This document shows, piece by piece, positions 1 through 64,000 of a stretch of 64,000 bases of DNA (within the stretch, counting starts at the first letter, position 1; the number at the start of each line of letters is the position of its first letter). The position numbers and the translations under genes are program-made. Location: NCBI GenBank assembly GCA_051530055.1, contig CM121342.1, positions 7,136,668-7,200,667 on the forward strand, in the 5' to 3' direction. Origin of the DNA: Neoechinorhynchus agilis. Its lineage: Eukaryota > Animalia > Acanthocephala. The notes under the pieces were generated by a model. The model had not been told where the DNA came from, did no database searches, and worked only from the letters and a program-made list of their open reading frames with translations.

Positions 1-3000
1 CTTTTAATTCTTTGACTGTCCATGAAAGCGTCCATCGATTCAACGGGTTTTTTATAGTAAAAACCAAAAAAGCTAAGCTGAAAAACAAAGAATTTATTCC
101 ACTTTTCTTCGTTTTCGTTAGAAACCAGTTAGATTCCTTCTTTATTTTGAATTTAGACTTTTAATTCTTTTTATATCCATGAAAGCGTCCATCGATTCAA
201 CGGGTTTTTTTATAGTAAAAACCAAAAAAGCTAAGCTGGAAAACAAAGAATTTATTCCACTTTTCTTCGTTTTCGTTAGAAACCAGTTAGATTCCTTCTT
301 TATTTGGAATTTAGACTTTTAATTCTTTGACTGTCCATGAAAGCGTCCATCGATTCAACGGGTTTTTTATAGTAAAAGCCAAAAAAGCTAAGCTGAAAAA
401 CAAAGAATTTATTCCACTTTTCTTCGTTTTCGTTAGAAACCAGTTAGATTCCTTCTTTATTTGGAATTTAGACTTTTAATTCTTTTTATATCCATGAAAG
501 CGTCCATCGATTCAACGGGTTTTTTTATAGTAAAAACCAAAAAAGCTAAGCTGGAAAACAAAGAATTTATTCCACTTTTCTTCGTTTTCGTTAGAAACCA
601 GTTAGATTCCTTCTTTATTTGGAATTTAGACTTTTAATTCTTTGACTGTCCATGAAAGCGTCCATCGATTCAACGGGTTTTTTTATAGTAAAAGCCAAAA
701 AAGCTAAGCTGGAAAACAAAGAATTTATTCCACTTTTCTTCGTTTTCGTTAGAAACCAGTTAGATTCCTTCTTTATTTTGAATTTAGACTTTTAATTCTT
801 TTTATATCCATGAAAGCGTCCATCGATTCAACGGGTTTTTTATAGTAAAACCCAAAAAAGCTAAGCTGAAAAACAAAGAATTTATTCCACTTTTCTTCGT
901 TCTCGTCAGAAACTCGTTAGATTCCTTCTTTATCTGGAATTTAGACTTTTAATTCTTTGACTGTTCATGAAAGCGTCCATCGATTCAACGGGTTTTTTAT
1001 AGTAAAGACAAAAAAAGCTAAGCTGAAAAACAAAGAATTTATTCCACTTTTCTTCGTTCTCGTTAGAAACCAGTTAGATTCCTTCTTTATTTTGAATTTA
1101 GACTTTTAATTCTTTGACTGTCCATGAAAGCGTCCATCGATTCAACGGGTTTTTTTATAGTAAAAACCAAAAAAGCTAAGCTGAAAAACAAAGAATTTAT
1201 TCCACTTTTCTTCGTTTTCGTTAGAAACCAGTTAGATTCCTTCTTTATTTGGAATTTAGACTTTTAATTCTTTGACTGTCCATGAAAGCGTCCATCGATT
1301 CAACGGGTTTTTTATAGTAAAAACCAAAAAAGCTAAGCTGAAAAACAAAGAATTTATTCCACTTTTCTTCGTTTTCGTTAGAAACCAGTTAGATTCCTTC
1401 TTTATTTGGAATTTAGACTTTTAATTCTTTGACTGTTCATGAAAGCGTCCATCGATTCAACGGGTTTTTTATAGTAAAAACCAAAAAAGCTAAGCTGAAA
1501 AACAAAGAATTTATTCCACTTTTCTTCGTTTTCGTTAGAAACCAGTTAGATTCCTTCTTTATTTTGAATTTAGACTTTTAATTCTTTTTATATCCATGAA
1601 AGCGTCCATCGATTCAACGGGTTTTTTATAGTAAAAACCAAAAAAGCTAAGCTGGAAAACAAAGAATTTATTCCACTTTTCTTCGTTTTCGTTAGAAACC
1701 AGTTAGATTCCTTCTTATTTTGAATTTAGACTTTTAATTCTTTTTATATCCATGAAAGCGTCCATCGATTCAACGGGTTTTTTTATAGTAAAAGCCAAAA
1801 AAGCTAAGCTGAAAAACAAAGAATTTATTCCACTTTTCTTCGTTCTCGTTAGAAACTCGTTAGATTCCTTCTTTATCTGGAATTTAGACTTTTAATTCTT
1901 TGACTGTTCATGGAAGCGTCCATCGATTCAACGGGTTTTTTATAGTAAAGACAAAAAAATAAGCTGAAAAACAAAGAATTTATTCCACTTTTCTTCGTTC
2001 TCGTTAGAAACCAGTTAGATTCCTTCTTTATTTGGAATTTAGACTTTTAATTCTTTGACTGTCCATGAAAGCGTCATCGATTCAACGGGTTTTTTATAGT
2101 AAAAACCAAAAAAGCTAGCTGAAAAACAAAGAATTTATTCCACTTTTCTTCGTTTTCGTTAGAAACCAGTTAGATTCCTTCTTTATTTGGAATTTAGACT
2201 TTTAATTCTTTTAATATCCATGAAAGCGTCCATCGATTCAACGGGTTTTTTATAGTAAAAACCAAAAAAGCTAAGCTGGAAAACAAAGAATTTATTCCAC
2301 TTTTCTTCGTTCTCGTTAGAAACCAGTTAGATTCCTTCTTTATTTTGAATTTAGACTTTTAATTCTTTTTATATCCATGAAAGCGTCCATCGATTCAACG
2401 GGTTTTTTATAGTAAAAACCAAAAAAGCTAAGCTGAAAAACAAAGAATTTATTCCACTTTTCTTCGTTCTCGTCAGAAACTCGTTAGATTCCTTCTTTAT
2501 CTGGAATTTAGACTTTTAATTCTTTGACTGTTCATGGAAGCGTCCATCGATTCAACGGGTTTTTTAAAGTAAGGACAAAAAAATAAGCTGAAAAACAAAG
2601 AATTTATTCCACTTTTCTTCGTTCTCGTTAGAAACCAGTTAGATTCCTTCTTTATTTGGAATTTAGACTTTTAATTCTTTGACTGTTCATGAAAGCGTCC
2701 ATCGATTCAACGGGTTTTTTATAGTAAAAACCAAAAAAGCTAAGCTGAAAAACAAAGAATTTATTCCACTTTTCTTCGTTCTCGTTAGAAACCAGTTAGA
2801 TTCCTTCTTTATTTGGAATTTAGACTTTTAATTCTTTGACTGTTCATGAAAGCGTCCATCGATTCAACGGGTTTTTTATAGTAAAAACAAAAAAATAAGC
2901 TGAAAAACAAAGAATTTATTCCACTTTTCTTCGTTCTCGTTAGAAACCAGTTAGATTCCTTCTTTATTTGGAATTTAGACTTTTAATTCTTTGACTGTCC

Positions 3001-5985
3001 ATGAAAGCGTCCATCGATTCAACGGGTTTTTTATAGTAAAAACCAAAAAAGCTAAGCTGAAAAACAAAGAATTTATTCCACTTTTCTTCGTTCTCGTTAG
3101 AAACCAGTTAGATTCCTTCTTTATCTGGAATTTAGACTTTTAATTCTTTGACTGTTCATGAAAGCGTCCATCGATTCAACGGGTTTTTTATAGTAAAAAC
3201 CAAAAAGCTAAGCTGAAAAACAAAGAATTTATTCCACTTTTCTTCGTTCTCGTTAGAAACCAGTTAGATTCCTTCTTTATTTGGAATTTAGACTTTTAAT
3301 TCTTTGACTGTCCATGAAAGCGTCCATCGATTCAACGGGTTTTTTATAGTAAAAACCAAAAAAGCTAAGCTGAAAAACAAAGAATTTATTCCACTTTTCT
3401 TCGTTCTCGTTAGAAACCAGTTAGATTCCTTCTTTATCTGGAATTTAGACTTTTAATTCTTTGACTGTCCATGAAAGCGTCCATCGATTCAACGGGTTTT
3501 TTATAGTAAAAACCAAAAAAGCTAAGCTGAAAAACAAAGAATTTATTCCACTTTTCTTCGTTCTCGTTAGAAACCAGTTAGATTCCTTCTTTATTTGGAA
3601 TTTAGACTTTTAATTCTTTGACTGTCCATGAAAGCGTCCATCGATTCAACGGGTTTTTTATAGTAAAAACCAAAAAAGCTAAGCTGGAAAACAAAGAATT
3701 TATTCCACTTTTCTTCGTTTTCGTTAGAAACCAGTTAGATTCCTTCTTTATTTGGAATTTAGACTTTTAATTCTTTGACTGTCCATGAAAGCGTCCATCG
3801 ATTCAACGGGTTTTTTATAGTAAAAACCAAAAAAGCTAAGCTGAAAAACAAAGAATTTATTCCACTTTTCTTCGTTTTCGTTAGAAACCAGTTAGATTCC
3901 TTCTTTATTTGGAATTTAGACTTTTAATTCTTTGACTGTCCATGAAAGCGTCCATCGATTCAACGGGTTTTTTTATAGTAAAAACCAAAAAAGCTAAGCT
4001 GGAAAACAAAGAATTTATTCCACTTTTCTTCGTTTTCGTTAGAAACCAGTTAGATTCCTTCTTTATTTGGAATTTAGACTTTTAATTCTTTTTATATCCA
4101 TGAAAGCGTCCATCGATTCAACGGGTTTTTTTATAGTAAAAACCAAAAAAGCTAAGCTGAAAAACAAAGAATTTATTCCACTTTTCTTCGTTCTCGTTAG
4201 AAACTCGTTAGATTCCTTCTTTATCTGGAATTTAGACTTTTAATTCTTTGACTGTTCATGAAAGCGTCCATCGATTCAACGGGTTTTTTATAGTAAAAAC
4301 CAAAAAAGCTAAGCTGAAAAACAAAGAATTTATTCCACTTTTCTTCGTTCTCGTTAGAAACCAGTTAGATTCCTTCTTTATTTGGAATTTAGACTTTTAA
4401 TTCTTTGACTGTCCATGAAAGCGTCCATCGATTCAACGGGTTTTTTTATAGTAAAAACCAAAAAAGCTAAGCTGAAAAACAAAGAATTTATTCCACTTTT
4501 CTTCGTTCTCGTTAGAAACCAGTTAGATTCCTTCTTTATTTGGAATTTAGACTTTTAATTCTTTGACTGTCCATGAAAGCGTCCATCGATTCAACGGGTT
4601 TTTTATAGTAAAAACCAAAAAAGCTAAGCTGAAAAACAAAGAATTTATTCCACTTTTCTTCGTTTTCGTTAGAAACCAGTTAGATTCCTTCTTTATTTGG
4701 AATTTAGACTTTTAATTCTTTGACTGTTCATGAAAGCGTCCATCGATTCAACGGGTTTTTTATAGTAAAAACAAAAAAATAAGCTGAAAAACAAAGAATT
4801 TATTCCACTTTTCTTCGTTCTCGTTAGAAACCAGTTAGATTCCTTCTTTATCTGGAATTTAGACTTTTAATTCTTTGACTATCCATGAAAGCGTCCATCG
4901 ATTCAACGGGTTTTTTTATAGTAAAAACCAAAAAAGCTAAGCTGGAAAACAAAGAATTTATTCCACTTTTCTTCGTTTTCGTTAGAAACCAGTTAGATTC
5001 CTTCTTTATTTGGAATTTAGACTTTTAATTCTTTGACTGTCCATGAAAGCGTCCATCGATTCAACGGGTTTTTTATAGTAAAAACCAAAAAAGCTAAGCT
5101 GAAAAACAAAGAATTTATTCCACTTTTCTTCGTTCTCGTTAGAAACCAGTTAGATTCCTTCTTTATTTGGAATTTAGACTTTTAATTCTTTGACTGTCCA
5201 TGAAAGCGTCCATCGATTCAACGGGTTTTTTATAGTAAAAACCAAAAAAGCTAAGCTGAAAAACAAAGAATTTATTCCACTTTTCTTCGTTCTCGTTAGA
5301 AACCAGTTAGATTCCTTCTTTATCTGGAATTTAGACTTTTAATTCTTTGACTGTTCATGAAAGCGTCCATCGATTCAACGGGTTTTTTATAGTAAAAACA
5401 AAAAAATAAGCTGAAAAACAAAGAATTTATTCCACTTTTCTTCGTTCTCGTTAGAAACCAGTTAGATTCCTTCTTTATTTGGAATTTAGACTTTTAATTC
5501 TTTGACTGTCCATGAAAGCGTCCATCGATTCAACGGGTTTTTTATAGTAAAAGCCAAAAAAGCTAAGCTGGAAAACAAAGAATTTATTCCACTTTTCTTC
5601 GTTTTCGTTAGAAACCAGTTAGATTCCTTCTTTATTTGGAATTTAGACTTTTAATTCTTTTACTATCCATGAAAGCGTCCATCGATTCAACGGGTTTTTT
5701 TATAGTAAAAGCCAAAAAAGCTAAGCTGGAAAACAAAGAATTTATTCCACTTTTCTTCGTTTTCGTTAGAAACCAGTTAGATTCCTTCTTTATTTGGAAT
5801 TTAGACTTTTAATTCTTTGACTGTCCATGAAAGCGTCCATCGATTCAACGGGTTTTTTATAGTAAAAGCCAAAAAAGCTAAGCTGAAAAACAAAGAATTT
5901 ATTCCACTTTTCTTCGTTCTCGTTAGAAACCAGTTAGATTCCTTCTTTATCTGGGATTTGGACCTTTAATTCTTTTAATATCCAT
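1..5985. repeat. Tandem satellite A, ~158-bp unit, ~38 copies, runs off the left edge of the window
   Basis: catgaaagcgtccatcgattcaacggg recurs at 21, 178, 336, 493, 651... (157-158 bp spacing); last unit degenerates near 5990. Confidence 0.98.
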
Positions 5986-6420
5986 GAAATTGTTGATCTC
6001 CAAGGACTTCTCGTATTTTCCATGTTCTTCTGTCTTACGGTCTATCGGCGTTTCATGAGGCATCCATTTTTCGGCCTAGACTGAGTTTTTCTTAATGTCC
6101 GTTCATTTTAGTGGTCTTCGTGGACGGTGGTTATCTTGAAAAAATTTAAAATATTTTTCACTCAAAGCAATCGCATTTTACTGAAGTTTCATGAATCAAT
6201 AAGAGTTTTTGCTAATTTCCCTGAATTTTTGTTGACTTCCCTTTTTCAAGTTTTTGATAGAATTACAGTAAAAGATTTCGCTTGTAAAATTATTGTCGCA
6301 TCGTCTCGCAGGATGCTTTTCCCCTATGAAAAATATCGTTATTCCTTCCGCTCTTAGCACTTCTCGAATTTCGGAGCGGAAATGTTCTTAAGGAATCGAA
6401 TTGCTTTATTTTCTCGTTTT

Positions 6421-7445
6421 TCTATTCCAGAAATTTCTAAAGGTCAGTCTTAACGACTTTGAAGTCACCTTTTTAGTTTAAAAATAGAATTTAAATCGTA
6501 TAAAAATTTATTTATTTACCCTTCTTTATTTTACTTCAAATCGCAGTTTTCAAGTAAATCTTCTTTTTTCTGTTCCAGAAATTACTAAAGGTCAGTCTTA
6601 ACGACTTTAAGTCACCTTTTTAGTTTAAAATGAAATTACTAAAGGTCAGTCTTAACGACTTTGAAGTCACCTTTTTATTTTAAGAAAAGAATTTAAATCG
6701 TATTAAAATTTATTTATTTGTCCTTCTTTATTTTTCTTCAAATCGCAGTTTACAAGTAAATCTTCTTTTTTCTATTCCAGAAATTTCTAAAGGTCAGTCT
6801 TAACGACTTTGAAGTCACCTTTTTAGTTTAAGAAAAGAATTTAAATCGTATTAAATTTATTTATTTATCCTTTTATATTTTACTTCAAATCGCAGTTTAC
6901 AAGTCGATCTTCTTTTTTCTATTCCAGAAATTTCTAAAGGTCAGTCTTAACGACTTTGAAGTCACCTTTTTAGTTTAAGAAAAGAATTTAAATCGTATTA
7001 AATTTATTTATTTATCCTTTTATATTTTACTTCAAATCGCAGTTTACAAGTCGATCTTCTTTTTTCTATTCCAGAAATTTCTAAAGGTCAGTCTTAACGA
7101 CTTTGAAGTCACCTTTTTAGTTTAAGAAAAGAATTTAAATCGTATTAAATTTATTTATTTATCCTTTTATATTTTACTTCAAATCGCAGTTTACAAGTCG
7201 ATCTTCTTTTTTCTATTCCAGAAATTTCTAAAGGTCAGTCTTAACGACTTTGAAGTCACCTTTTTAGTTTAAGAAAAGAATTTAAATCGTATTAAATTTA
7301 TTTATTTATCCTTTTATATTTTACTTCAAATCGCAGTTTACAAGTCGATCTTCTTTTTTCTATTCCAGAAATTTCTAAAGGTCAGTCTTAACGACTTTGA
7401 AGTCACCTTTTTAGTTTAAAAATAGACTTAAAATCGTATTAAAAA
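6421..7445. repeat. Tandem satellite B, 147-bp unit, ~7 copies
   Basis: tctattccagaaatttctaaaggtcagtc at 6421, 6771, 6918, 7065, 7212, 7359 (147 bp spacing in the regular part). Confidence 0.97.
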
Positions 7446-7676
7446 AATTATTTATCCTGTTAAATAAAAAAAGATTATTTTCCGAGCATAAAACAGTACT
7501 TCTCTATAAATCATAATGACTTTCCGGATCTCCAATTTCACCCCGAAGACTTATGCAAAGCTGTGTTGTATTTCATTAGTAAATACGTCCGTTCCCTGCC
7601 GGGAGAAGTGTTAGTTTCAGCCCACATTTCCTGTAAGACTTCATGCAAATAATTTCATATCCTTCAACTTTAGACA

Positions 7677-8797
7677 ATGTCAGCCGTATCGTCAGACGAC
7701 GACAATCGTTCGCCGACCGGTCTATCGATTCTATTTCAAAAATCTCTAAAGGTATCAGACGAAGGGGAGCCCGAGCCAATGGACTGGGAGGATCTGAATC
7801 AGAACGATGAAGATATAATTCCTATGGATGAAGAAGTCGAATCAGGTTCTAGTAAAGAACCTTCAGCTCCTATTTCGTCTCCTATTGAAACGAATATCAC
7901 CGGATTCCGACGCTTTCTCCTGCCGATTTCAATTGTTGTATTTTTAGCTCTTGGGATTTACCTAGAACTACGATCTCCTGAGCTGTGCCATAAAACCGGA
8001 GTCTTTCCTTCAATCGATTCATTTGGTGTGGACATCCATGAAAGTATGATTGGTCAGCTACGTCCAATAAGATCAATTTTAAAAGAGATAGAGCAGTTTA
8101 ACTCTACGAAGCAAATCACTGAGCAATCAATAGTAGTGAAAATGTTGAATGGAAGTCACGGTGTTGGCAAATCAATGTTTTTTAAGCTTTTGGACGCTTA
8201 TTATCCACAGCTTAAGGTAAATGGAATTGATTTTCAGGAGATATTGATGAATAGAAAAAGTACAGCAAACGTTAGGCTAAATCCTTGTTCATTTAAAAGT
8301 GAAACGAATGTGCTTCCGAGTCGCATAGTTGTAGTTGATCATGCAAATATATGCGGAGAAGAGCAAGCTCAAGAAGATTGGGAGTTGGTGAAACGTATTT
8401 TCGATTATTATCGAACTGTTAAGGAACGTTTGTTAGTTTTCTTTAAATTGAGAGGGGCAGAGATGTTATTTGGGGCCGAAGTTCGTCTATGCTTTCTCCA
8501 AATATTCCTTTATCTCCCGTGGACAACAAATGCAGGGTTCGATTTTCGTTCCTACTTAAATCTCCAATTAGTATCATTCAGTTTAACGAAGTTACACGAA
8601 GTGATGTTCTGAGACTTGTGAAGAAACTCGTGGTTCCTGACATTTATGAATCTACAGCTGAATATGTATGCTCAATTTTAAATCTTAGTTGTGACGGAAA
8701 GAGCGAGGACAAATGCAATAGGATTGTGAGCGAAAGTGGATATAGACGAATCCCTTTTCTATGTAAATACCATCATGATGTGATGGCAAGTACATGA
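7677..8797 (+). CDS. Torsin-family AAA+ protein with acidic N-terminus and TM helix (Torsin-4A-like topology); frame change near 8430-8460, probably a 29-nt GT-AG intron (8432-8460)
   Basis: TM segment FLLPISIVVFLALGIYL, then MIGQ, Walker A GSHGVGKS, Walker-B-like IVVVD. The second-frame C-terminus ISIIQF...VSESGYRRI resembles the torsin sensor-2 region. Family call is from motif recall. Confidence 0.6.
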
Positions 8798-8839
8798 TCA
8801 ATCATATTTATTTTTGGTCAATTAAAGTCTTCAGTTGGT

Positions 8840-11800
8840 CTAAATGGTAGCAACGTAGGGGCTGGGTAAATCCGGCTGTGGATTATACGAGTATATGGAT
8901 GGAGTGTTACAAATTGAATTTTCTCTCCTCACGTTTTCCTCGCAACAGTTGATCCAAGGACTCAAATCAATGTCTTCGAGTGATTCACAACTCTGATAAT
9001 CATCAGGGAATCGAGATCTTATGAAGACATTTGCAGGAATTCGATCGATTGAATCACTGTTAGCGCAAATGATTCTCGCTAAGTTCGATTTCTTCACTTG
9101 TTTTAACTGGTCTTCACTAAATACTCCATCGTTTTCGTACCAAAACCTGTCTCCATTACGGATAGATTCAAACTGCTTTTTTAGAAGACATTGAAATAAC
9201 GGACCAATCCGACCATCACCAACACTGTCTTCGAGAATTCCACCAATCCAAACGTCCACGTTGTCTATGTTGCGATTCTTTTCTAAGCTATTGATCCTTT
9301 TTTTTTATGAAAAATTTGATTTTATTGTTAAGGTAAATGCCGTGTTTAATCCACATTTAACACTTTTACAATGACCCGCATCGGAATATATCTTAACAAT
9401 AAAATCCCTTCTAACCCAGATTATCATCACAATTAAAAATTTATCATCCCGTAGGATTTTCTCACTTGTGTGTCCATCGAAATGCAGCAACAAATGCTAA
9501 TCTCTGTATTTCAAACCGAAAAAGCAAAAAACGTCAAAGTATGATTAAATGGTGTACAAATCCCGGTTCTTATTAAAAAAAATTAAAAAGCCGTTCATAT
9601 TATCATTTTTTAATGACTTTAATAGTTTTGGAGCAATAATTGAGATTGTCTTGTTTTAATGAGTAGACTTACACAATTTTTAGTTTTCCATAGATTTTTT
9701 TTATGAGCTCCCCTCTCGGCTAGGCTCCAGTGGTTATATCTGCAAAACACTAGAAAAGGTTACGAACCCAAAGAAGACCTTGAGAGCTTTGAAAAATCGC
9801 AATTTACGTGCTTATATACCATCTCGAGTTTTTGTAAAACATTTCGATCTAAAATGACATCATTAAGCTCATCGAATTCCTTAATTGGTTTAAATCCACA
9901 AAACTGTCGATATTTTGTATAGGACGGTAAGCCATGATCTCGTCCTCTTTGAACATTTAAGGCAGCTAAATCTTGAGAGATTTCACGGATAATATTGAAT
10001 AAATGTTCTGTAAGTTCCGGATTGAGCATTTGTCCACTAACCTTTAGTTTTAAAGGTGCAGCAAACATTCCTCTGAGTAGCGGATCCGGCCCACCTTCCT
10101 CTAATAATCTCCAAGGAGAGAAAAAAGCGTCTCGTAGCATTATATTTCCTTGTTCTACAATGCATCATGATTACTTCGTTCTGAGAAGCCTTAGAAACAA
10201 TCATGTTGCAATTTATTGGTTCCAATGACGCATTTAATCTATATATTATTGGATTGATAAGAGTATGTCCGAATCTAAAGACGGCTGTTGCAATTACATT
10301 GACGCTGCTAGGATTCACGGAATCGTTATATCCACGATATGGCTCAATTTGAGTTCGTTTGCCCAGAATGAGAGGAAGCCAATGTTTGTAAGTAATGTGC
10401 TGCATCTGAGCACTAACGATTTTTCTAGTTTCTTGAAAGACTTGTTCGTCTGACCAATGTGGATTAAGATTGCCTAATTTCTCAGCAAGGCGATTATGTT
10501 GCCTGGCCCAGATTGTGTGCATGGCTGTAAGACCGAGTTGTTCACTAGCTCGATGATCCCCAGCCAAAAAACAACCGACTGGGCTTGCTCGAGCATCGCG
10601 GTCACGCTGACAGTCAACCGGAGTATCGACTGCAAATGGAAGTAATCGCTGCTTGTAACGATTATCCCTAAAATATCGAACAATTTAGTATGGTATCCAC
10701 TCAAATACAGACACTTACTTTCTCATTCTGAGAAGTCCTCGTCCATACGAATGTTCCCTCAAGTCATGTTGCTCTTGTTCAGTACTACCGTAAACATTTG
10801 ATGCATCAATGAAGGCAGTGATTTGATTGATTTGTTCTCGTTTTATTGGAACGCCGTTCAAAAGCGACGTTTCACCAGTCAAACAAACATCGGTCGATCT
10901 AAATGAGAGATTGAGGAAACATCGGTACGTGCTAGTTCAACTAACTTTACAAATTCAATACAATTTCCACGCTGTCCGATTCTTGGATCATCTTTCGGGA
11001 TCGATATCGGGTAACATGGAGCTTCTCGAGTACAGCTACTCACACAGAGTCTAGCATCACTGAAAGTATGAGTACCGGTGGCCATGAGTGTATGGGTGAA
11101 ATCATGATCAACGAATTGTCCCCATTGCATAATCATATGAGTGAAAGCCGGATCCGGAGTAATTCTTGGACTTGATATCAATTTCGACGATACAAGCCTC
11201 GGTGAAGGCAGTTGAAACCCGTTATGGAGCTTGGTTATGTTCCAACCTTTTGGTGTATTAAAGTTGTTGTCGTACTCAGATGGCAAATAACGTTCAAATG
11301 GAGTTTGAGATGCTCCCCACATTTTATGCTTAAGATTATTACATGTGCCATCAGCTGAACGGTATGATTGGCATTTTGATTTACAGTTCGCCGGGATGAT
11401 TTGGTGTGGAAAACATCCGGTTACAGTTGATAATCGTGTCAAATGTTGAGATGGAATACTCGGTGGACGTAAGTGTTCTGGTCGTGGAAGTTCCATTCGA
11501 TGTGCATTTATACCTTCCTCGATTTTCCTCCTTAGAATCCTCATCCCTTGTTCGTAGAAACGCTCAGCACTATCAATACTGCCCACTCCGATGGAGCCAC
11601 TCAACAGATTAGCTATAGCCTTCAAATCAAAAGGAAGCGTTTCGACAGCCAGGTCCTCGTAAGCAGTGAGTGTTATATTGTTACGAGATCGTTCTGCCTC
11701 CATTCTCATCTCTTTAAGATCATCAACATCAATATCATCAGCTCCTAAGAAAACAACATTTAAATGAACTACGGAAATCTCTATTGCCTTACTGATAATT

Positions 11801-13859
11801 TTCAAATTGAACGAGTGTTGATCCGTTCCGACTATATTCTCTACTATGCACATGTATCGACCAGAATCGCTTGAATGTGCTGAAGAAATTTTTAGGCTGC
11901 CATCGCTGAGAACACTTTTGCGGTTGTCGAATTCGATTGGTACATTGTCTTGGTACCAGCGGGTTAATGGTGATGGATAACCAGTGGAACTACATTCCAA
12001 CACGAATTGTTGACCCAGTCGTGCAGTGGTGTCTTTTTGTTTATGGGAGATAAATGGTGAAACTAAAAAAAACAATGGAACTTTAGATGTTTTGTAGGTT
12101 AGGTGAAAAACTTTCCATATCAATTTATCTTTTAAAATATAAAGGTAAACATATTTTTCGTATAAAGAAATTAAGTTAAAACTCTAAGAAAAAACGACGA
12201 TTCAAATAAAAGTCAAAAATTGCCTCATTTTCAGATCGAAAGTGAGAAAAGTCTCATCAATCCTTGGTTTTTTTAAGATCGCTTACCGGCCTCTTCAACT
12301 GATACTTGACAAGAAGCTTCATCCGAGCCCAATTTATTGGTAGCAATGCAAGTATAAAGTCCGTTGTGCTTACTATGTCATGATTTCTAAAATTTTAAAG
12401 TCAAAAAAAGAGAGAAATCATGGAATACGTGAAGCGTTAAAGAAACGAAGAACATGTGGATATGATTTAGTTGAAAGATACGATTCTCCTTCGATTATAG
12501 GATTTCCATTCTTTGTCCATTGTACTTGAGGTTTAGGAAATCCTTCAACATTGCACTTAAGAACGAAATCTGATCCTTGAACAGGAAAGATCGATCGCTC
12601 TTCGAATTCCACTGAGGGCTCAGCTATGTTGGTTTCAATAGAACCAAAGTAATAAACACATAAAAAATCTTACATTCAATAGACAATTTAACTGCAGCGC
12701 TTATATACTTGCGTCCTTTTAAAACTCGACAGGTGTAAAGTCCAATATCTTCGATTAAAATTGAATCGAACACTAGTCCACTGGCTGTCGTGTATACCCG
12801 TAAACTCGACTTTAGTGGTTTATCATCCTTTTTAAATTTAAAATAAGGTTTTCTTTACTGAGGATTGCATTCCAGTGGTTAAATATGTTATTATTTAGAT
12901 CTGTCTTCTACAGCCGAGAAGGATCATTAAAGACAAAAAACTTACAAACAATAGAATTGGTGTTTTTTTATTTAGGGCTGAAAAACTGAAGGAGTTTTAT
13001 TAAATCCCTCAACTGAAATATCGGATTTAATAAAACTCCCTCAATTTTTCCGCCATAATTATCAGCCGTGTGATAAAAGGCCACACATTGATAAACAATA
13101 GAATTGATAAAATGACTCTGGTCTTGAAAGCGATCTCTCTCTCGGTTGTTGTTGTTGACAAACGACCAAAATAATAACTAAAAATCAATGAAATTTGTTT
13201 AGTTACCTTTTGCCACTCCAATATATATGGATTATTAGGTGAACATGGAATTATTAGCTTATCTCCGATTCTGACGGACACTAATCTTGGTGGTCTTTCT
13301 TTAAACACAGAGTCAAATTCGTTGGTATACAATCGTTTTTTCCTAATGAGCATCTGACAAGGCTTTAGGTTGCTCACTTGTATTCCAGCTACGTCCGGAG
13401 GTGTACGGCAAATTCCTTCAACTCTGTCGATCGACCTTAAAAACCTCTGGAACCTTCGAAACAAGTAGCAGTCACAGGCAAGGTTTGAACCCAGGTTACT
13501 AAAAGTGAATTTAGTCCAAATAAAGTGTTCGTGAATATTTTACATGTTCTTTAAATTTGGGAATTGCTTGAACCAATTTGAGTTCGCGATTAGAGGTTCG
13601 CATCTTCTTAGATCCCTTCGAAAATGACGCTCATTTATGAGTACTTTTAAATCCTAAACTTACAAACTGTGAATTTTATCATCATAGATTTTATTTATCC
13701 AAGCTAGACATTGCCTATTTAGACATTCAATTCTATCGCCTTCGTATCGACAATGAGGAGATGACCAAGAGCCTTGTAGCAGCACACCAATCAAAATAAT
13801 GCCTATCTGATGTCGTGATTTATGAATTTTACCATTATCCAAGAGAATAACAAAATCAT
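8840..13859 (-). CDS. PXDN: Peroxidasin (signal peptide, short LRR region, Ig domains, animal haem peroxidase domain), multi-exon
   Basis: LRR-CT NLACDC..ICRTPPD; Ig C..W..G.Y.C repeats; peroxidase motifs [78 protein letters not shown]. Several canonical 26-51 nt introns reconstructed by eye, plus three TA/TIR inserts. Confidence 0.93.
12981..13049. repeat. Short inverted repeat (hairpin) in a peroxidasin intron
   Basis: ggagttttattaaatcc (12991-13007) and ggatttaataaaactcc (13023-13039) are perfect 17-bp reverse complements. Confidence 0.85.
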
Positions 13860-16798
13860 ACCATAGGGAAGAAGGTAAATCTTTTTTTACGCCCGTCTAG
13901 TTGCTTTGAGCTCTTCTTAAATATCTATCAAGCTTATCTGGATCTTGACGTCTGTCAGCTTGTCTCTTCAGCCGAAATTCAGCAATAGAATGCCTTCCAA
14001 TGAACAGTGACGGTCAACAACGAGCAGCCCTTGCGTCTCTCAGAATTCTTTAACCACTTTGTATAATGATTTAAATCACAATATCGAATGGATTATTGCA
14101 AAAAAAGCACCAAACACACAAAAGCTTACTTTAATATTCGTAGTTATTTTAGAAGTGTGCTCATTTTGAACGCGGATGAGTAATTGGTTTTCTGACGAAA
14201 AACAATGATTCCTTCATTCGTTAGTCTCCAAACTCGTTTGATCGAAAATGAAGCATTGATGTGAAAACGTTTTTACTTTTTAAAAAAAATCTTGGAGGAA
14301 AACTTTATCCGGCAAAAAATGCCTAGCCGTCCTCAATTGTCGCCCGAATGCTTGCCGTGTTGCCTCTCAACCAGCTATATTCCGATAAAGTTGACTGTTC
14401 CGAGTGATCCCGCCGAAATAATGGATAAACCAAACATTTTGGATGGTTGCAGAAAAATATGATGTGATCAGATAGCGATATGAGCGTCTTTAATTATGAT
14501 TTTTTTGAAATAATTATTGGAAATTGTGCATCGTTTATCATTTGCTAAAGTCGTCTAAAAATGAACAACGGAAAATCAAACCAAAACTGGTTCTAATCGC
14601 TACTTTAACTGTGCTTAAAGGTAATAAATATTCAGAGACAGAGTAGTTAAAAGATGTTTTCTTACAAAAATTAATTTGGCTTTCCTGAATATAGATTAAA
14701 TTGTTAGTTCAACGCAAAAAAAATATTTGATCATTATGTTTTGAATAGCAGTTTTAAATATTACCGCTGGTCTGTATTTGCTGATACAAAAAAGAAGTGA
14801 AAACTTCCTTCGCTTTCGTTCTTAAAAGCATATCCATCGTTCAAGACTTTTAAGAGCTTGATAACCAAGCTTCAATGCAGTGTTCATGAAGCAAGCGACC
14901 CATTGTTTTAATTTTGGTGAAAATACTAGAAATATTTCGCAGAGGAGGTAACCTCGCCTCATTAGTCATCTAAAAATATGTTTTTCCCATTCAAATATCT
15001 CAAATCAAATATGCTAACGATAATCTTTAAAAATTTGAACCTTTGATTTAAATAAAAAGAAGATAGAATTATGAAATCTACTATTGCTACTTAACATATA
15101 AATGATGATTCTCAAGTAACCGTAAAATTTGATTCCACTGATCTTTTCTCTATACCATCCTAGAGAATTGTGGATTCATGCTGAATGTCTACATTTTTGA
15201 AACATTTGGCTTAAAAGAATTGGTGTTTATTCTTCTCCAGGTCTCTGATTTTTCGTCTTTCAGTCAATCCATAATAAAAAGAAGGAAAATCAAGTAAACA
15301 ATCGCAAATACTATCAATGTTATTGTTGCTTTCCACTCATTATTCTGCGTCCTTAGGGTCTCTAACGGTGATTAGCGGCGGATACCTTGCTAATCAACCT
15401 TCAGATAATCTTACTCTGCATTCGAAATTTACTTCTTCGAAACGCCTCTTGAAATTATAAATCCTTTTTTTTGATTGTGTAAATGCAATCAACCGAGGAT
15501 TTTCCGTGATTGGAATATCCTAGCAAGTTTTATTTTTAAACCTTTTAATATCCAGAACACGCAAAGTGTTCAATTTTAATATTAATCATATCGAGAGAAA
15601 ATCCATCGGGATAATATAAGAAATTAGACCCATGTACCTTTGGGTTCCAGATTTTTTGGAATGTCCGTTCGAATGAGAATATGTCCGGTCGGGTTGGAAG
15701 GTCTTCGTTCTGGTGGGAATTTGTGGAATATTGTTTGCAGGAGGTGGGGTTGGTCTCCCAAATGAGCCAGACTCGGGAACCCAGGGGAGGAGGTAAGAAA
15801 TCATTTTATTGTTCGCAAAATATTTCGAAAAAGAGGAAACCTTCTCGCTTTATCAATCATTGTTTCGCAAGTTTGTCACTACGTTGAAGTGGCAAACTTT
15901 CGCGAAATATTTCAGAACAATCAAATGATTTTTAACCGAGTGATTATCTTCACCAAAGGTCAAAAATACATTTTTGAGTTATTGATCAAGTTTTTATTTT
16001 AAATCAGTACTCGGACGCCATCTTACGACTTCCTCGGGAATTTTTTTGGTTTCAATAATCATTGAGATTATTGCTGTTTAACCCTCGTTACAGAGATTTT
16101 TACTCCGTAAAAAGAAATCGCAGACTCAAAAATGCCAAATTCGGCTAGATTTTCACTTTATCTTCTTCTAACGCATTTTTCTGTTTCTCGACAGGTTGTG
16201 GTTCCTTCGACAACCAATTTATCCTGTTTTAGATTTTCCCTTTTTCATCATCATAGAAATATTTGTCTAAATTGACCACTCTACGTCTTCTAAAGCAAGT
16301 TAAAATTTGAAGTTTTAAACTGTTTTTTAGAATTTTTATATGTGGCTCAGCCGGTAGTCTTTTGATTAGATATTTTTTCCGGGACGAAATACCTCGCTGA
16401 AGGAGGAAACTCACTGAGTCCCGCCTCCTCGGGAGATTTCGGAGAATCCGGAGGGATTCATACAAACTCATTTACCGTACGATCTTGGAGCATTGAGCGC
16501 AGACCAGCGCTTCCCAGACCAATGAATCGGTGGACTGCGTGTGTCCATTCGGCCGTGTATGGAAAAAATATCTATAAACTGTATTTCATTGCTCAAAATA
16601 AGAACAATCAACGGTCTTTTAGTTTTTTTATCCATATACTACCACTGTTCCGCAACACTTGTCACATTTGATCAAACTTTTATAGCTAAACTTCTGTTAG
16701 ACTGATTTTCAAAAATAATAGCTTTTTAAAGAAGAGAAACTCAAGGCTTTTTAGCAACCTTTAACATACAAAAAAATGCGATTTGGAAATAAGTTGGA

Positions 16799-16961
16799 AT
16801 TATTGTTTAGAAGTCTTCATTCGCGGTGAATGATTTCTTTTCGATTAAAAAGACGTTCTGTGGACCTCGTCAACAATCCACAGAACTCGACGAGGTCCAC
16901 AGAACATCTTTTTAATCGAAAAGAAATCATTCACCGCGAATCAAGACTTCTAAACAATAAT
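16799..16961. repeat. Long near-perfect inverted repeat (~73-bp arms, 17-nt loop), MITE- or hairpin-RNA-like
   Basis: attattgtttagaagtcttcattcgcggtg...ctgtggacctcgtc pairs with gacgaggtccacag...caccgcgaatcaagacttctaaacaataat with 2 mismatches. Confidence 0.92.
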
Positions 16962-17539
16962 GCGAATAATCACATTCCCCCTCCGGTACCTCACATATCG
17001 TCATTTTTGAAAATAAATTCTTTATTAATTTTATAGTAGCAACATTAATTTGATTGTATTCTACATGGTTTCGGTATTACATTTTCTATTTTTATGGCTA
17101 ATCTTATAGAAGCTGTTTCCGTTTGAACTTTTAGAAAATAATATGGTACGAATTTAGTAAATCTTAAAAAAATCAATAATCGAACCACAAGTTTCTTTAT
17201 AACGTTAAGGTAACTTATCTAATAATGCAGACTAATTTACCATCAAGAGTTTTTGCGTTCGGTTAAATTGACTAAAGAAATTCACTACATGTTTTGAATT
17301 TCCGGGTGGCACTTCAGATTTGATTACAGCGCGTGAGGAATATATAATCAAAAATGAATGCACGGTATCGGGAATATTGACCAAATCGATCGATTTAAGT
17401 GCTTATTGAAACCATTACCTATGGAATTTTACCGCTGGCCAAGGAAAATACAAATAAGTTTCAGAATGCACTTGTTTCTCGATCTTTTAATCATAATTGG
17501 ATACCATTAAAATCAGAAATAGTAAACTAATTTTAGAAA

Positions 17540-18244
17540 ATGTCAAAGGAGCTCATCGACGACTTTCCACTTTATGGAAATTTCAAAAACTACTACACTT
17601 TTAATCCAGTTGAATCGAGAATGAATATAATACGATCATCTCGTCTATTAACCGACGAATTAAGAACTTCCTCAAACGATTTCCGTACTCTGATACACTA
17701 CGACATTGGTAGTAATATTGGTGATCTAAGTAAAGCATTGAACACTCATTTACGGAACATAACGAGTCGTCCCGTTCAAACTATCGCAATTGACATGGAC
17801 GAAGATCTCGTATCGATCGCAACACAAAAACATTCACTTGATTCGTCGTCTATAAACTTCAAGTGTATAGATGTTATGAACATTAGTGAATTGAATACGA
17901 GTCCTCAACAGTTTACAATTGTCACTTGCTTCTCAATAACAATGTGGATACATATTCATCACGGAGATGACGGTCTCTTAAAATTTCTTGATATCGTTTC
18001 GAAGAACGTCAATGTTCTTATAATTGAACCTCAAGAATGGAGGTCATATCTTAGTGCAATGAGAAGACGAAGGCGTTCAGGACTTGGTAACGCGGAAAGT
18101 TTCACTCAAATACGAATCAGAGGTGAAAATGTGACCAAGAAAATAGCGGAATACGTTCAATCTGATTGCAAAATGAATGTATTGGACAAATCATTCAATT
18201 GTACTCAATGGAACCGAACTGTTCTCTTCTTTAAAAAGACTTGA
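17540..18244 (+). CDS. BCDIN3D: Bin3/BCDIN3D-family RNA 5'-phosphate methyltransferase, intronless
   Basis: YGNFKNYYTFNP, SAM motif YDIGSNIGDLS, FSITMWIHIHHGDDGL, LIIEPQEWRSY match the family pattern. Confidence 0.8.
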   Translation: MSKELIDDFPLYGNFKNYYTFNPVESRMNIIRSSRLLTDELRTSSNDFRTLIHYDIGSNIGDLSKALNTHLRNITSRPVQTIAIDMDEDLVSIATQKHSLDSSSINFKCIDVMNISELNTSPQQFTIVTCFSITMWIHIHHGDDGLLKFLDIVSKNVNVLIIEPQEWRSYLSAMRRRRRSGLGNAESFTQIRIRGENVTKKIAEYVQSDCKMNVLDKSFNCTQWNRTVLFFKKT

Positions 18245-18540
18245 ATCACTGAGGTTGCTTTTCAAATACGGAAACGTTCAGCTTAAAATAATTAATCTTC
18301 AATGGGTTTTGTGGTCTCCGATATTTAAACTTACCGAATAATTAGAATTTTCTATCAGGCCACTTTTTAGAAATCTTTTTCTAATGAAAGGGAAATCTTC
18401 TGGACAATTGACTAAAAAGATCCCATTTAAGTTCAACGAATTTTAAATTAATTGATTCCGATTGATTTTAAAGGCACAATCTTCTCCATGCTTTTATCAA
18501 GAGTAATTTATTGAAGCTGCCGTCACAAAAACCGATTATA

Positions 18541-20850
18541 AGTCCAATATTTCGCGAAAACAAGGACAAACTTTGGGAAAATCATTCAAATTGAAATCCA
18601 AGGAGAATTTTTGTTATTAAAAGAAAATATTCTTCCTAGAACCCCGTCGTAGATCCATATAAAAACATGAACAATTCAATGTTTAGACACAAAAAAACGG
18701 TGTTTAAAGGTTGAACTTTTCTAATGTTTGTTTTTGTGGCGTAACTTGCAAAACAATCTTGTAAAAAGGCGTATAAAATTGTACCAAAAACAATCGGATT
18801 TAACCAAATTTTAAAATTTTACGCCACAAAACCTTAGAATAATTCAATTTTTAAACACCGTTTTTTATGTCTAAACATTGAATTAGGGAAAATCCTAGAA
18901 CTTAGTCTTCTTTCACTATTGTTCTCTTGAAAATAAGTCCAATATTTCGCGAAAACAAGGACAAACTTTGGGAAAATCATTCAAATTGAAATCCAAGGAG
19001 AATTTTTGTTATTAAAAGAAAATATTCTTCCTAGAACCCCGGCGAAGATCCATATAAAAAATGAACAATTCAATGTTTAGACATAAAAAACGGTTTTTAA
19101 AGCTCGAACTTTTCTAATGTTTGTTTTTGTGGCGTAACTTGCAAAACAATCTTGTAAAAAAGGCGTACAAAATTGTACCAAAAACAATCGGATTTAACCA
19201 AAATTTTAAAATTTTACCACAAAACCTTAGAATAATTCAATTTTTAAACACCGTTTTTTATGTCTAAACATTGAATTAGGGAAAATCCTGAACTTAGTCT
19301 TCTTTCACTATTGTTCTCTTGAAAATAAGTCAATATTTCGCGAAAACAAGGACAAACTTTGGAAAATCATTCAAATTGAAATCCAAGGAGAATTTTTGTT
19401 ATTAAAAGAAAATATTCTTCCTAGAACCCCGTCGTAGATCCATATAAAAACATGAACAATTCAATGTTTAGACAAAAAAAACGGTTTTTAAAGGTTGAAC
19501 TTTTCTAATGTTTGTTTTTGTGGCGTAACTTGCAAAACAATCTTGTAAAAAAGGCGTACAAAATTGTACCAAAAACAATCGGATTTAACCAAAATTTTAA
19601 AATTTTACGCCACAAAACCTTAGAATAATTCAATTTTTAAACACCGTTTTTTATGTCTAAACATTGAATTAGGGAAAATCCTAGAACTTAGTCTTCTTTC
19701 ATTATTGTTCTCTTGAAAATAAGTCCAATATTTCGCGAAAACAAGGACAAACTTTGGGAAAATCATTCAAATTGAAATCCAAGGAGAATTTTTGTTATTA
19801 AAAGAAAATATTCTTTCTAGAACCCCGTCGTAGATCCATATAAAAACATGAACAATTCAATGTTTAGACAAAAAAAACGGTTTTTAAAGGTTGAACTTTT
19901 CTAATGTTTGTTTTTGTCGTAACTTGCAAAACAATCTTGTAAAAAAGGCGTACAAAATTGTACCAAAAACAATCGGATTTAACCAAAATTTTAAAATTTT
20001 ACGCCACAAAACCTTAGAATAATTCAATTTTTAAACACCGTTTTTTATGTCTAAACATTGAATTAGGGAAAATCCTAGAACTTAGTCTTCTTTCATTATT
20101 GTTCTTTTGAAAATAAGTCCAATATTTCGCGAAAACAAGGACAAACTTTGGGAAAATCATTCAAATTGAAATCCAAGGAGAATTTTTGTTATTAAAAGAA
20201 AATATTCTTTCTAGAACCCCGTCGTAGATCCATATAAAAACATGAACAATTCAATGTTTAGACACAAAAAAAACGGTTTTTAAAGGTTGAACTTTTCTAA
20301 TGTTTGTTTTTGTGGCGTAACTTGCAAAACAATCTTGTAAAAAAAAGCATACAAAAATTGTACCAAAAACAATCGGATTTAACCAAAATTTTTAAATTTT
20401 ACGCCACAAAACCTTAGAATAATTCAATTTTTAAACACCGTTTTTTATGTCTAAACATTGAATTAGGGAAAATCCTAGAACTTAGTCTTCTTTCATTATT
20501 GTTCTCTTGAAAATAAGTCCAATACTTCGCGAAAACAAGGACAAACTTTGGGAAAATCATTCAAATTGAAATCCAAGGAGAATTTTTGTTATTAAAAGAA
20601 AATATTCTTTCTAGAACCCCGTCGTAGATCCATATAAAAACATGAACAATTCAATTTTTAGACACAAAAAAAACGGTTTTTAAAGGTTGAACTTTTCTAA
20701 TGTTTGTTTTTGTGGCGTAACTTGCAAAACAATCTTGTAAAAAAAAGCATACAAAAATTGTACCAAAAACAATCGGATTTAACCAAAAATTTTAAAATTT
20801 TACGCCACAAAAAAACCTTAGAATAATTCAATTTTTAAACACCGTTTTTT
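18541..20850. repeat. Tandem satellite C, ~395-bp unit, ~6 copies, each unit containing a ~210-bp MITE-like foldback
   Basis: agtccaatatttcgcg at 18541, 18936, 19328, 19722, 20116, 20516; internal inverted arms at 18673-18744 and 18819-18884. Confidence 0.96.
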
Positions 20851-21911
20851 ATTAATGCGAAATTTTACCTCCTCGATTCGCCATTAATAAAAATCGAAAA
20901 CCACTCGAAAGCAACCGTGGATAAAACCGTTTTTTATGTTTAAACATTGAATTGGGAACTCTACGTTTCAGTTATTCGATTTGTTTTTTAGCAATGCAAA
21001 GGGTTTCAGTTTTCGTTAACAAAAATATTAAAGATTGTTTTTTAAAATTGAAGATACCATAGCATTTTTCGTTTTTAAAAATATAGAAAAAAAGATTTTG
21101 CTCAGCTTCATCGATCCCTCCGAAATCAATTGGAATCAATAAAGTCTTTTAATAATTATCGGGCGGAAAAAACGGGACGCAAGCCTGCTTCTGAGCATTA
21201 AAGAAAATAAGTTTTTTATCATTTATAGATTTTCGCAATGAACAAAAATTGAGATTGATTTTCATTAATTCTCAATATTTCGTCCGTTTCCTGCACTTGC
21301 GATTTTAACACCTTAACAACATGAAGAAGTTCAAGGAAACGGAATCCGCTGGGAACGACACCGATAATCTTCACGTTTTCGTTCACGAAAGACCCAAATG
21401 GACAAAAATTTGATTGATACAATCGATTAGTCGGCACACTCGAAAAATCGAACGATTTTGGCGTAAATTCGAACTGAACGCTAAGATCTTCTTGAAAGTG
21501 TAATGAAATTAAAAGGATTTTATTAATTCCAATTGTTTTCGGAACCATAATTTCGTACGCATTTATCACTGTTGTAAAATTTTGTGGCAGATTCGCTGGC
21601 TCGAATCTTATCTTCACAATCGCAAACAATACATTCGCTGCCGATCAACCTCCTCGATGATCATTCAATCCCTCAAGATTTGATCAAGACGTCGAATTTG
21701 AATATCAAATTTTATCAGTCCACCGTTCAATCCGTTAATGGTCCGTTAAATTTTATAGTTTCTCCGCCACTTTGGTGATCGCTTTTGCGAAAGTCAAAAA
21801 TTCCAATCTTTTACGTGCCACTCTCACATTCACAGATAAAAACTTCTTGCTTTTGTCGCCATTGACCGCATCCCACGGTAGAATCATTTGCCAGGCGGCC
21901 GAAATGGTGCC

Positions 21912-24886
21912 GAACGTTCAAAATCATCAGTTATTTTGGATTCTGATCGAATCTTCTTTTTTAGATGTCAAATTCAAAACAACTCAGCGGAAGGAAGTAA
22001 ACAAAAAGGAATGAGAATTAACCAATTCCGAAACGACCGAGATTTGAACCGAACCTTCAAAATCATCAGTTATTTTGCATTTTAATCGAATCTTCTTTTT
22101 TAGATGTCAAATTCAAAACAACTCAGCGGAAGGAAGTAAACAAAAAGGAATGAGAATTAACCAATTCCGAAACGACCGAGAACTGAACCGAACCTTCAAA
22201 ATCATCAGTTATTTTTGATTCTGATCGAATCTTCTTTTTTAGATGTCAAATTCAAAACAACTCAGCGAAAGGAAGTAAACAAAAAGGAATGAGAATTAAC
22301 CAATTCCGAAACGACCGAGATTTGAACCGAACCTTCAAAATCATCAGTTATTTTGCATTCTAATCGAATCTTCTTTTTTAGATGTCAAATTCAAAACAAC
22401 TCAGCGGAAGGAAGTAAACAAAAAGGAATGAGAATTAACCAATTCCGAAACGACCGAGATTTGAACCGAACCTTCAAAATCATCAGTTATTTTGCATTTT
22501 AATCGAATCTTCTTTTTTAGATGTCAAATTCAAAACAACTCAGCGGAAGGAAGTAAACAAAAAGGAATGAGAATTAACCAATTCCGAAACGACCGAGATT
22601 TGAACCGAACCTTCAAAATCATCAGTTATTTTGCATTTTAATCGAATCTTCTTTTTTAGATGTCAAATTCAAAACAACTCAGCGGAAGGAAGTAAACAAA
22701 AAGGAATGAGAATTAACCAATTCCGAAACGACCGAGATTTGAACCGAACCTTCAAAATCATCAGTTATTTTTGATTCTGATCGAATCTTCTTTTTTAGAT
22801 GTCAAATTCAAAACAACTCAGCGGAAGGAAGTAAACAAAAAGGAATGAGAATTAACCAATTCCGAAACGACCGAGATTTGAACCGAACCTTCAAAATCAT
22901 CAGTTATTTTTGATTCTGATCGAATCTTCTTTTTTAGATGTCAAATTCAAAACAACTCAGCGGAAGGAAGTAAACAAAAAGGAATGAGAATTAACCAATT
23001 CCGAAACGACCGAGATTTGAACCGAACCTTCAAAATCATCAGTTATTTTTCATTTTAATCGAATCTTCTTTTTTAGATGTCAAATTCAAAACAACTCAGC
23101 GGAAGGAAGTAAACAAAAAGGAATGAGAATTAACCAATTCCGAAACGACCGAGATTTGAACCGAACCTTCAAAATCATCAGTTATTTTGCATTTTAATCG
23201 AATCTTCTTTTTTTGATGTCAAATTCAAAACAACTCAGCGGAAGGAAGTAAACAAAAAGGAATGAGAATTAACCAATTCCGAAACGACCGAGATTTGAAC
23301 CGAACCTTCAAAATCATCAGTTATTTTTGATTCTGATCGAATCTTCTTTTTTAGATGTCAAATTCAAAACAACTCAGCGAAAGGAAGTAAACAAAAAGGA
23401 ATGAGAATTAACCAATTCCGAAACGACCGAGATTTGAACCGAACCTTCAAAATCATCAGTTATTTTGCATTTTAATCGAATCTTCTTTTTTAGATGTCAA
23501 ATTCAAAACAACTCAGCGGAAGGAAGTAAACAAAAAGGAATGAGAATTAACCAATTCCGAAACGACCGAGATTTGAACCGAACCTTCAAAATCATCAGTT
23601 ATTTTTGATTCTAATCGAATCTTCTTTTTTAGATGTCAAATTCAAAACAACTCAGCGGAAGGAAGTAAACAAAAAGGAATGAGAATTAACCAATTCCGAA
23701 ACGACCGAGATTTGAACCGAACCTTCAAAATCATCAGTTATTTTGCATTTTAATCGAATCTTCTTTTTTAGATGTCAAATTCAAAACAACTCAGCGGAAG
23801 GAAGTAAACAAAAAGGAATGAGAATTAACCAATTCCGAAACGACCGAGATTTGAACCGAACCTTCAAAATCATCAGTTATTTTTGATTCTGATCGAATCT
23901 TCTTTTTTAGATGTCAAATTCAAAACAACTCAGCGAAAGGAAGTAAACAAAAAGGAATGAGAATTAACCAATTCCGAAACGACCGAGATTTGAACCGAAC
24001 CTTCAAAATCATCAGTTATTTTGGATTCTAATCGAATCTTCTTTTTTAGATGTCAAATTCAAAACAACTCAGCGGAAGGAAGTAAACAAAAAGGAATGAG
24101 AATTAACCAATTCCGAAACGACCGAGATTTGAACCGAACCTTCAAAATCATCAGTTATTTTTCATTCTAATCGAATCTTCTTTTTTAGATGTCAAATTCA
24201 AAACAACTCAGCGAAAGGAAGTAAACAAAAAGGAATGAGAATTAACCAATTCCGAAACGACCGAGATTTGAACCGAACCTTCAAAATCATCAGTTATTTT
24301 GCATTCTAATCGAATCTTCTTTTTTAGATGTCAAATTCAAAACAACTCAGCGGAAGGAAGTAAACAAAAAGGAATGAGAATTAACCAATTCCGAAACGAC
24401 CGAGATTTGAACCGAACCTTCAAAATCATCAGTTATTTTGGATTCTAATCGAATCTTCTTTTTTAGATGTCAAATTCAAAACAACTCAGCGAAGGAAGTA
24501 AACAAAAAGGAATGAGAATTAACCAATTCCGAAACGACCGAGATTTGAACCGAACCTTCAAAATCATCAGTTATTTTGCATTTTAATCGAATCTTCTTTT
24601 TTTGATGTCAAATTCAAAACAACTCAGCGGAAGGAAGTAAACAAAAAGGAATGAGAATTAACCAATTCCGAAACGACCGAGATTTGAACCGAACCTTCAA
24701 AATCATCAGTTATTTTTGATTCTGATCGAATCTTCTTTTTTAGATGTCAAATTCAAAACAACTCAGCGGAAGGAAGTAAACAAAAAGGAATGAGAATTAA
24801 CCAATTCCGAAACGACCGAGATTTGAACCGAACCTTCAAAATCATCAGTTATTTTTGATTCTGATCGAATCTTCATTTGTTTTTAG
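21912..24886. repeat. Tandem satellite D, 139-bp unit, 21 copies, derived from the FBXW7 acceptor/start region
   Basis: agatgtcaaattcaaaac at 21963, 22102, 22241, 22380... to 24885; the unit aligns to the first ~90 nt of the FBXW7 ORF. Confidence 0.97.
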
Positions 24887-27301
24887 ATGTCAAATTCAAA
24901 ACGACCCCGTGAAGGAGGTGAACAAAGAGATGAAAGTTCCGCACCAATTTTAAAACGCCCGAAATTTGACCGAAGATTGCAACGATGGTATTATACATTC
25001 TCAGTCACGTCGAAGCCAGTGCAATTGGAGATGATGCGTTGCATACTAAGGAATCATTGTACGAATGAGCAACTTAAGGAGCTAAGGGAGACTATTGATT
25101 CTTTGCTCAAATGCGACTTCTTTTCACACCTTCCTCTCGATGTTTGCCTTCGAATTCTCGATTCGTTATCAAACGAGGATCTATTGCGACTTAGTGGAGC
25201 TTCGTATTCCCATCGTCGATTGGTGATGGTTGAAGGTGGAGGATTGTGGCTTGAACGGTATCTGAACCAAAAGTTCGAGTTTTATGCTCCATGGAGTGCA
25301 TGTAGTCGATCTTTGGAACTTTACGATAATCAGTTGCGATCGGCTGTAATGGGCGAAAAGATGTCTTATGGATTAATGGTACGATTAATGGCAGAACGAA
25401 TTTTAAGAACCTCGTGGAAATTCGGAACAGATACGCAGTTGTGAGATGAAGAATTCAAGGATCTTTTTTTGTTTATTATGCGCACGAAGGACATTTCGTT
25501 AGAGTTTTATGTTTTCATTTTTCACAATCTTTATGTGTTATCTCGCTTAGGAATGAGTCTCTTGATCATTCTTTGGCCAAAAAGGACGACTGAGAACGCC
25601 CAGTATCACAACGTTTTTGAATTTCTAAACCGTTTTGAATTATATCTATGATTTACTCTACTTTATCCATGGACACATGCACTTGCTACTTGATCGCGAG
25701 GTTTTGGACGTTCCTTTTAGTTAATAAGAATTATAGAAAGCCAATACTTTTTTCGAACAAAAGTGACTTGAAAAGTGTTCTTACTTTTTTTACGAGCAGA
25801 AATCATTTGCACCACCGTCCCTCTGGATCACTTCGGTGCTTTCCTGGTGTAAGGGTCGAACTCGGATCGCCAGTGATTGGTCTCAGTTTCTTTGGCAATC
25901 ACTTGACCCGAATACCTATTCTTTTTGCGTTCCTCAGCGTCAATTGCTGCTCCGCTCCCCGACTTAATAGAAACCAATTTCATGATTCGTGGAACCATTT
26001 TTTGTGGGTTTTTTTTAAACTTTTTTTTCACATTCAGCCTTTTTTTTGTTTCTCACAACTACTTTAATCCCGATGCGATCAAAGTTCATCCAGCTCACGA
26101 CGAGCACGTGATCACATGTTTGATGTTCGACGGTCGATACACAGTGACCGCATCCGACGATACTCTCATAAGAGTATTTCCGCGCAAACGGGATCCATTC
26201 GCACTTTCCGGTCACCAAGGCGGCGTTTGGTGTGCCGAGTTGCAATATCCGTACATTTTCAGTGGAAGTACCGATCGAAGCGTAAAGGTTTGGCATATTC
26301 CTACCCGAAGATGTATTTCCAGCTTAAGAGGACACGTTTCAACTGTTCGATGTCTCAAGACTGGGATTCCATGGGGAAAGCACTGGATTGTGACTGGGAG
26401 TCGAGATCAGACCATACGAGTATGGCAATTGATACTTGGGACAAACCAAGACAACAGGTATTTAGTGTATACTTCTGCCTATTGCCTCCATGTATTGACC
26501 GGTCACATTGGAGCGGTAAGATGTCTCGGTATGAGTAGTGAATATATTGTAAGTGGAGCATATGACAACGACGTACGGATTTGGAAGATTGATCAAGACA
26601 TGGTTCGAACTTATTCAGTGCTTAGAGGACATACCAACCGCGTCTACTGTCTACAATTCAATGGAACAATGATTGTGAGTGGTTCAATGGATGCGACGAT
26701 ACGGCTATGGGATGTTGCTGATGGAACATGTCTTCATGTTCTATCTGGCCATGACTCTCTTATAAGCCATCTTCTATTAATCGGTCGTCATTTATTCAGC
26801 TGTAACGCTGATAAAACTGTAAAGCTTTGGAATGTCGAAACCGGAACTAACATTTACACCCTAGATGGACCTAATGCACACACGGCTTGTGTAACCTCAG
26901 TAGCCGTCAATCGAGCGTTTGTGCTTACTTGTGCTGATGATGGAAAACTAAAGCTATGGGATGGGAAAACAGGGATATTCATTAGAGATCTTTATCAGAT
27001 ACAAGCCCAAGATGCTCCAGGATCTATGTGGTCAGTTCTTTGTACCGAATCAAGAGTGATTTGTGTTGGTGGAAGTCGTGGTGCTCGTGATGACTCTTGT
27101 ATTATCGATGTGGACCTCAGTTCGGACGCCAAAGCTTATCTAGAAAATCAAGGACTCGTGGAAGATACAAAGAAACGAAATGTCGATATGTCCTTTTTAC
27201 CGTGCCCCATTCAAGACGAGGAAAAGAGTTTGTGGATGGAAGATCCACTTTGTTGGCTTATTGGACCGCTAGCCCAAAATGACCCACTCTTCACTCTCTA
27301 A
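24887..27301 (+). CDS. FBXW7: F-box/WD40 protein of the FBXW7/Sel-10/Archipelago type; two coding blocks separated by insert 25438-26059
   Basis: F-box DFFSHLPLDVCLRILDSL; WD repeats HDEHVITCL, GHQGGVW, GSTDRSVKVW, GHVSTVRC, GSRDQTIRVW, GAYD, GHTNRVY, GPNAHTACVT follow FBXW7 order. Confidence 0.87.
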
Positions 27302-27794
27302 ACTAACAACAACAACAACAGTAATGTGTGTACTCTACCAAAAAAATCCAATCATTCAAAAAACAACAACAAAATTCCCATTTTTTGCGTTTGAGACACT
27401 CATTACCCCCTATTGGGACTCGAAGAAGATAACCGTCCTAAATGCCGCTGCATGAGCCCAAAAACTAATCTGTCAAAAAACCAAAAATCAGCCTAAAAAT
27501 GTTGAACATATTATTTTAAATCACAAAGTATTCCAAAATGTAACCGCGCGCGCGCGTGTGTGTGTGGACGTGCACACCAGCTCTTGTTTTTTCTTGATTC
27601 AGGCACATTTTGTTTACCAACGATTGTATAAACGAGTGCCATCATTTCTATAGTTTGAATCTCAACTTTCTGCACCAGAAAAGCCCCAAGTATTTTGATA
27701 GTTGGTTCGGTAATCTTTTTATATAAGCAAACTTCTTCATCTTCCTAGAATTTCATATATAATTTGCACGCTATTTCCTCCAAGCTTACATTTT

Positions 27795-28595
27795 TCAGTG
27801 CCACGGTCAATAATCGCGTGGAAGCACCTTTTATGGAATACAAAAATGTTGTCGATTTCGGATATCCGAACTTGAAATGAACCTGAGGAAAGACCAACCT
27901 TCCAAGCGCTCCTACAAAGAATAACCACCATTTCCCACCCGGACGGACTCGTAATCCAGTCCAAAATCAATAGCCAAATTCATTCGAGTGTTCATGAGGG
28001 CCCAAAGGGAGACTTGGCTCCACTTCTTCTTTGTGAATCAACAAATAAAACGTGTTATTATTACAGTGCCACGGTCAATAATCGCGTGGAAGCACCTTTT
28101 ATGGAATACAAAAATGTTGTCGATTTCGGATATCCGAACTTGAAATGAACCTGAGGAAAGACCAATCTTCCAAACGCTCCTACAAACAATAACCACCATT
28201 TCCCACCCGAACGGATTCGTAATCCAGTCCAAAATCAATAGCCAGATTCATCCGAGTGTTCATGAGGACCCAAAAGGGAGATTTGGCTCCTCTTTTTTGT
28301 GAATCAACAAATAAAACGTGTTATTATTACAGTGCCATAGTCAATAATCGCGTGGAAGCACCTTTTATAGAATACAAAAATGTTGTCGATTTCAGATATC
28401 AGAACTTGAAATGAACCTGAGGAAAGACCAACCTTCCAAACGCTCCTACAAACAATAACCACCATTTCCCACCCGAACGGATTCGTAATCCAGTCCAAAA
28501 TCGATAGCCAGATTAATTCGAGTGTTCATGAGGGCCCAAAGGGGGGACTCTGCTCCTCTTCTTTGTGCCGTAATAAATAAAAACGTGTTATTTTT
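27795..28595. repeat. Tandem triplication, ~267-bp unit
   Basis: cagtgcca(c/t)(g/a)gtcaataatcgcgtggaagcacc at 27796, 28064, 28330. Confidence 0.93.
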
Positions 28596-28722
28596 ATAGC
28601 TCCATCTTGTCGATGAATAATCGCACGAAATTTTCGCTTCGTCTACTTTGAAAAGGTAGGTTTTGCTTGCCATAAAACAACGCATCACACATTTGAACAG
28701 AAACTTGGTCTCCGTATAAAGG

Positions 28723-29129
28723 ATGACAGATTCCAATTATTCTGAGAATAAAGGTCGGGATTCGGTTATAGAAAGAACCGCTAGACGTATACCTGTAACG
28801 TTTATTGACTGCGAACCATCACCTGTTGCCGGACGCTCCATTTCGCTAACATTTAAAGTAATACCAGAGAACAGGTTCTTTTATGTAAAAACTATAAGTA
28901 GACAAACGATGGAAAAACTCACAAAACAAAACAATATTCCATCAAGCGGAGGGGAAAATTTCCGAATTGTACCAACTGGATCTCATACGGCTAATTCGAG
29001 CGATTCGAAACCTCAAATGTTAAGCGAATCGTATCAGTCGAAGGTTGTTATAATACCGACCGGAGCTTTTGAATCGAAAACCCGATATCCTTATTATTAC
29101 ATTCCAATACACTTTCAATCAAGTCATCG
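28723..29129 (+). CDS. Probable first coding exon of an unidentified gene
   Basis: 136-codon ATG-initiated ORF ending at a consensus donor cg|gtgagt (29130); a possible downstream microexon near 29410-29438 also ends in gtgagt; no recognisable domain. Confidence 0.35.
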
Positions 29130-29853
29130 GTGAGTACGAGTATGATAAATAAACTTTTATGGTCCCTTTCTTTGTTTTCTCGTATAAACAGACGATTTTG
29201 TAGAAAATATTTTGGCTCCCCATTAAGAATTCTATATATCTTCAATCGCTAGCTGGATGTTCACATGTTCGATCAATGACATTAAAACTTCCGCGATGTC
29301 ATCTACAAAAATCAGGGGTTATAATAATAACATGTTTATTTCTTAATCCAAAAAGAATGGGACTCGAGTTCCGATTTGTTCAATTAATGTGGTTTGTTGA
29401 TTTTGGAGAGGGCAAGTGGATGATTATTCGCGTCGAGGTGAGTTTGTGAGGTTGGATCTTTCCTCCTTTTCATTTCGGTTGATGGTATGGAGAAATGAGA
29501 GGGATAGGATGAAATGAATTGGGATTACGAGTGTTTTGCTCATGTGAAAAGGGGACGACTTTATAGTTATTGTTTTTAGAGGCACTTTTTCGAAAGTATA
29601 ACGAATTATTCGTCTTAATTGTCGAGTCCGAATTGACACCTTGTGAATGTGAACGATACATTTTAAGTTTTAGTTTGTTTTATGTCATTATTTTAGTTTA
29701 TCCCTTCTTGTCCGGCATTAGAGACTTCTCTACTGTATAATTGGTTTGGCATCTAAAAATTAAATGATGACATGAGTCAAGCGTTGGACGCAAGGAAGAT
29801 AACACGATTTGACAAATAAAAGATTTCCTGGTTATCTCTTAACCAACGATTCC

Positions 29854-31889
29854 TTATTTTTTACGTCCACGTTTCTTGAACGTCCGCATTGACTTCATAG
29901 TGAAAGTAACACACAATTCATCCATGATTTTCATCAGATCTTTTTTACTCATTTTCAAATGAGCATTTACAACAGCATGAAATTCTTCAATGTCGACTGG
30001 TTCGTACATGAGAATCTTCCTGTACCACACGGAATCGATTTTACATCTAATCGTGTCAACTAATGCCGTTCGTCTTTGTTCCAGACTTCCACTTTTATCT
30101 TCATGAACGCTCGATTCCAACAAGAACGACATTTCTGCTACAGAAGCTCGCAGTTCGCGTCGATGCACCGACGATTGCTTCTTGTTGTGGTTAAAAACAT
30201 AATCAGATCGCTCGTTTCGTGGGACGTGAGTTCCCATAAATACCTCTTTAAGCTTCGCTATCATCTTAACTCGCGTAAATGGTTTTAGACCAAACTTTGC
30301 CATTTCAGCTTTTAACTGATCAATACTCATCGATTCGAAATCCGGCATTGGGCTTTCGATTATAGACGTCTCGGCCGTTGTCAATTGCTTCGTTGGAGTG
30401 AAAGATCGAATGGGAGTTGATGTTAAATGACAGGATTGAGGGATTAACGGCGGTGAATCATCGCTGACTTTTACTATAGACCGCGTTGAATTGTGGTGGA
30501 AAGACTCACATTCACGGAAATCGATCCATACATCGTGGTCGTCCTCGTTTCTCGTCTCATCAATGACAATCATGCTCAAAGATTCTTTATCGTGTATTAA
30601 ATTAAAATCAGACTTTTCTTGAATACTCAGATTCACCGCTTGTTCGCATATGGATACTGTTGATTCAATACGCTCCGAAATTTCATGTAATTACCAATGT
30701 CCAAAATTCGTTTTAGTCGTAAGAAAAAGACGATTGGTACGAAATATTCTAATTAAATCCGTCTCACTTAAATTTTGGACAAAAGGTATTATAATTGTTG
30801 TTCACTACTTGAAATGGAATTCAGCAGATTTTTTTCAATTTTTTTGATAGGCGAAGTGCGCGAAATGTCCGATATTCCAAGATCGAAGGGCGTAAGATTT
30901 AGTGAAATCAACTCGTGGCGATGTTCAAAAAGTTCATTCGCTTCCACGGGACTACAAACGAGACCTAAAGATTTCTCCAGTCTCTCATCTCCAAGATGTT
31001 CATAAGTAAGTTCATTTTTTTCGTTGTCCATTGGAGGTTTTTGATCAGATCGACATTCTTTATTGTCGAAACTTTTGACGCTTCCATCAATGCCAATTAA
31101 TTCTATTTCATTATTGACAAAATCCTTCTTATAATCAGGAGTAAGGTTCGCCTGTTCAGCACCATCTACTTTGATTTCTTGTGAAAGACCGCAAAATCTC
31201 CGATCTAAACTGTCCAAAATATTGACAGGATCACATTGTGATGCTTTGGACCACCATCTTGTAGGCGTTCTTGGAATGCGACTAATTTTACCATTATCAC
31301 ACAAATCATCCTCAGCTGTCAGGATTTCAGTCAAAATCCGAGCAGCCGGACTATCGTGTTCAGTTTGAGCTTGATGAAGCTCACAATTAACGGTTGATGG
31401 CCGTTTTCGTGATCGCTGGAATGTCGCGATATCCTCATCTGCCAATCCTTGCTTTCTAATTACGGCTACCATCGTCTTAGGATGAATCCGATTCCGTTTT
31501 CCACAAGATCTCTCATGTTCAAGAATCTGAAGAAATGCTCCTCCACAAAACGAGCATACACTCAATTTCTCAGCATCATTCACATTTAGACATTTGTCAA
31601 CATGCAATTGACGGGCATTCAGACTAAATGAACTCAAGTCCCGCTTACAAATTGGACAGGTTATTTTCTCAGCAACAACACCGTATTTTGTGATCTGATG
31701 ATCGCTTCTGAAGTGTTTCAACGACTCAAACTTACCCTTACGACCTGATCTTTTCGTCCTTATCGACTTACTCTCATGTTTCGTCGTAGTTTCCGTCTCA
31801 AGTGTTGTTGACCGATGAGAAACTTTAACTTTTTTCTTCATCCGGTCAGTGATGTCGTTGAAATCGACGAATTCGGAATCGGACGACAT
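29854..31889 (-). CDS. SLX4: SLX4-like structure-specific endonuclease scaffold; two coding blocks separated by insert 30690-30791
   Basis: N-terminal UBZ4-like CPICKRDL...RQLHVDKC; SAP-like PMPDFESMSIDQLKAEMAKFGLKP..KMIAKLKEVF..TH; SLX1-binding WYRKILMYEPVDIEEF...LCVTFT. Confidence 0.85.
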
Positions 31890-32659
31890 CTAAAATGTTT
31901 TGTGATTTACTCATAAAAAACCCAACCCTTTCTTTAGCCCATTATAATACAAGAAACTCAGTATGAATATTCAATGGTAAACTTGAAAAACGTTTTGAAT
32001 ATACTTCTTTTTTTAATGAAATTGTGGGTAAAATTGAAATCTCATCAACAAGAAAATGATCGTTCTTAAACAATCTCAAAAAACATCTAAAGAAAACGAT
32101 TTTTTCATGTGTCCAATCTTGACATTTACGATAAAAAGTTTCTTAAACTCATTTCTCACAAAGGAAATGACGTTTTCCCATTAAGTTTTGCTTTCGAAAA
32201 CGGACTTTGGGCTTCCTAAGGAATTCATGGAAAGTTTAAGGTTCCCCCGTCTTACGCTTCCTTTAAGAATCTACACAAAGTATGGAAAGTTCTTGGGCTT
32301 CATTGGCTTTGGATGAAGTAGCATTTCATGAGATTAAGACACCTATTAAGAATGCTCTCGTACACCATTAACAAACCGGCAATGAATTTAAAAAAATCAA
32401 CCGCTAAACTCACTTAACTGATCATTTGGTTCCAGTATTCACGATGTCCTTAGATGCATGGATTCTGTACTTTGAACAATAAAACGTGTTGGCGATGAGA
32501 AGAATAGATATTAAATTCATTAATTCAAAAATATTTGCTACGTTTAGTCGGACTTCTTCAGCAGGTTTCTACAATTTAAGCTCATGTCTAAACAAGAAAC
32601 CTGAAAATCAGATTGAGAATTAATAAATCTAATATCTATTCTTCTATATAAATGAAGAA

Positions 32660-33725
32660 TATACGAAGATTTGGGAATATTTAAGTGGTAGAAAACTTAT
32701 TTTCTTTGGTGCTCAGAAGGAAGCTTCAAATTAATATAAAATAAAAATTTAGGCCTTTTTTTGTTTCCGATGAGGAACAATTAAACAAAATCTTCGGGTT
32801 AACTTTTTGTGTATTTAACAATGATCAGGTTCTTAAATCTTTTCAAAAAAGAAATACGAAGATTTGGGAATATTTAAATGGTAGAAAACTTATTTCCTTT
32901 GGTGCTCAGAAGGAGGCTTCAATCTCAAATAAATTTTTGGCCATTTTTTGTTAGATGATTGAAACCCCAAATAAATCTCAGAGTTAACTTTTTGTGTATT
33001 TAACAATAATCAGGTTCTTAAATCTTTTCAAAAAAAGAAATACGAAGATTTGGGAATATTTAAATGGTAGAAAACTTATTTTCTTTGGTGCTCAGAAGGA
33101 GGCTTCAATCTCAAATAAATTTTTGGCCATTTTTTGTTAGATGATTGAAACCCGGGTTTTCCCGTTGAGGAACAATTAAACAAAATCTTCGGGTTAACTT
33201 TTTGTGTATTTAACAATGATCAGGTTCTTAAATCTTTTCAAAAAATACGAAGATTTGGGAATATTTAAATGGTAGAAAACTTATTTTCTTTGGTGCTCAG
33301 AAGGAGGCTTCAATCTCAAATAAATTTTAGGCCATTTTTTGTTAGATGATTGAAACCCGGGTTTTCCCGTTGAGGAACAATTAAACAAAATCTTCGGGTT
33401 AACTTTTTGTGTATTTAACAATGATCAGGTTCTTAAATCTTTTCAAAAAAGAAATACGAAGATTTGGGAATATTTAAATGGTAGAAAACTTATTTTCTTT
33501 GGTGCTCAGAAGGAGGCTTCAATCTCAAATAAATTTTAGGCCATTTTTTGTTAGATGATTGAAAACCCTTTTTTCCGTTGAGGAACAATTAAACAAAATC
33601 TTCGAGTTAACTTTTTGTGTATTTAACAACGATCAGGTTCCTAAATCTTTTCAAAAAAAGGAAATACGAAGATTTGGGAATATTTAAATGGCAGAAAACT
33701 TATTTTCTTTGGTGCTCAGAAGGAG
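32660..33725 (+). repeat. Satellite E left array, ~190-210-bp unit, ~6 copies
   Basis: gaagatttgggaatatttaa at 32665, 32858, 33044, 33249, 33458, 33668. Confidence 0.95.
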
Positions 33726-34604
33726 GTTTTGAAGCTCAAGTGTTCATTTTTAAATTTAATGCGTCCTGGAGAATTTCTATTATCATCTCATCAAAAAATT
33801 GATTGCAAATAAAATCATTTTAATTTCTTTGCCAAGAAAACAACCTGATTTAAAAAAAAGAATTTGGAAAACAATATTGATCAAAGCAGAAATGGTCAAC
33901 AAAAAGTTTTCATGATTTTGTTTATGAAAAACAGATAGAAGCACACAACATCGTGAGTATAAAAGGACCCCTCGATACGTTCACTCAATGATTAATCGCG
34001 TCGGATTCGTTTGGTCCGTTTCGTAAACACTCGGTCCTTTTTACGTCATTAATTTGAATTCTTCCTGATCGTAACACTTCGGTACTTCTTCATTTATCCG
34101 CCGTCAAATGGTTTATTGTTCCGATCATTTGTCCTTGAGTTTTTGTTTCGGAAATCTATGAATGCCATCAAATAGCCGCCGTATTCTTACACGTTTTCGT
34201 GATTGGACTTTACCAATATTGATTTAATAGATTTTTTGTTTTAAAATAATGATCTTGATGAACTGCCATTTGTCACGGCGGTGTCTCTTCTAAAATGTCC
34301 GTGATTTAAACGTCATTTCGACGAATTCTTCCCGATCGTCCGGTCAACGTCGTCTCGACGTAATCATCTTTCAAGTTTGAAACCTGCGTCTTTCATCGGG
34401 TTTTGAAAATTTTCATTTTTCCAAAGTTAGCGATTTTGTTTGGTTCCTGATCTTTTTTGTATTTCGAAATGTCCGTAGAAATTGCGGTTTTCACTAAGAA
34501 CGAGGAATAACATTTTGGAGATGAGTGGTATCTTCAACTCAGGGATTATTAGGGATTTTAATCTTGTCCTGGCCACAGTATCTCTTTTCTCGAAGATTTA
34601 TTTC

Positions 34605-35425
34605 TTTTGTTCCTCAACGGAAAGATTGCAAAAAAATGGCCAAAAATTTATTTGAGATTGAAGTCTCCTTCTGAGCACCAAAGAAAATAAGTTTTCTGCC
34701 ATTTAAATATTCCCAAATCTTCGTATTTCTTTTTTTGAAAAGATTTAAGAACCTGATCATTGTTAAATACACAAAAGTTAACTCGAAGATTTATTTGGGG
34801 TTTCAATCATCTAACAAAAAATGGCCAAAAATTTATTTGAAATTTAAGCCTCCTTCTGAGCACCAAAGAAAATAAGTTTTCTGCCATTTAAATATTCCCA
34901 AATCTTCGTATTTCTTTTTTGAAAAGATTTAAGAACCTGATCATTGTTAAATACACAAAAAGTTAACCCGAAGATTTATTTCGTTTGTTCCTTAACGAAA
35001 AGCCGGTTTTCAATCATCTAACAAAAAATGGCCAAAAATTTATTTGAAATTTAAGCCTCCTTCTGAGCACCAAAGAAAATAAGTTTTCTACCATTTAAAT
35101 ATTCCCAAATCTTCGTATTTCTTTTTTTGAAAAGATTTAAGAACCTGATCATTGTTAAATACACAAAAAGTTAACTCGAACATTTATTTTAATTGTTCCT
35201 CAACGGAAAAAAAGGGTTTTCAATCATCTAACAAAAAAAGGCCTAAAATTTATTTGAAATTGAGGTCTCCTTCTGAGCACCAAAGAAAATAAGTTTTCTA
35301 CCATTTAAATATTTCCAAATCTTCGTATTTCTTTTTTTGAAAAGATTTAAGAACCTGATCATTGTTAAATACACAAAAAGTTAACTCGAACATTTATTTT
35401 AATTGTTCCTCAACGGAAAACCCGG
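34605..35425 (-). repeat. Satellite E right array, same family in inverted orientation, ~4 copies
   Basis: tattcccaaatcttcgtatttc and ttctgagcaccaaagaaaataag are reverse complements of the left-array unit. Confidence 0.95.
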
Positions 35426-35499
35426 TTTGGAATCTTTTTTTAAATCCAAAAAAGATCCATAATTTTGCCTCGAATCTCTCACCTAAAAAACATTATTAG

Positions 35500-37026
35500 A
35501 TGAACGCACCACCGATCGTAAATTCTGGAGATTTGATGAGAAGCGGCCACCGTCGTCGAGTTGCCTATTTCTACGATCCAGTGATAGGAAACTTCTACTA
35601 CGGACAAGGCCATCCAATGAAACCCCACCGCATTCGTATGACTCACAATTTAGTGCTCAACTACAAACTTTATCGGCATCTGAGCTGTTACCGGCCTCGT
35701 CCAGCAACGTTCCAAGAAATGAACAAATTTCACGGCGACGAGTATTTAGGTTTTCTTCGTAGTATAACCGTGGACAGCATAAACGACATTCCACGTCAAC
35801 TTCAGCGATTCAACGTTGGTGAGGACTGCCCCGTGTTTGAGGGTTTATATGAGTTTTGTCAGATATCCGCCGGTGGGAGTGTTGCTGGTGCCAGGAAGCT
35901 CAATAATCAATCTGCGGACGTTGCGATCAATTGGGCTGGAGGAATGCATCACGCAAAAAAGAGCGAATCTTCAGGATTTTGTTACGTTAACGATATTGCT
36001 TTAGCCATTATTGAACTATTGAAACAACATCAACGAGTTTTATACGTGGACATTGACGTTCATCACGGAGATGGAGTCGAGGAAGCTTTTTATACGACCG
36101 ATCGAGTAATGACGGTTTCATTTCACAAATATGGCGAGTATTTTCCTGGTACGGGGGATTTTAAAGACAATGGAGCTGGAAAAGGGAAGTTTCACGCATT
36201 GAACGTGCCTCTTAGAGATGGAATCGACGATGAAACTTACGCTATGGTATTTCAGGCAATCATGGATAGAGTGATGGAAACTTATCAACCGGGTGCAGTT
36301 GTTCTTCAATGTGGATCCGATTCTTTGACTGGCGATCGATTAGGATGTTTTAATCTAAGTCTTAAAGGTCATGGTCATTGTATTACGTATATGATGAAGT
36401 TTCAAAAACCTTTATTGATCGTGGGAGGAGGTGGATACACGATAAGGAATGTCGCTCGATGTTGGGCTTACGAGACTGGAATCGCGGCTGGAATCGAAGT
36501 GCCCGATCGTATTCCATACAACGATTACTACGAATATTTCAGTCCTGATTTCAAACTGCACATTACTCCTTCGAATATGACAAACCAAAATGATCGAAGA
36601 TACTTGGGTAACATTCAAGAAAAGTTGTTTGAGTATTTGAGACGAGTTGGTCCCGCTCCGAGTGTTCCCATCCAAGATATCGACGATTCGGATGGAGTGA
36701 ACACGATCGCAGAAGAGATGATGGAATATGAAACAAATGCAATTGATGATCTCGATCCTGACAGTAGACGAAACCAGCGAATGGTTGATATGAGAATTAG
36801 ACAAGATGAAGAAATTGACGAGTCGGACGATGACGATGAGACTGAACAAAATGTTCGTAGTTATGAAGACGATGACGACGACGATGAGAGTAGCAGTAAT
36901 GAAACCAAAAGACCACGGTTAGATGACGAACAAGGAACTCAAGGAATCGAAGAGAACATTGCTTCATTGTGTGTTGGTGAACATGAAATGGATGTGGACG
37001 ATGAGGAATCGATAGACGATGAATAA
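35500..37026 (+). CDS. HDAC1: Class I histone deacetylase (Rpd3/HDAC1/2), intronless, acidic tail
   Basis: [90 protein letters not shown]. Confidence 0.96.
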
Positions 37027-37972
37027 ACGAAAAAATGAACGCAATTTTTACAATATGTTGTGTACTAATTAAAAAGGAAAATGTTTGGGGGAACAAACTG
37101 ATTTTTTGTGCTACCAAATATTTACATCGATTTATGGAGAATCTTAAAGCCTTCAACACCGGAAATAAGAGGTAGTTTCAGACTTTTTCTTTATTATAAT
37201 AACGTGTTTATTTGATAATTAACAAAGAAAAGGACCCGGGTGTCTTTAGGTCCTCGTTAGAATTTTTTTCTTAGGTAAGTTGACTATGGTTAGTAGAAAT
37301 TGTTTTTGTTCCGTTAGTTGATTTTGATTGGTTAATTTTGTAGTTGGCCACGCGATTGTTGTAAGTGTGAGTAAAAGGAGAAATGTGTGTGGTAGAGATC
37401 GAAGAGGACGAAGAAAATGAAGGCGCTTTGAGTACTTTTGAAAGATTAGAGCGAGATGGTTTTCTCATGAAATGAACTCGGAAGAGCATATTAGAGCGTA
37501 TCATCACATTTGAAGATCACGCACGGCTTTGAGTTTCCGGTGATGAACGTGCGGAGTGAATGAACAATCGCCTTTGCGCCATAGGGCGAAGCAGCATCCC
37601 TACTTTTTCAAAAACAAAAAAAGCGAGTAAGTTCTTTTGACGAAAATTTTACTCTGTGTCCTGGAGCCTGACCACCGCCGAAACTCAAATCGGTCGCTTG
37701 CTGGACGCGCTTCTTCGAAGCTCGCTCCTTCGATACGATCCCTTATATTTTATCATCGAAATCAGAAGTGAAGATGGCAATCTCCTCTTTTGCTAACGGA
37801 TCAGCTCCCAGGCGATAAATGTATTCAATCAATCTTCATCTCTCGACAATTAACACGCTTTCCACCTCCCGCCGAATTCCAGCTTTTGTCCTTCCTCGAC
37901 CGTCGCCATCACGCTGGCAGCGTACTCTTAAAACCCCTAGGAAAAACCGTTTTTTCTTCCAAAAGGTTAAAT

Positions 37973-38363
37973 TTACGCGACAGATTGGGCACATGAAGCG
38001 ATTTTGGGCCACAGGTCAGCGCATTCTTTAGCCACAGGTCCAGTAATGGCTGATCCTTTCATTTCTCCTTTTTCATTGACGATAACTCCTGCATTATCTT
38101 CAAAATAAATGAAAGTTCCATCTTTTCGTCTATAAGGTTTTCGTTGACGGATAACAACGGCCAACAGCACTTTTTTCCTCAGTTCCGGTTTTCCCTTTTT
38201 CACGGTAATCATGACGAGATCTCCAACACAAGCGGCCGGTAGACGATTGAGCCTAGCGCCCCATCCTCTGACGCTAATGATGAACATATTCTTAGCTCCA
38301 GTGTTATCGGCGCAATTGATGACGGCACCACTCGGTAGACCTAGAGATATCCGATACTTTTTA
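37973..38363 (-). CDS. RPL23: 60S ribosomal protein uL14 (RPL23); start codon and first exon not found
   Basis: [24 protein letters not shown]...[10 protein letters not shown]...[10 protein letters not shown]...[33 protein letters not shown]. Confidence 0.92.
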
Positions 38364-38738
38364 TCCGAGATTCGCGAGATCCCGTTGGTGTGATCGAATT
38401 TTCAAGAAGAAGATAAGGAATAGATCGCTCGCCTGAAAAAATTAGTGAAAATGTATTCTGCATCAACTTTTATGTTTTGTTCGTCACTTCCCTATGGATT
38501 ACTAATATTCGACCAAACGATTAGGAATTTATTGGTAATGATCACAATCTAAATGGAACCACGGCTCCTCCAATTCGTAAGCCGTTCGCTATTCAAAGCG
38601 AAAGAATTCATGAAAAAAGACGGTCCTATGCTCAAAAATGGGCCCATCGTTTACGTTTCAGCGATTCAACGTCCAATGCTTTCGTAGCTTTAAGAATCGG
38701 GAGATATTGATTTGACGATTTCTCGCTTTTCTCTCTAT

Positions 38739-39620
38739 CGCTATTTCATATTTCTCCCTTTACTCAAATTCATTTGAAGGAATCTTTAAGTTCTTTTTGG
38801 GAAATCATTAAATAGATTTTACCGATATTCAATTTGTTTTCAAAGAAAAATCACACTTTAATGTTTCTCTTTCAAATTTGAACTTCTCGCTATTTCATAT
38901 TTCTCCCTTTACTCAAATTCATTTGAAGGAATCTTTAAGTACTTTTTGGGAAATCCTTAAATACATTTTACCGATATTCAATATGTTTTCACGAAAAATC
39001 ACACTTTAATGTTTCTCTTTCAAATTTGAACTTCTCGCTATTTCATATTTCTCCCTTTACTCAAATTCATTTGAAGGAATCTTTAAGTTCTTTTTGGGAA
39101 ATCATTAAATAGATTTTACCGATATTCAATATGTTTTCATAGAAAAATCACACTTTAATGTTTCTCTTTCAAATTTGAACTTCTCGCTATTTCATATTTC
39201 TCCCTTTACTCAAATTCATTTGAAGGAATCTTTAAGTTCTTTTTGGGAAATCATTAAATAGATTTTACCGATATTCAATTTGTTTTCAAAGAAAAATCAC
39301 ACTTTAATGTTTCTCTTTCAAATTTGAACTTCTCGCTATTTCATATTTCTCCCTTTACTCAAATTCATTTGAAGGAATCTTTAAGTTCTTTTTGGGAAAT
39401 CATTAAATAGATTTTACCGATATTCAATTTGTTTTCATAGAAAAATCACACTTTAATGTTTCTCTTTCAAATTTGAACTTCTCGCTATTTCATATTTCTC
39501 CCTTTACTCAAATTCATTTGAAGGAATCTTTAAGTTCTTTTTGGGAAATCTTTCTCGATATACAATATTGTTTTCATGGAAAAATCACACTTTAATGTGT
39601 GTTTCTCTCTCTCAAATCTG
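38739..39620. repeat. Tandem satellite F, 149-bp unit, ~6 copies
   Basis: cgctatttcatatttctccc at 38739, 38888, 39036, 39185, 39334, 39483. Confidence 0.96.
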
Positions 39621-39711
39621 AACCGTTGAATACTAATATTCGTCCAAAAAAGAAGTTTTCTTAATAGATATCGACTAAAAGTACTTTGGTTTTTAGATAC
39701 GATTATTTCAG

Positions 39712-40060
39712 ATGGCTTCAGAAGTTGACTCTCAGGATGTTCAGAATGACCCCGTTGTTTATCTGTTGGAAGATCTTCAAACTGCACATCAGTCATTGCT
39801 TGAGGAAGCATCGAATACATTTGAGAATCGTTTTGAACAATTCAAATCGGTAAGATAACATTTGTGAACTCAATTCTTTGAACATTTTGTACCTCGCTCG
39901 CTGTTAGGTGTTTGTTTCTATTCTTAATCTAAAATCGGAGTTGGAAGCCATCCATTCGGCTTCTGAGAACTATGTCAATGAGTTACATGAGCGTCAGCGT
40001 GAAGCAAAAGCGCACATGATGACATTGATGAACTCATTGTTTGGAGGAGAATGCGATTAA
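39712..40060 (+). CDS. Small unidentified coiled-coil-like protein, two exons (canonical intron about 39850-39907)
   Basis: tttcag|ATG start; MASEVDSQDVQNDPVVYLLEDLQ...FEQFKS|gtaaga...ctgttag|...ELEAIHSASENYVNELHERQREAKAHMMTLMNSLFGGECD*. Confidence 0.5.
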
Positions 40061-40121
40061 TTTTTAATGTTGTCAAAAATATCTTTCCCAAACCCCATTA
40101 TTTGCAGATAAATTTTCCGCT

Positions 40122-43100
40122 ATGATCGCTCAAATCGTTCGATTTTCTTCTCGTGAATTATTTCTTCACCCTCATCGTTTGCTTGCTTCGGCTGCGGGCA
40201 CACGACCGCCTCCTCCTCCTCCGATGGCGAAAAAGCTATTTCAAAGGGATAAACCCCATGTTAATGTTGGAACCATTGGTCACATCGACCATGGAAAGAC
40301 TACACTCACATCAGCGATCACATTTGTTTTGAACAGAGAGAAAATGGCAGATTTTCGGTCTTATGAGGATATTGACAAAGCTCCAGAGGAACGGAAACGG
40401 GGAATCACCATAAATGCGACTCACGTCGATTACAGTACTAATAATCGACACTATGGCCATGTTGATTGTCCTGGTCATGCGGATTATATTAAAAATATGA
40501 TCACAGGAAGTTCTCAAATGGACGGTGCAATCCTTGTTGTCGCTGCTACTGATGGTGTAATGCCACAAACTCGTGAACATTTACTTCTTGCAAAACAAAT
40601 CGGTGTAGATCGTGTTGTCGTTTTCCTCAATAAAACCGATAGCGCCGATGAGGAAATGATCGAGTTAGTCGAAATCGAACTACGTGAACTTTTACATGAT
40701 CTTGGATTTTCTGAAGATGTTCCCATTGTCAAAGGATCAGCTTTGTATGCTTTGAAAGAAAAGGAAGATGACGGACAAGGTAAACGGGCAATACATGAAT
40801 TACTTGAAGCTGTCGATTCTTATATCAACGAACCTAAAAGACAATCCGACAAAGATTTTTTAATGCCGATTGAACATGTCTATGGAATAGAAAATAAAGG
40901 TACTGTGGTCAGTGGAAAGGTGCTAAGAGGAACGTGCAAGAAATCAGATTCAATGGAGGTTGTCGGCTTTGATAAAGTGTATAAAACAGTCATAAATGGA
41001 CTTGAAATGTATCATCAAACTGTCGAAAAAGGACTTCCTGGTGATCAATTGGGCGTTTTGATTAAAGGAGTCAAAAGGGATGCCGTCCGACGAGGAATGT
41101 GCCTCGCTAAGATGGTTCATCTGATCACAACCATTCAACTGCTTTCGTTTTTTTTGAAATCCAATCGCTTCACATAAAAACATGAACATTTTCCTAAAAT
41201 TCATTTTCCCATACAGAATTTTTTGTCGTAGAATCTTAAGGATCTAAAATAACAAACTGCAATATTTAATAGGTTTAACTTCGATGCGTTCTTTTAGTTC
41301 GTTGTTTTTCATGTGAGCGGTTGGTTGTTGGATTGTCGACTGATTTCTTAACCGCATGTTGTTTTTCGTTTCAATTGTCATTTTATTTAAGTAATTTCCG
41401 CGGTTGAAACAAATGTATTCTTGTTGTTGTGTAGTGGCGACAAAATTTTTGTAAATTTATTAAATCGATCTTTCGGCTCAATCAAGGGCACAACGTATGC
41501 AAAGACAATCTTGATAAAGGCTCTGGATTGATCCGAATCGAAAAATTTACATAGTTTTTGTCGCCACTACACATCAATCATGAGCAGTTCATAGCGATCA
41601 TTTTTATAGTTTGAATCTCAACCTTCTGCACTAATAGAAAACAGTAGAAACAATCTTGATAAAGGCTCTGGATTGATCCAAATCGTTAAATTTACATAGT
41701 TTTTGTCGCCACTACACATCAATCATGAGCAGTTCATAGCGATCATTTTTATAGTTTGAATCTCAACTTTCTGCACTACTAGAAAACCGTAAAAACAATC
41801 TTGATAAAGGCTCTGGATTGATCCGAATCGATAAATTTACAACTAATGAGCAGTTCATAGCGATCATTTTTATAGTTTGAATCTCAAATTTCTGCACTAA
41901 TAGAAAACAGTAGAGACAATCTTGATAAAGGCTCTGGATTGATCCGAATCGATAAATTTATAATTTTTGTCGCCACTACACATCAATCATGAGCAGTTCA
42001 TAGCGATCATTTTTATAGTTTGAATCTCAACTTTCTGCACTAATAGAAAACCGTAAAAACAATCTTGATAAAGGCTCTGGATTGATCCGAATCGATAAAT
42101 TTACAACTAATGAGCAGTTCATAGCGATCATTTTTATAGTTTGAATCTCAACTTTCTGCACTAATAGAAAACAGTAGAAACAATCTTGATAAAGGCTCTG
42201 GATTGATCCGAATCGATAAATTTACATAGTTTTTGTCGCCACTACACATCAATCATGAGCAGTTCATAGCGATCATTTTTATAGTTTGAATCTCAACTTT
42301 CTGCACTAATAGAAAACAGTAACAATCTTGATAAAGGCTCTGGATTGATCGAATCGATAAATTTACAAATCATGAGCAGTTCATAGCGATCATTTTTATA
42401 GTTTGAATCTCAACTTTCTGCACTAATAGAAAACCGTAAAAACAATCTTGATAAAGGCTCTGGATTGATCCGAATCGATAAATTTACATAGTTTTTGTCG
42501 CCACTACACATCAATCATGAGCAGTTCATAGCGATCATTTTTATAGTTTGAATCTCAACTTTCTGCACCACTAGAAAACCGTAAAAACAATCTTGATAAA
42601 GGCTCTGGATTGATCCAAATCGATAAATTTACATAGTTTTTGTCGCCACTACACATCAATCATGAGCAGTTCATAGCGATCATTTTTATAGTTTGAATCT
42701 CAGCTTTCTGCACTACTAGAAAACCGTAAAAACAATCTTGATAAAGGCTCTGGATTGATCCGAATCGATAAATTTACATAGTTTTTGTCGCCACTACACA
42801 TCAATCATGAGCAGTTCATAGCGATCATTTTTATAGTTTGAATCTCAACTTTCTGCACTACTAGAAAACCGTAAAAACAATCTTGATAAAGGCTCTGGAT
42901 TGATCCGAATCGATAAATTTACATAGTTTTTGTCGCCACTACACATCAATCATGAGCAGTTCATAGCGATCATTTTTATAGTTTGAATCTCAACTTTCTG
43001 CACCACTAGAAAACCGTAAAAACAATCTTATAAAGGCTCTGGATTGATCCAAATCGTTAAATTTACATAGTTTTTGTCGCCACTACACATCAATCATGAG

Positions 43101-43840
43101 CAGTTCATAGCGATCATTTTTATAGTTTGAATCTCAACTTTCTGCACTAATAGAAAACAGTTGAAACAATCTTTTAAAGGCTCTGGATTGATCCAAATCG
43201 TTAAATTTATACAGTTTTTGTCGCCACTACACATCAATCATGAGCAGTTCATACCGATCATTTTTATAGTTTGAATCTCAACTTTCTGCACTACTAGAAA
43301 ACAGTAGAAACAATCGTGATAAAGGCTCTGGATTGTCGCCACTACGCATCAATCATGAGCAGTTTCACTTTTAAATAGATGTCTTTGGACCGAATAAAAA
43401 TTCTCTCTCTCTAAAAGTTACACTGGATATCCTAATGATTTTTGTCAAATTAAAAACTCAGCAATTCTTCGATAGACGACCAGATAATCATCAATAAACC
43501 ATCTAGTATAAAATCATTCAATCATATCAAAGCCCAGATTTATACCCTTACACCCAATGAAGGGGGCCGAGACACTCCAATAGGATTCTTGGACCGTCTT
43601 ACTCTTTACTCGTTGACATGGAATGTGGATGCGAAAGTGAAGATCAATGAAGAATTGGAACCTTCACGTCAAATGATATTACCTGGTGAAGATGCTCATG
43701 TTGAAGTTGCATTTAGACGAACTCTTCCACTTGAGGTAGGACAACGGTTTACGCTTAGAGATGGATCTTTTACCGTTGGTACTGGTTTGATAACTCATAC
43801 ACTGGAGCCGATAGAGCAGTTGGAATTCAGGAAATTGTGA
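40122..43840 (+). CDS. TUFM: Mitochondrial elongation factor Tu; exon 1 40122-41109, insert 41110-43494, exon 2 from about 43497
   Basis: Presequence; [44 protein letters not shown]; exon 2 [46 protein letters not shown]. Confidence 0.93.
41506..43365. repeat. Tandem satellite G, ~145-bp and ~121-bp unit variants, ~14 copies, inside the EF-Tu insert
   Basis: caatcttgataaaggctctgg at 41506, 41651, 41796, 41917, 42060, 42181, 42323, 42443, 42588, 42733... Confidence 0.96.
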
Positions 43841-43905
43841 ATGAACATAAAAAGCGAATAGAAAAAGATGAATGAATGCTCTCAAGAAAGAAATCTATTT
43901 TTGTT

Positions 43906-45633
43906 TTAAACTACGGCCCATCTTTTTATAGCACCATCTAATCCTCCGGTTAAAAAGTTATTATTGTTAATCCAAGAAAGTGTAATCACTGGGCTGTTTA
44001 CGTGAGCGTTATGGATCTTTCTAACCGGTTTCCGAATATCCTCAGGATCATAAACAAACACATGAGAGTCGACACCCGATGACGCAAGGTAACGTCCATC
44101 GGGACTCCATGAAAGATCGGTTATTTTAGCAGCATGATGATGCCACAGATTTAATGAAATATCCCTACATTCAAATCCTTGTTTCCTTTCCCAACATCTT
44201 ATTAAATGTGTCTGAAAAGCAGCAGCGATTACGTTTTTGTCCGATGAACATGCCACTTTAACAACTCCACCTTGTGTTCACATTGAATCTCACCGTTGGA
44301 AACTTTTCTCCCTCCCCCGGACGTACGGAGATCCAACAATCCGACCCGTATTTATAGCTACTTCACAAACAAACGAATTCCCTTCGATTTTCAGACAAGA
44401 AACATTTCCGTATACATCTCCGACGTATACTCTACCACCCGCAGATGCATCAACCGATGTCAATGATCCATGAAACAGTCGATAATCAAACGTAGACACT
44501 GACGAGTCTGTGGTGAGTTGAACGGATACAGTTCGATCAGGTAAAATCACGACGCATGAATTGTCATCAATCGCACATAAATCAACAAGATCAGTTTCAG
44601 CGCTTATAACTAATTTACTTTTTTTATTTTCCACGTCAAATTGAAATAACTGGTTGTTTAAGACGATCCAACATTTCGTAGTACAATACCTTGCGGATAC
44701 TAGACGCGTTGAATAGAGTTTATCGTCTTTAAGACGATACTCATCGAATGAACTGATCATCTGTGGATTATCGGAATCGGCATTTTTTATGAAGAGCAAG
44801 TGTCCTTCAGCTGAAATTGAGATCAATTGAGCGCAACAAAACACAGTGGACATTGATGTGATCGCTGTTGAGTGACCCTTAATCCAACATTTAGACGAGA
44901 AAAAGTACCTCAATACGATGCACAATACGAGATTCATTGTCTGTGTTAGAAACTATATTCAATCTACCACTTAACGAAACCGACACTATTAGATTTGCTA
45001 GTAACGAAATACATCCCACTTGTTGATCCTCTCGTCCAATTCCAATCGTTAATTTACTAAACCAATTTTTGGGTCCGTAACAAAATCCAATCACAAGACC
45101 GACCTTTTCAAATTATCCGTCTCCCACACTCTCAATGTTCCCATACCGTCTACACTGCAAAAACTCATTGGGCCCAACCAACAGAGACCAAGTATACTAG
45201 AACTTTTATCGGGATGTTTAAGAGTCCATACGGGATCCGAAGTTTGTCCTTCGATCACTGATACCTTTTGTTTTAAAAACAAAACCATTAATTTCAATAT
45301 AAAGAAGAAAAATACCAGTCCACTCGATCCAGCGAATGCAAGATATTGCCCGTCTTCACTATATCGAACCACATTCACGAATCCACAATTGGTCTACTCA
45401 GTTGTAAAGGTTGACGGGTGTGTTCAATTTGCTTTTAAAAAACGAATCTTACGTCTATCCGCTTTGAAAGCTTAAATGGAGGACCCTCAAACACACAAAC
45501 AAGGCCATCTTCACTCCCAGTCGCAATACGAAATGGTCGTATCGGTCGAAACGATACACTATTTATGGTTCGACTCATTCCCATTATCTCACCAATCGAT
45601 GATCCCGTCGATACATTGAACACGTGCCCGAAT
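43906..45633 (-). CDS. WDR1: WD repeat protein 1 / AIP1, 3' portion only (about residue 135 onward), 5 short canonical introns
   Basis: RFGHVFNVSTGSSIGEI.G..RTINSVSFRP.RPFRIATGSED...FEGPPFK; EDQQVGC..SVSLSG; HHAAKITDLSWSPDG..ASSGVD; AH...V..LSW...LTGGLDGAIKRW. Confidence 0.87.
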
Positions 45634-47100
45634 CTGAATTTACGTTTAATGCTTTTGTGAGACAAAAATACGAAAAAAGGATACATTTTTATCAGAATGA
45701 CTTTTTTGTCACTAAAAAAATCAGTAATAGTTGATCATTTTAAAAAAGTGGTGTGCAAAATCTAATCGGAAAAGCATGTGAGGAAATTTTAGGAATATTT
45801 CTTCTATTATTTAAATTTCTATTACTGCCCGAATCTGAATTTACGTTTAATGCTTTTGTGAGACAAAAAAATACGAAAAAAAAGATACATTTTTATCAGA
45901 ATAACTTTTTTGTCACTAGAAAAATCTGTAATAGATGATCATTTTGAAAAAGTGGTGTGCAAAATCTAATCGGAAAGGCATGTGAGGAAATTTTAGGAAT
46001 ATTTCTTCTATTATTTAAATTTCTATTACTGCCCGAATCTGAATTTTCGTTGAATCCTTTTGTGAGACAAAAAACACGAAAAATAAAGAAACAATTTTAT
46101 CAGAATGACTTTTTTGATACTAAATAAATCTGTAATAGTTGATCATTTTAAAAAAAGTGGTGTCCAAAATCTAATCGGAAAGGCATGTGAGGAAATTTTA
46201 GGAATATTTCTTTTATTATTTAAATTTCTATTACTGCCCGAATCTGAATTTACGTTTAACCCTTTTGTGAGACAAAAAAAACACGAAAAAAAGATACATT
46301 TTTATCAGAATGACTTTTTTGTCACTAAAAAAATCAGTAATAGTCGATCATTTTGAAAAAGTGGTGTGCAAAATCTAATCGGAAAGGTATGTGAGGAAAT
46401 TTTAGGAATATTTCTTCTATTATTTATATTTGTATTACTGCCCGAATCTGAATATACGTTTAATCCTTTTGTGAGACAAAAAACACGAAAAAAAAGATAC
46501 ATTTTATCAGAATGACTTTTTTGTCACTAAAAAAATCAGTAATAGTTGATCATTTTGAAAAAGTGGTGTGCAAAATCTAATCGGAAAAGCATGTGAGGAA
46601 ATTTTAGGAATATTTCTTCTATTATTTAAATTTCTACTACTGCCCGAATCTGAATTTACGTTTAATGCTTTTGTGAGACAAAAAACACGAAAAAAAGGTA
46701 CATTTTTATCAGAATGACTTTTTTGTCACTAAAAAAATCTGTAATAGTTGATCATTTTGAAAAAGTGGTGTGCAAAATCTAATCGGAAAGGCATGTGAGG
46801 AAATTTTAGGAATATTTCTTCTATTATTTAAATTTCTACTACTGCCCGAATCTGAATATACGTTTAATCCTTTTGTGAGACAAAAAACACGAAAAAAAAG
46901 ATACATTTTATCAGAATGACTTTTTTGTCACTAAAAAAATCTGTAATAGTTGATCATTTTGAAAAAGTGGTGTGCAAAATCTAATCGGAAAGGCATGTGA
47001 GGAAATTTTAGGAATATTTCTTTTATTATTTATATTTGTATTACTGCCCGAATCTGAATTTACGTTTAATCCTTTTGTGAGACAAAAAACACGAACAAAA
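45625..47100. repeat. Tandem satellite H, ~203-bp unit, ~7 copies, overlapping the WDR1 acceptor
   Basis: gcccgaatctgaat at 45626, 45827, 46031, 46236, 46440, 46642, 46844, 47046. Confidence 0.96.
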
Positions 47101-47180
47101 GATAATGAAGGATGTTCGTCTCAAAATTGAAACGAGAATAACTCGAGAACCATGATAGCTATCCCGAAAATGAAATTAGG

Positions 47181-47381
47181 AACAAAATATTTGGCGTTAA
47201 AGGCGAAAACGTTCCTTCTTCTACAAATACGATAATGTGTTTATCCAAATATTGATACCAAAACATCAACATTTTGCTTTGATCGAATATTTAAAGTCAC
47301 TCTTTTTAATCCAAACTTAGAAAGACATTGTACAAAAAATGAAGTTTTTTTAATAATTTAAGAGACAATCTATTACCCAAT
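47181..47381 (+). repeat. Dispersed ~200-bp repeat, second copy at 60685-60884
   Basis: Shared aacaaaatatttgg..ggcgaaaacgttcctt..acgataatgtgtt..atttaagagacaatctattacccaat. Confidence 0.85.
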
Positions 47382-47712
47382 TTGTAAAAAGTCGAATATT
47401 TCAAGAATACAATAAAAAAATTATTTTTGCATCTCGCAATCACACTTAAATGCGATCGTTCTTTGAAATTTAAAATCAGTTGCTTTATTTTTTAAATAGG
47501 ATAGGACTTGGCGGCTTCATTTTATTGCTGCCTAGTTTCCTTTAGGCCGCTAGAGGGAGAATTATAATTGGGAAGAAAACTTTGCCGTCCGTGTCGTCCT
47601 CGAAGTAAAAGGATTTTGAGCTAAGTGTATCCCTCAGGCGGGCAAGAATATCGTTAAGAAAATTGAGGAAAGACATATAACTCAGCAGACGGACGAAATA
47701 TTTCAATAAAAG

Positions 47713-48420
47713 TCATCTTGGATATTGTCCGGGTTGCAATCCGAGACTGAAGCGAACTGGTTGGGCGTTGCTGGTTATATCAAGATGTTCAGCTAGTTGG
47801 TTCTGCATATTATTGAAGAGCATTGTTATTCGGTGCGACACTTCCTCCAATACTTTCTCAAAGATTCTCTGACATATTATATTCTCATTCAAGATGCTTC
47901 GACCGTTATCAGCAGCGGCCTTAGGAGTCTCCTGGACCACGGTTTTAGATACCATCGTAGGAATCTAGTTTTTGTTGCTAGCACCCGATGTACCCGCTCT
48001 ACAAGCGTTTACATTTTCCTTGAAGCAGCGGCATCCTTTAAAATAACTCCTATGAGGACCACCACAATTTCCGCACTTGACAATCTTGTTGTTGCAGACT
48101 GGCATATGATAGAGTTCTGAGCAGAAGCAGCATTTTTGAATTTTGCTGGCTTTGTTCGTCTTAAAATAACAGTCGAAATGAATTTATTACAACTCAAAAA
48201 TTTAATTTTTGCTGCACCTGTAGCCAATAGTGTTTTCCGTCATTGTGATATTTGACAAATGACGAATAGTCGTCCATATATTCTTTATTAACAGAGACCA
48301 TTTTTAGGGTTCCGTTCCAGAGGTTGACTTTATTCTAACAATATTATCTTCCTTCTTCGTATCAAGCCATGGTTTGAGGAATCCCGACCAAGTAGATTCC
48401 TTTGTTGATACTTATATCGC
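47713..48420 (-). mobile_element. Degenerate ORF1 remnant of a second, diverged LINE of the same group
   Basis: Zinc knuckle KCGNCGGPHRSYFKGC and LEEVSH..MQNQL parallel HCANCQGPHAAFFKGC and LEEVCN..MQARI in the adjacent LINE ORF1; multiple stops. Confidence 0.65.
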
Positions 48421-48652
48421 CGTCATCTTGCAGACATAATTTTGTTTTTTAATCGACAGATCAATGTAACGGTTGAGGATTTGCATCCTCGACAATGTCT
48501 ATTTGAAGCTTTTTGGGTGGCCGTATGCCTCCCTCCACCCCGCAACACTAGGTGGTTGCGATAACATTCTGAACCCTTTTGCCCCTCCCTAAAAAAAGAG
48601 AATTTATTCAGCATATCGAGTATAAGTCAGTGCGATGGACAATGAGTATAAA

Positions 48653-51600
48653 TTAGGAATATGAGTAAGATGTCCAACGATTGCACCGTTGCAGGCAAAG
48701 ATCCTTCAGGAACCCAGCCCAGGATTTTGGTAGCAAATCAATGTGCCTCTTGTGTTCGGGAGGGCGACCTCTTGAGAAAAACACTAGGCTGGAAATGGCC
48801 CACGACTTCCAGATAGTACGAACGTGATGAAAGTCAAGTCCCAATTTGTAAGCGCGAGTGGCTTTTGATTTAGCTATTTTGAGAAGTTTCTTCAATTTTG
48901 AAATGCCAGTCCTGGGGGATAAGTTGAATGTAAGAGTGTGACCGAGAATACGCAGTTTACTGGGCATAAAATTCTCGACAGGTGAGGATGAAGAATTATT
49001 GGAAAGGAGTGAGGAAAAGAAAAGTTTTAGATCTTTGCGTAAACAACTTGAACGGGTTTTGAAGATCAGTTTTGTTTTTGAAAAATTGAGAGAGAGGTTC
49101 ATGCGAGGTAGCATGGTGTTAAGATAGTCTATAGACTGTATAATTAAAAGTTTTAAACTGGTGATCCTGTGAGATTTCAGCACAAAGGTGAAATCATCAG
49201 CATAGCAGATCAAGTTAGCGTTATAAGAGAAGTTTTGTACAAGATATTGAGAGGCCAAGAGGAATAAGATAGTAGAGAGAGGTGATCCCTGTGGGACACC
49301 ATTAAGAGGGTAATATAAGGTTTTTGTAGCGTCATCGTCAAAAAAGAAGGCCTTTGAGAACAGTGTATTGTGAATCCTGGCAATAAGATTATGTGGAACA
49401 CTGAAAAATTCTAACATCTCGATAATAAAGCCCAGCGAGATTTTGTCAAAAGCCTGAGACAGGTCCACTGCTAAAATAGCACGTAGAGGGAAGGCATCGT
49501 CCCCGAAATTCGAGTAAATGTCAGCCAGCGCTGAGTGAACAGATTTGCCTTTTAAAAAACCATGACAATTACTGGAGATGCAGTTGTGTTCCCCGATAAA
49601 AAGATTTAGTTTATGCGCTAGAGCCCGTTCTTAGATGGTGACCAGGGGATTTTGCAGGGAGATCGGCCGAAAGTCGTTGGGAGCCTTAACTAACTTCCTC
49701 CCATTCTTAACTAAAAATATGCGCCTCGAAATGTTGATATCTCTCCAGGCATAAGGGGAGCACTTCAACATCAGATTCGCTATGAGGAGGACACTCTCCC
49801 GAGAAAGCAGGGATAGGCATTTTGTCCCTGAGGTGCTATTGGATGAGGACAATTTTGGATTTAGGGACCAAACTTTGACAATATCAGATTGATTTAAATC
49901 AGATCGATTAGGAATTAGCCATGAAAGTCAAAGATAGACGAGAGAATATGATCCATAGAGAATGCTTTTAACCACGAGGTGAGTTTCGACCTCCAACTGA
50001 TAAACCTCTTCTTCCCAGAGGCCATATTCCACCAGGACGATGAGAATGGTTGTAAGGATTTTAGGGTAGCGCGGTCGGAAACCAATTGTTGTCGACATCG
50101 AGCAGCCCAGTAATGACTAAAGAGCACTTTGACAAGAAGAATATCTCCACGAATTTTGGCTTGGTATAATTGACGCCCAATAAAACGGAAGGATCTTCTT
50201 TCATAAGGTCTAGAAAAAGTTCTTTGTGGTTGATAGAGGAACAGATTAGCGGTGGTATTGATAAAACTGTTAATTTGAGGTAGGGAATAATTTAGAGAAT
50301 TAGTTAAAACCGAACAAGATAGAAGTGAATAGCTAATCGCTCTGAAAAAAGCGATGTTCAGAGGAGACAAATGAAGGACTCTCCTGAGTGTATTATTGGA
50401 GCATCATGACCCGTTAGGTGGAAGCGAGACAATTGACGATCTACTTGAACTAGCAGATTTAAGCATTTCCTGTGAATGATAAGATCCAGGAAGGAATGGG
50501 TGTTATTTTTAGTTAGAATATGAAAGGATGGGGTGAGAGGAGCGGAGAGTTCGTATTGAGGTTTAGCGGAGTTAACTATGGCTTTGGACCATTTCATTGA
50601 GGGATCGTTAAAATCACCAACAATGAAGTCAATATTGGCACGAAGAAGGCATTTAATGACATTCTTAACGGCCGGACGATGAATAAAACCGGGTCGTATG
50701 TACAGATTGACAATAGTGAAAGGCCGGCGAGTGAAATAAAATTTAAAGATAGAGTAGGATATCTCATTTGTCGTGAAGGAAGATGATAAGGAGGGATTGA
50801 GAGAGGATTTGAAGACAGAAATTAGCCCTTGAGACGAATGTTCGAATGGATCAGAGATAAAGGAATTGTATTCAGGAGAATCAAGCTGCGGTAGGAGATT
50901 AAAAAGTTGGGAGGTATTAAAAATACTCTTGCTTTCTTGTAAAAGTAACATGGAAGCTCCCGATATGAGACTATTAATTTTTGGAAGATTGGCCGCCCCC
51001 CCCAAAAGTTCCCCTGCAACAGGCGCAAGTTCTCTACCATTACCTGGGCTTTTTGGATTTTCTGCGGATCGGGCCTGCTACGGGAATAAGGTCCGCAACT
51101 CCGTTATTGATTAGTTCAGACGGCTCCTTAATGATTTGATTTACGAATTCCGAATCCCTATCTACGCAGTCGTCAACGGGGTTATATTCGCCGTTTTGAG
51201 TAGAAATGGGTCTTTTGAGAACGGAATAGCTTGGATGTTTGAGAAACGAGGAGAGCGTAATAGGAAGTTCCGATAAACGTGTTAACAATACACTGACTTT
51301 CCTTTCGAAGGTGATCAAAGCCTCGGTGATTCGGGCTTGCATTGTAGTGAACATGTTGTTACATACCTCTTCGAGGCAACACTCCAGCAGCTCCATGGTG
51401 ACCAGTTGATTGTTAGAAGAGACAGGAGTCGAGTTCGCATTCGTGAAGGTTGGGTTATTGACTGAAGAAGTGACCTGAGCAGACGAAGCTGAAGCCGAGC
51501 TTGAGGAGCCTCGGGCCGGCGAAATAGAGGGAATATTCCCCCTATTTTTGAACCACGCCCAGTATCGCTTAAACTCTGGGCAGCCTTTGAAGAAAGCAGC

Positions 51601-52400
51601 ATGAGGTCCCTGACAATTTGCGCAATGCCTCTTAAGTGGGTCGGGCAGCGATCTGAGGTATGATCGGCGCAGGAGCAGTGGCAACATTTAGCATCCTTCT
51701 GATTTTTGCAGTTTTGACACCAGTGACCCCATTGCTGGCATATATTGCAGCGGGGGAAAACATAATCATCTTGCTCACTGAAGGATTTCAAAGTAAAATG
51801 GATCGAGAAGCAGTTGAAGGCTCGAGGTCTGCTGGTGCAGAGGTCATCACGCAAATGTCTCATACCCTCAACGGCTGCAATAGAAATTGGAAGTCCAGAT
51901 TTTCTTGATTTGATGAAGTATTTAATTGTGCAGCCGAATGATGATTCGAAAAGATCCCTATCCTCCTTGCATATGTCCGGTTGGAGTCCATGGACAAGAA
52001 ATTGAACCTTTTGTGAGGTTGCAGAGACCGTGTAGAGATTATTAGGAAGATTGGAATTGGCGAATTTAACGAGATTGGACATCCATTCATATTTGGAAAC
52101 ATAAATCCTCATGGTGCCGGCGAAATAAGATAGTTTATCAACTCGTTTTATGCCATCGTTATTGAATGTGTGAGCCCAAGGAGTAAAAAAGCTTGTCGAA
52201 CATGACTTGTTTTGGAAGAGACCACAAAAGGCCATCTTTTGGTAGGAAGAGCTTGATAATGTTCTGAGAAGATATTTTTTCAAGTTTTTTCACTGGCAAG
52301 CCGGTATGTTATGATCATTCAATTTTAGTCAATCCCTTTCTTGTCCGGCTTATTTATTTAGGCATAAAGAACTCTTAACCGACATTGGAGACTATGTGGT
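48653..52400 (-). mobile_element. Non-LTR retrotransposon (I/Jockey-like superfamily), frameshifted: ORF1 with three zinc knuckles, ORF2 APE + RT
   Basis: ORF1 CNICQQWGHWCQNC, CCHCSCADHTSDRC, CANCQGPH; APE LLQE..IVNLY..IVGDFN..SFLDL..TGHD; RT FRPISL, DLSQAFD, GVPQGSPLS, YADD. Confidence 0.9.
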
Positions 52401-53062
52401 TCTGAGAATGGGAGGCTCTCGATGTTCGATTGGTACCGACCCTCCGCAATTATCGGGAGAATCGGAGATAACTGATTCATCGACGCCCGTTGACGGGAGA
52501 GCGCTGGAGACGACGGTGATTTGTCTCCGAAGATCCGGAGGCACAGTGATCTTCAAGGAATTGGGTGGCCGTTTGCCACCCTCCGCCAAAACATTGGTGG
52601 GCGATATCGATCTGCCCTAGGTCACACCTCCGCTCTTTCGATAAAAGGGATAACGCGTTTGCGGCTTCTTCAACCTTAGGCTTCTCCTTGGCATCCCAAT
52701 TATCTCTTCGCTTGTTCCAGTCTCGTCTGTTCTACCTGGCGCAAGTTTTGTTCGTCGACCTCCTTGTTTTCTAACTCGATGTTAACTCCCATCCTCTGTC
52801 TGCACTACATCAGCTTGTTTGTTTTCGAATTTGTTTTCACCGTCATATTTCCGATCTTTGTTCCGTTCACTCAGCCACCGGCGTCTGACTTTATCCACGT
52901 GTTTTCGCAACTCACGGCGACCTCATCAACCATGCACATTCTCCTCCCTATTCTCTCCAGGCCCGCCTCCTGGAGGTATCTGAGGATCCGGAGAGATGTA
53001 CGAACTCTTAACGTTTCGTAAGAGTTTAAGTGGTCATATCACTTTTCTGGTGTAAAACCCAC

Positions 53063-53281
53063 TTCTCCGTAATAGGAAAAGAGCTGTGATTGTTTGGACT
53101 TCTGGAACCCTTCGGGCTGCGATTAAGGGCAGGTCTGCTACGAATTCTGAAGATTACTGGAAAAAATTGGCTTTATTAAAAGCCTTCAACAGTGGTCCAG
53201 AATCAACGAAGACTGGCACTCCGGTGACTGCTGTAAACGTCAATCTAAACCACCTTTTCAAGATCTAGTTTTGCCATGGAC
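53063..53281 (-). mobile_element. Dispersed repeat with a retropepsin-like VDSG motif (LTR-element remnant), second copy at 63138-63354
   Basis: Minus strand reads TAVTGVPVFVDSG here and AAVSGVPVSVDSG at 63.3 kb; shared ctagttttgccatggac and ccagaatcaacg. Confidence 0.55.
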
Positions 53282-53599
53282 CGTGTGGATTTCTAAGGTG
53301 AACCAATAGGATCGTTTGTGATAGAAAGCAAAATAAAGTAACTGATCCCTCTAGGCGCATCGTCGAAACATCAGGAACAGAGGTTCCAAGTCCGAATTTG
53401 ATTGCTTTTGCCCTGACGAATCTTGGAATTCGAGACATCCAACAAAGACGAGTAATAGCAATGCAAACGGTACACATTAAATTCTTTAGCGAAATTTCCA
53501 AAATTAGGTAAACCTAAAACGATTGGATCGTTCTTTCAATGTTACAAGTGTTCTTCATTCGAAGGCTTTCGTCGGATTAAGTAATCTAAGAAGCGGATC

Positions 53600-54300
53600 C
53601 TAGCACATATTTATTTTCGATCTTATCCAACTGGATAACGGAGTATGCGCATTTCCGTCGTTCCGAGGCGCTTGATTTGCAGGTTCGTCGCGTTCGAAGT
53701 CTGGGCTCCGTAAATCGGATCTTGTCGCGACTTTGTAAATATGTCCCTTGAGCTCTAATGGGACTCGACCGTCGCAAATTACGCTGGTTAGGCTCTTCCA
53801 TTTCGACCACCCGTTTTGAATCCGGGCCGTTATCTCATCACTCATATCGCTCCCGGAATTTACTATGGACCCCATATAGCGAAAGTGATCTTGACAGTTT
53901 AGTACTCTTTCCTGCTGCAGATTGATAGCATCTGAACTCACATAAACTGTCTTTTCTTTGCAAATTCTCATGCCATAGTCTTCGAACGACCCTCTCCATT
54001 TCTCGAGATCCTCGTTGAGTTCTTTGCAGAAGCTGATCAGAACGATGTCGTCGTCGAACATCACGTTCTAAGGAGGCCCTTGGCTAACGCTGCAGGTTAT
54101 CTCGTCGAGTACAAGTATAAACAGGTAAGGACTAAGAGCAGATCCTCGGTGCAAGCCAATCTTACCCAGGAAAGTATCAGTATCTCCAATAGGCGTCCGG
54201 ATCTATGTTTAGCTTCCTTCGTACATATCCTTGTTGAGACGAAGGAACGAGCACTCACTCTGCTCCAAGATCTCTCGAAGAAATTGAGAGAAACGACCAA
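53600..54300 (-). mobile_element. RTE-clade reverse transcriptase fragment, degenerate
   Basis: GLHRGSALSPYLFILVLD..MFDDDIVL..FRYMGS..ARIQNGWSKW..CDGRVPLELKGHIYK. Confidence 0.82.
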
Positions 54301-54698
54301 AACGTTCTTTTTGGGAAAACATTTTTCGTCCTAATTCAATTTTTATCCAGAGTTAAAACGATAATTGGGAGATTCCGACAATTCGCGATTACTTTCATTT
54401 ACCTTATCGACCGAGCAGTTGAAGCAATGGATCGCGAATGGAAGGCGGGCCAATATAAGCAGTCCCTTATTTACCTGGTCATTAATTATGACACAAAATG
54501 TATGCTAAAACACTGCTCAAGACGAGGACATCACATGGACGGCCATGAACTGCAATAATATTTCCAAAACAATGTCATCAATAAACAAGTGGGTATAAAA
54601 CCAGCTGAGATCAATGTTTGAAGACCGTGGGAATTTAAGGATCCACTTGCGAGCTATTTGAATCGAGACTACAATTTTAAACTCATCTCTCTTCGTTC

Positions 54699-57600
54699 AT
54701 GGTTCAAATTACGATCGAGAATATCAAGCGAGCGGGAGTTCTCGGCCACGATAATAAAGCTTATATCTTGGGAGATTTAATTGATGAAAACAGTTTCGGG
54801 CAAGTTCTCAAATGCAAACAGAGGGTATCAAAAAGCAACCTTGCAGTTAAAATATTAAAGAACGCCATTGGGACTTCGACATGGATGATTGCGAATTCAA
54901 GATATTTAATGCCATAAAAGAGGCTGATGGAGAACGAGCTAATATCGCAGTGTCCCTCGAAATGTTTAAGTAATGCAGTAGTCCGTGCATGATTCTTGAA
55001 CACTACGAAATGGTAAACACATTTGGACCAACGCCAAAAAATCGGTTGTTTTCCTTGGTATAACCAAATGTTGCAAGCATTAGAGAAGCTAAAAGATCTT
55101 CATGGAGATCTCAAGCTAGGAAATATTATGATGGCCAATTGTCTAGGTAAACCTGAACAATTCAAACTCATTGATTTTGGTCTTGAAGTACAACTTCGAA
55201 ACCAAGAGTCTCTTTATGGATACCTCCAAACTTCGTACTATCGAGCTCCGGAAATGATCGTGAGTTTACCCATCGCTAAATCAATCGACATGAAGAGCCT
55301 TGGTAGCACTATCGGGGAACTCGCGGTTGTGAGGCCAATGTGGCAAGTTCTCAAATGCAAACAGAGGGGATCAAAAAGCAACCTTGCAGTTAAAATATTA
55401 AAGAACGCCATTGGGGACTTCGACATGGATGATTGCGAATTCAAGATGTTTAATGCCATAAAAGAGGCTGATGGAGAACGAGCTAATATCGCAGTGTCCC
55501 TCGAAATGTTTAAGTAATGCAGTAGTTCGTGCATGATTCTTGAACACTACGAAATGGTAAACACATTTGGACCAACGCCAAAAAATCGGTTGTTTTCCTT
55601 GGTATAACCAAATGTTGCAAGCATTAGAGAAGCTAAAAGATCTTCATGGAGATCTCAAGCAAGGAAATATTATGATGGCCAATTGTCTAGGTAAACTCGA
55701 ACAATTCAAACTCATTGATTTTTGTCTTGAAGTACAACCGAAACCAAGAGTCTCTTTATGGATACCTCCAAACTTCGTACTATCGAGCTCCGGAAATGAT
55801 CGTGAGTTTACCCATCGCTAAATCAATCGACATGAGGAGCCTTGGTTGCACTATCGGGGAACTCGCGGTTGTGAGGCCAATGTGGAAAGTTCCCAAATGC
55901 AAACAGAGGGGATCAAAAAGCAACCTTGCAGTTAAAATATTAAAGAACGCCATTGGGACTTCGACATGGATGATTGCGAATTCAAGATATTTAATGCCAT
56001 AAAAGAGGCTGATGGAGAACGAGCTAATATCGCAGTGTCCCTCGAAATGTTTAAGTAATGCAGTCATCCGTGCATGATTCTTGAACACTACGAAATGGTA
56101 AACACATTTGGACCGACGCCAAAAAATCGGTTGTTTTCCTTGGTATAACCAAATGTTGCAAGCATTAGAGAAGCTAAAAGATCTTCATGGAGATCTCAAG
56201 CTAGGAAATATTATGATGGTCAATTTTCTAGGTAAACCTGAACAATTCAAACTCATTGATTTTGGTCTTGAAGTACAACTTCGAAACCAAGAGTCTCTTT
56301 ATGGATACCTCCAAACATCGTACTATCGAGCTCCGGAAATGATCGTGAGTTTACCCATCGCTAAATCAATCGACATGAAGAGCCTTGGTTGCACTATCGG
56401 GGAACTCGCGGTTGTGAGGCCAATGTGGCAATTTCTCAAATGCAAACAGAGGGTATCAAAAGGCAACCTTGCAGTTAAAATATTAAAGAACGCCATTGGG
56501 ACTTCGATGATGATTGCGAATTCAAGATATTTAATGCCATAAAAGAGGCTGATGGAGAACGAGCTAATATCGCAGTGTCCCTCGAAATGCTTTCAAGTAA
56601 TGCAGTAGTTCGTGCATGATTCTTGAACACTACGAAATGGTAAACACATTTGGACCAACGCCAAAAAATCGGTTGTTTTCCTTGGTATAACCAAATGTTG
56701 CGAGCATTAGAGAAGCAAAAGATCTGAATATCATTCTCAAGCTAGGAAATATTATGATGGTCAATTTTCTAGGTAAACATGAACAATTCAAACTCATTGA
56801 TTTTGGTCTTGAAGTACAACTTCGAAACCAAGAGTCTCTTTATGGATACCTAAAAACTTCGTACTATCGAGCTCAGGAAATGATCGTGAGTTTACCCATC
56901 GCTAAATCAATCGACATGAAGAGCCTTGGTTGCACTATCGGGGAACTCGCGGTTGTGAGGCCAATGTGGCAAGTTCTCGAATGCAAACAGAGGGGATCAA
57001 AAAGCAACCTTGCAGTTAAAATATTAAAGTACGATATTGGGGACTTCGACATGGATGATTGCGAATTCAAGATATTTAATGCCATAAAAGAGGCTGATGG
57101 AGAACGAGCTAATATCGCAGTGTCCCTCGAAATGTTTAAGTAATGCAGTTGTCCGTGCATGATTCTTGAACACTACGAAATGGTAAACATATTTGGACCA
57201 ACGCCAAAAAATCGGTTGTTTTCCTTGGTATAACCAAATGTTGCAAGCATTAGAGAAGCTAAAAGATCTTCATGCAGATCTCAAGCTATCAAATATTATG
57301 ATGGCCAATTGTCTAGGTAAACCTGAACAATTCAAACTCATTGATTTTGGTCTTGAAGTACAACTTCGAAAACAAGAGTCTCTCTATGGATACCTCCAAA
57401 CTTCGTACTATCGAGCTCCAGAAATGATCGTGGGTTTACCCATCGCTAAATCAATCGACATGAAGAGCCTTGATCGCACTATCGGGGGAACTCGCGGTTG
57501 TGAGGCCAATGTGGCAAGTTCTCAAATGCAAACAGAGGGGATCAAAAAGCAACCTTGCAGTTAAAATATTAAAGTACGCGATTGGGGACTTCGACATGGA

Positions 57601-60581
57601 TGATTGCGAATTCAAGATGTTTAATGCCATAAAAGAGGCTGATGGAGAACGAGCTAATATCGCAGTGTCCCTCGAAATGTTTAAGTAATGCAGTCATCCG
57701 TGCATGATTCTTGAACACTACGAAATGGTAAACACATTTGGACCAAGGCCAAACAATCGGTTTTTTTCCCTGGTATAACCAAATGTTGCAAGCATTAGAG
57801 AAGCTAAAAGATCTTCATGGAGATCTCAAGCTAGGAAATATTATGATGGTCAATTTTCTAGGTAAACCTGAACAATTCAAACTCATTGATTTTGGTCTTG
57901 AAGTACAACTTCGAAACCAAGAGTCTCTTATGGATACCTCCAAACATCGTACTATCGAGCTCCGTGTGATCGTGAGTTTACCCATCGCTAAATCAATCGA
58001 CATGAAGAGCCTTGGTTGCACTATCGGGGAACTCGCGGTTGTGAGGCCAATGTGGAAAGTTCTCAAATGCAAACAGAGGGGATCAAAAAGCAACCTTGCA
58101 GTTAAAATATTAAAGAACGCCATTGGGGACTTCGACATGGATGATTGCGAATTCAAGATGTTTAATGCCATAAAAGAGGCTGATGGAGAACGAGCTAATA
58201 TCGCAGTGTCCCTCGAAATCTTTAAGTAATGCAGTCATCCGTGCATGATTCTTGAACACTACGAAATGGTAAACACATTTGGACCAACGCCAAAAAATCG
58301 GTTGTTTTCCTTGGTATAACCAAATGTTGCAAGCATTAGAGAAGCTAAAAGATCTTCATGCAGATCTCAAGCTAGGAAATATTATGATGGTCAATTGTCT
58401 AGGTAAACCTGAACAATTCAAACTCATTGATTTTGGTCTTGAAGTACAACTTCGAAACCAAGAGTCTCTTTATGGATACCTCCAAACTTCGTACTATCGA
58501 GCTCCGGAAATGATCGTGGGTTTACCCATCGCTAAATCAATCGACATGAAGAGCCTTGGTAGCACTATCGGAACCTTTGGTTGTGAGGCCAATGTGGCAA
58601 GTTCTCAAATGCAAACAGAGGGGATCAAAAAGCAACCTTGCAGTTAAAATATTAAAGAACGCCATTGGGGACTTCGACATGGATGATTGCGAATTCAAGA
58701 TGTTTAATGCCATAAAAGAAGCTGATGGAGAACGAGCTAATATCGCAGTGTCCCTCGAAATGTTTAAGTAATGCAGTCATCCGTGCATGATTCTTGAACA
58801 CTACGAAATGGTAAACATATTTGGACCAACGCCAAAAAATCGGTTGTTTTCCTTGGTATAACCAAATGTTGCAAGCATTAGAGAAGCTAAAAGATCTTCA
58901 TGGAGATCTCAAGCAAGGAAATATTATGATGGCCAATTGTCTAGGTAAACCTGAACAATTCAAACTCATTGATTTTTGTCTTGAAGTACAACTTCGAAAC
59001 CAAGAGTCTCTTTATGGATACCTCCAAACTTCGTACTATCGAGCTCCGGAAATGATCGTGAGTTTACCCATCGCTAAATCAATCGACATGAAGAACCTTG
59101 GTTGCACTATCGGGGAACTCGCGGTTGTGAGGCCAATGTGGCAAGTTCTCAAATGCAAACAGAAGGGATCAAAAAGCAACCTTGCAGTTAAAATATTAAA
59201 GTACGCCATTGGGGACTTCGACATGGATGATTGCGAATTCAAGATATTTAATGCCATAAAAGAGGCTGATGGAGAACGAGCTAATATCGCAGTGTCCCTC
59301 GAAATGTTTAAGTAATGTAGTAGTTCGTGCATGATTCTTGAACACTACGAATGGTAAACACATTTGGACCAACGCCAAAAAATCGGTTGTTTTCCTTGGT
59401 ATAACCAAATGTTGCAAGCATTAGAGAAGCTAAAAGATCTTCATGGAGATCTCAAGCTAGGAAATATTATGATAGCCAATTGTCTAGGTAAACCTGAACA
59501 ATTCAAACTCATTGATTTTGGTCTTGAAGTACAACTTCGAAACCAAGAGTCGCTTTATGGATACCTCCAAACTTCGTACTATCGAGCTCAGGAAATGATC
59601 GTGAGTTTACCCATCGCAAAATCAATCGACATGAAGAGCCTTGGTTGCACTATCGGGGAACTCGCGATTGTGAGGCCAATGTGGAAAGTTCTCAAATGCA
59701 AACAGAGGGGATCAAAAAGCAACCTTGCAGTTAAAATATTAAAGAACGCCATTGGGGACTTCGACATGGATGATTGCGAATTCAAGATGTTTAATGCCAT
59801 AAAAGAGGCTGATGGAGAACGAGCTAATATCGCAGTGTCCCTCGAAATGTTTAAGTAATGCAGTAGTCCGTGCATGATTCTTGAACACTACGAAATGGTA
59901 AACATATTTGGACCAAGGCCAAAAAATCGGTTGTTTTCCTTGGTATAACCAAATGTTGCAAGCATACGGAAGCTAAAAGATCTTCATGGAGATCTCAAGC
60001 TAGGAAATATTATGATGGCCAATTGTCTAGGTAAACCTGAACAATTCAAACTCATTGATTTTGGTCTTGAAGTACAACTTCGAAACCAAGAGTCTCTTTA
60101 TGGATACCTCCAAACTTCGTACTATCGAGCTCCGGAAATGATCGTGAGTTTACCCATCGCTAAATCAATCGACATGAAGAGCCTTATTTGCACTATCGGG
60201 GAACTCGCGATCGGGGAACTCGCGGTTGGGAGGCCAATGTTTCCAGGGAGTGACGATTATGAAACACTGGTTAGAATAACGATAACAAGAGGTGTTATCC
60301 CGAATGCGGTCCTTTATAATGGAGTACGGACATTGCTATACCATAATAGGACAATCAACGGAGATGGATGGGTGCTGAAATCTCCATTAGAAAGGGGAAT
60401 CTTTCCGCCGAACAACAGTGCGCTGCATCCACCGTTAGTGTCTTTGGCTCAGAAGATCCGCAAAACACCAGCAAGTTTTTGGCAATGCTGGGTCACCTGC
60501 TTGAACTTATCCCCGAGAGTCGAGTTGATCCCACGGTCGGCATCAAACAAAAATGGAGACGTCGCTCAAGTTTCGGGATAA
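54699..60581 (+). pseudogene. HIPK/DYRK-like (CMGC) kinase pseudogene whose core is tandemly amplified 10 times
   Basis: FGQVLKC..AVKILK, HGDLK, KLIDFG, YLQTSYYRAPE, IDMKSLGC..EL..GRPMFPG..YE; every unit carries the same TAA after EMFK. Confidence 0.85.
54799..60240 (+). repeat. Tandem array, ~543-544-bp unit, 10 copies, kinase-derived
   Basis: Unit starts (gg[c/a]aagt) at 54799, 55342, 55884, 56427, 56968, 57513, 58054, 58596, 59140, 59683. Confidence 0.97.
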
Positions 60582-61196
60582 CGAGCGGCGATCATTTTCG
60601 TATTTTCTACGAAGAAAAGAATCAGTATGATTTTGTGGAGGTGAGCATTAACGGAAAAGGTAAATATTCGGAAACGTTGTTAGCAACAAAATATTTGGTG
60701 TTTAGGGCGAAAACGTTCCTTATCCTACAAAAACGATAATGTGTTCATCCAAATATTTATTCCGAAACGTCAACATTTTGTTTTTATCGAATACTTGAAA
60801 CCACTCTTTTCAATCTAAACTTAGAAAAACATTGTATCAAAAATGAAGTTTGTTAACGATTTAAGAGACAATCTATTACCCAATTCCCAAACAGTCGAAG
60901 TAAAAATTATTTCAATAATGTTTTTATTTCGCAGAAAAATTGAAGTAATTTATTTTCTTACACTGACTTTGATTAATTTGCTGAATTTTCGAAACCCCAG
61001 CTGCATTCGAAAAAAATTGAGGATGTCTTAAAAATTTGAGAAATAATCAAAATTGTAAATTTCAAGAATACTTCGTTCTGTGAATTCGCCATTCTACACA
61101 ACACATATCTTTTATTTCTAAGAACCAAACCTAACAAGGCGGAAAAATTGAAGAAACTTATTTGTTCCGATATTTCAGAAGTTTTTCGATGAGGAA

Positions 61197-63752
61197 AAGC
61201 TTACTTGTAATTTGCTAAAGGAAAACCCATGACAAAGGCATAAGATTGTCCAGAAATATCGGATTTTATAAATTGCTTCAATTTTTCTGCCATATCAAAA
61301 CAGTAGAAATATTTCTCAATGGTGTTTTTTGTGGCTTTGCTTCCATAAGGCACAAAAGTCACCCAAAAATTCATTTTATTTCCTTCATCAAAATGCGTGA
61401 AATTTAGAAGAGCGGTTTAGAATTTATTGGCATATGGCGAAAAGTGAAAAATTCGATGGTCTATTGAAACTTAACAAAAAAATTCCTTCGTCGAATTTGA
61501 ATCAAACGTTGATATAAGAAGCCTTTCAGAGATTTTTTATATGAACAAAAATAATTGTATTCAATGTTTCGTCATCTACGTGGAATTTCTTCAGAATTGT
61601 TTACCCAAATACTAAAAAAATTCTGAGGGCCCACGTAGAGGAGCTTAATCTTGATCCGAACCAAACCTTACAGATTCAATTTTTTGGTTTACAAGGCGGC
61701 GCGAAACTACTGAGGGATTTTGAGATCATATGTCAATTGGAGACTATCCATTACTTCGTGTCTTTATCCTAATAAATCCAGCTCGAGAATAAGATTTTCT
61801 AGAAATCTATAAGGGTGCTTTGCACCGATTTCCCATTCTCCATCTTTCGACGCCAACATAATATCTATCTTCGAGATATTGATTAAGATCATTCGCCGGA
61901 GTAATTTTCTTTTTCTTTGGTAAGGGGATGTCTGCTGATCAACAAAAAAGAGTTTACCTGTTATTTTAAAATAAAATGAAACAAATTGACACTCCCTTTC
62001 CCGCGATAAAAGACTAGTTAATTTCCTTTTTATTACCAATAGTATTAAGCAAAACAATATTTTACAAATAGCAGAGTAATACTGTCAAATATTCTTATTC
62101 TAATAATAAGATCCTACTAATTTTAGAAATAACACCATCGATCGGTAAACATATTATCCTCTACGAGGTCGCAAAAGATTTGATATCGCAGACATTAGTA
62201 AGAATGATCGACAGGGAGAGGCGAAGGTTAGTTGTGGACAATTGTTAAAGCTTTGTTATTTCAATTTTTGTCGCATATCAATACAAATCGCTTCAACCGC
62301 TCTGCTCTGCAAACCCCATCTTCAAGAACATTTCCCAAGAATCTCCACACGTTGACGCAAGTTTCCTGCAATCTCTGTAACACTTTTCGCATGTTGGCTA
62401 AATGCTCCTAGCATCCTTCCTTACTAAGACGATTGGGGTCAACCATTCGACTTCTCTGTTATATTCACGCTTTCCAAAATTTCCCGTTCCACCAATCTTT
62501 GAATCTCTCGTTTACCCAGGTCTTGCAATACATAGGGTATTCGTCTCGCTGGACATCGTATCGGGTTAGCTTCACGCGATAAGCGTAATTTCACCTTAAT
62601 ATCCTTCATTGCAACCGTATCTCCCTCGGATAAATTTGTCAAATCCTCCCAAATGCTTCCAGCTTCTTTCTCCAAATCCATTCTCCTGGCATAAACCTGA
62701 GACGGTACTTTGATTTTGAAGGCTCCCGGAAACGGCAATCCAAATGAACATATCGTGGTGTGATTGGCCACTGTCACTTCTAATTTTCTCGATTTATCAT
62801 TTCGCTAAACATTCGCTTCACAGCTTCTTAACGTGTCAACCTTTACCCCTCCATATACTTTCGCTTCACGTTTAGGTAGTGCCTTCGCACTCTCGCGTAT
62901 GCGTTTAACTGGCAATAATCTTGCCTTTGTTCTCTACGGCATCTTCCACGAAGAAATACTTAAAAATTACGATCCGATTAATAGGTTTTAGACCTTATTT
63001 AACAAATGAAAATCCGTAACTCTTTTTATGTCGAGCGGCGAATCGCGAGGTTCGCCGCTCGGAGAAATAGCCGATTAAATTGAGCGAAGGTGAAATTGTG
63101 GACCACGAGAACCATATTATCAGAAATCAGACCCCGCTTCTCCGTAATGGGAAAAACTGAAGTAGGCTAATAATATCTTGCAAAGCTGTGATGGTTTGGA
63201 CCTCAGGAATTCTTCGCGGTTACGATTGGGGACAGGTCTGTTGCTTTATTACAAATCCTCAACGGTGATCCAGAATCAACGGAGACTGGAACTCCGCTGA
63301 CTGCTGCAATCGTCATTCTTAATCATCATTTCAAATCCTAGTTTTGCCATGGACGGTGCCTTCTAAACCAAAAAGTGAATCTGTGAGTTTTGGTTGAAAT
63401 TCCGCGTAGATGACGAAACAATGAATAAAATTACTTTTATTCATATAAAAAATCTCTATAAAGCTTCTTATATGAACGTTTGATTCAAATTTGACCCAGG
63501 AGAATTTTTTTTAAGTTTCAATAGACCATTGAATTTTTCACTTTTTGCGATATGCTGATAAATTCATAATCGCCCTTCTAAATTTTACGCATTTTCATGA
63601 TGGAAACAAAACGAATTTTCGGGTAATTTTTGCGCCATATTTCTACTGTTTTGATATGGCAGAAAAATTGAAGCAATTTATATGGTCCGATATTTCTGCA
63701 CAATCTTGTGCCTTTGTCAAGAGTTTTTCTTTAGGAAATTACAAGTAAGCTT
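61197..63752. repeat. Pair of ~360-390-bp inverted repeats (61197-61589 and 63396-63752) enclosing Gypsy remnants
   Basis: aagcttacttgtaattt..aaattgcttcaatttttctgccatatcaaaacagtagaaatat..gtttcgtcatctacg matches the reverse complement of the right copy. Confidence 0.9.
62300..62780 (-). mobile_element. Ty3/Gypsy pol remnant (RT N-terminus fused to RT C-terminal part, internally deleted)
   Basis: VKLRLSREANPIRCPARRIPYVL..REIQRLVEREILESV..EWLTPIVLVRK; then EHLANMRKVLQRLQE..FLG. Confidence 0.75.
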
Positions 63753-63769
63753 ACTAACAAACAAACTGA

Positions 63770-64000
63770 TGACAAACCCGAACTGGAACGCTGGTGGAAT
63801 GAGACAGCCGAAGTGATTCGTAGTGAAGCAAAAAAAACTAGGAATGACATCGAGGAAACCTAAACCCCAAAACAAAGAGGCATGGAGGTGGAATCAAGTC
63901 GTCAAGGACGCAATAAATCTAAAGAAGTCAGTCAGGAAAAGATTGGATTTTGACGCTTCGGCCTCGAATGCAGACGCTTACAAACAGGCTAAAAGGAAGG
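63770..64000 (+). mobile_element. RTE-clade ORF2 fragment (APE-RT linker), continuing off the window
   Basis: WNETAEVIRSEAKK/LG..KEAWRWNQVVKDAI.LKK..YKQAKRK resembles the RTE linker region. Confidence 0.6.

Follow-up and report, generated by a model that had tools for sequence, protein, structure and literature searches.

Six inserts that interrupt four genes of the acanthocephalan Neoechinorhynchus agilis are identified here, by their sequence, as TA-duplicating inverted-repeat (MITE/foldback-like) DNA elements lying in once-continuous exons of single-copy genes. The best reading of how they are handled, to which we attach about an even probability, is that they would be removed precisely at the RNA level, as non-canonical introns whose ends are juxtaposed by a stem. 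We found no report of such inserts in Acanthocephala in the literature, and they suggest that this animal group has a hitherto undescribed system of non-GT-AG introns (or of DNA excision). The window analysed comprises 64,000 nucleotides of chromosome CM121342.1 (positions 7,136,668 to 7,200,667, assembly GCA_051530055.1). The 46.2-Mb genome was assembled from Illumina and ONT reads in a polished hybrid assembly, using DNA pooled from about 50 whole worms, embryo-filled females included, so the inserts represent majority alleles rather than rare ones.

The peroxidasin gene (8843..13896, minus strand) carries three of the inserts. It has Pfam An_peroxidase and Ig domains and all the catalytic residues of the peroxidase and, apart from the inserts, shows no stops or frameshifts over about 3.9 kb of coding sequence. 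Each of the other genes is split by one insert into two coding blocks: FBXW7 (24887..27298, plus strand; F-box-like and WD40), whose WD40 part matches human FBXW7 structures (1e-87), SLX4 (29857..31889, minus strand; Pfam Slx4) and mitochondrial EF-Tu (40122..43837, plus strand), for which no second N. agilis gene was found among the database matches. The Pfam domains and the FBXW7 structure match back the gene identities given in the initial annotation, and all six inserts (537, 56, 50, 622, 102 and 2385 nt) were found where it had placed them. The exons of the four genes have open frames, correct intron phases and 50–72% identity to relatives. Conventional GT-AG introns of 31–379 nt coexist with the inserts in the same genes, as had been claimed, and form the majority within the window; those of peroxidasin lie at 10668-10718, 12063-12286, 12624-12673 and 12828-13206 (minus strand).

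Insert 1 (9268-9804, minus strand, 537 nt, between TA 9266-67 and TA 9805-06) lies in the peroxidase domain of peroxidasin. Its sense strand reads ..AAG CAC GTA|AATTGCGAT...ATCGCAACATA|GAC AAC.. (KHV|DNVDVW), and its terminal inverted repeat, which begins at +3 from either end, has 18 matches in 20 columns and a single gap of 2 nt. Nested within this insert is a TA-flanked 75-nt hairpin (9323-9400). Insert 2 (10158-10213, minus strand, 56 nt, between TA 10156-57 and TA 10214-15) is in the same domain, ..CCA ATA|AATTGCAACATGATT..AATCATGATGCATTGTA|GAA CAA.. (LEPI|EQGN), with a repeat of 11/12 at +4/+4 and a fold energy of −14.4 kcal/mol. Insert 3 (12376-12425, minus strand, 50 nt, between TA 12374-75 and TA 12426-27) forms a hairpin with a terminal repeat of 10/10 at +4/+4 in an Ig-domain exon of peroxidasin, ..CGTA|TTCCATGATTTCT..AGAAATCATGACATA|GTAAGC.. 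(FFNASR|SKHNGLYTC); this exon is in phase 1-1 (285 nt if the insert is not counted), so it could be skipped.

Insert 4, between the F-box and WD40 parts of FBXW7 (plus strand), can be bounded in two ways that restore the frame equally well: as 622 nt (25438-26059, between CA 25436-37 and TA 26060-61) or as 631 nt (25434-26064, between TA 25432-33 and TA 26065-66), with the repeat GTTGTGAGA (9/9) or AGTTGTGAGA (10/10) according to version. Insert 5 in SLX4 (30690-30791, minus strand, 102 nt, between TA 30688-89 and TA 30792-93; QQL|HEIS) has an inner stem of 11 bp, TGTCCAAAATT, and an outer one of 4 bp, TACC/GGTA. Insert 6 (41110-43494, plus strand, 2385 nt, between TA 41108-09 and TA 43495-96) separates domains II and III of EF-Tu (LA|KPSS). 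Its repeat, with 13 matches in 16 columns and one gap, is the weakest of the six, and the core of the insert (41501-43335) consists of units of about 145 bp repeated in tandem.

Thus TA stands on both sides of five inserts, as annotated, and the sixth, insert 4, annotated as CA/TA, is TA/TA in its longer version. The end repeats proved to be real inverted repeats, but the symmetry within about 1 nt ascribed to them fails for insert 5, where the 11/11 repeat starts 11 and 9 nt inside the ends, and the repeat of insert 6 is degenerate. We found no sequence signal common to all six inserts except TA. The stems start with TGC, CAT, TTG, AGT, TACC and GATG and the ends of the inserts read AATTGC, TTCCAT, CGCAGT, TAATAC and AGATGG, the outermost 2–3 bases being the mismatched ones.

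To compare this pairing with chance, we scored the end-anchored repeat against a null of 1500 random TA pairs matched for distance. The inserts score 8–11, compared with 2.4 ± 1.3 for the null (p about 0.001–0.008 each), except insert 6, which scores 5 (p 0.07). Their duplex energies range from −14.7 to −19.6 kcal/mol, against −7.3 ± 3.2 kcal/mol for the null. For comparison, eight GT-AG introns taken from these genes score 1–4, with energies of −4.7 to −11.2 kcal/mol. The inserts are a distinct class, with ends that pair better than random TA pairs do and better than the ends of canonical introns. At the threshold used, TA-repeat-TA pairs occur across the window no more often than expected by chance or than with other flanking dinucleotides, so the significance lies in their coincidence with the frame-restoring sites and not in the motif alone.

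Removal of the insert plus one TA restores the reading frame in six of six cases, in agreement with the initial annotation. The insert 1 junction is then gap-free against Pfam profile positions 444–447, LPO (YKTPDNIDIW) and the homologues P0132 and P0130; five homologues are gap-free here, with MPO, LPO and EPO among them. The insert 2 junction is contiguous with P0132 (LEPISEGN) and P0130, and the MPO spacing is matched within one residue. Upstream of insert 3 the Ig_3 profile is matched at positions 2–63, and the downstream Y-x-C-x-A-x-N comes into frame only after removal of 52 nt. In EF-Tu, whose orthologue in P. laevis is intronless, the spacing from RRG to EGG is 25 residues in 113 of 113 homologues and also 25 after TA-type removal, whereas it is 13 in the deposited model, which drops a stretch containing the start of domain III, and 31 in the other GT-AG option. 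Judging from these alignments, precise TA-type removal would be needed for normal EF-Tu spacing, as the GT-AG options tried all deviate. The region around insert 5 is not conserved in SLX4, and homology cannot place that junction.

The consensus residues that the initial annotation had noted in peroxidasin and EF-Tu are therefore present, but they are automatic for an insertion with target-site duplication, and restored consensus does not reveal how the cell removes the inserts. Its further inference, in which the ends are conserved for their pairing and not for their sequence and the splice sites are accordingly set by an RNA stem, is not supported: the restored frame, the TA flanks and the inverted ends are all yielded by transposon origin alone, and the end pairing could be inherited from the transposon rather than selected. 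In the mechanism we propose, the terminal inverted repeat would fold into a stem that brings both cut sites together, and each element with one TA copy would be cut precisely from the pre-mRNA as a non-GT-AG intron. The genes would remain functional through such removal, and their ordinary GT-AG introns would go through conventional splicing.

Cryptic-site removal of transposons by the spliceosome is known for Tc1 in C. elegans and Ds in maize, and an introner-like or cryptic use of nearby GT-AG sites, with small protein indels, could likewise account for four of the inserts; the exon of insert 3 would then be skipped, and insert 2 would make peroxidasin a null or hypomorph. In-frame, stop-free GT-AG pairs indeed exist at inserts 1, 4, 5 and 6, but every one adds or deletes residues. 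At insert 1, CAC|GTAAAT..GAAAAG| has a donor similar to the canonical donors of the window, but adds 3 residues where the five homologues are gap-free. The strong option at insert 4, GTT|GTGAGA...TTTTTTTTCACATTCAG|, in which CAG| follows an extended pyrimidine tract, adds 9–10 residues (FLFFVSHNY) and turns the poly-T tract into FLFFV. All options at insert 5 involve deletions, one of them (GTAGTG..AAG|) giving a 224-nt intron that fits the deposited product of 603 aa. Those at insert 6 give a net change of +6 or −12 residues; both violate the invariant EF-Tu spacing, and one, ATG|GTTCAT..CAG|, which is used in the deposited model P0001, loses the first strand of domain III. At insert 2, which lies within the catalytic domain although the gene is intact in other respects, no GT-AG or GC-AG removal retains the Pfam-matched residues, and at insert 3 none retains the domain-matched ones. 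A separate story is also required for each insert, and we regard this explanation as unlikely.

Removal could instead occur in the DNA, if the inserts were germline-limited, IES-like segments cut at TA from somatic DNA and the assembly reflected germline- or embryo-rich material. Paramecium IESs, thought to be Tc1/mariner descendants and removed in the macronucleus by a domesticated piggyBac transposase, likewise interrupt coding sequence, have TA at both boundaries, leave one TA and are often very short. The exact restoration, the 50- and 56-nt members, which are hardly more than a hairpin, the missing splice-site consensus and the embryo-filled females in the sample fit this process. However, the TAYAGYNR ends of Paramecium IESs are absent from our inserts, and the mismatched outermost 2–3 bases are the reverse of what a transposase-type nuclease usually needs. 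We found no description of chromatin diminution in Acanthocephala in the literature and know of none, and to our knowledge precise excision on this scale occurs in ciliates only; DNA excision is thus improbable. That nothing is removed, the copies being pseudogenes or tolerated null alleles disrupted by transposons, would suit the extensive gene loss in acanthocephalans and the gathering of three inserts in peroxidasin alone. We consider it decidedly improbable, given that four genes are hit, including the only detectable mitochondrial EF-Tu, that their coding sequences carry no further lesion, that the alleles are not rare, and that insert 6, with its degenerate repeat and a tandem expansion of 1.8 kb, looks like an old insertion into a gene still intact today. 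Ordinary introns with fortuitously pairing ends, or misassembly, can be almost dismissed: TA-repeat-TA pairs of like quality do arise at chance frequency, but all six frame-restoring intervals carry them, with TA exactly at the frame-restoring points, against 0/8 canonical introns, and the assembly is polished.

The inserts resemble Stowaway-type (Tc1/mariner-derived) MITEs and foldbacks, which are small, AT-rich, non-coding and hairpin-forming, with terminal inverted repeats and a TA target-site duplication. In contrast to these, inserts 1–3 and insert 4 (TA/TA) have mismatched outermost bases, and their repeats begin 3–5 bases in from the TA. The window also contains non-coding TA-flanked palindromes, and there the repeat directly adjoins TA. 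In addition, 50–56 nt is unusually short, and no homologous second copy of any insert was found within the window.

Precise removal as RNA has one of its closest parallels in the nonconventional introns of euglenids, for which a genetically defined code, 5'-N3CDG...CH'GN5-6|R, is described in Euglena gracilis and E. agilis (PMC12501133). These also lack GT-AG ends, have ends that are juxtaposed through a terminal inverted repeat of presumed MITE origin, have short direct repeats at the junctions, measure tens to thousands of nucleotides and share genes with conventional introns. If the intron is counted as insert plus downstream TA, and the spacers as the 5' and 3' distances to the first stem pair, the 3-nt and 5–6-nt spacers of euglenids occur exactly in inserts 2 and 3 (3/5) and insert 4 in its TA/TA version (3/6), with 2/4, 3/4 and 1/4 in inserts 1, 5 and 6, a geometry that in part amounts to no more than TA and some 3 mismatched bases at the end. 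Downstream, the exon starts with a purine in 5/6, as in euglenids. However, the required CAG/CTG letters (C-D-G/C-H'-G) are missing from the N. agilis inserts, euglenids have no TA flanks, and the host here is an animal and not a euglenozoan.

Among animals, about 95% of Fritillaria borealis introns are non-canonical, with preferred ends AG-AC and AG-AT after exonic TAC (Henriet et al. 2019; PMC13326754). This and other tunicates likewise have compact genomes; their non-GT-AG introns occupy positions that differ between species and are marked as MITE-derived by inverted repeats and target-site duplications, and GT-AG introns are kept at old positions. However, AG-AC or AG-AT ends occur in 0/6 of our inserts in any register, and GT-AG introns are the majority in our window. 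Introners of Micromonas, Aureococcus, dinoflagellates and Amoebophrya are DNA transposons turned introns, found in only two animal groups in a survey that mentions neither acanthocephalans nor rotifers (PMC11282704, PMC9860276). They share the inverted repeats and target-site duplication, which may supply one splice site, and Amoebophrya introns are mostly non-canonical; but introners are defined as multi-copy families with mostly GT (or GC) and AG ends, while two of our inserts have no GT-AG route.

Complete eukaryotic BUSCOs amount to 58.4% in the N. agilis genome and 71.0% in the transcriptome, a gap that is consistent with gene models broken by non-standard interruptions and gives an indirect hint in this direction.

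Across its first coding block, the EF-Tu gene matches the NCBI protein ACOME3_006313 of Neoechinorhynchus agilis at 100% identity. The locus sits on CM121342.1, a 16.4-Mb chromosome in assembly GCA_051530055.1, where the record position equals the window position + 7,136,667. N. agilis is an acanthocephalan parasite of fish, and its 46.2-Mb assembly was built from Illumina and ONT reads of ~50 pooled worms and annotated with BRAKER2 (genome paper). The window contains genes for peroxidasin (8843-13896, − strand), a Bin3-type methyltransferase, FBXW7 (24887-27298, +), SLX4 (29857-31889, −), an intronless HDAC1, RPL23 (37976-38760, −), mitochondrial EF-Tu (40122-43837, +) and a WDR1/AIP1-like protein (43909-45734, −), together with a LINE-like element (48656-52289, −) and an array of kinase fragments (54680-60580, +). 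Rfam and tRNA scans gave no matches, and a 311-aa ORF at 7677-8609 returned no database record on look-up.

The six inserts described in the initial annotation, of 537, 56 and 50 nt in peroxidasin (ins1 to ins3), 622 nt in FBXW7 (ins4), 102 nt in SLX4 (ins5) and 2385 nt in EF-Tu (ins6), were all found in place with these lengths. On CM121342.1 they occupy positions 7,145,935-7,146,471 (ins1), 7,146,825-7,146,880 (ins2), 7,149,043-7,149,092 (ins3), 7,162,101-7,162,731 (ins4, in its TA/TA version), 7,167,357-7,167,458 (ins5) and 7,177,777-7,180,161 (ins6). The reported TA flanks are present on both sides of ins1, ins2, ins3, ins5 and ins6, while ins4 can be read either as CA/622 nt/TA or as TA/631 nt/TA, both of which restore the frame. 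The flanks do not match a longer target-site duplication (TWA, TTAA or 5-9 bp).

Local alignment of the first 32 nt of each insert to the reverse complement of its last 32 nt gives repeats of 18 matches in 20 columns with one 2-nt gap (ins1), 11/12 (ins2), 10/10 (ins3), 11/11 (ins5) and 13 matches in 16 columns with one gap (ins6), at left/right offsets from the flanking dinucleotide of +3/+3, +4/+4, +4/+4, +11/+9 and +2/+3, respectively; for ins4 the repeat is 9/9 at +1/+1 in the CA/TA version or 10/10 at +4/+5 in the TA/TA version. The inverted repeats comprise 9-18 matching bases, and in most inserts begin 2-11 nt inside the TA. The earlier description of ends within about 1 nt of symmetric does not apply to ins5, and the ins6 repeat is weak. 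Compared with 1500 random TA pairs at matched distance, which score 2.4 ± 1.3, the end-anchored repeats of ins1-ins5 score 8-11 (p ~0.001-0.008) and that of ins6 scores 5 (p 0.07), and the duplex energies of the insert ends are −14.7 to −19.6 kcal/mol, versus −7.3 ± 3.2 kcal/mol for the null. The canonical GT-AG introns of peroxidasin and the WDR1-like gene (n = 8) pair less well, with repeat scores of 1-4 and energies of −4.7 to −11.2, which indicates two distinct classes. In the window as a whole, equally good TA-repeat-TA pairs are no commoner than expected by chance, and TA shows no excess over other flanking dinucleotides, so the signal is the coincidence with frame-restoring sites. A TA-repeat-TA scan was dropped as an insert detector because its matches are at chance level window-wide, and an automated 'ORF-joining' test was non-discriminating (213 matches vs 182 and 196 in frame-shift controls).

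Cutting out each insert with one TA copy (TA-type removal) restores the frame in 6/6 cases, and the consensus-like residues noted for peroxidasin and EF-Tu are indeed obtained. The ins1 junction KHV/DNV (slashes mark junctions) is gap-free at Pfam An_peroxidase profile positions 444-447, and profile positions 331 to 336 span the ins2 junction, within ~1 residue of the TA-type join. Among PDB peroxidases, LPO reads YKTPDNIDIWIGG where the joined insert flanks align, and the residue spacing across ins2 differs by one from the PDB peroxidases. In the alignment to the peroxidasin homologue P0132, residue 33 closes the exon preceding ins2 and residue 34 opens the following one, and likewise 152 is followed by 153 across ins1; for a second homologue, P0130, the transitions are 482 to 483 (ins2) and 599 to 600 (ins1). 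In EF-Tu the RRG-to-EGG distance is 25 residues in 113/113 homologues, and also 25 after TA-type removal. The deposited N. agilis model P0001 (41110-43540) has a spacing of 13 and is the sole outlier among 114 EF-Tu sequences, because it splices ATG/GTTCAT...CCCAG/ and loses 13 residues. These residues are conserved in P. laevis and form the start of domain III, with the first Pfam position inside them. The P. laevis EF-Tu orthologue is one uninterrupted ORF with no intron; with the TA duplication and inverted repeat of ins6, the EF-Tu comparison gives a species-specific position with a transposon footprint. A further P. laevis locus consists mainly of transposons, and no usable gene with several exons came from it. 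For FBXW7, the PDB alignment begins 16 residues downstream of the ins4 junction.

The four genes are otherwise intact, with open frames, correct intron phases, the catalytic peroxidase residues and no other lesions, and only one N. agilis EF-Tu is found among the database matches. Since the assembly is a consensus of ~50 worms, the inserts are not rare null alleles. Judged from these alignments, precise removal, or nearly so, appears to be required by protein conservation. The joined transcripts would be predicted to read ..GGAACCAATA/GAACAAGG.. at ins2, ..CTTCACGTA/GTAAGCAC.. at ins3 and ..GCCTCGCTA/AACCATCT.. at ins6.

Every GT-AG or GC-AG removal with sites no more than 60 nt from the insert ends was also listed, provided that it kept the frame and introduced no stop. 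The option for ins1, CAC/GTAAAT...GAAAAG/, adds 3 residues, and that for ins4, GTT/GTGAGA...pyrimidine tract-CAG/, adds ~9-10 (FLFFVSHNY). There are several GT-AG options for ins5, each deleting unconserved residues, and two for ins6, both breaking the invariant EF-Tu spacing; the sole option other than the deposited one that keeps the conserved residues gives an RRG-EGG spacing of 31. Neither ins2 nor ins3 has an acceptable GT-AG or GC-AG option within 60 nt, as every one deletes profile-matched residues. Insert ins3 sits in an Ig-domain exon of phase 1-1 whose length, insert excluded, is 285 nt, so that skipping of this exon could circumvent ins3; ins2 lies in the catalytic domain, and there such a bypass is not possible. 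Only one GT-AG intron, of 224 nt (GTAGTG at 30808 to AAG at 30585), yields the deposited SLX4 length of 603 aa. It removes 41 codons that lie in open frame on either side of ins5.

Among known systems, euglenid nonconventional introns come closest to the inserts in layout, and Fritillaria introns do so in host type and origin; the inserts lack one defining sequence feature of each. The genetically defined Euglena code, N3-CDG...CH'G-N5-6/R, fixes the 5' spacer at 3 nt, allows 5 (to 6) nt for the 3' spacer and starts the next exon with a purine (PMC12501133). Taking the intron as insert plus downstream TA and measuring to the first stem pair, the 5'/3' spacers and next exon base are 2/4 nt and G (ins1), 3/5 nt and G (ins2), 3/5 nt and G (ins3), 3/6 nt and A (ins4, TA/TA version), 3/4 nt and C (ins5, outer TACC/GGTA stem) and 1/4 nt and A (ins6). 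The Euglena layout is therefore exact in ins2, ins3 and ins4 (TA/TA), near in ins1 and ins5, and off in ins6. The agreement in spacing is to some extent arithmetic: 3/5 is what results when a symmetric repeat begins 3 nt within a 2-nt duplication. In contrast, the Euglena CAG/CTG (C-D-G / C-H'-G) first stem triplet is in none of the six, whose stems start with TGC/GCA, CAT/ATG, TTG/CAA, AGT/ACT, TACC/GGTA and GATG/CATC. Fritillaria non-canonical introns prefer AG-AC or AG-AT termini after exonic TAC (Henriet et al. 2019; PMC13326754), and these termini occur at no insert end in any TA register. With Stowaway-like MITEs or foldback elements the inserts share the TA duplication and terminal inverted repeats, which here mostly start inside the TA. 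A canonical introner would carry a GT-AG (or GC-AG) pair at or near its ends, which is found for ins1, ins4, ins5 and ins6 with residue changes, and not for ins2 and ins3.

Several other types were rejected. U12-type (AT-AC) introns carry /RTATCCTT at the 5' splice site and have TCCTTAAC as their branch site, and the 5' ends found here, /ATTGCG, /ATTGCA, /ATGGTT and /GTATTCC, do not match. Translational bypass of the T4 gene 60 or mitochondrial byps type is impossible at 537-2385 nt. Splicing of the tRNA bulge-helix-bulge type would need two 3-nt bulges separated by 4 bp, whereas the unpaired bases here lie opposite one another in an internal loop, and the paired stem-loop motifs of IRE1-type splicing are missing.

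There is good support for an origin of the inserts as TA-duplicating hairpin elements that landed in exons: a TA-targeting inverted-repeat transposon leaves just this footprint of TA flanks, inverted ends and restored ancestral sequence, which establishes the origin. As this footprint explains those features, neither selection on an RNA stem nor cutting at the TA follows from them. The initial annotation had reasoned that differing repeats with kept pairing mean that a stem defines the splice sites; this step is unsupported, because the footprint suffices. Overall, its observations and an origin from hairpin elements stand, and its interpretation does so only in part. No second copies of ins1-ins5 were found within the 64-kb window; ins6 matches its own internal 145-bp tandem array and a 35-40-nt stretch at 27638-27677. 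A starting octamer, TA/AATTGC, is shared by ins1 and ins2 (9805-9797 and 10215-10207), a stem core, CATGATT, by ins2 and ins3 (in ins3 at 12425-12413), and AATTGCGATT of ins1 equals AATTGC[AACAT]GATT of ins2. These identities hint that the three peroxidasin inserts are related elements.

The non-coding DNA also holds TA-flanked, near-perfect, foldback-like palindromes of 75-205 nt, at 16801-16958, 32505-32637, 16367-16573, 15794-15933, 12969-13060 and 9323-9400; one sits inside a canonical peroxidasin intron of 379 nt, and another is nested in ins1. In most of them (e.g. 16801-16958, 32505-32637 and 9323-9400) the inverted repeat abuts the TA, unlike the exonic inserts, where the outermost 2-3 bases are mismatched, in a sample too small to call selection.

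Precise removal is one uniform account that fits 6/6 inserts. It would take place in RNA if the inserts were non-canonical introns, their ends brought together by the terminal stem, a reading to which we give about even weight on the features of the locus; as machinery, a relaxed spliceosome of the Fritillaria kind is conceivable, or a separate system such as is suspected in Euglena. Splicing at cryptic GT-AG sites, with peroxidasin impaired, is unlikely: usable pairs exist for ins1, ins4, ins5 and ins6, with residues gained or lost, but each insert then needs a separate story, ins2 is left unexplained and both EF-Tu options violate the invariant spacing. Excision from somatic DNA, in the manner of an internal eliminated sequence (IES), fits the TA logic. 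Paramecium IESs have TA boundaries and the end consensus TAYAGYNR, and occur in germline but not somatic DNA; the inserts share the boundaries, but the consensus is missing from the six bases after the TA, their outermost bases are mismatched and no chromatin diminution is known in Acanthocephala, so we consider this quite improbable. There is little probability that the insertions are simply left in place in pseudogenes, given four otherwise intact genes and majority alleles in the ~50-worm consensus, and chance or artefact can be practically dismissed.

A broader proposal, which we advance only tentatively and regard as doubtful, is that this animal possesses structure-guided excision of TA-bounded exonic hairpins, acting in RNA or DNA with single-base precision and no splice-site letters. 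Such a system could be non-spliceosomal or a heavily modified spliceosome; in RNA it would be convergent or mechanistically identical with the euglenid machinery, and in DNA it would amount to IES-like elimination in somatic nuclei. A look for N. agilis transcripts, reads and insert-free alleles with EF-Tu and HDAC1 sequences matched only the NCBI assembly. The exon-2 sequence had no match in a metagenome scan, a representative-sequence search gave no 100% match, and homologue searches with a peroxidasin piece and the LINE reverse-transcriptase ORF returned no acanthocephalan matches.

The literature searched contained no report of non-canonical introns in Acanthocephala or rotifers, and introns are unmentioned in the N. 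agilis genome paper and its companion. If transcripts confirm the TA-type junctions, Acanthocephala would join appendicularian tunicates as animals with transposon-derived non-GT-AG introns, and would be the first animal lineage with euglenid-like stem geometry and no conserved terminal dinucleotides. This would bear on how new introns arise from DNA transposons and on the machinery that removes 'structure-defined' introns. It is directly testable with the public RNA-seq, which covers 74 worms (PMC12690905), and the existing ONT reads. If the excision system is real, transposons can colonise exons of essential genes in a 46-Mb genome, and part of the reported acanthocephalan 'gene loss' would be annotation artefact. 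The deposited annotation admits canonical introns only, with EF-Tu mis-modelled and other genes truncated; together with complete eukaryotic BUSCOs of 58.4% in the genome vs 71.0% in the transcriptome (genome paper), this suggests that conclusions of massive gene loss may be partly inflated. As an extrapolation only, six inserts per 64 kb over 46 Mb would correspond to thousands genome-wide.

Other features of the window were also noted. The deposited WDR1-like model (306 aa, 44290-45288) ends at an in-frame TGA. The apparent in-frame double stop of this gene was rejected as a seventh case, being explained by a 75-nt GT-AG intron (GTCGGA...CACAAG, 44345 to 44271), which would add a 123-aa WD40 exon. 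Upstream, its exon starting RFGHVF adjoins a 202-bp tandem array (45625-47104), each unit of which repeats the last 17 nt before the exon. The RPL23 ORF runs from YRISLGLP to the stop, and the deposited 131-aa model begins at an internal Met; neither an ATG nor a first exon (MSKRGRGG-like) turned up in the 1.8 kb upstream. This could reflect trans-splicing, a first exon lying farther off beyond the 149-bp array, or a further unusual intron.

Satellite-like arrays with periods of 157, 147, 394, 139, 266 and 149 bp (1-5989, 6632-7462, 18538-20852, 21910-24902, 27796-28596 and 38738-39550, respectively) account for a large share of the intergenic DNA in this very compact genome, and the 139-bp array reaches 24902 (TRF), just beyond the FBXW7 ATG at 24887. 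Part of the LINE-like element, whose ORFs are of reverse transcriptase, endonuclease-like and gag-like type, is annotated as a 382-aa gene, and the reverse-transcriptase ORF has no relative at E<=1e-10 among 5.8 billion proteins. An inverted-repeat structure at 32655-35434 consists of opposed arrays of ~185-210-bp units, with arms of up to 277 nt that are 93-98% complementary. A second inverted-repeat element (61197-63752, 2.5 kb) has arms at least ~245 nt long, and the ORFs between them had the appearance of a retroelement pol fragment; the ORF at 62442-62804 matches no Pfam family. The kinase array at 54680-60580 comprises ~10 tandem copies with a period of ~543 bp encoding part of a protein-kinase domain (HGDLKLGNIM...YYRAPEM...), the last of which extends into the remaining C-lobe (Pfam Pkinase positions 120-196).
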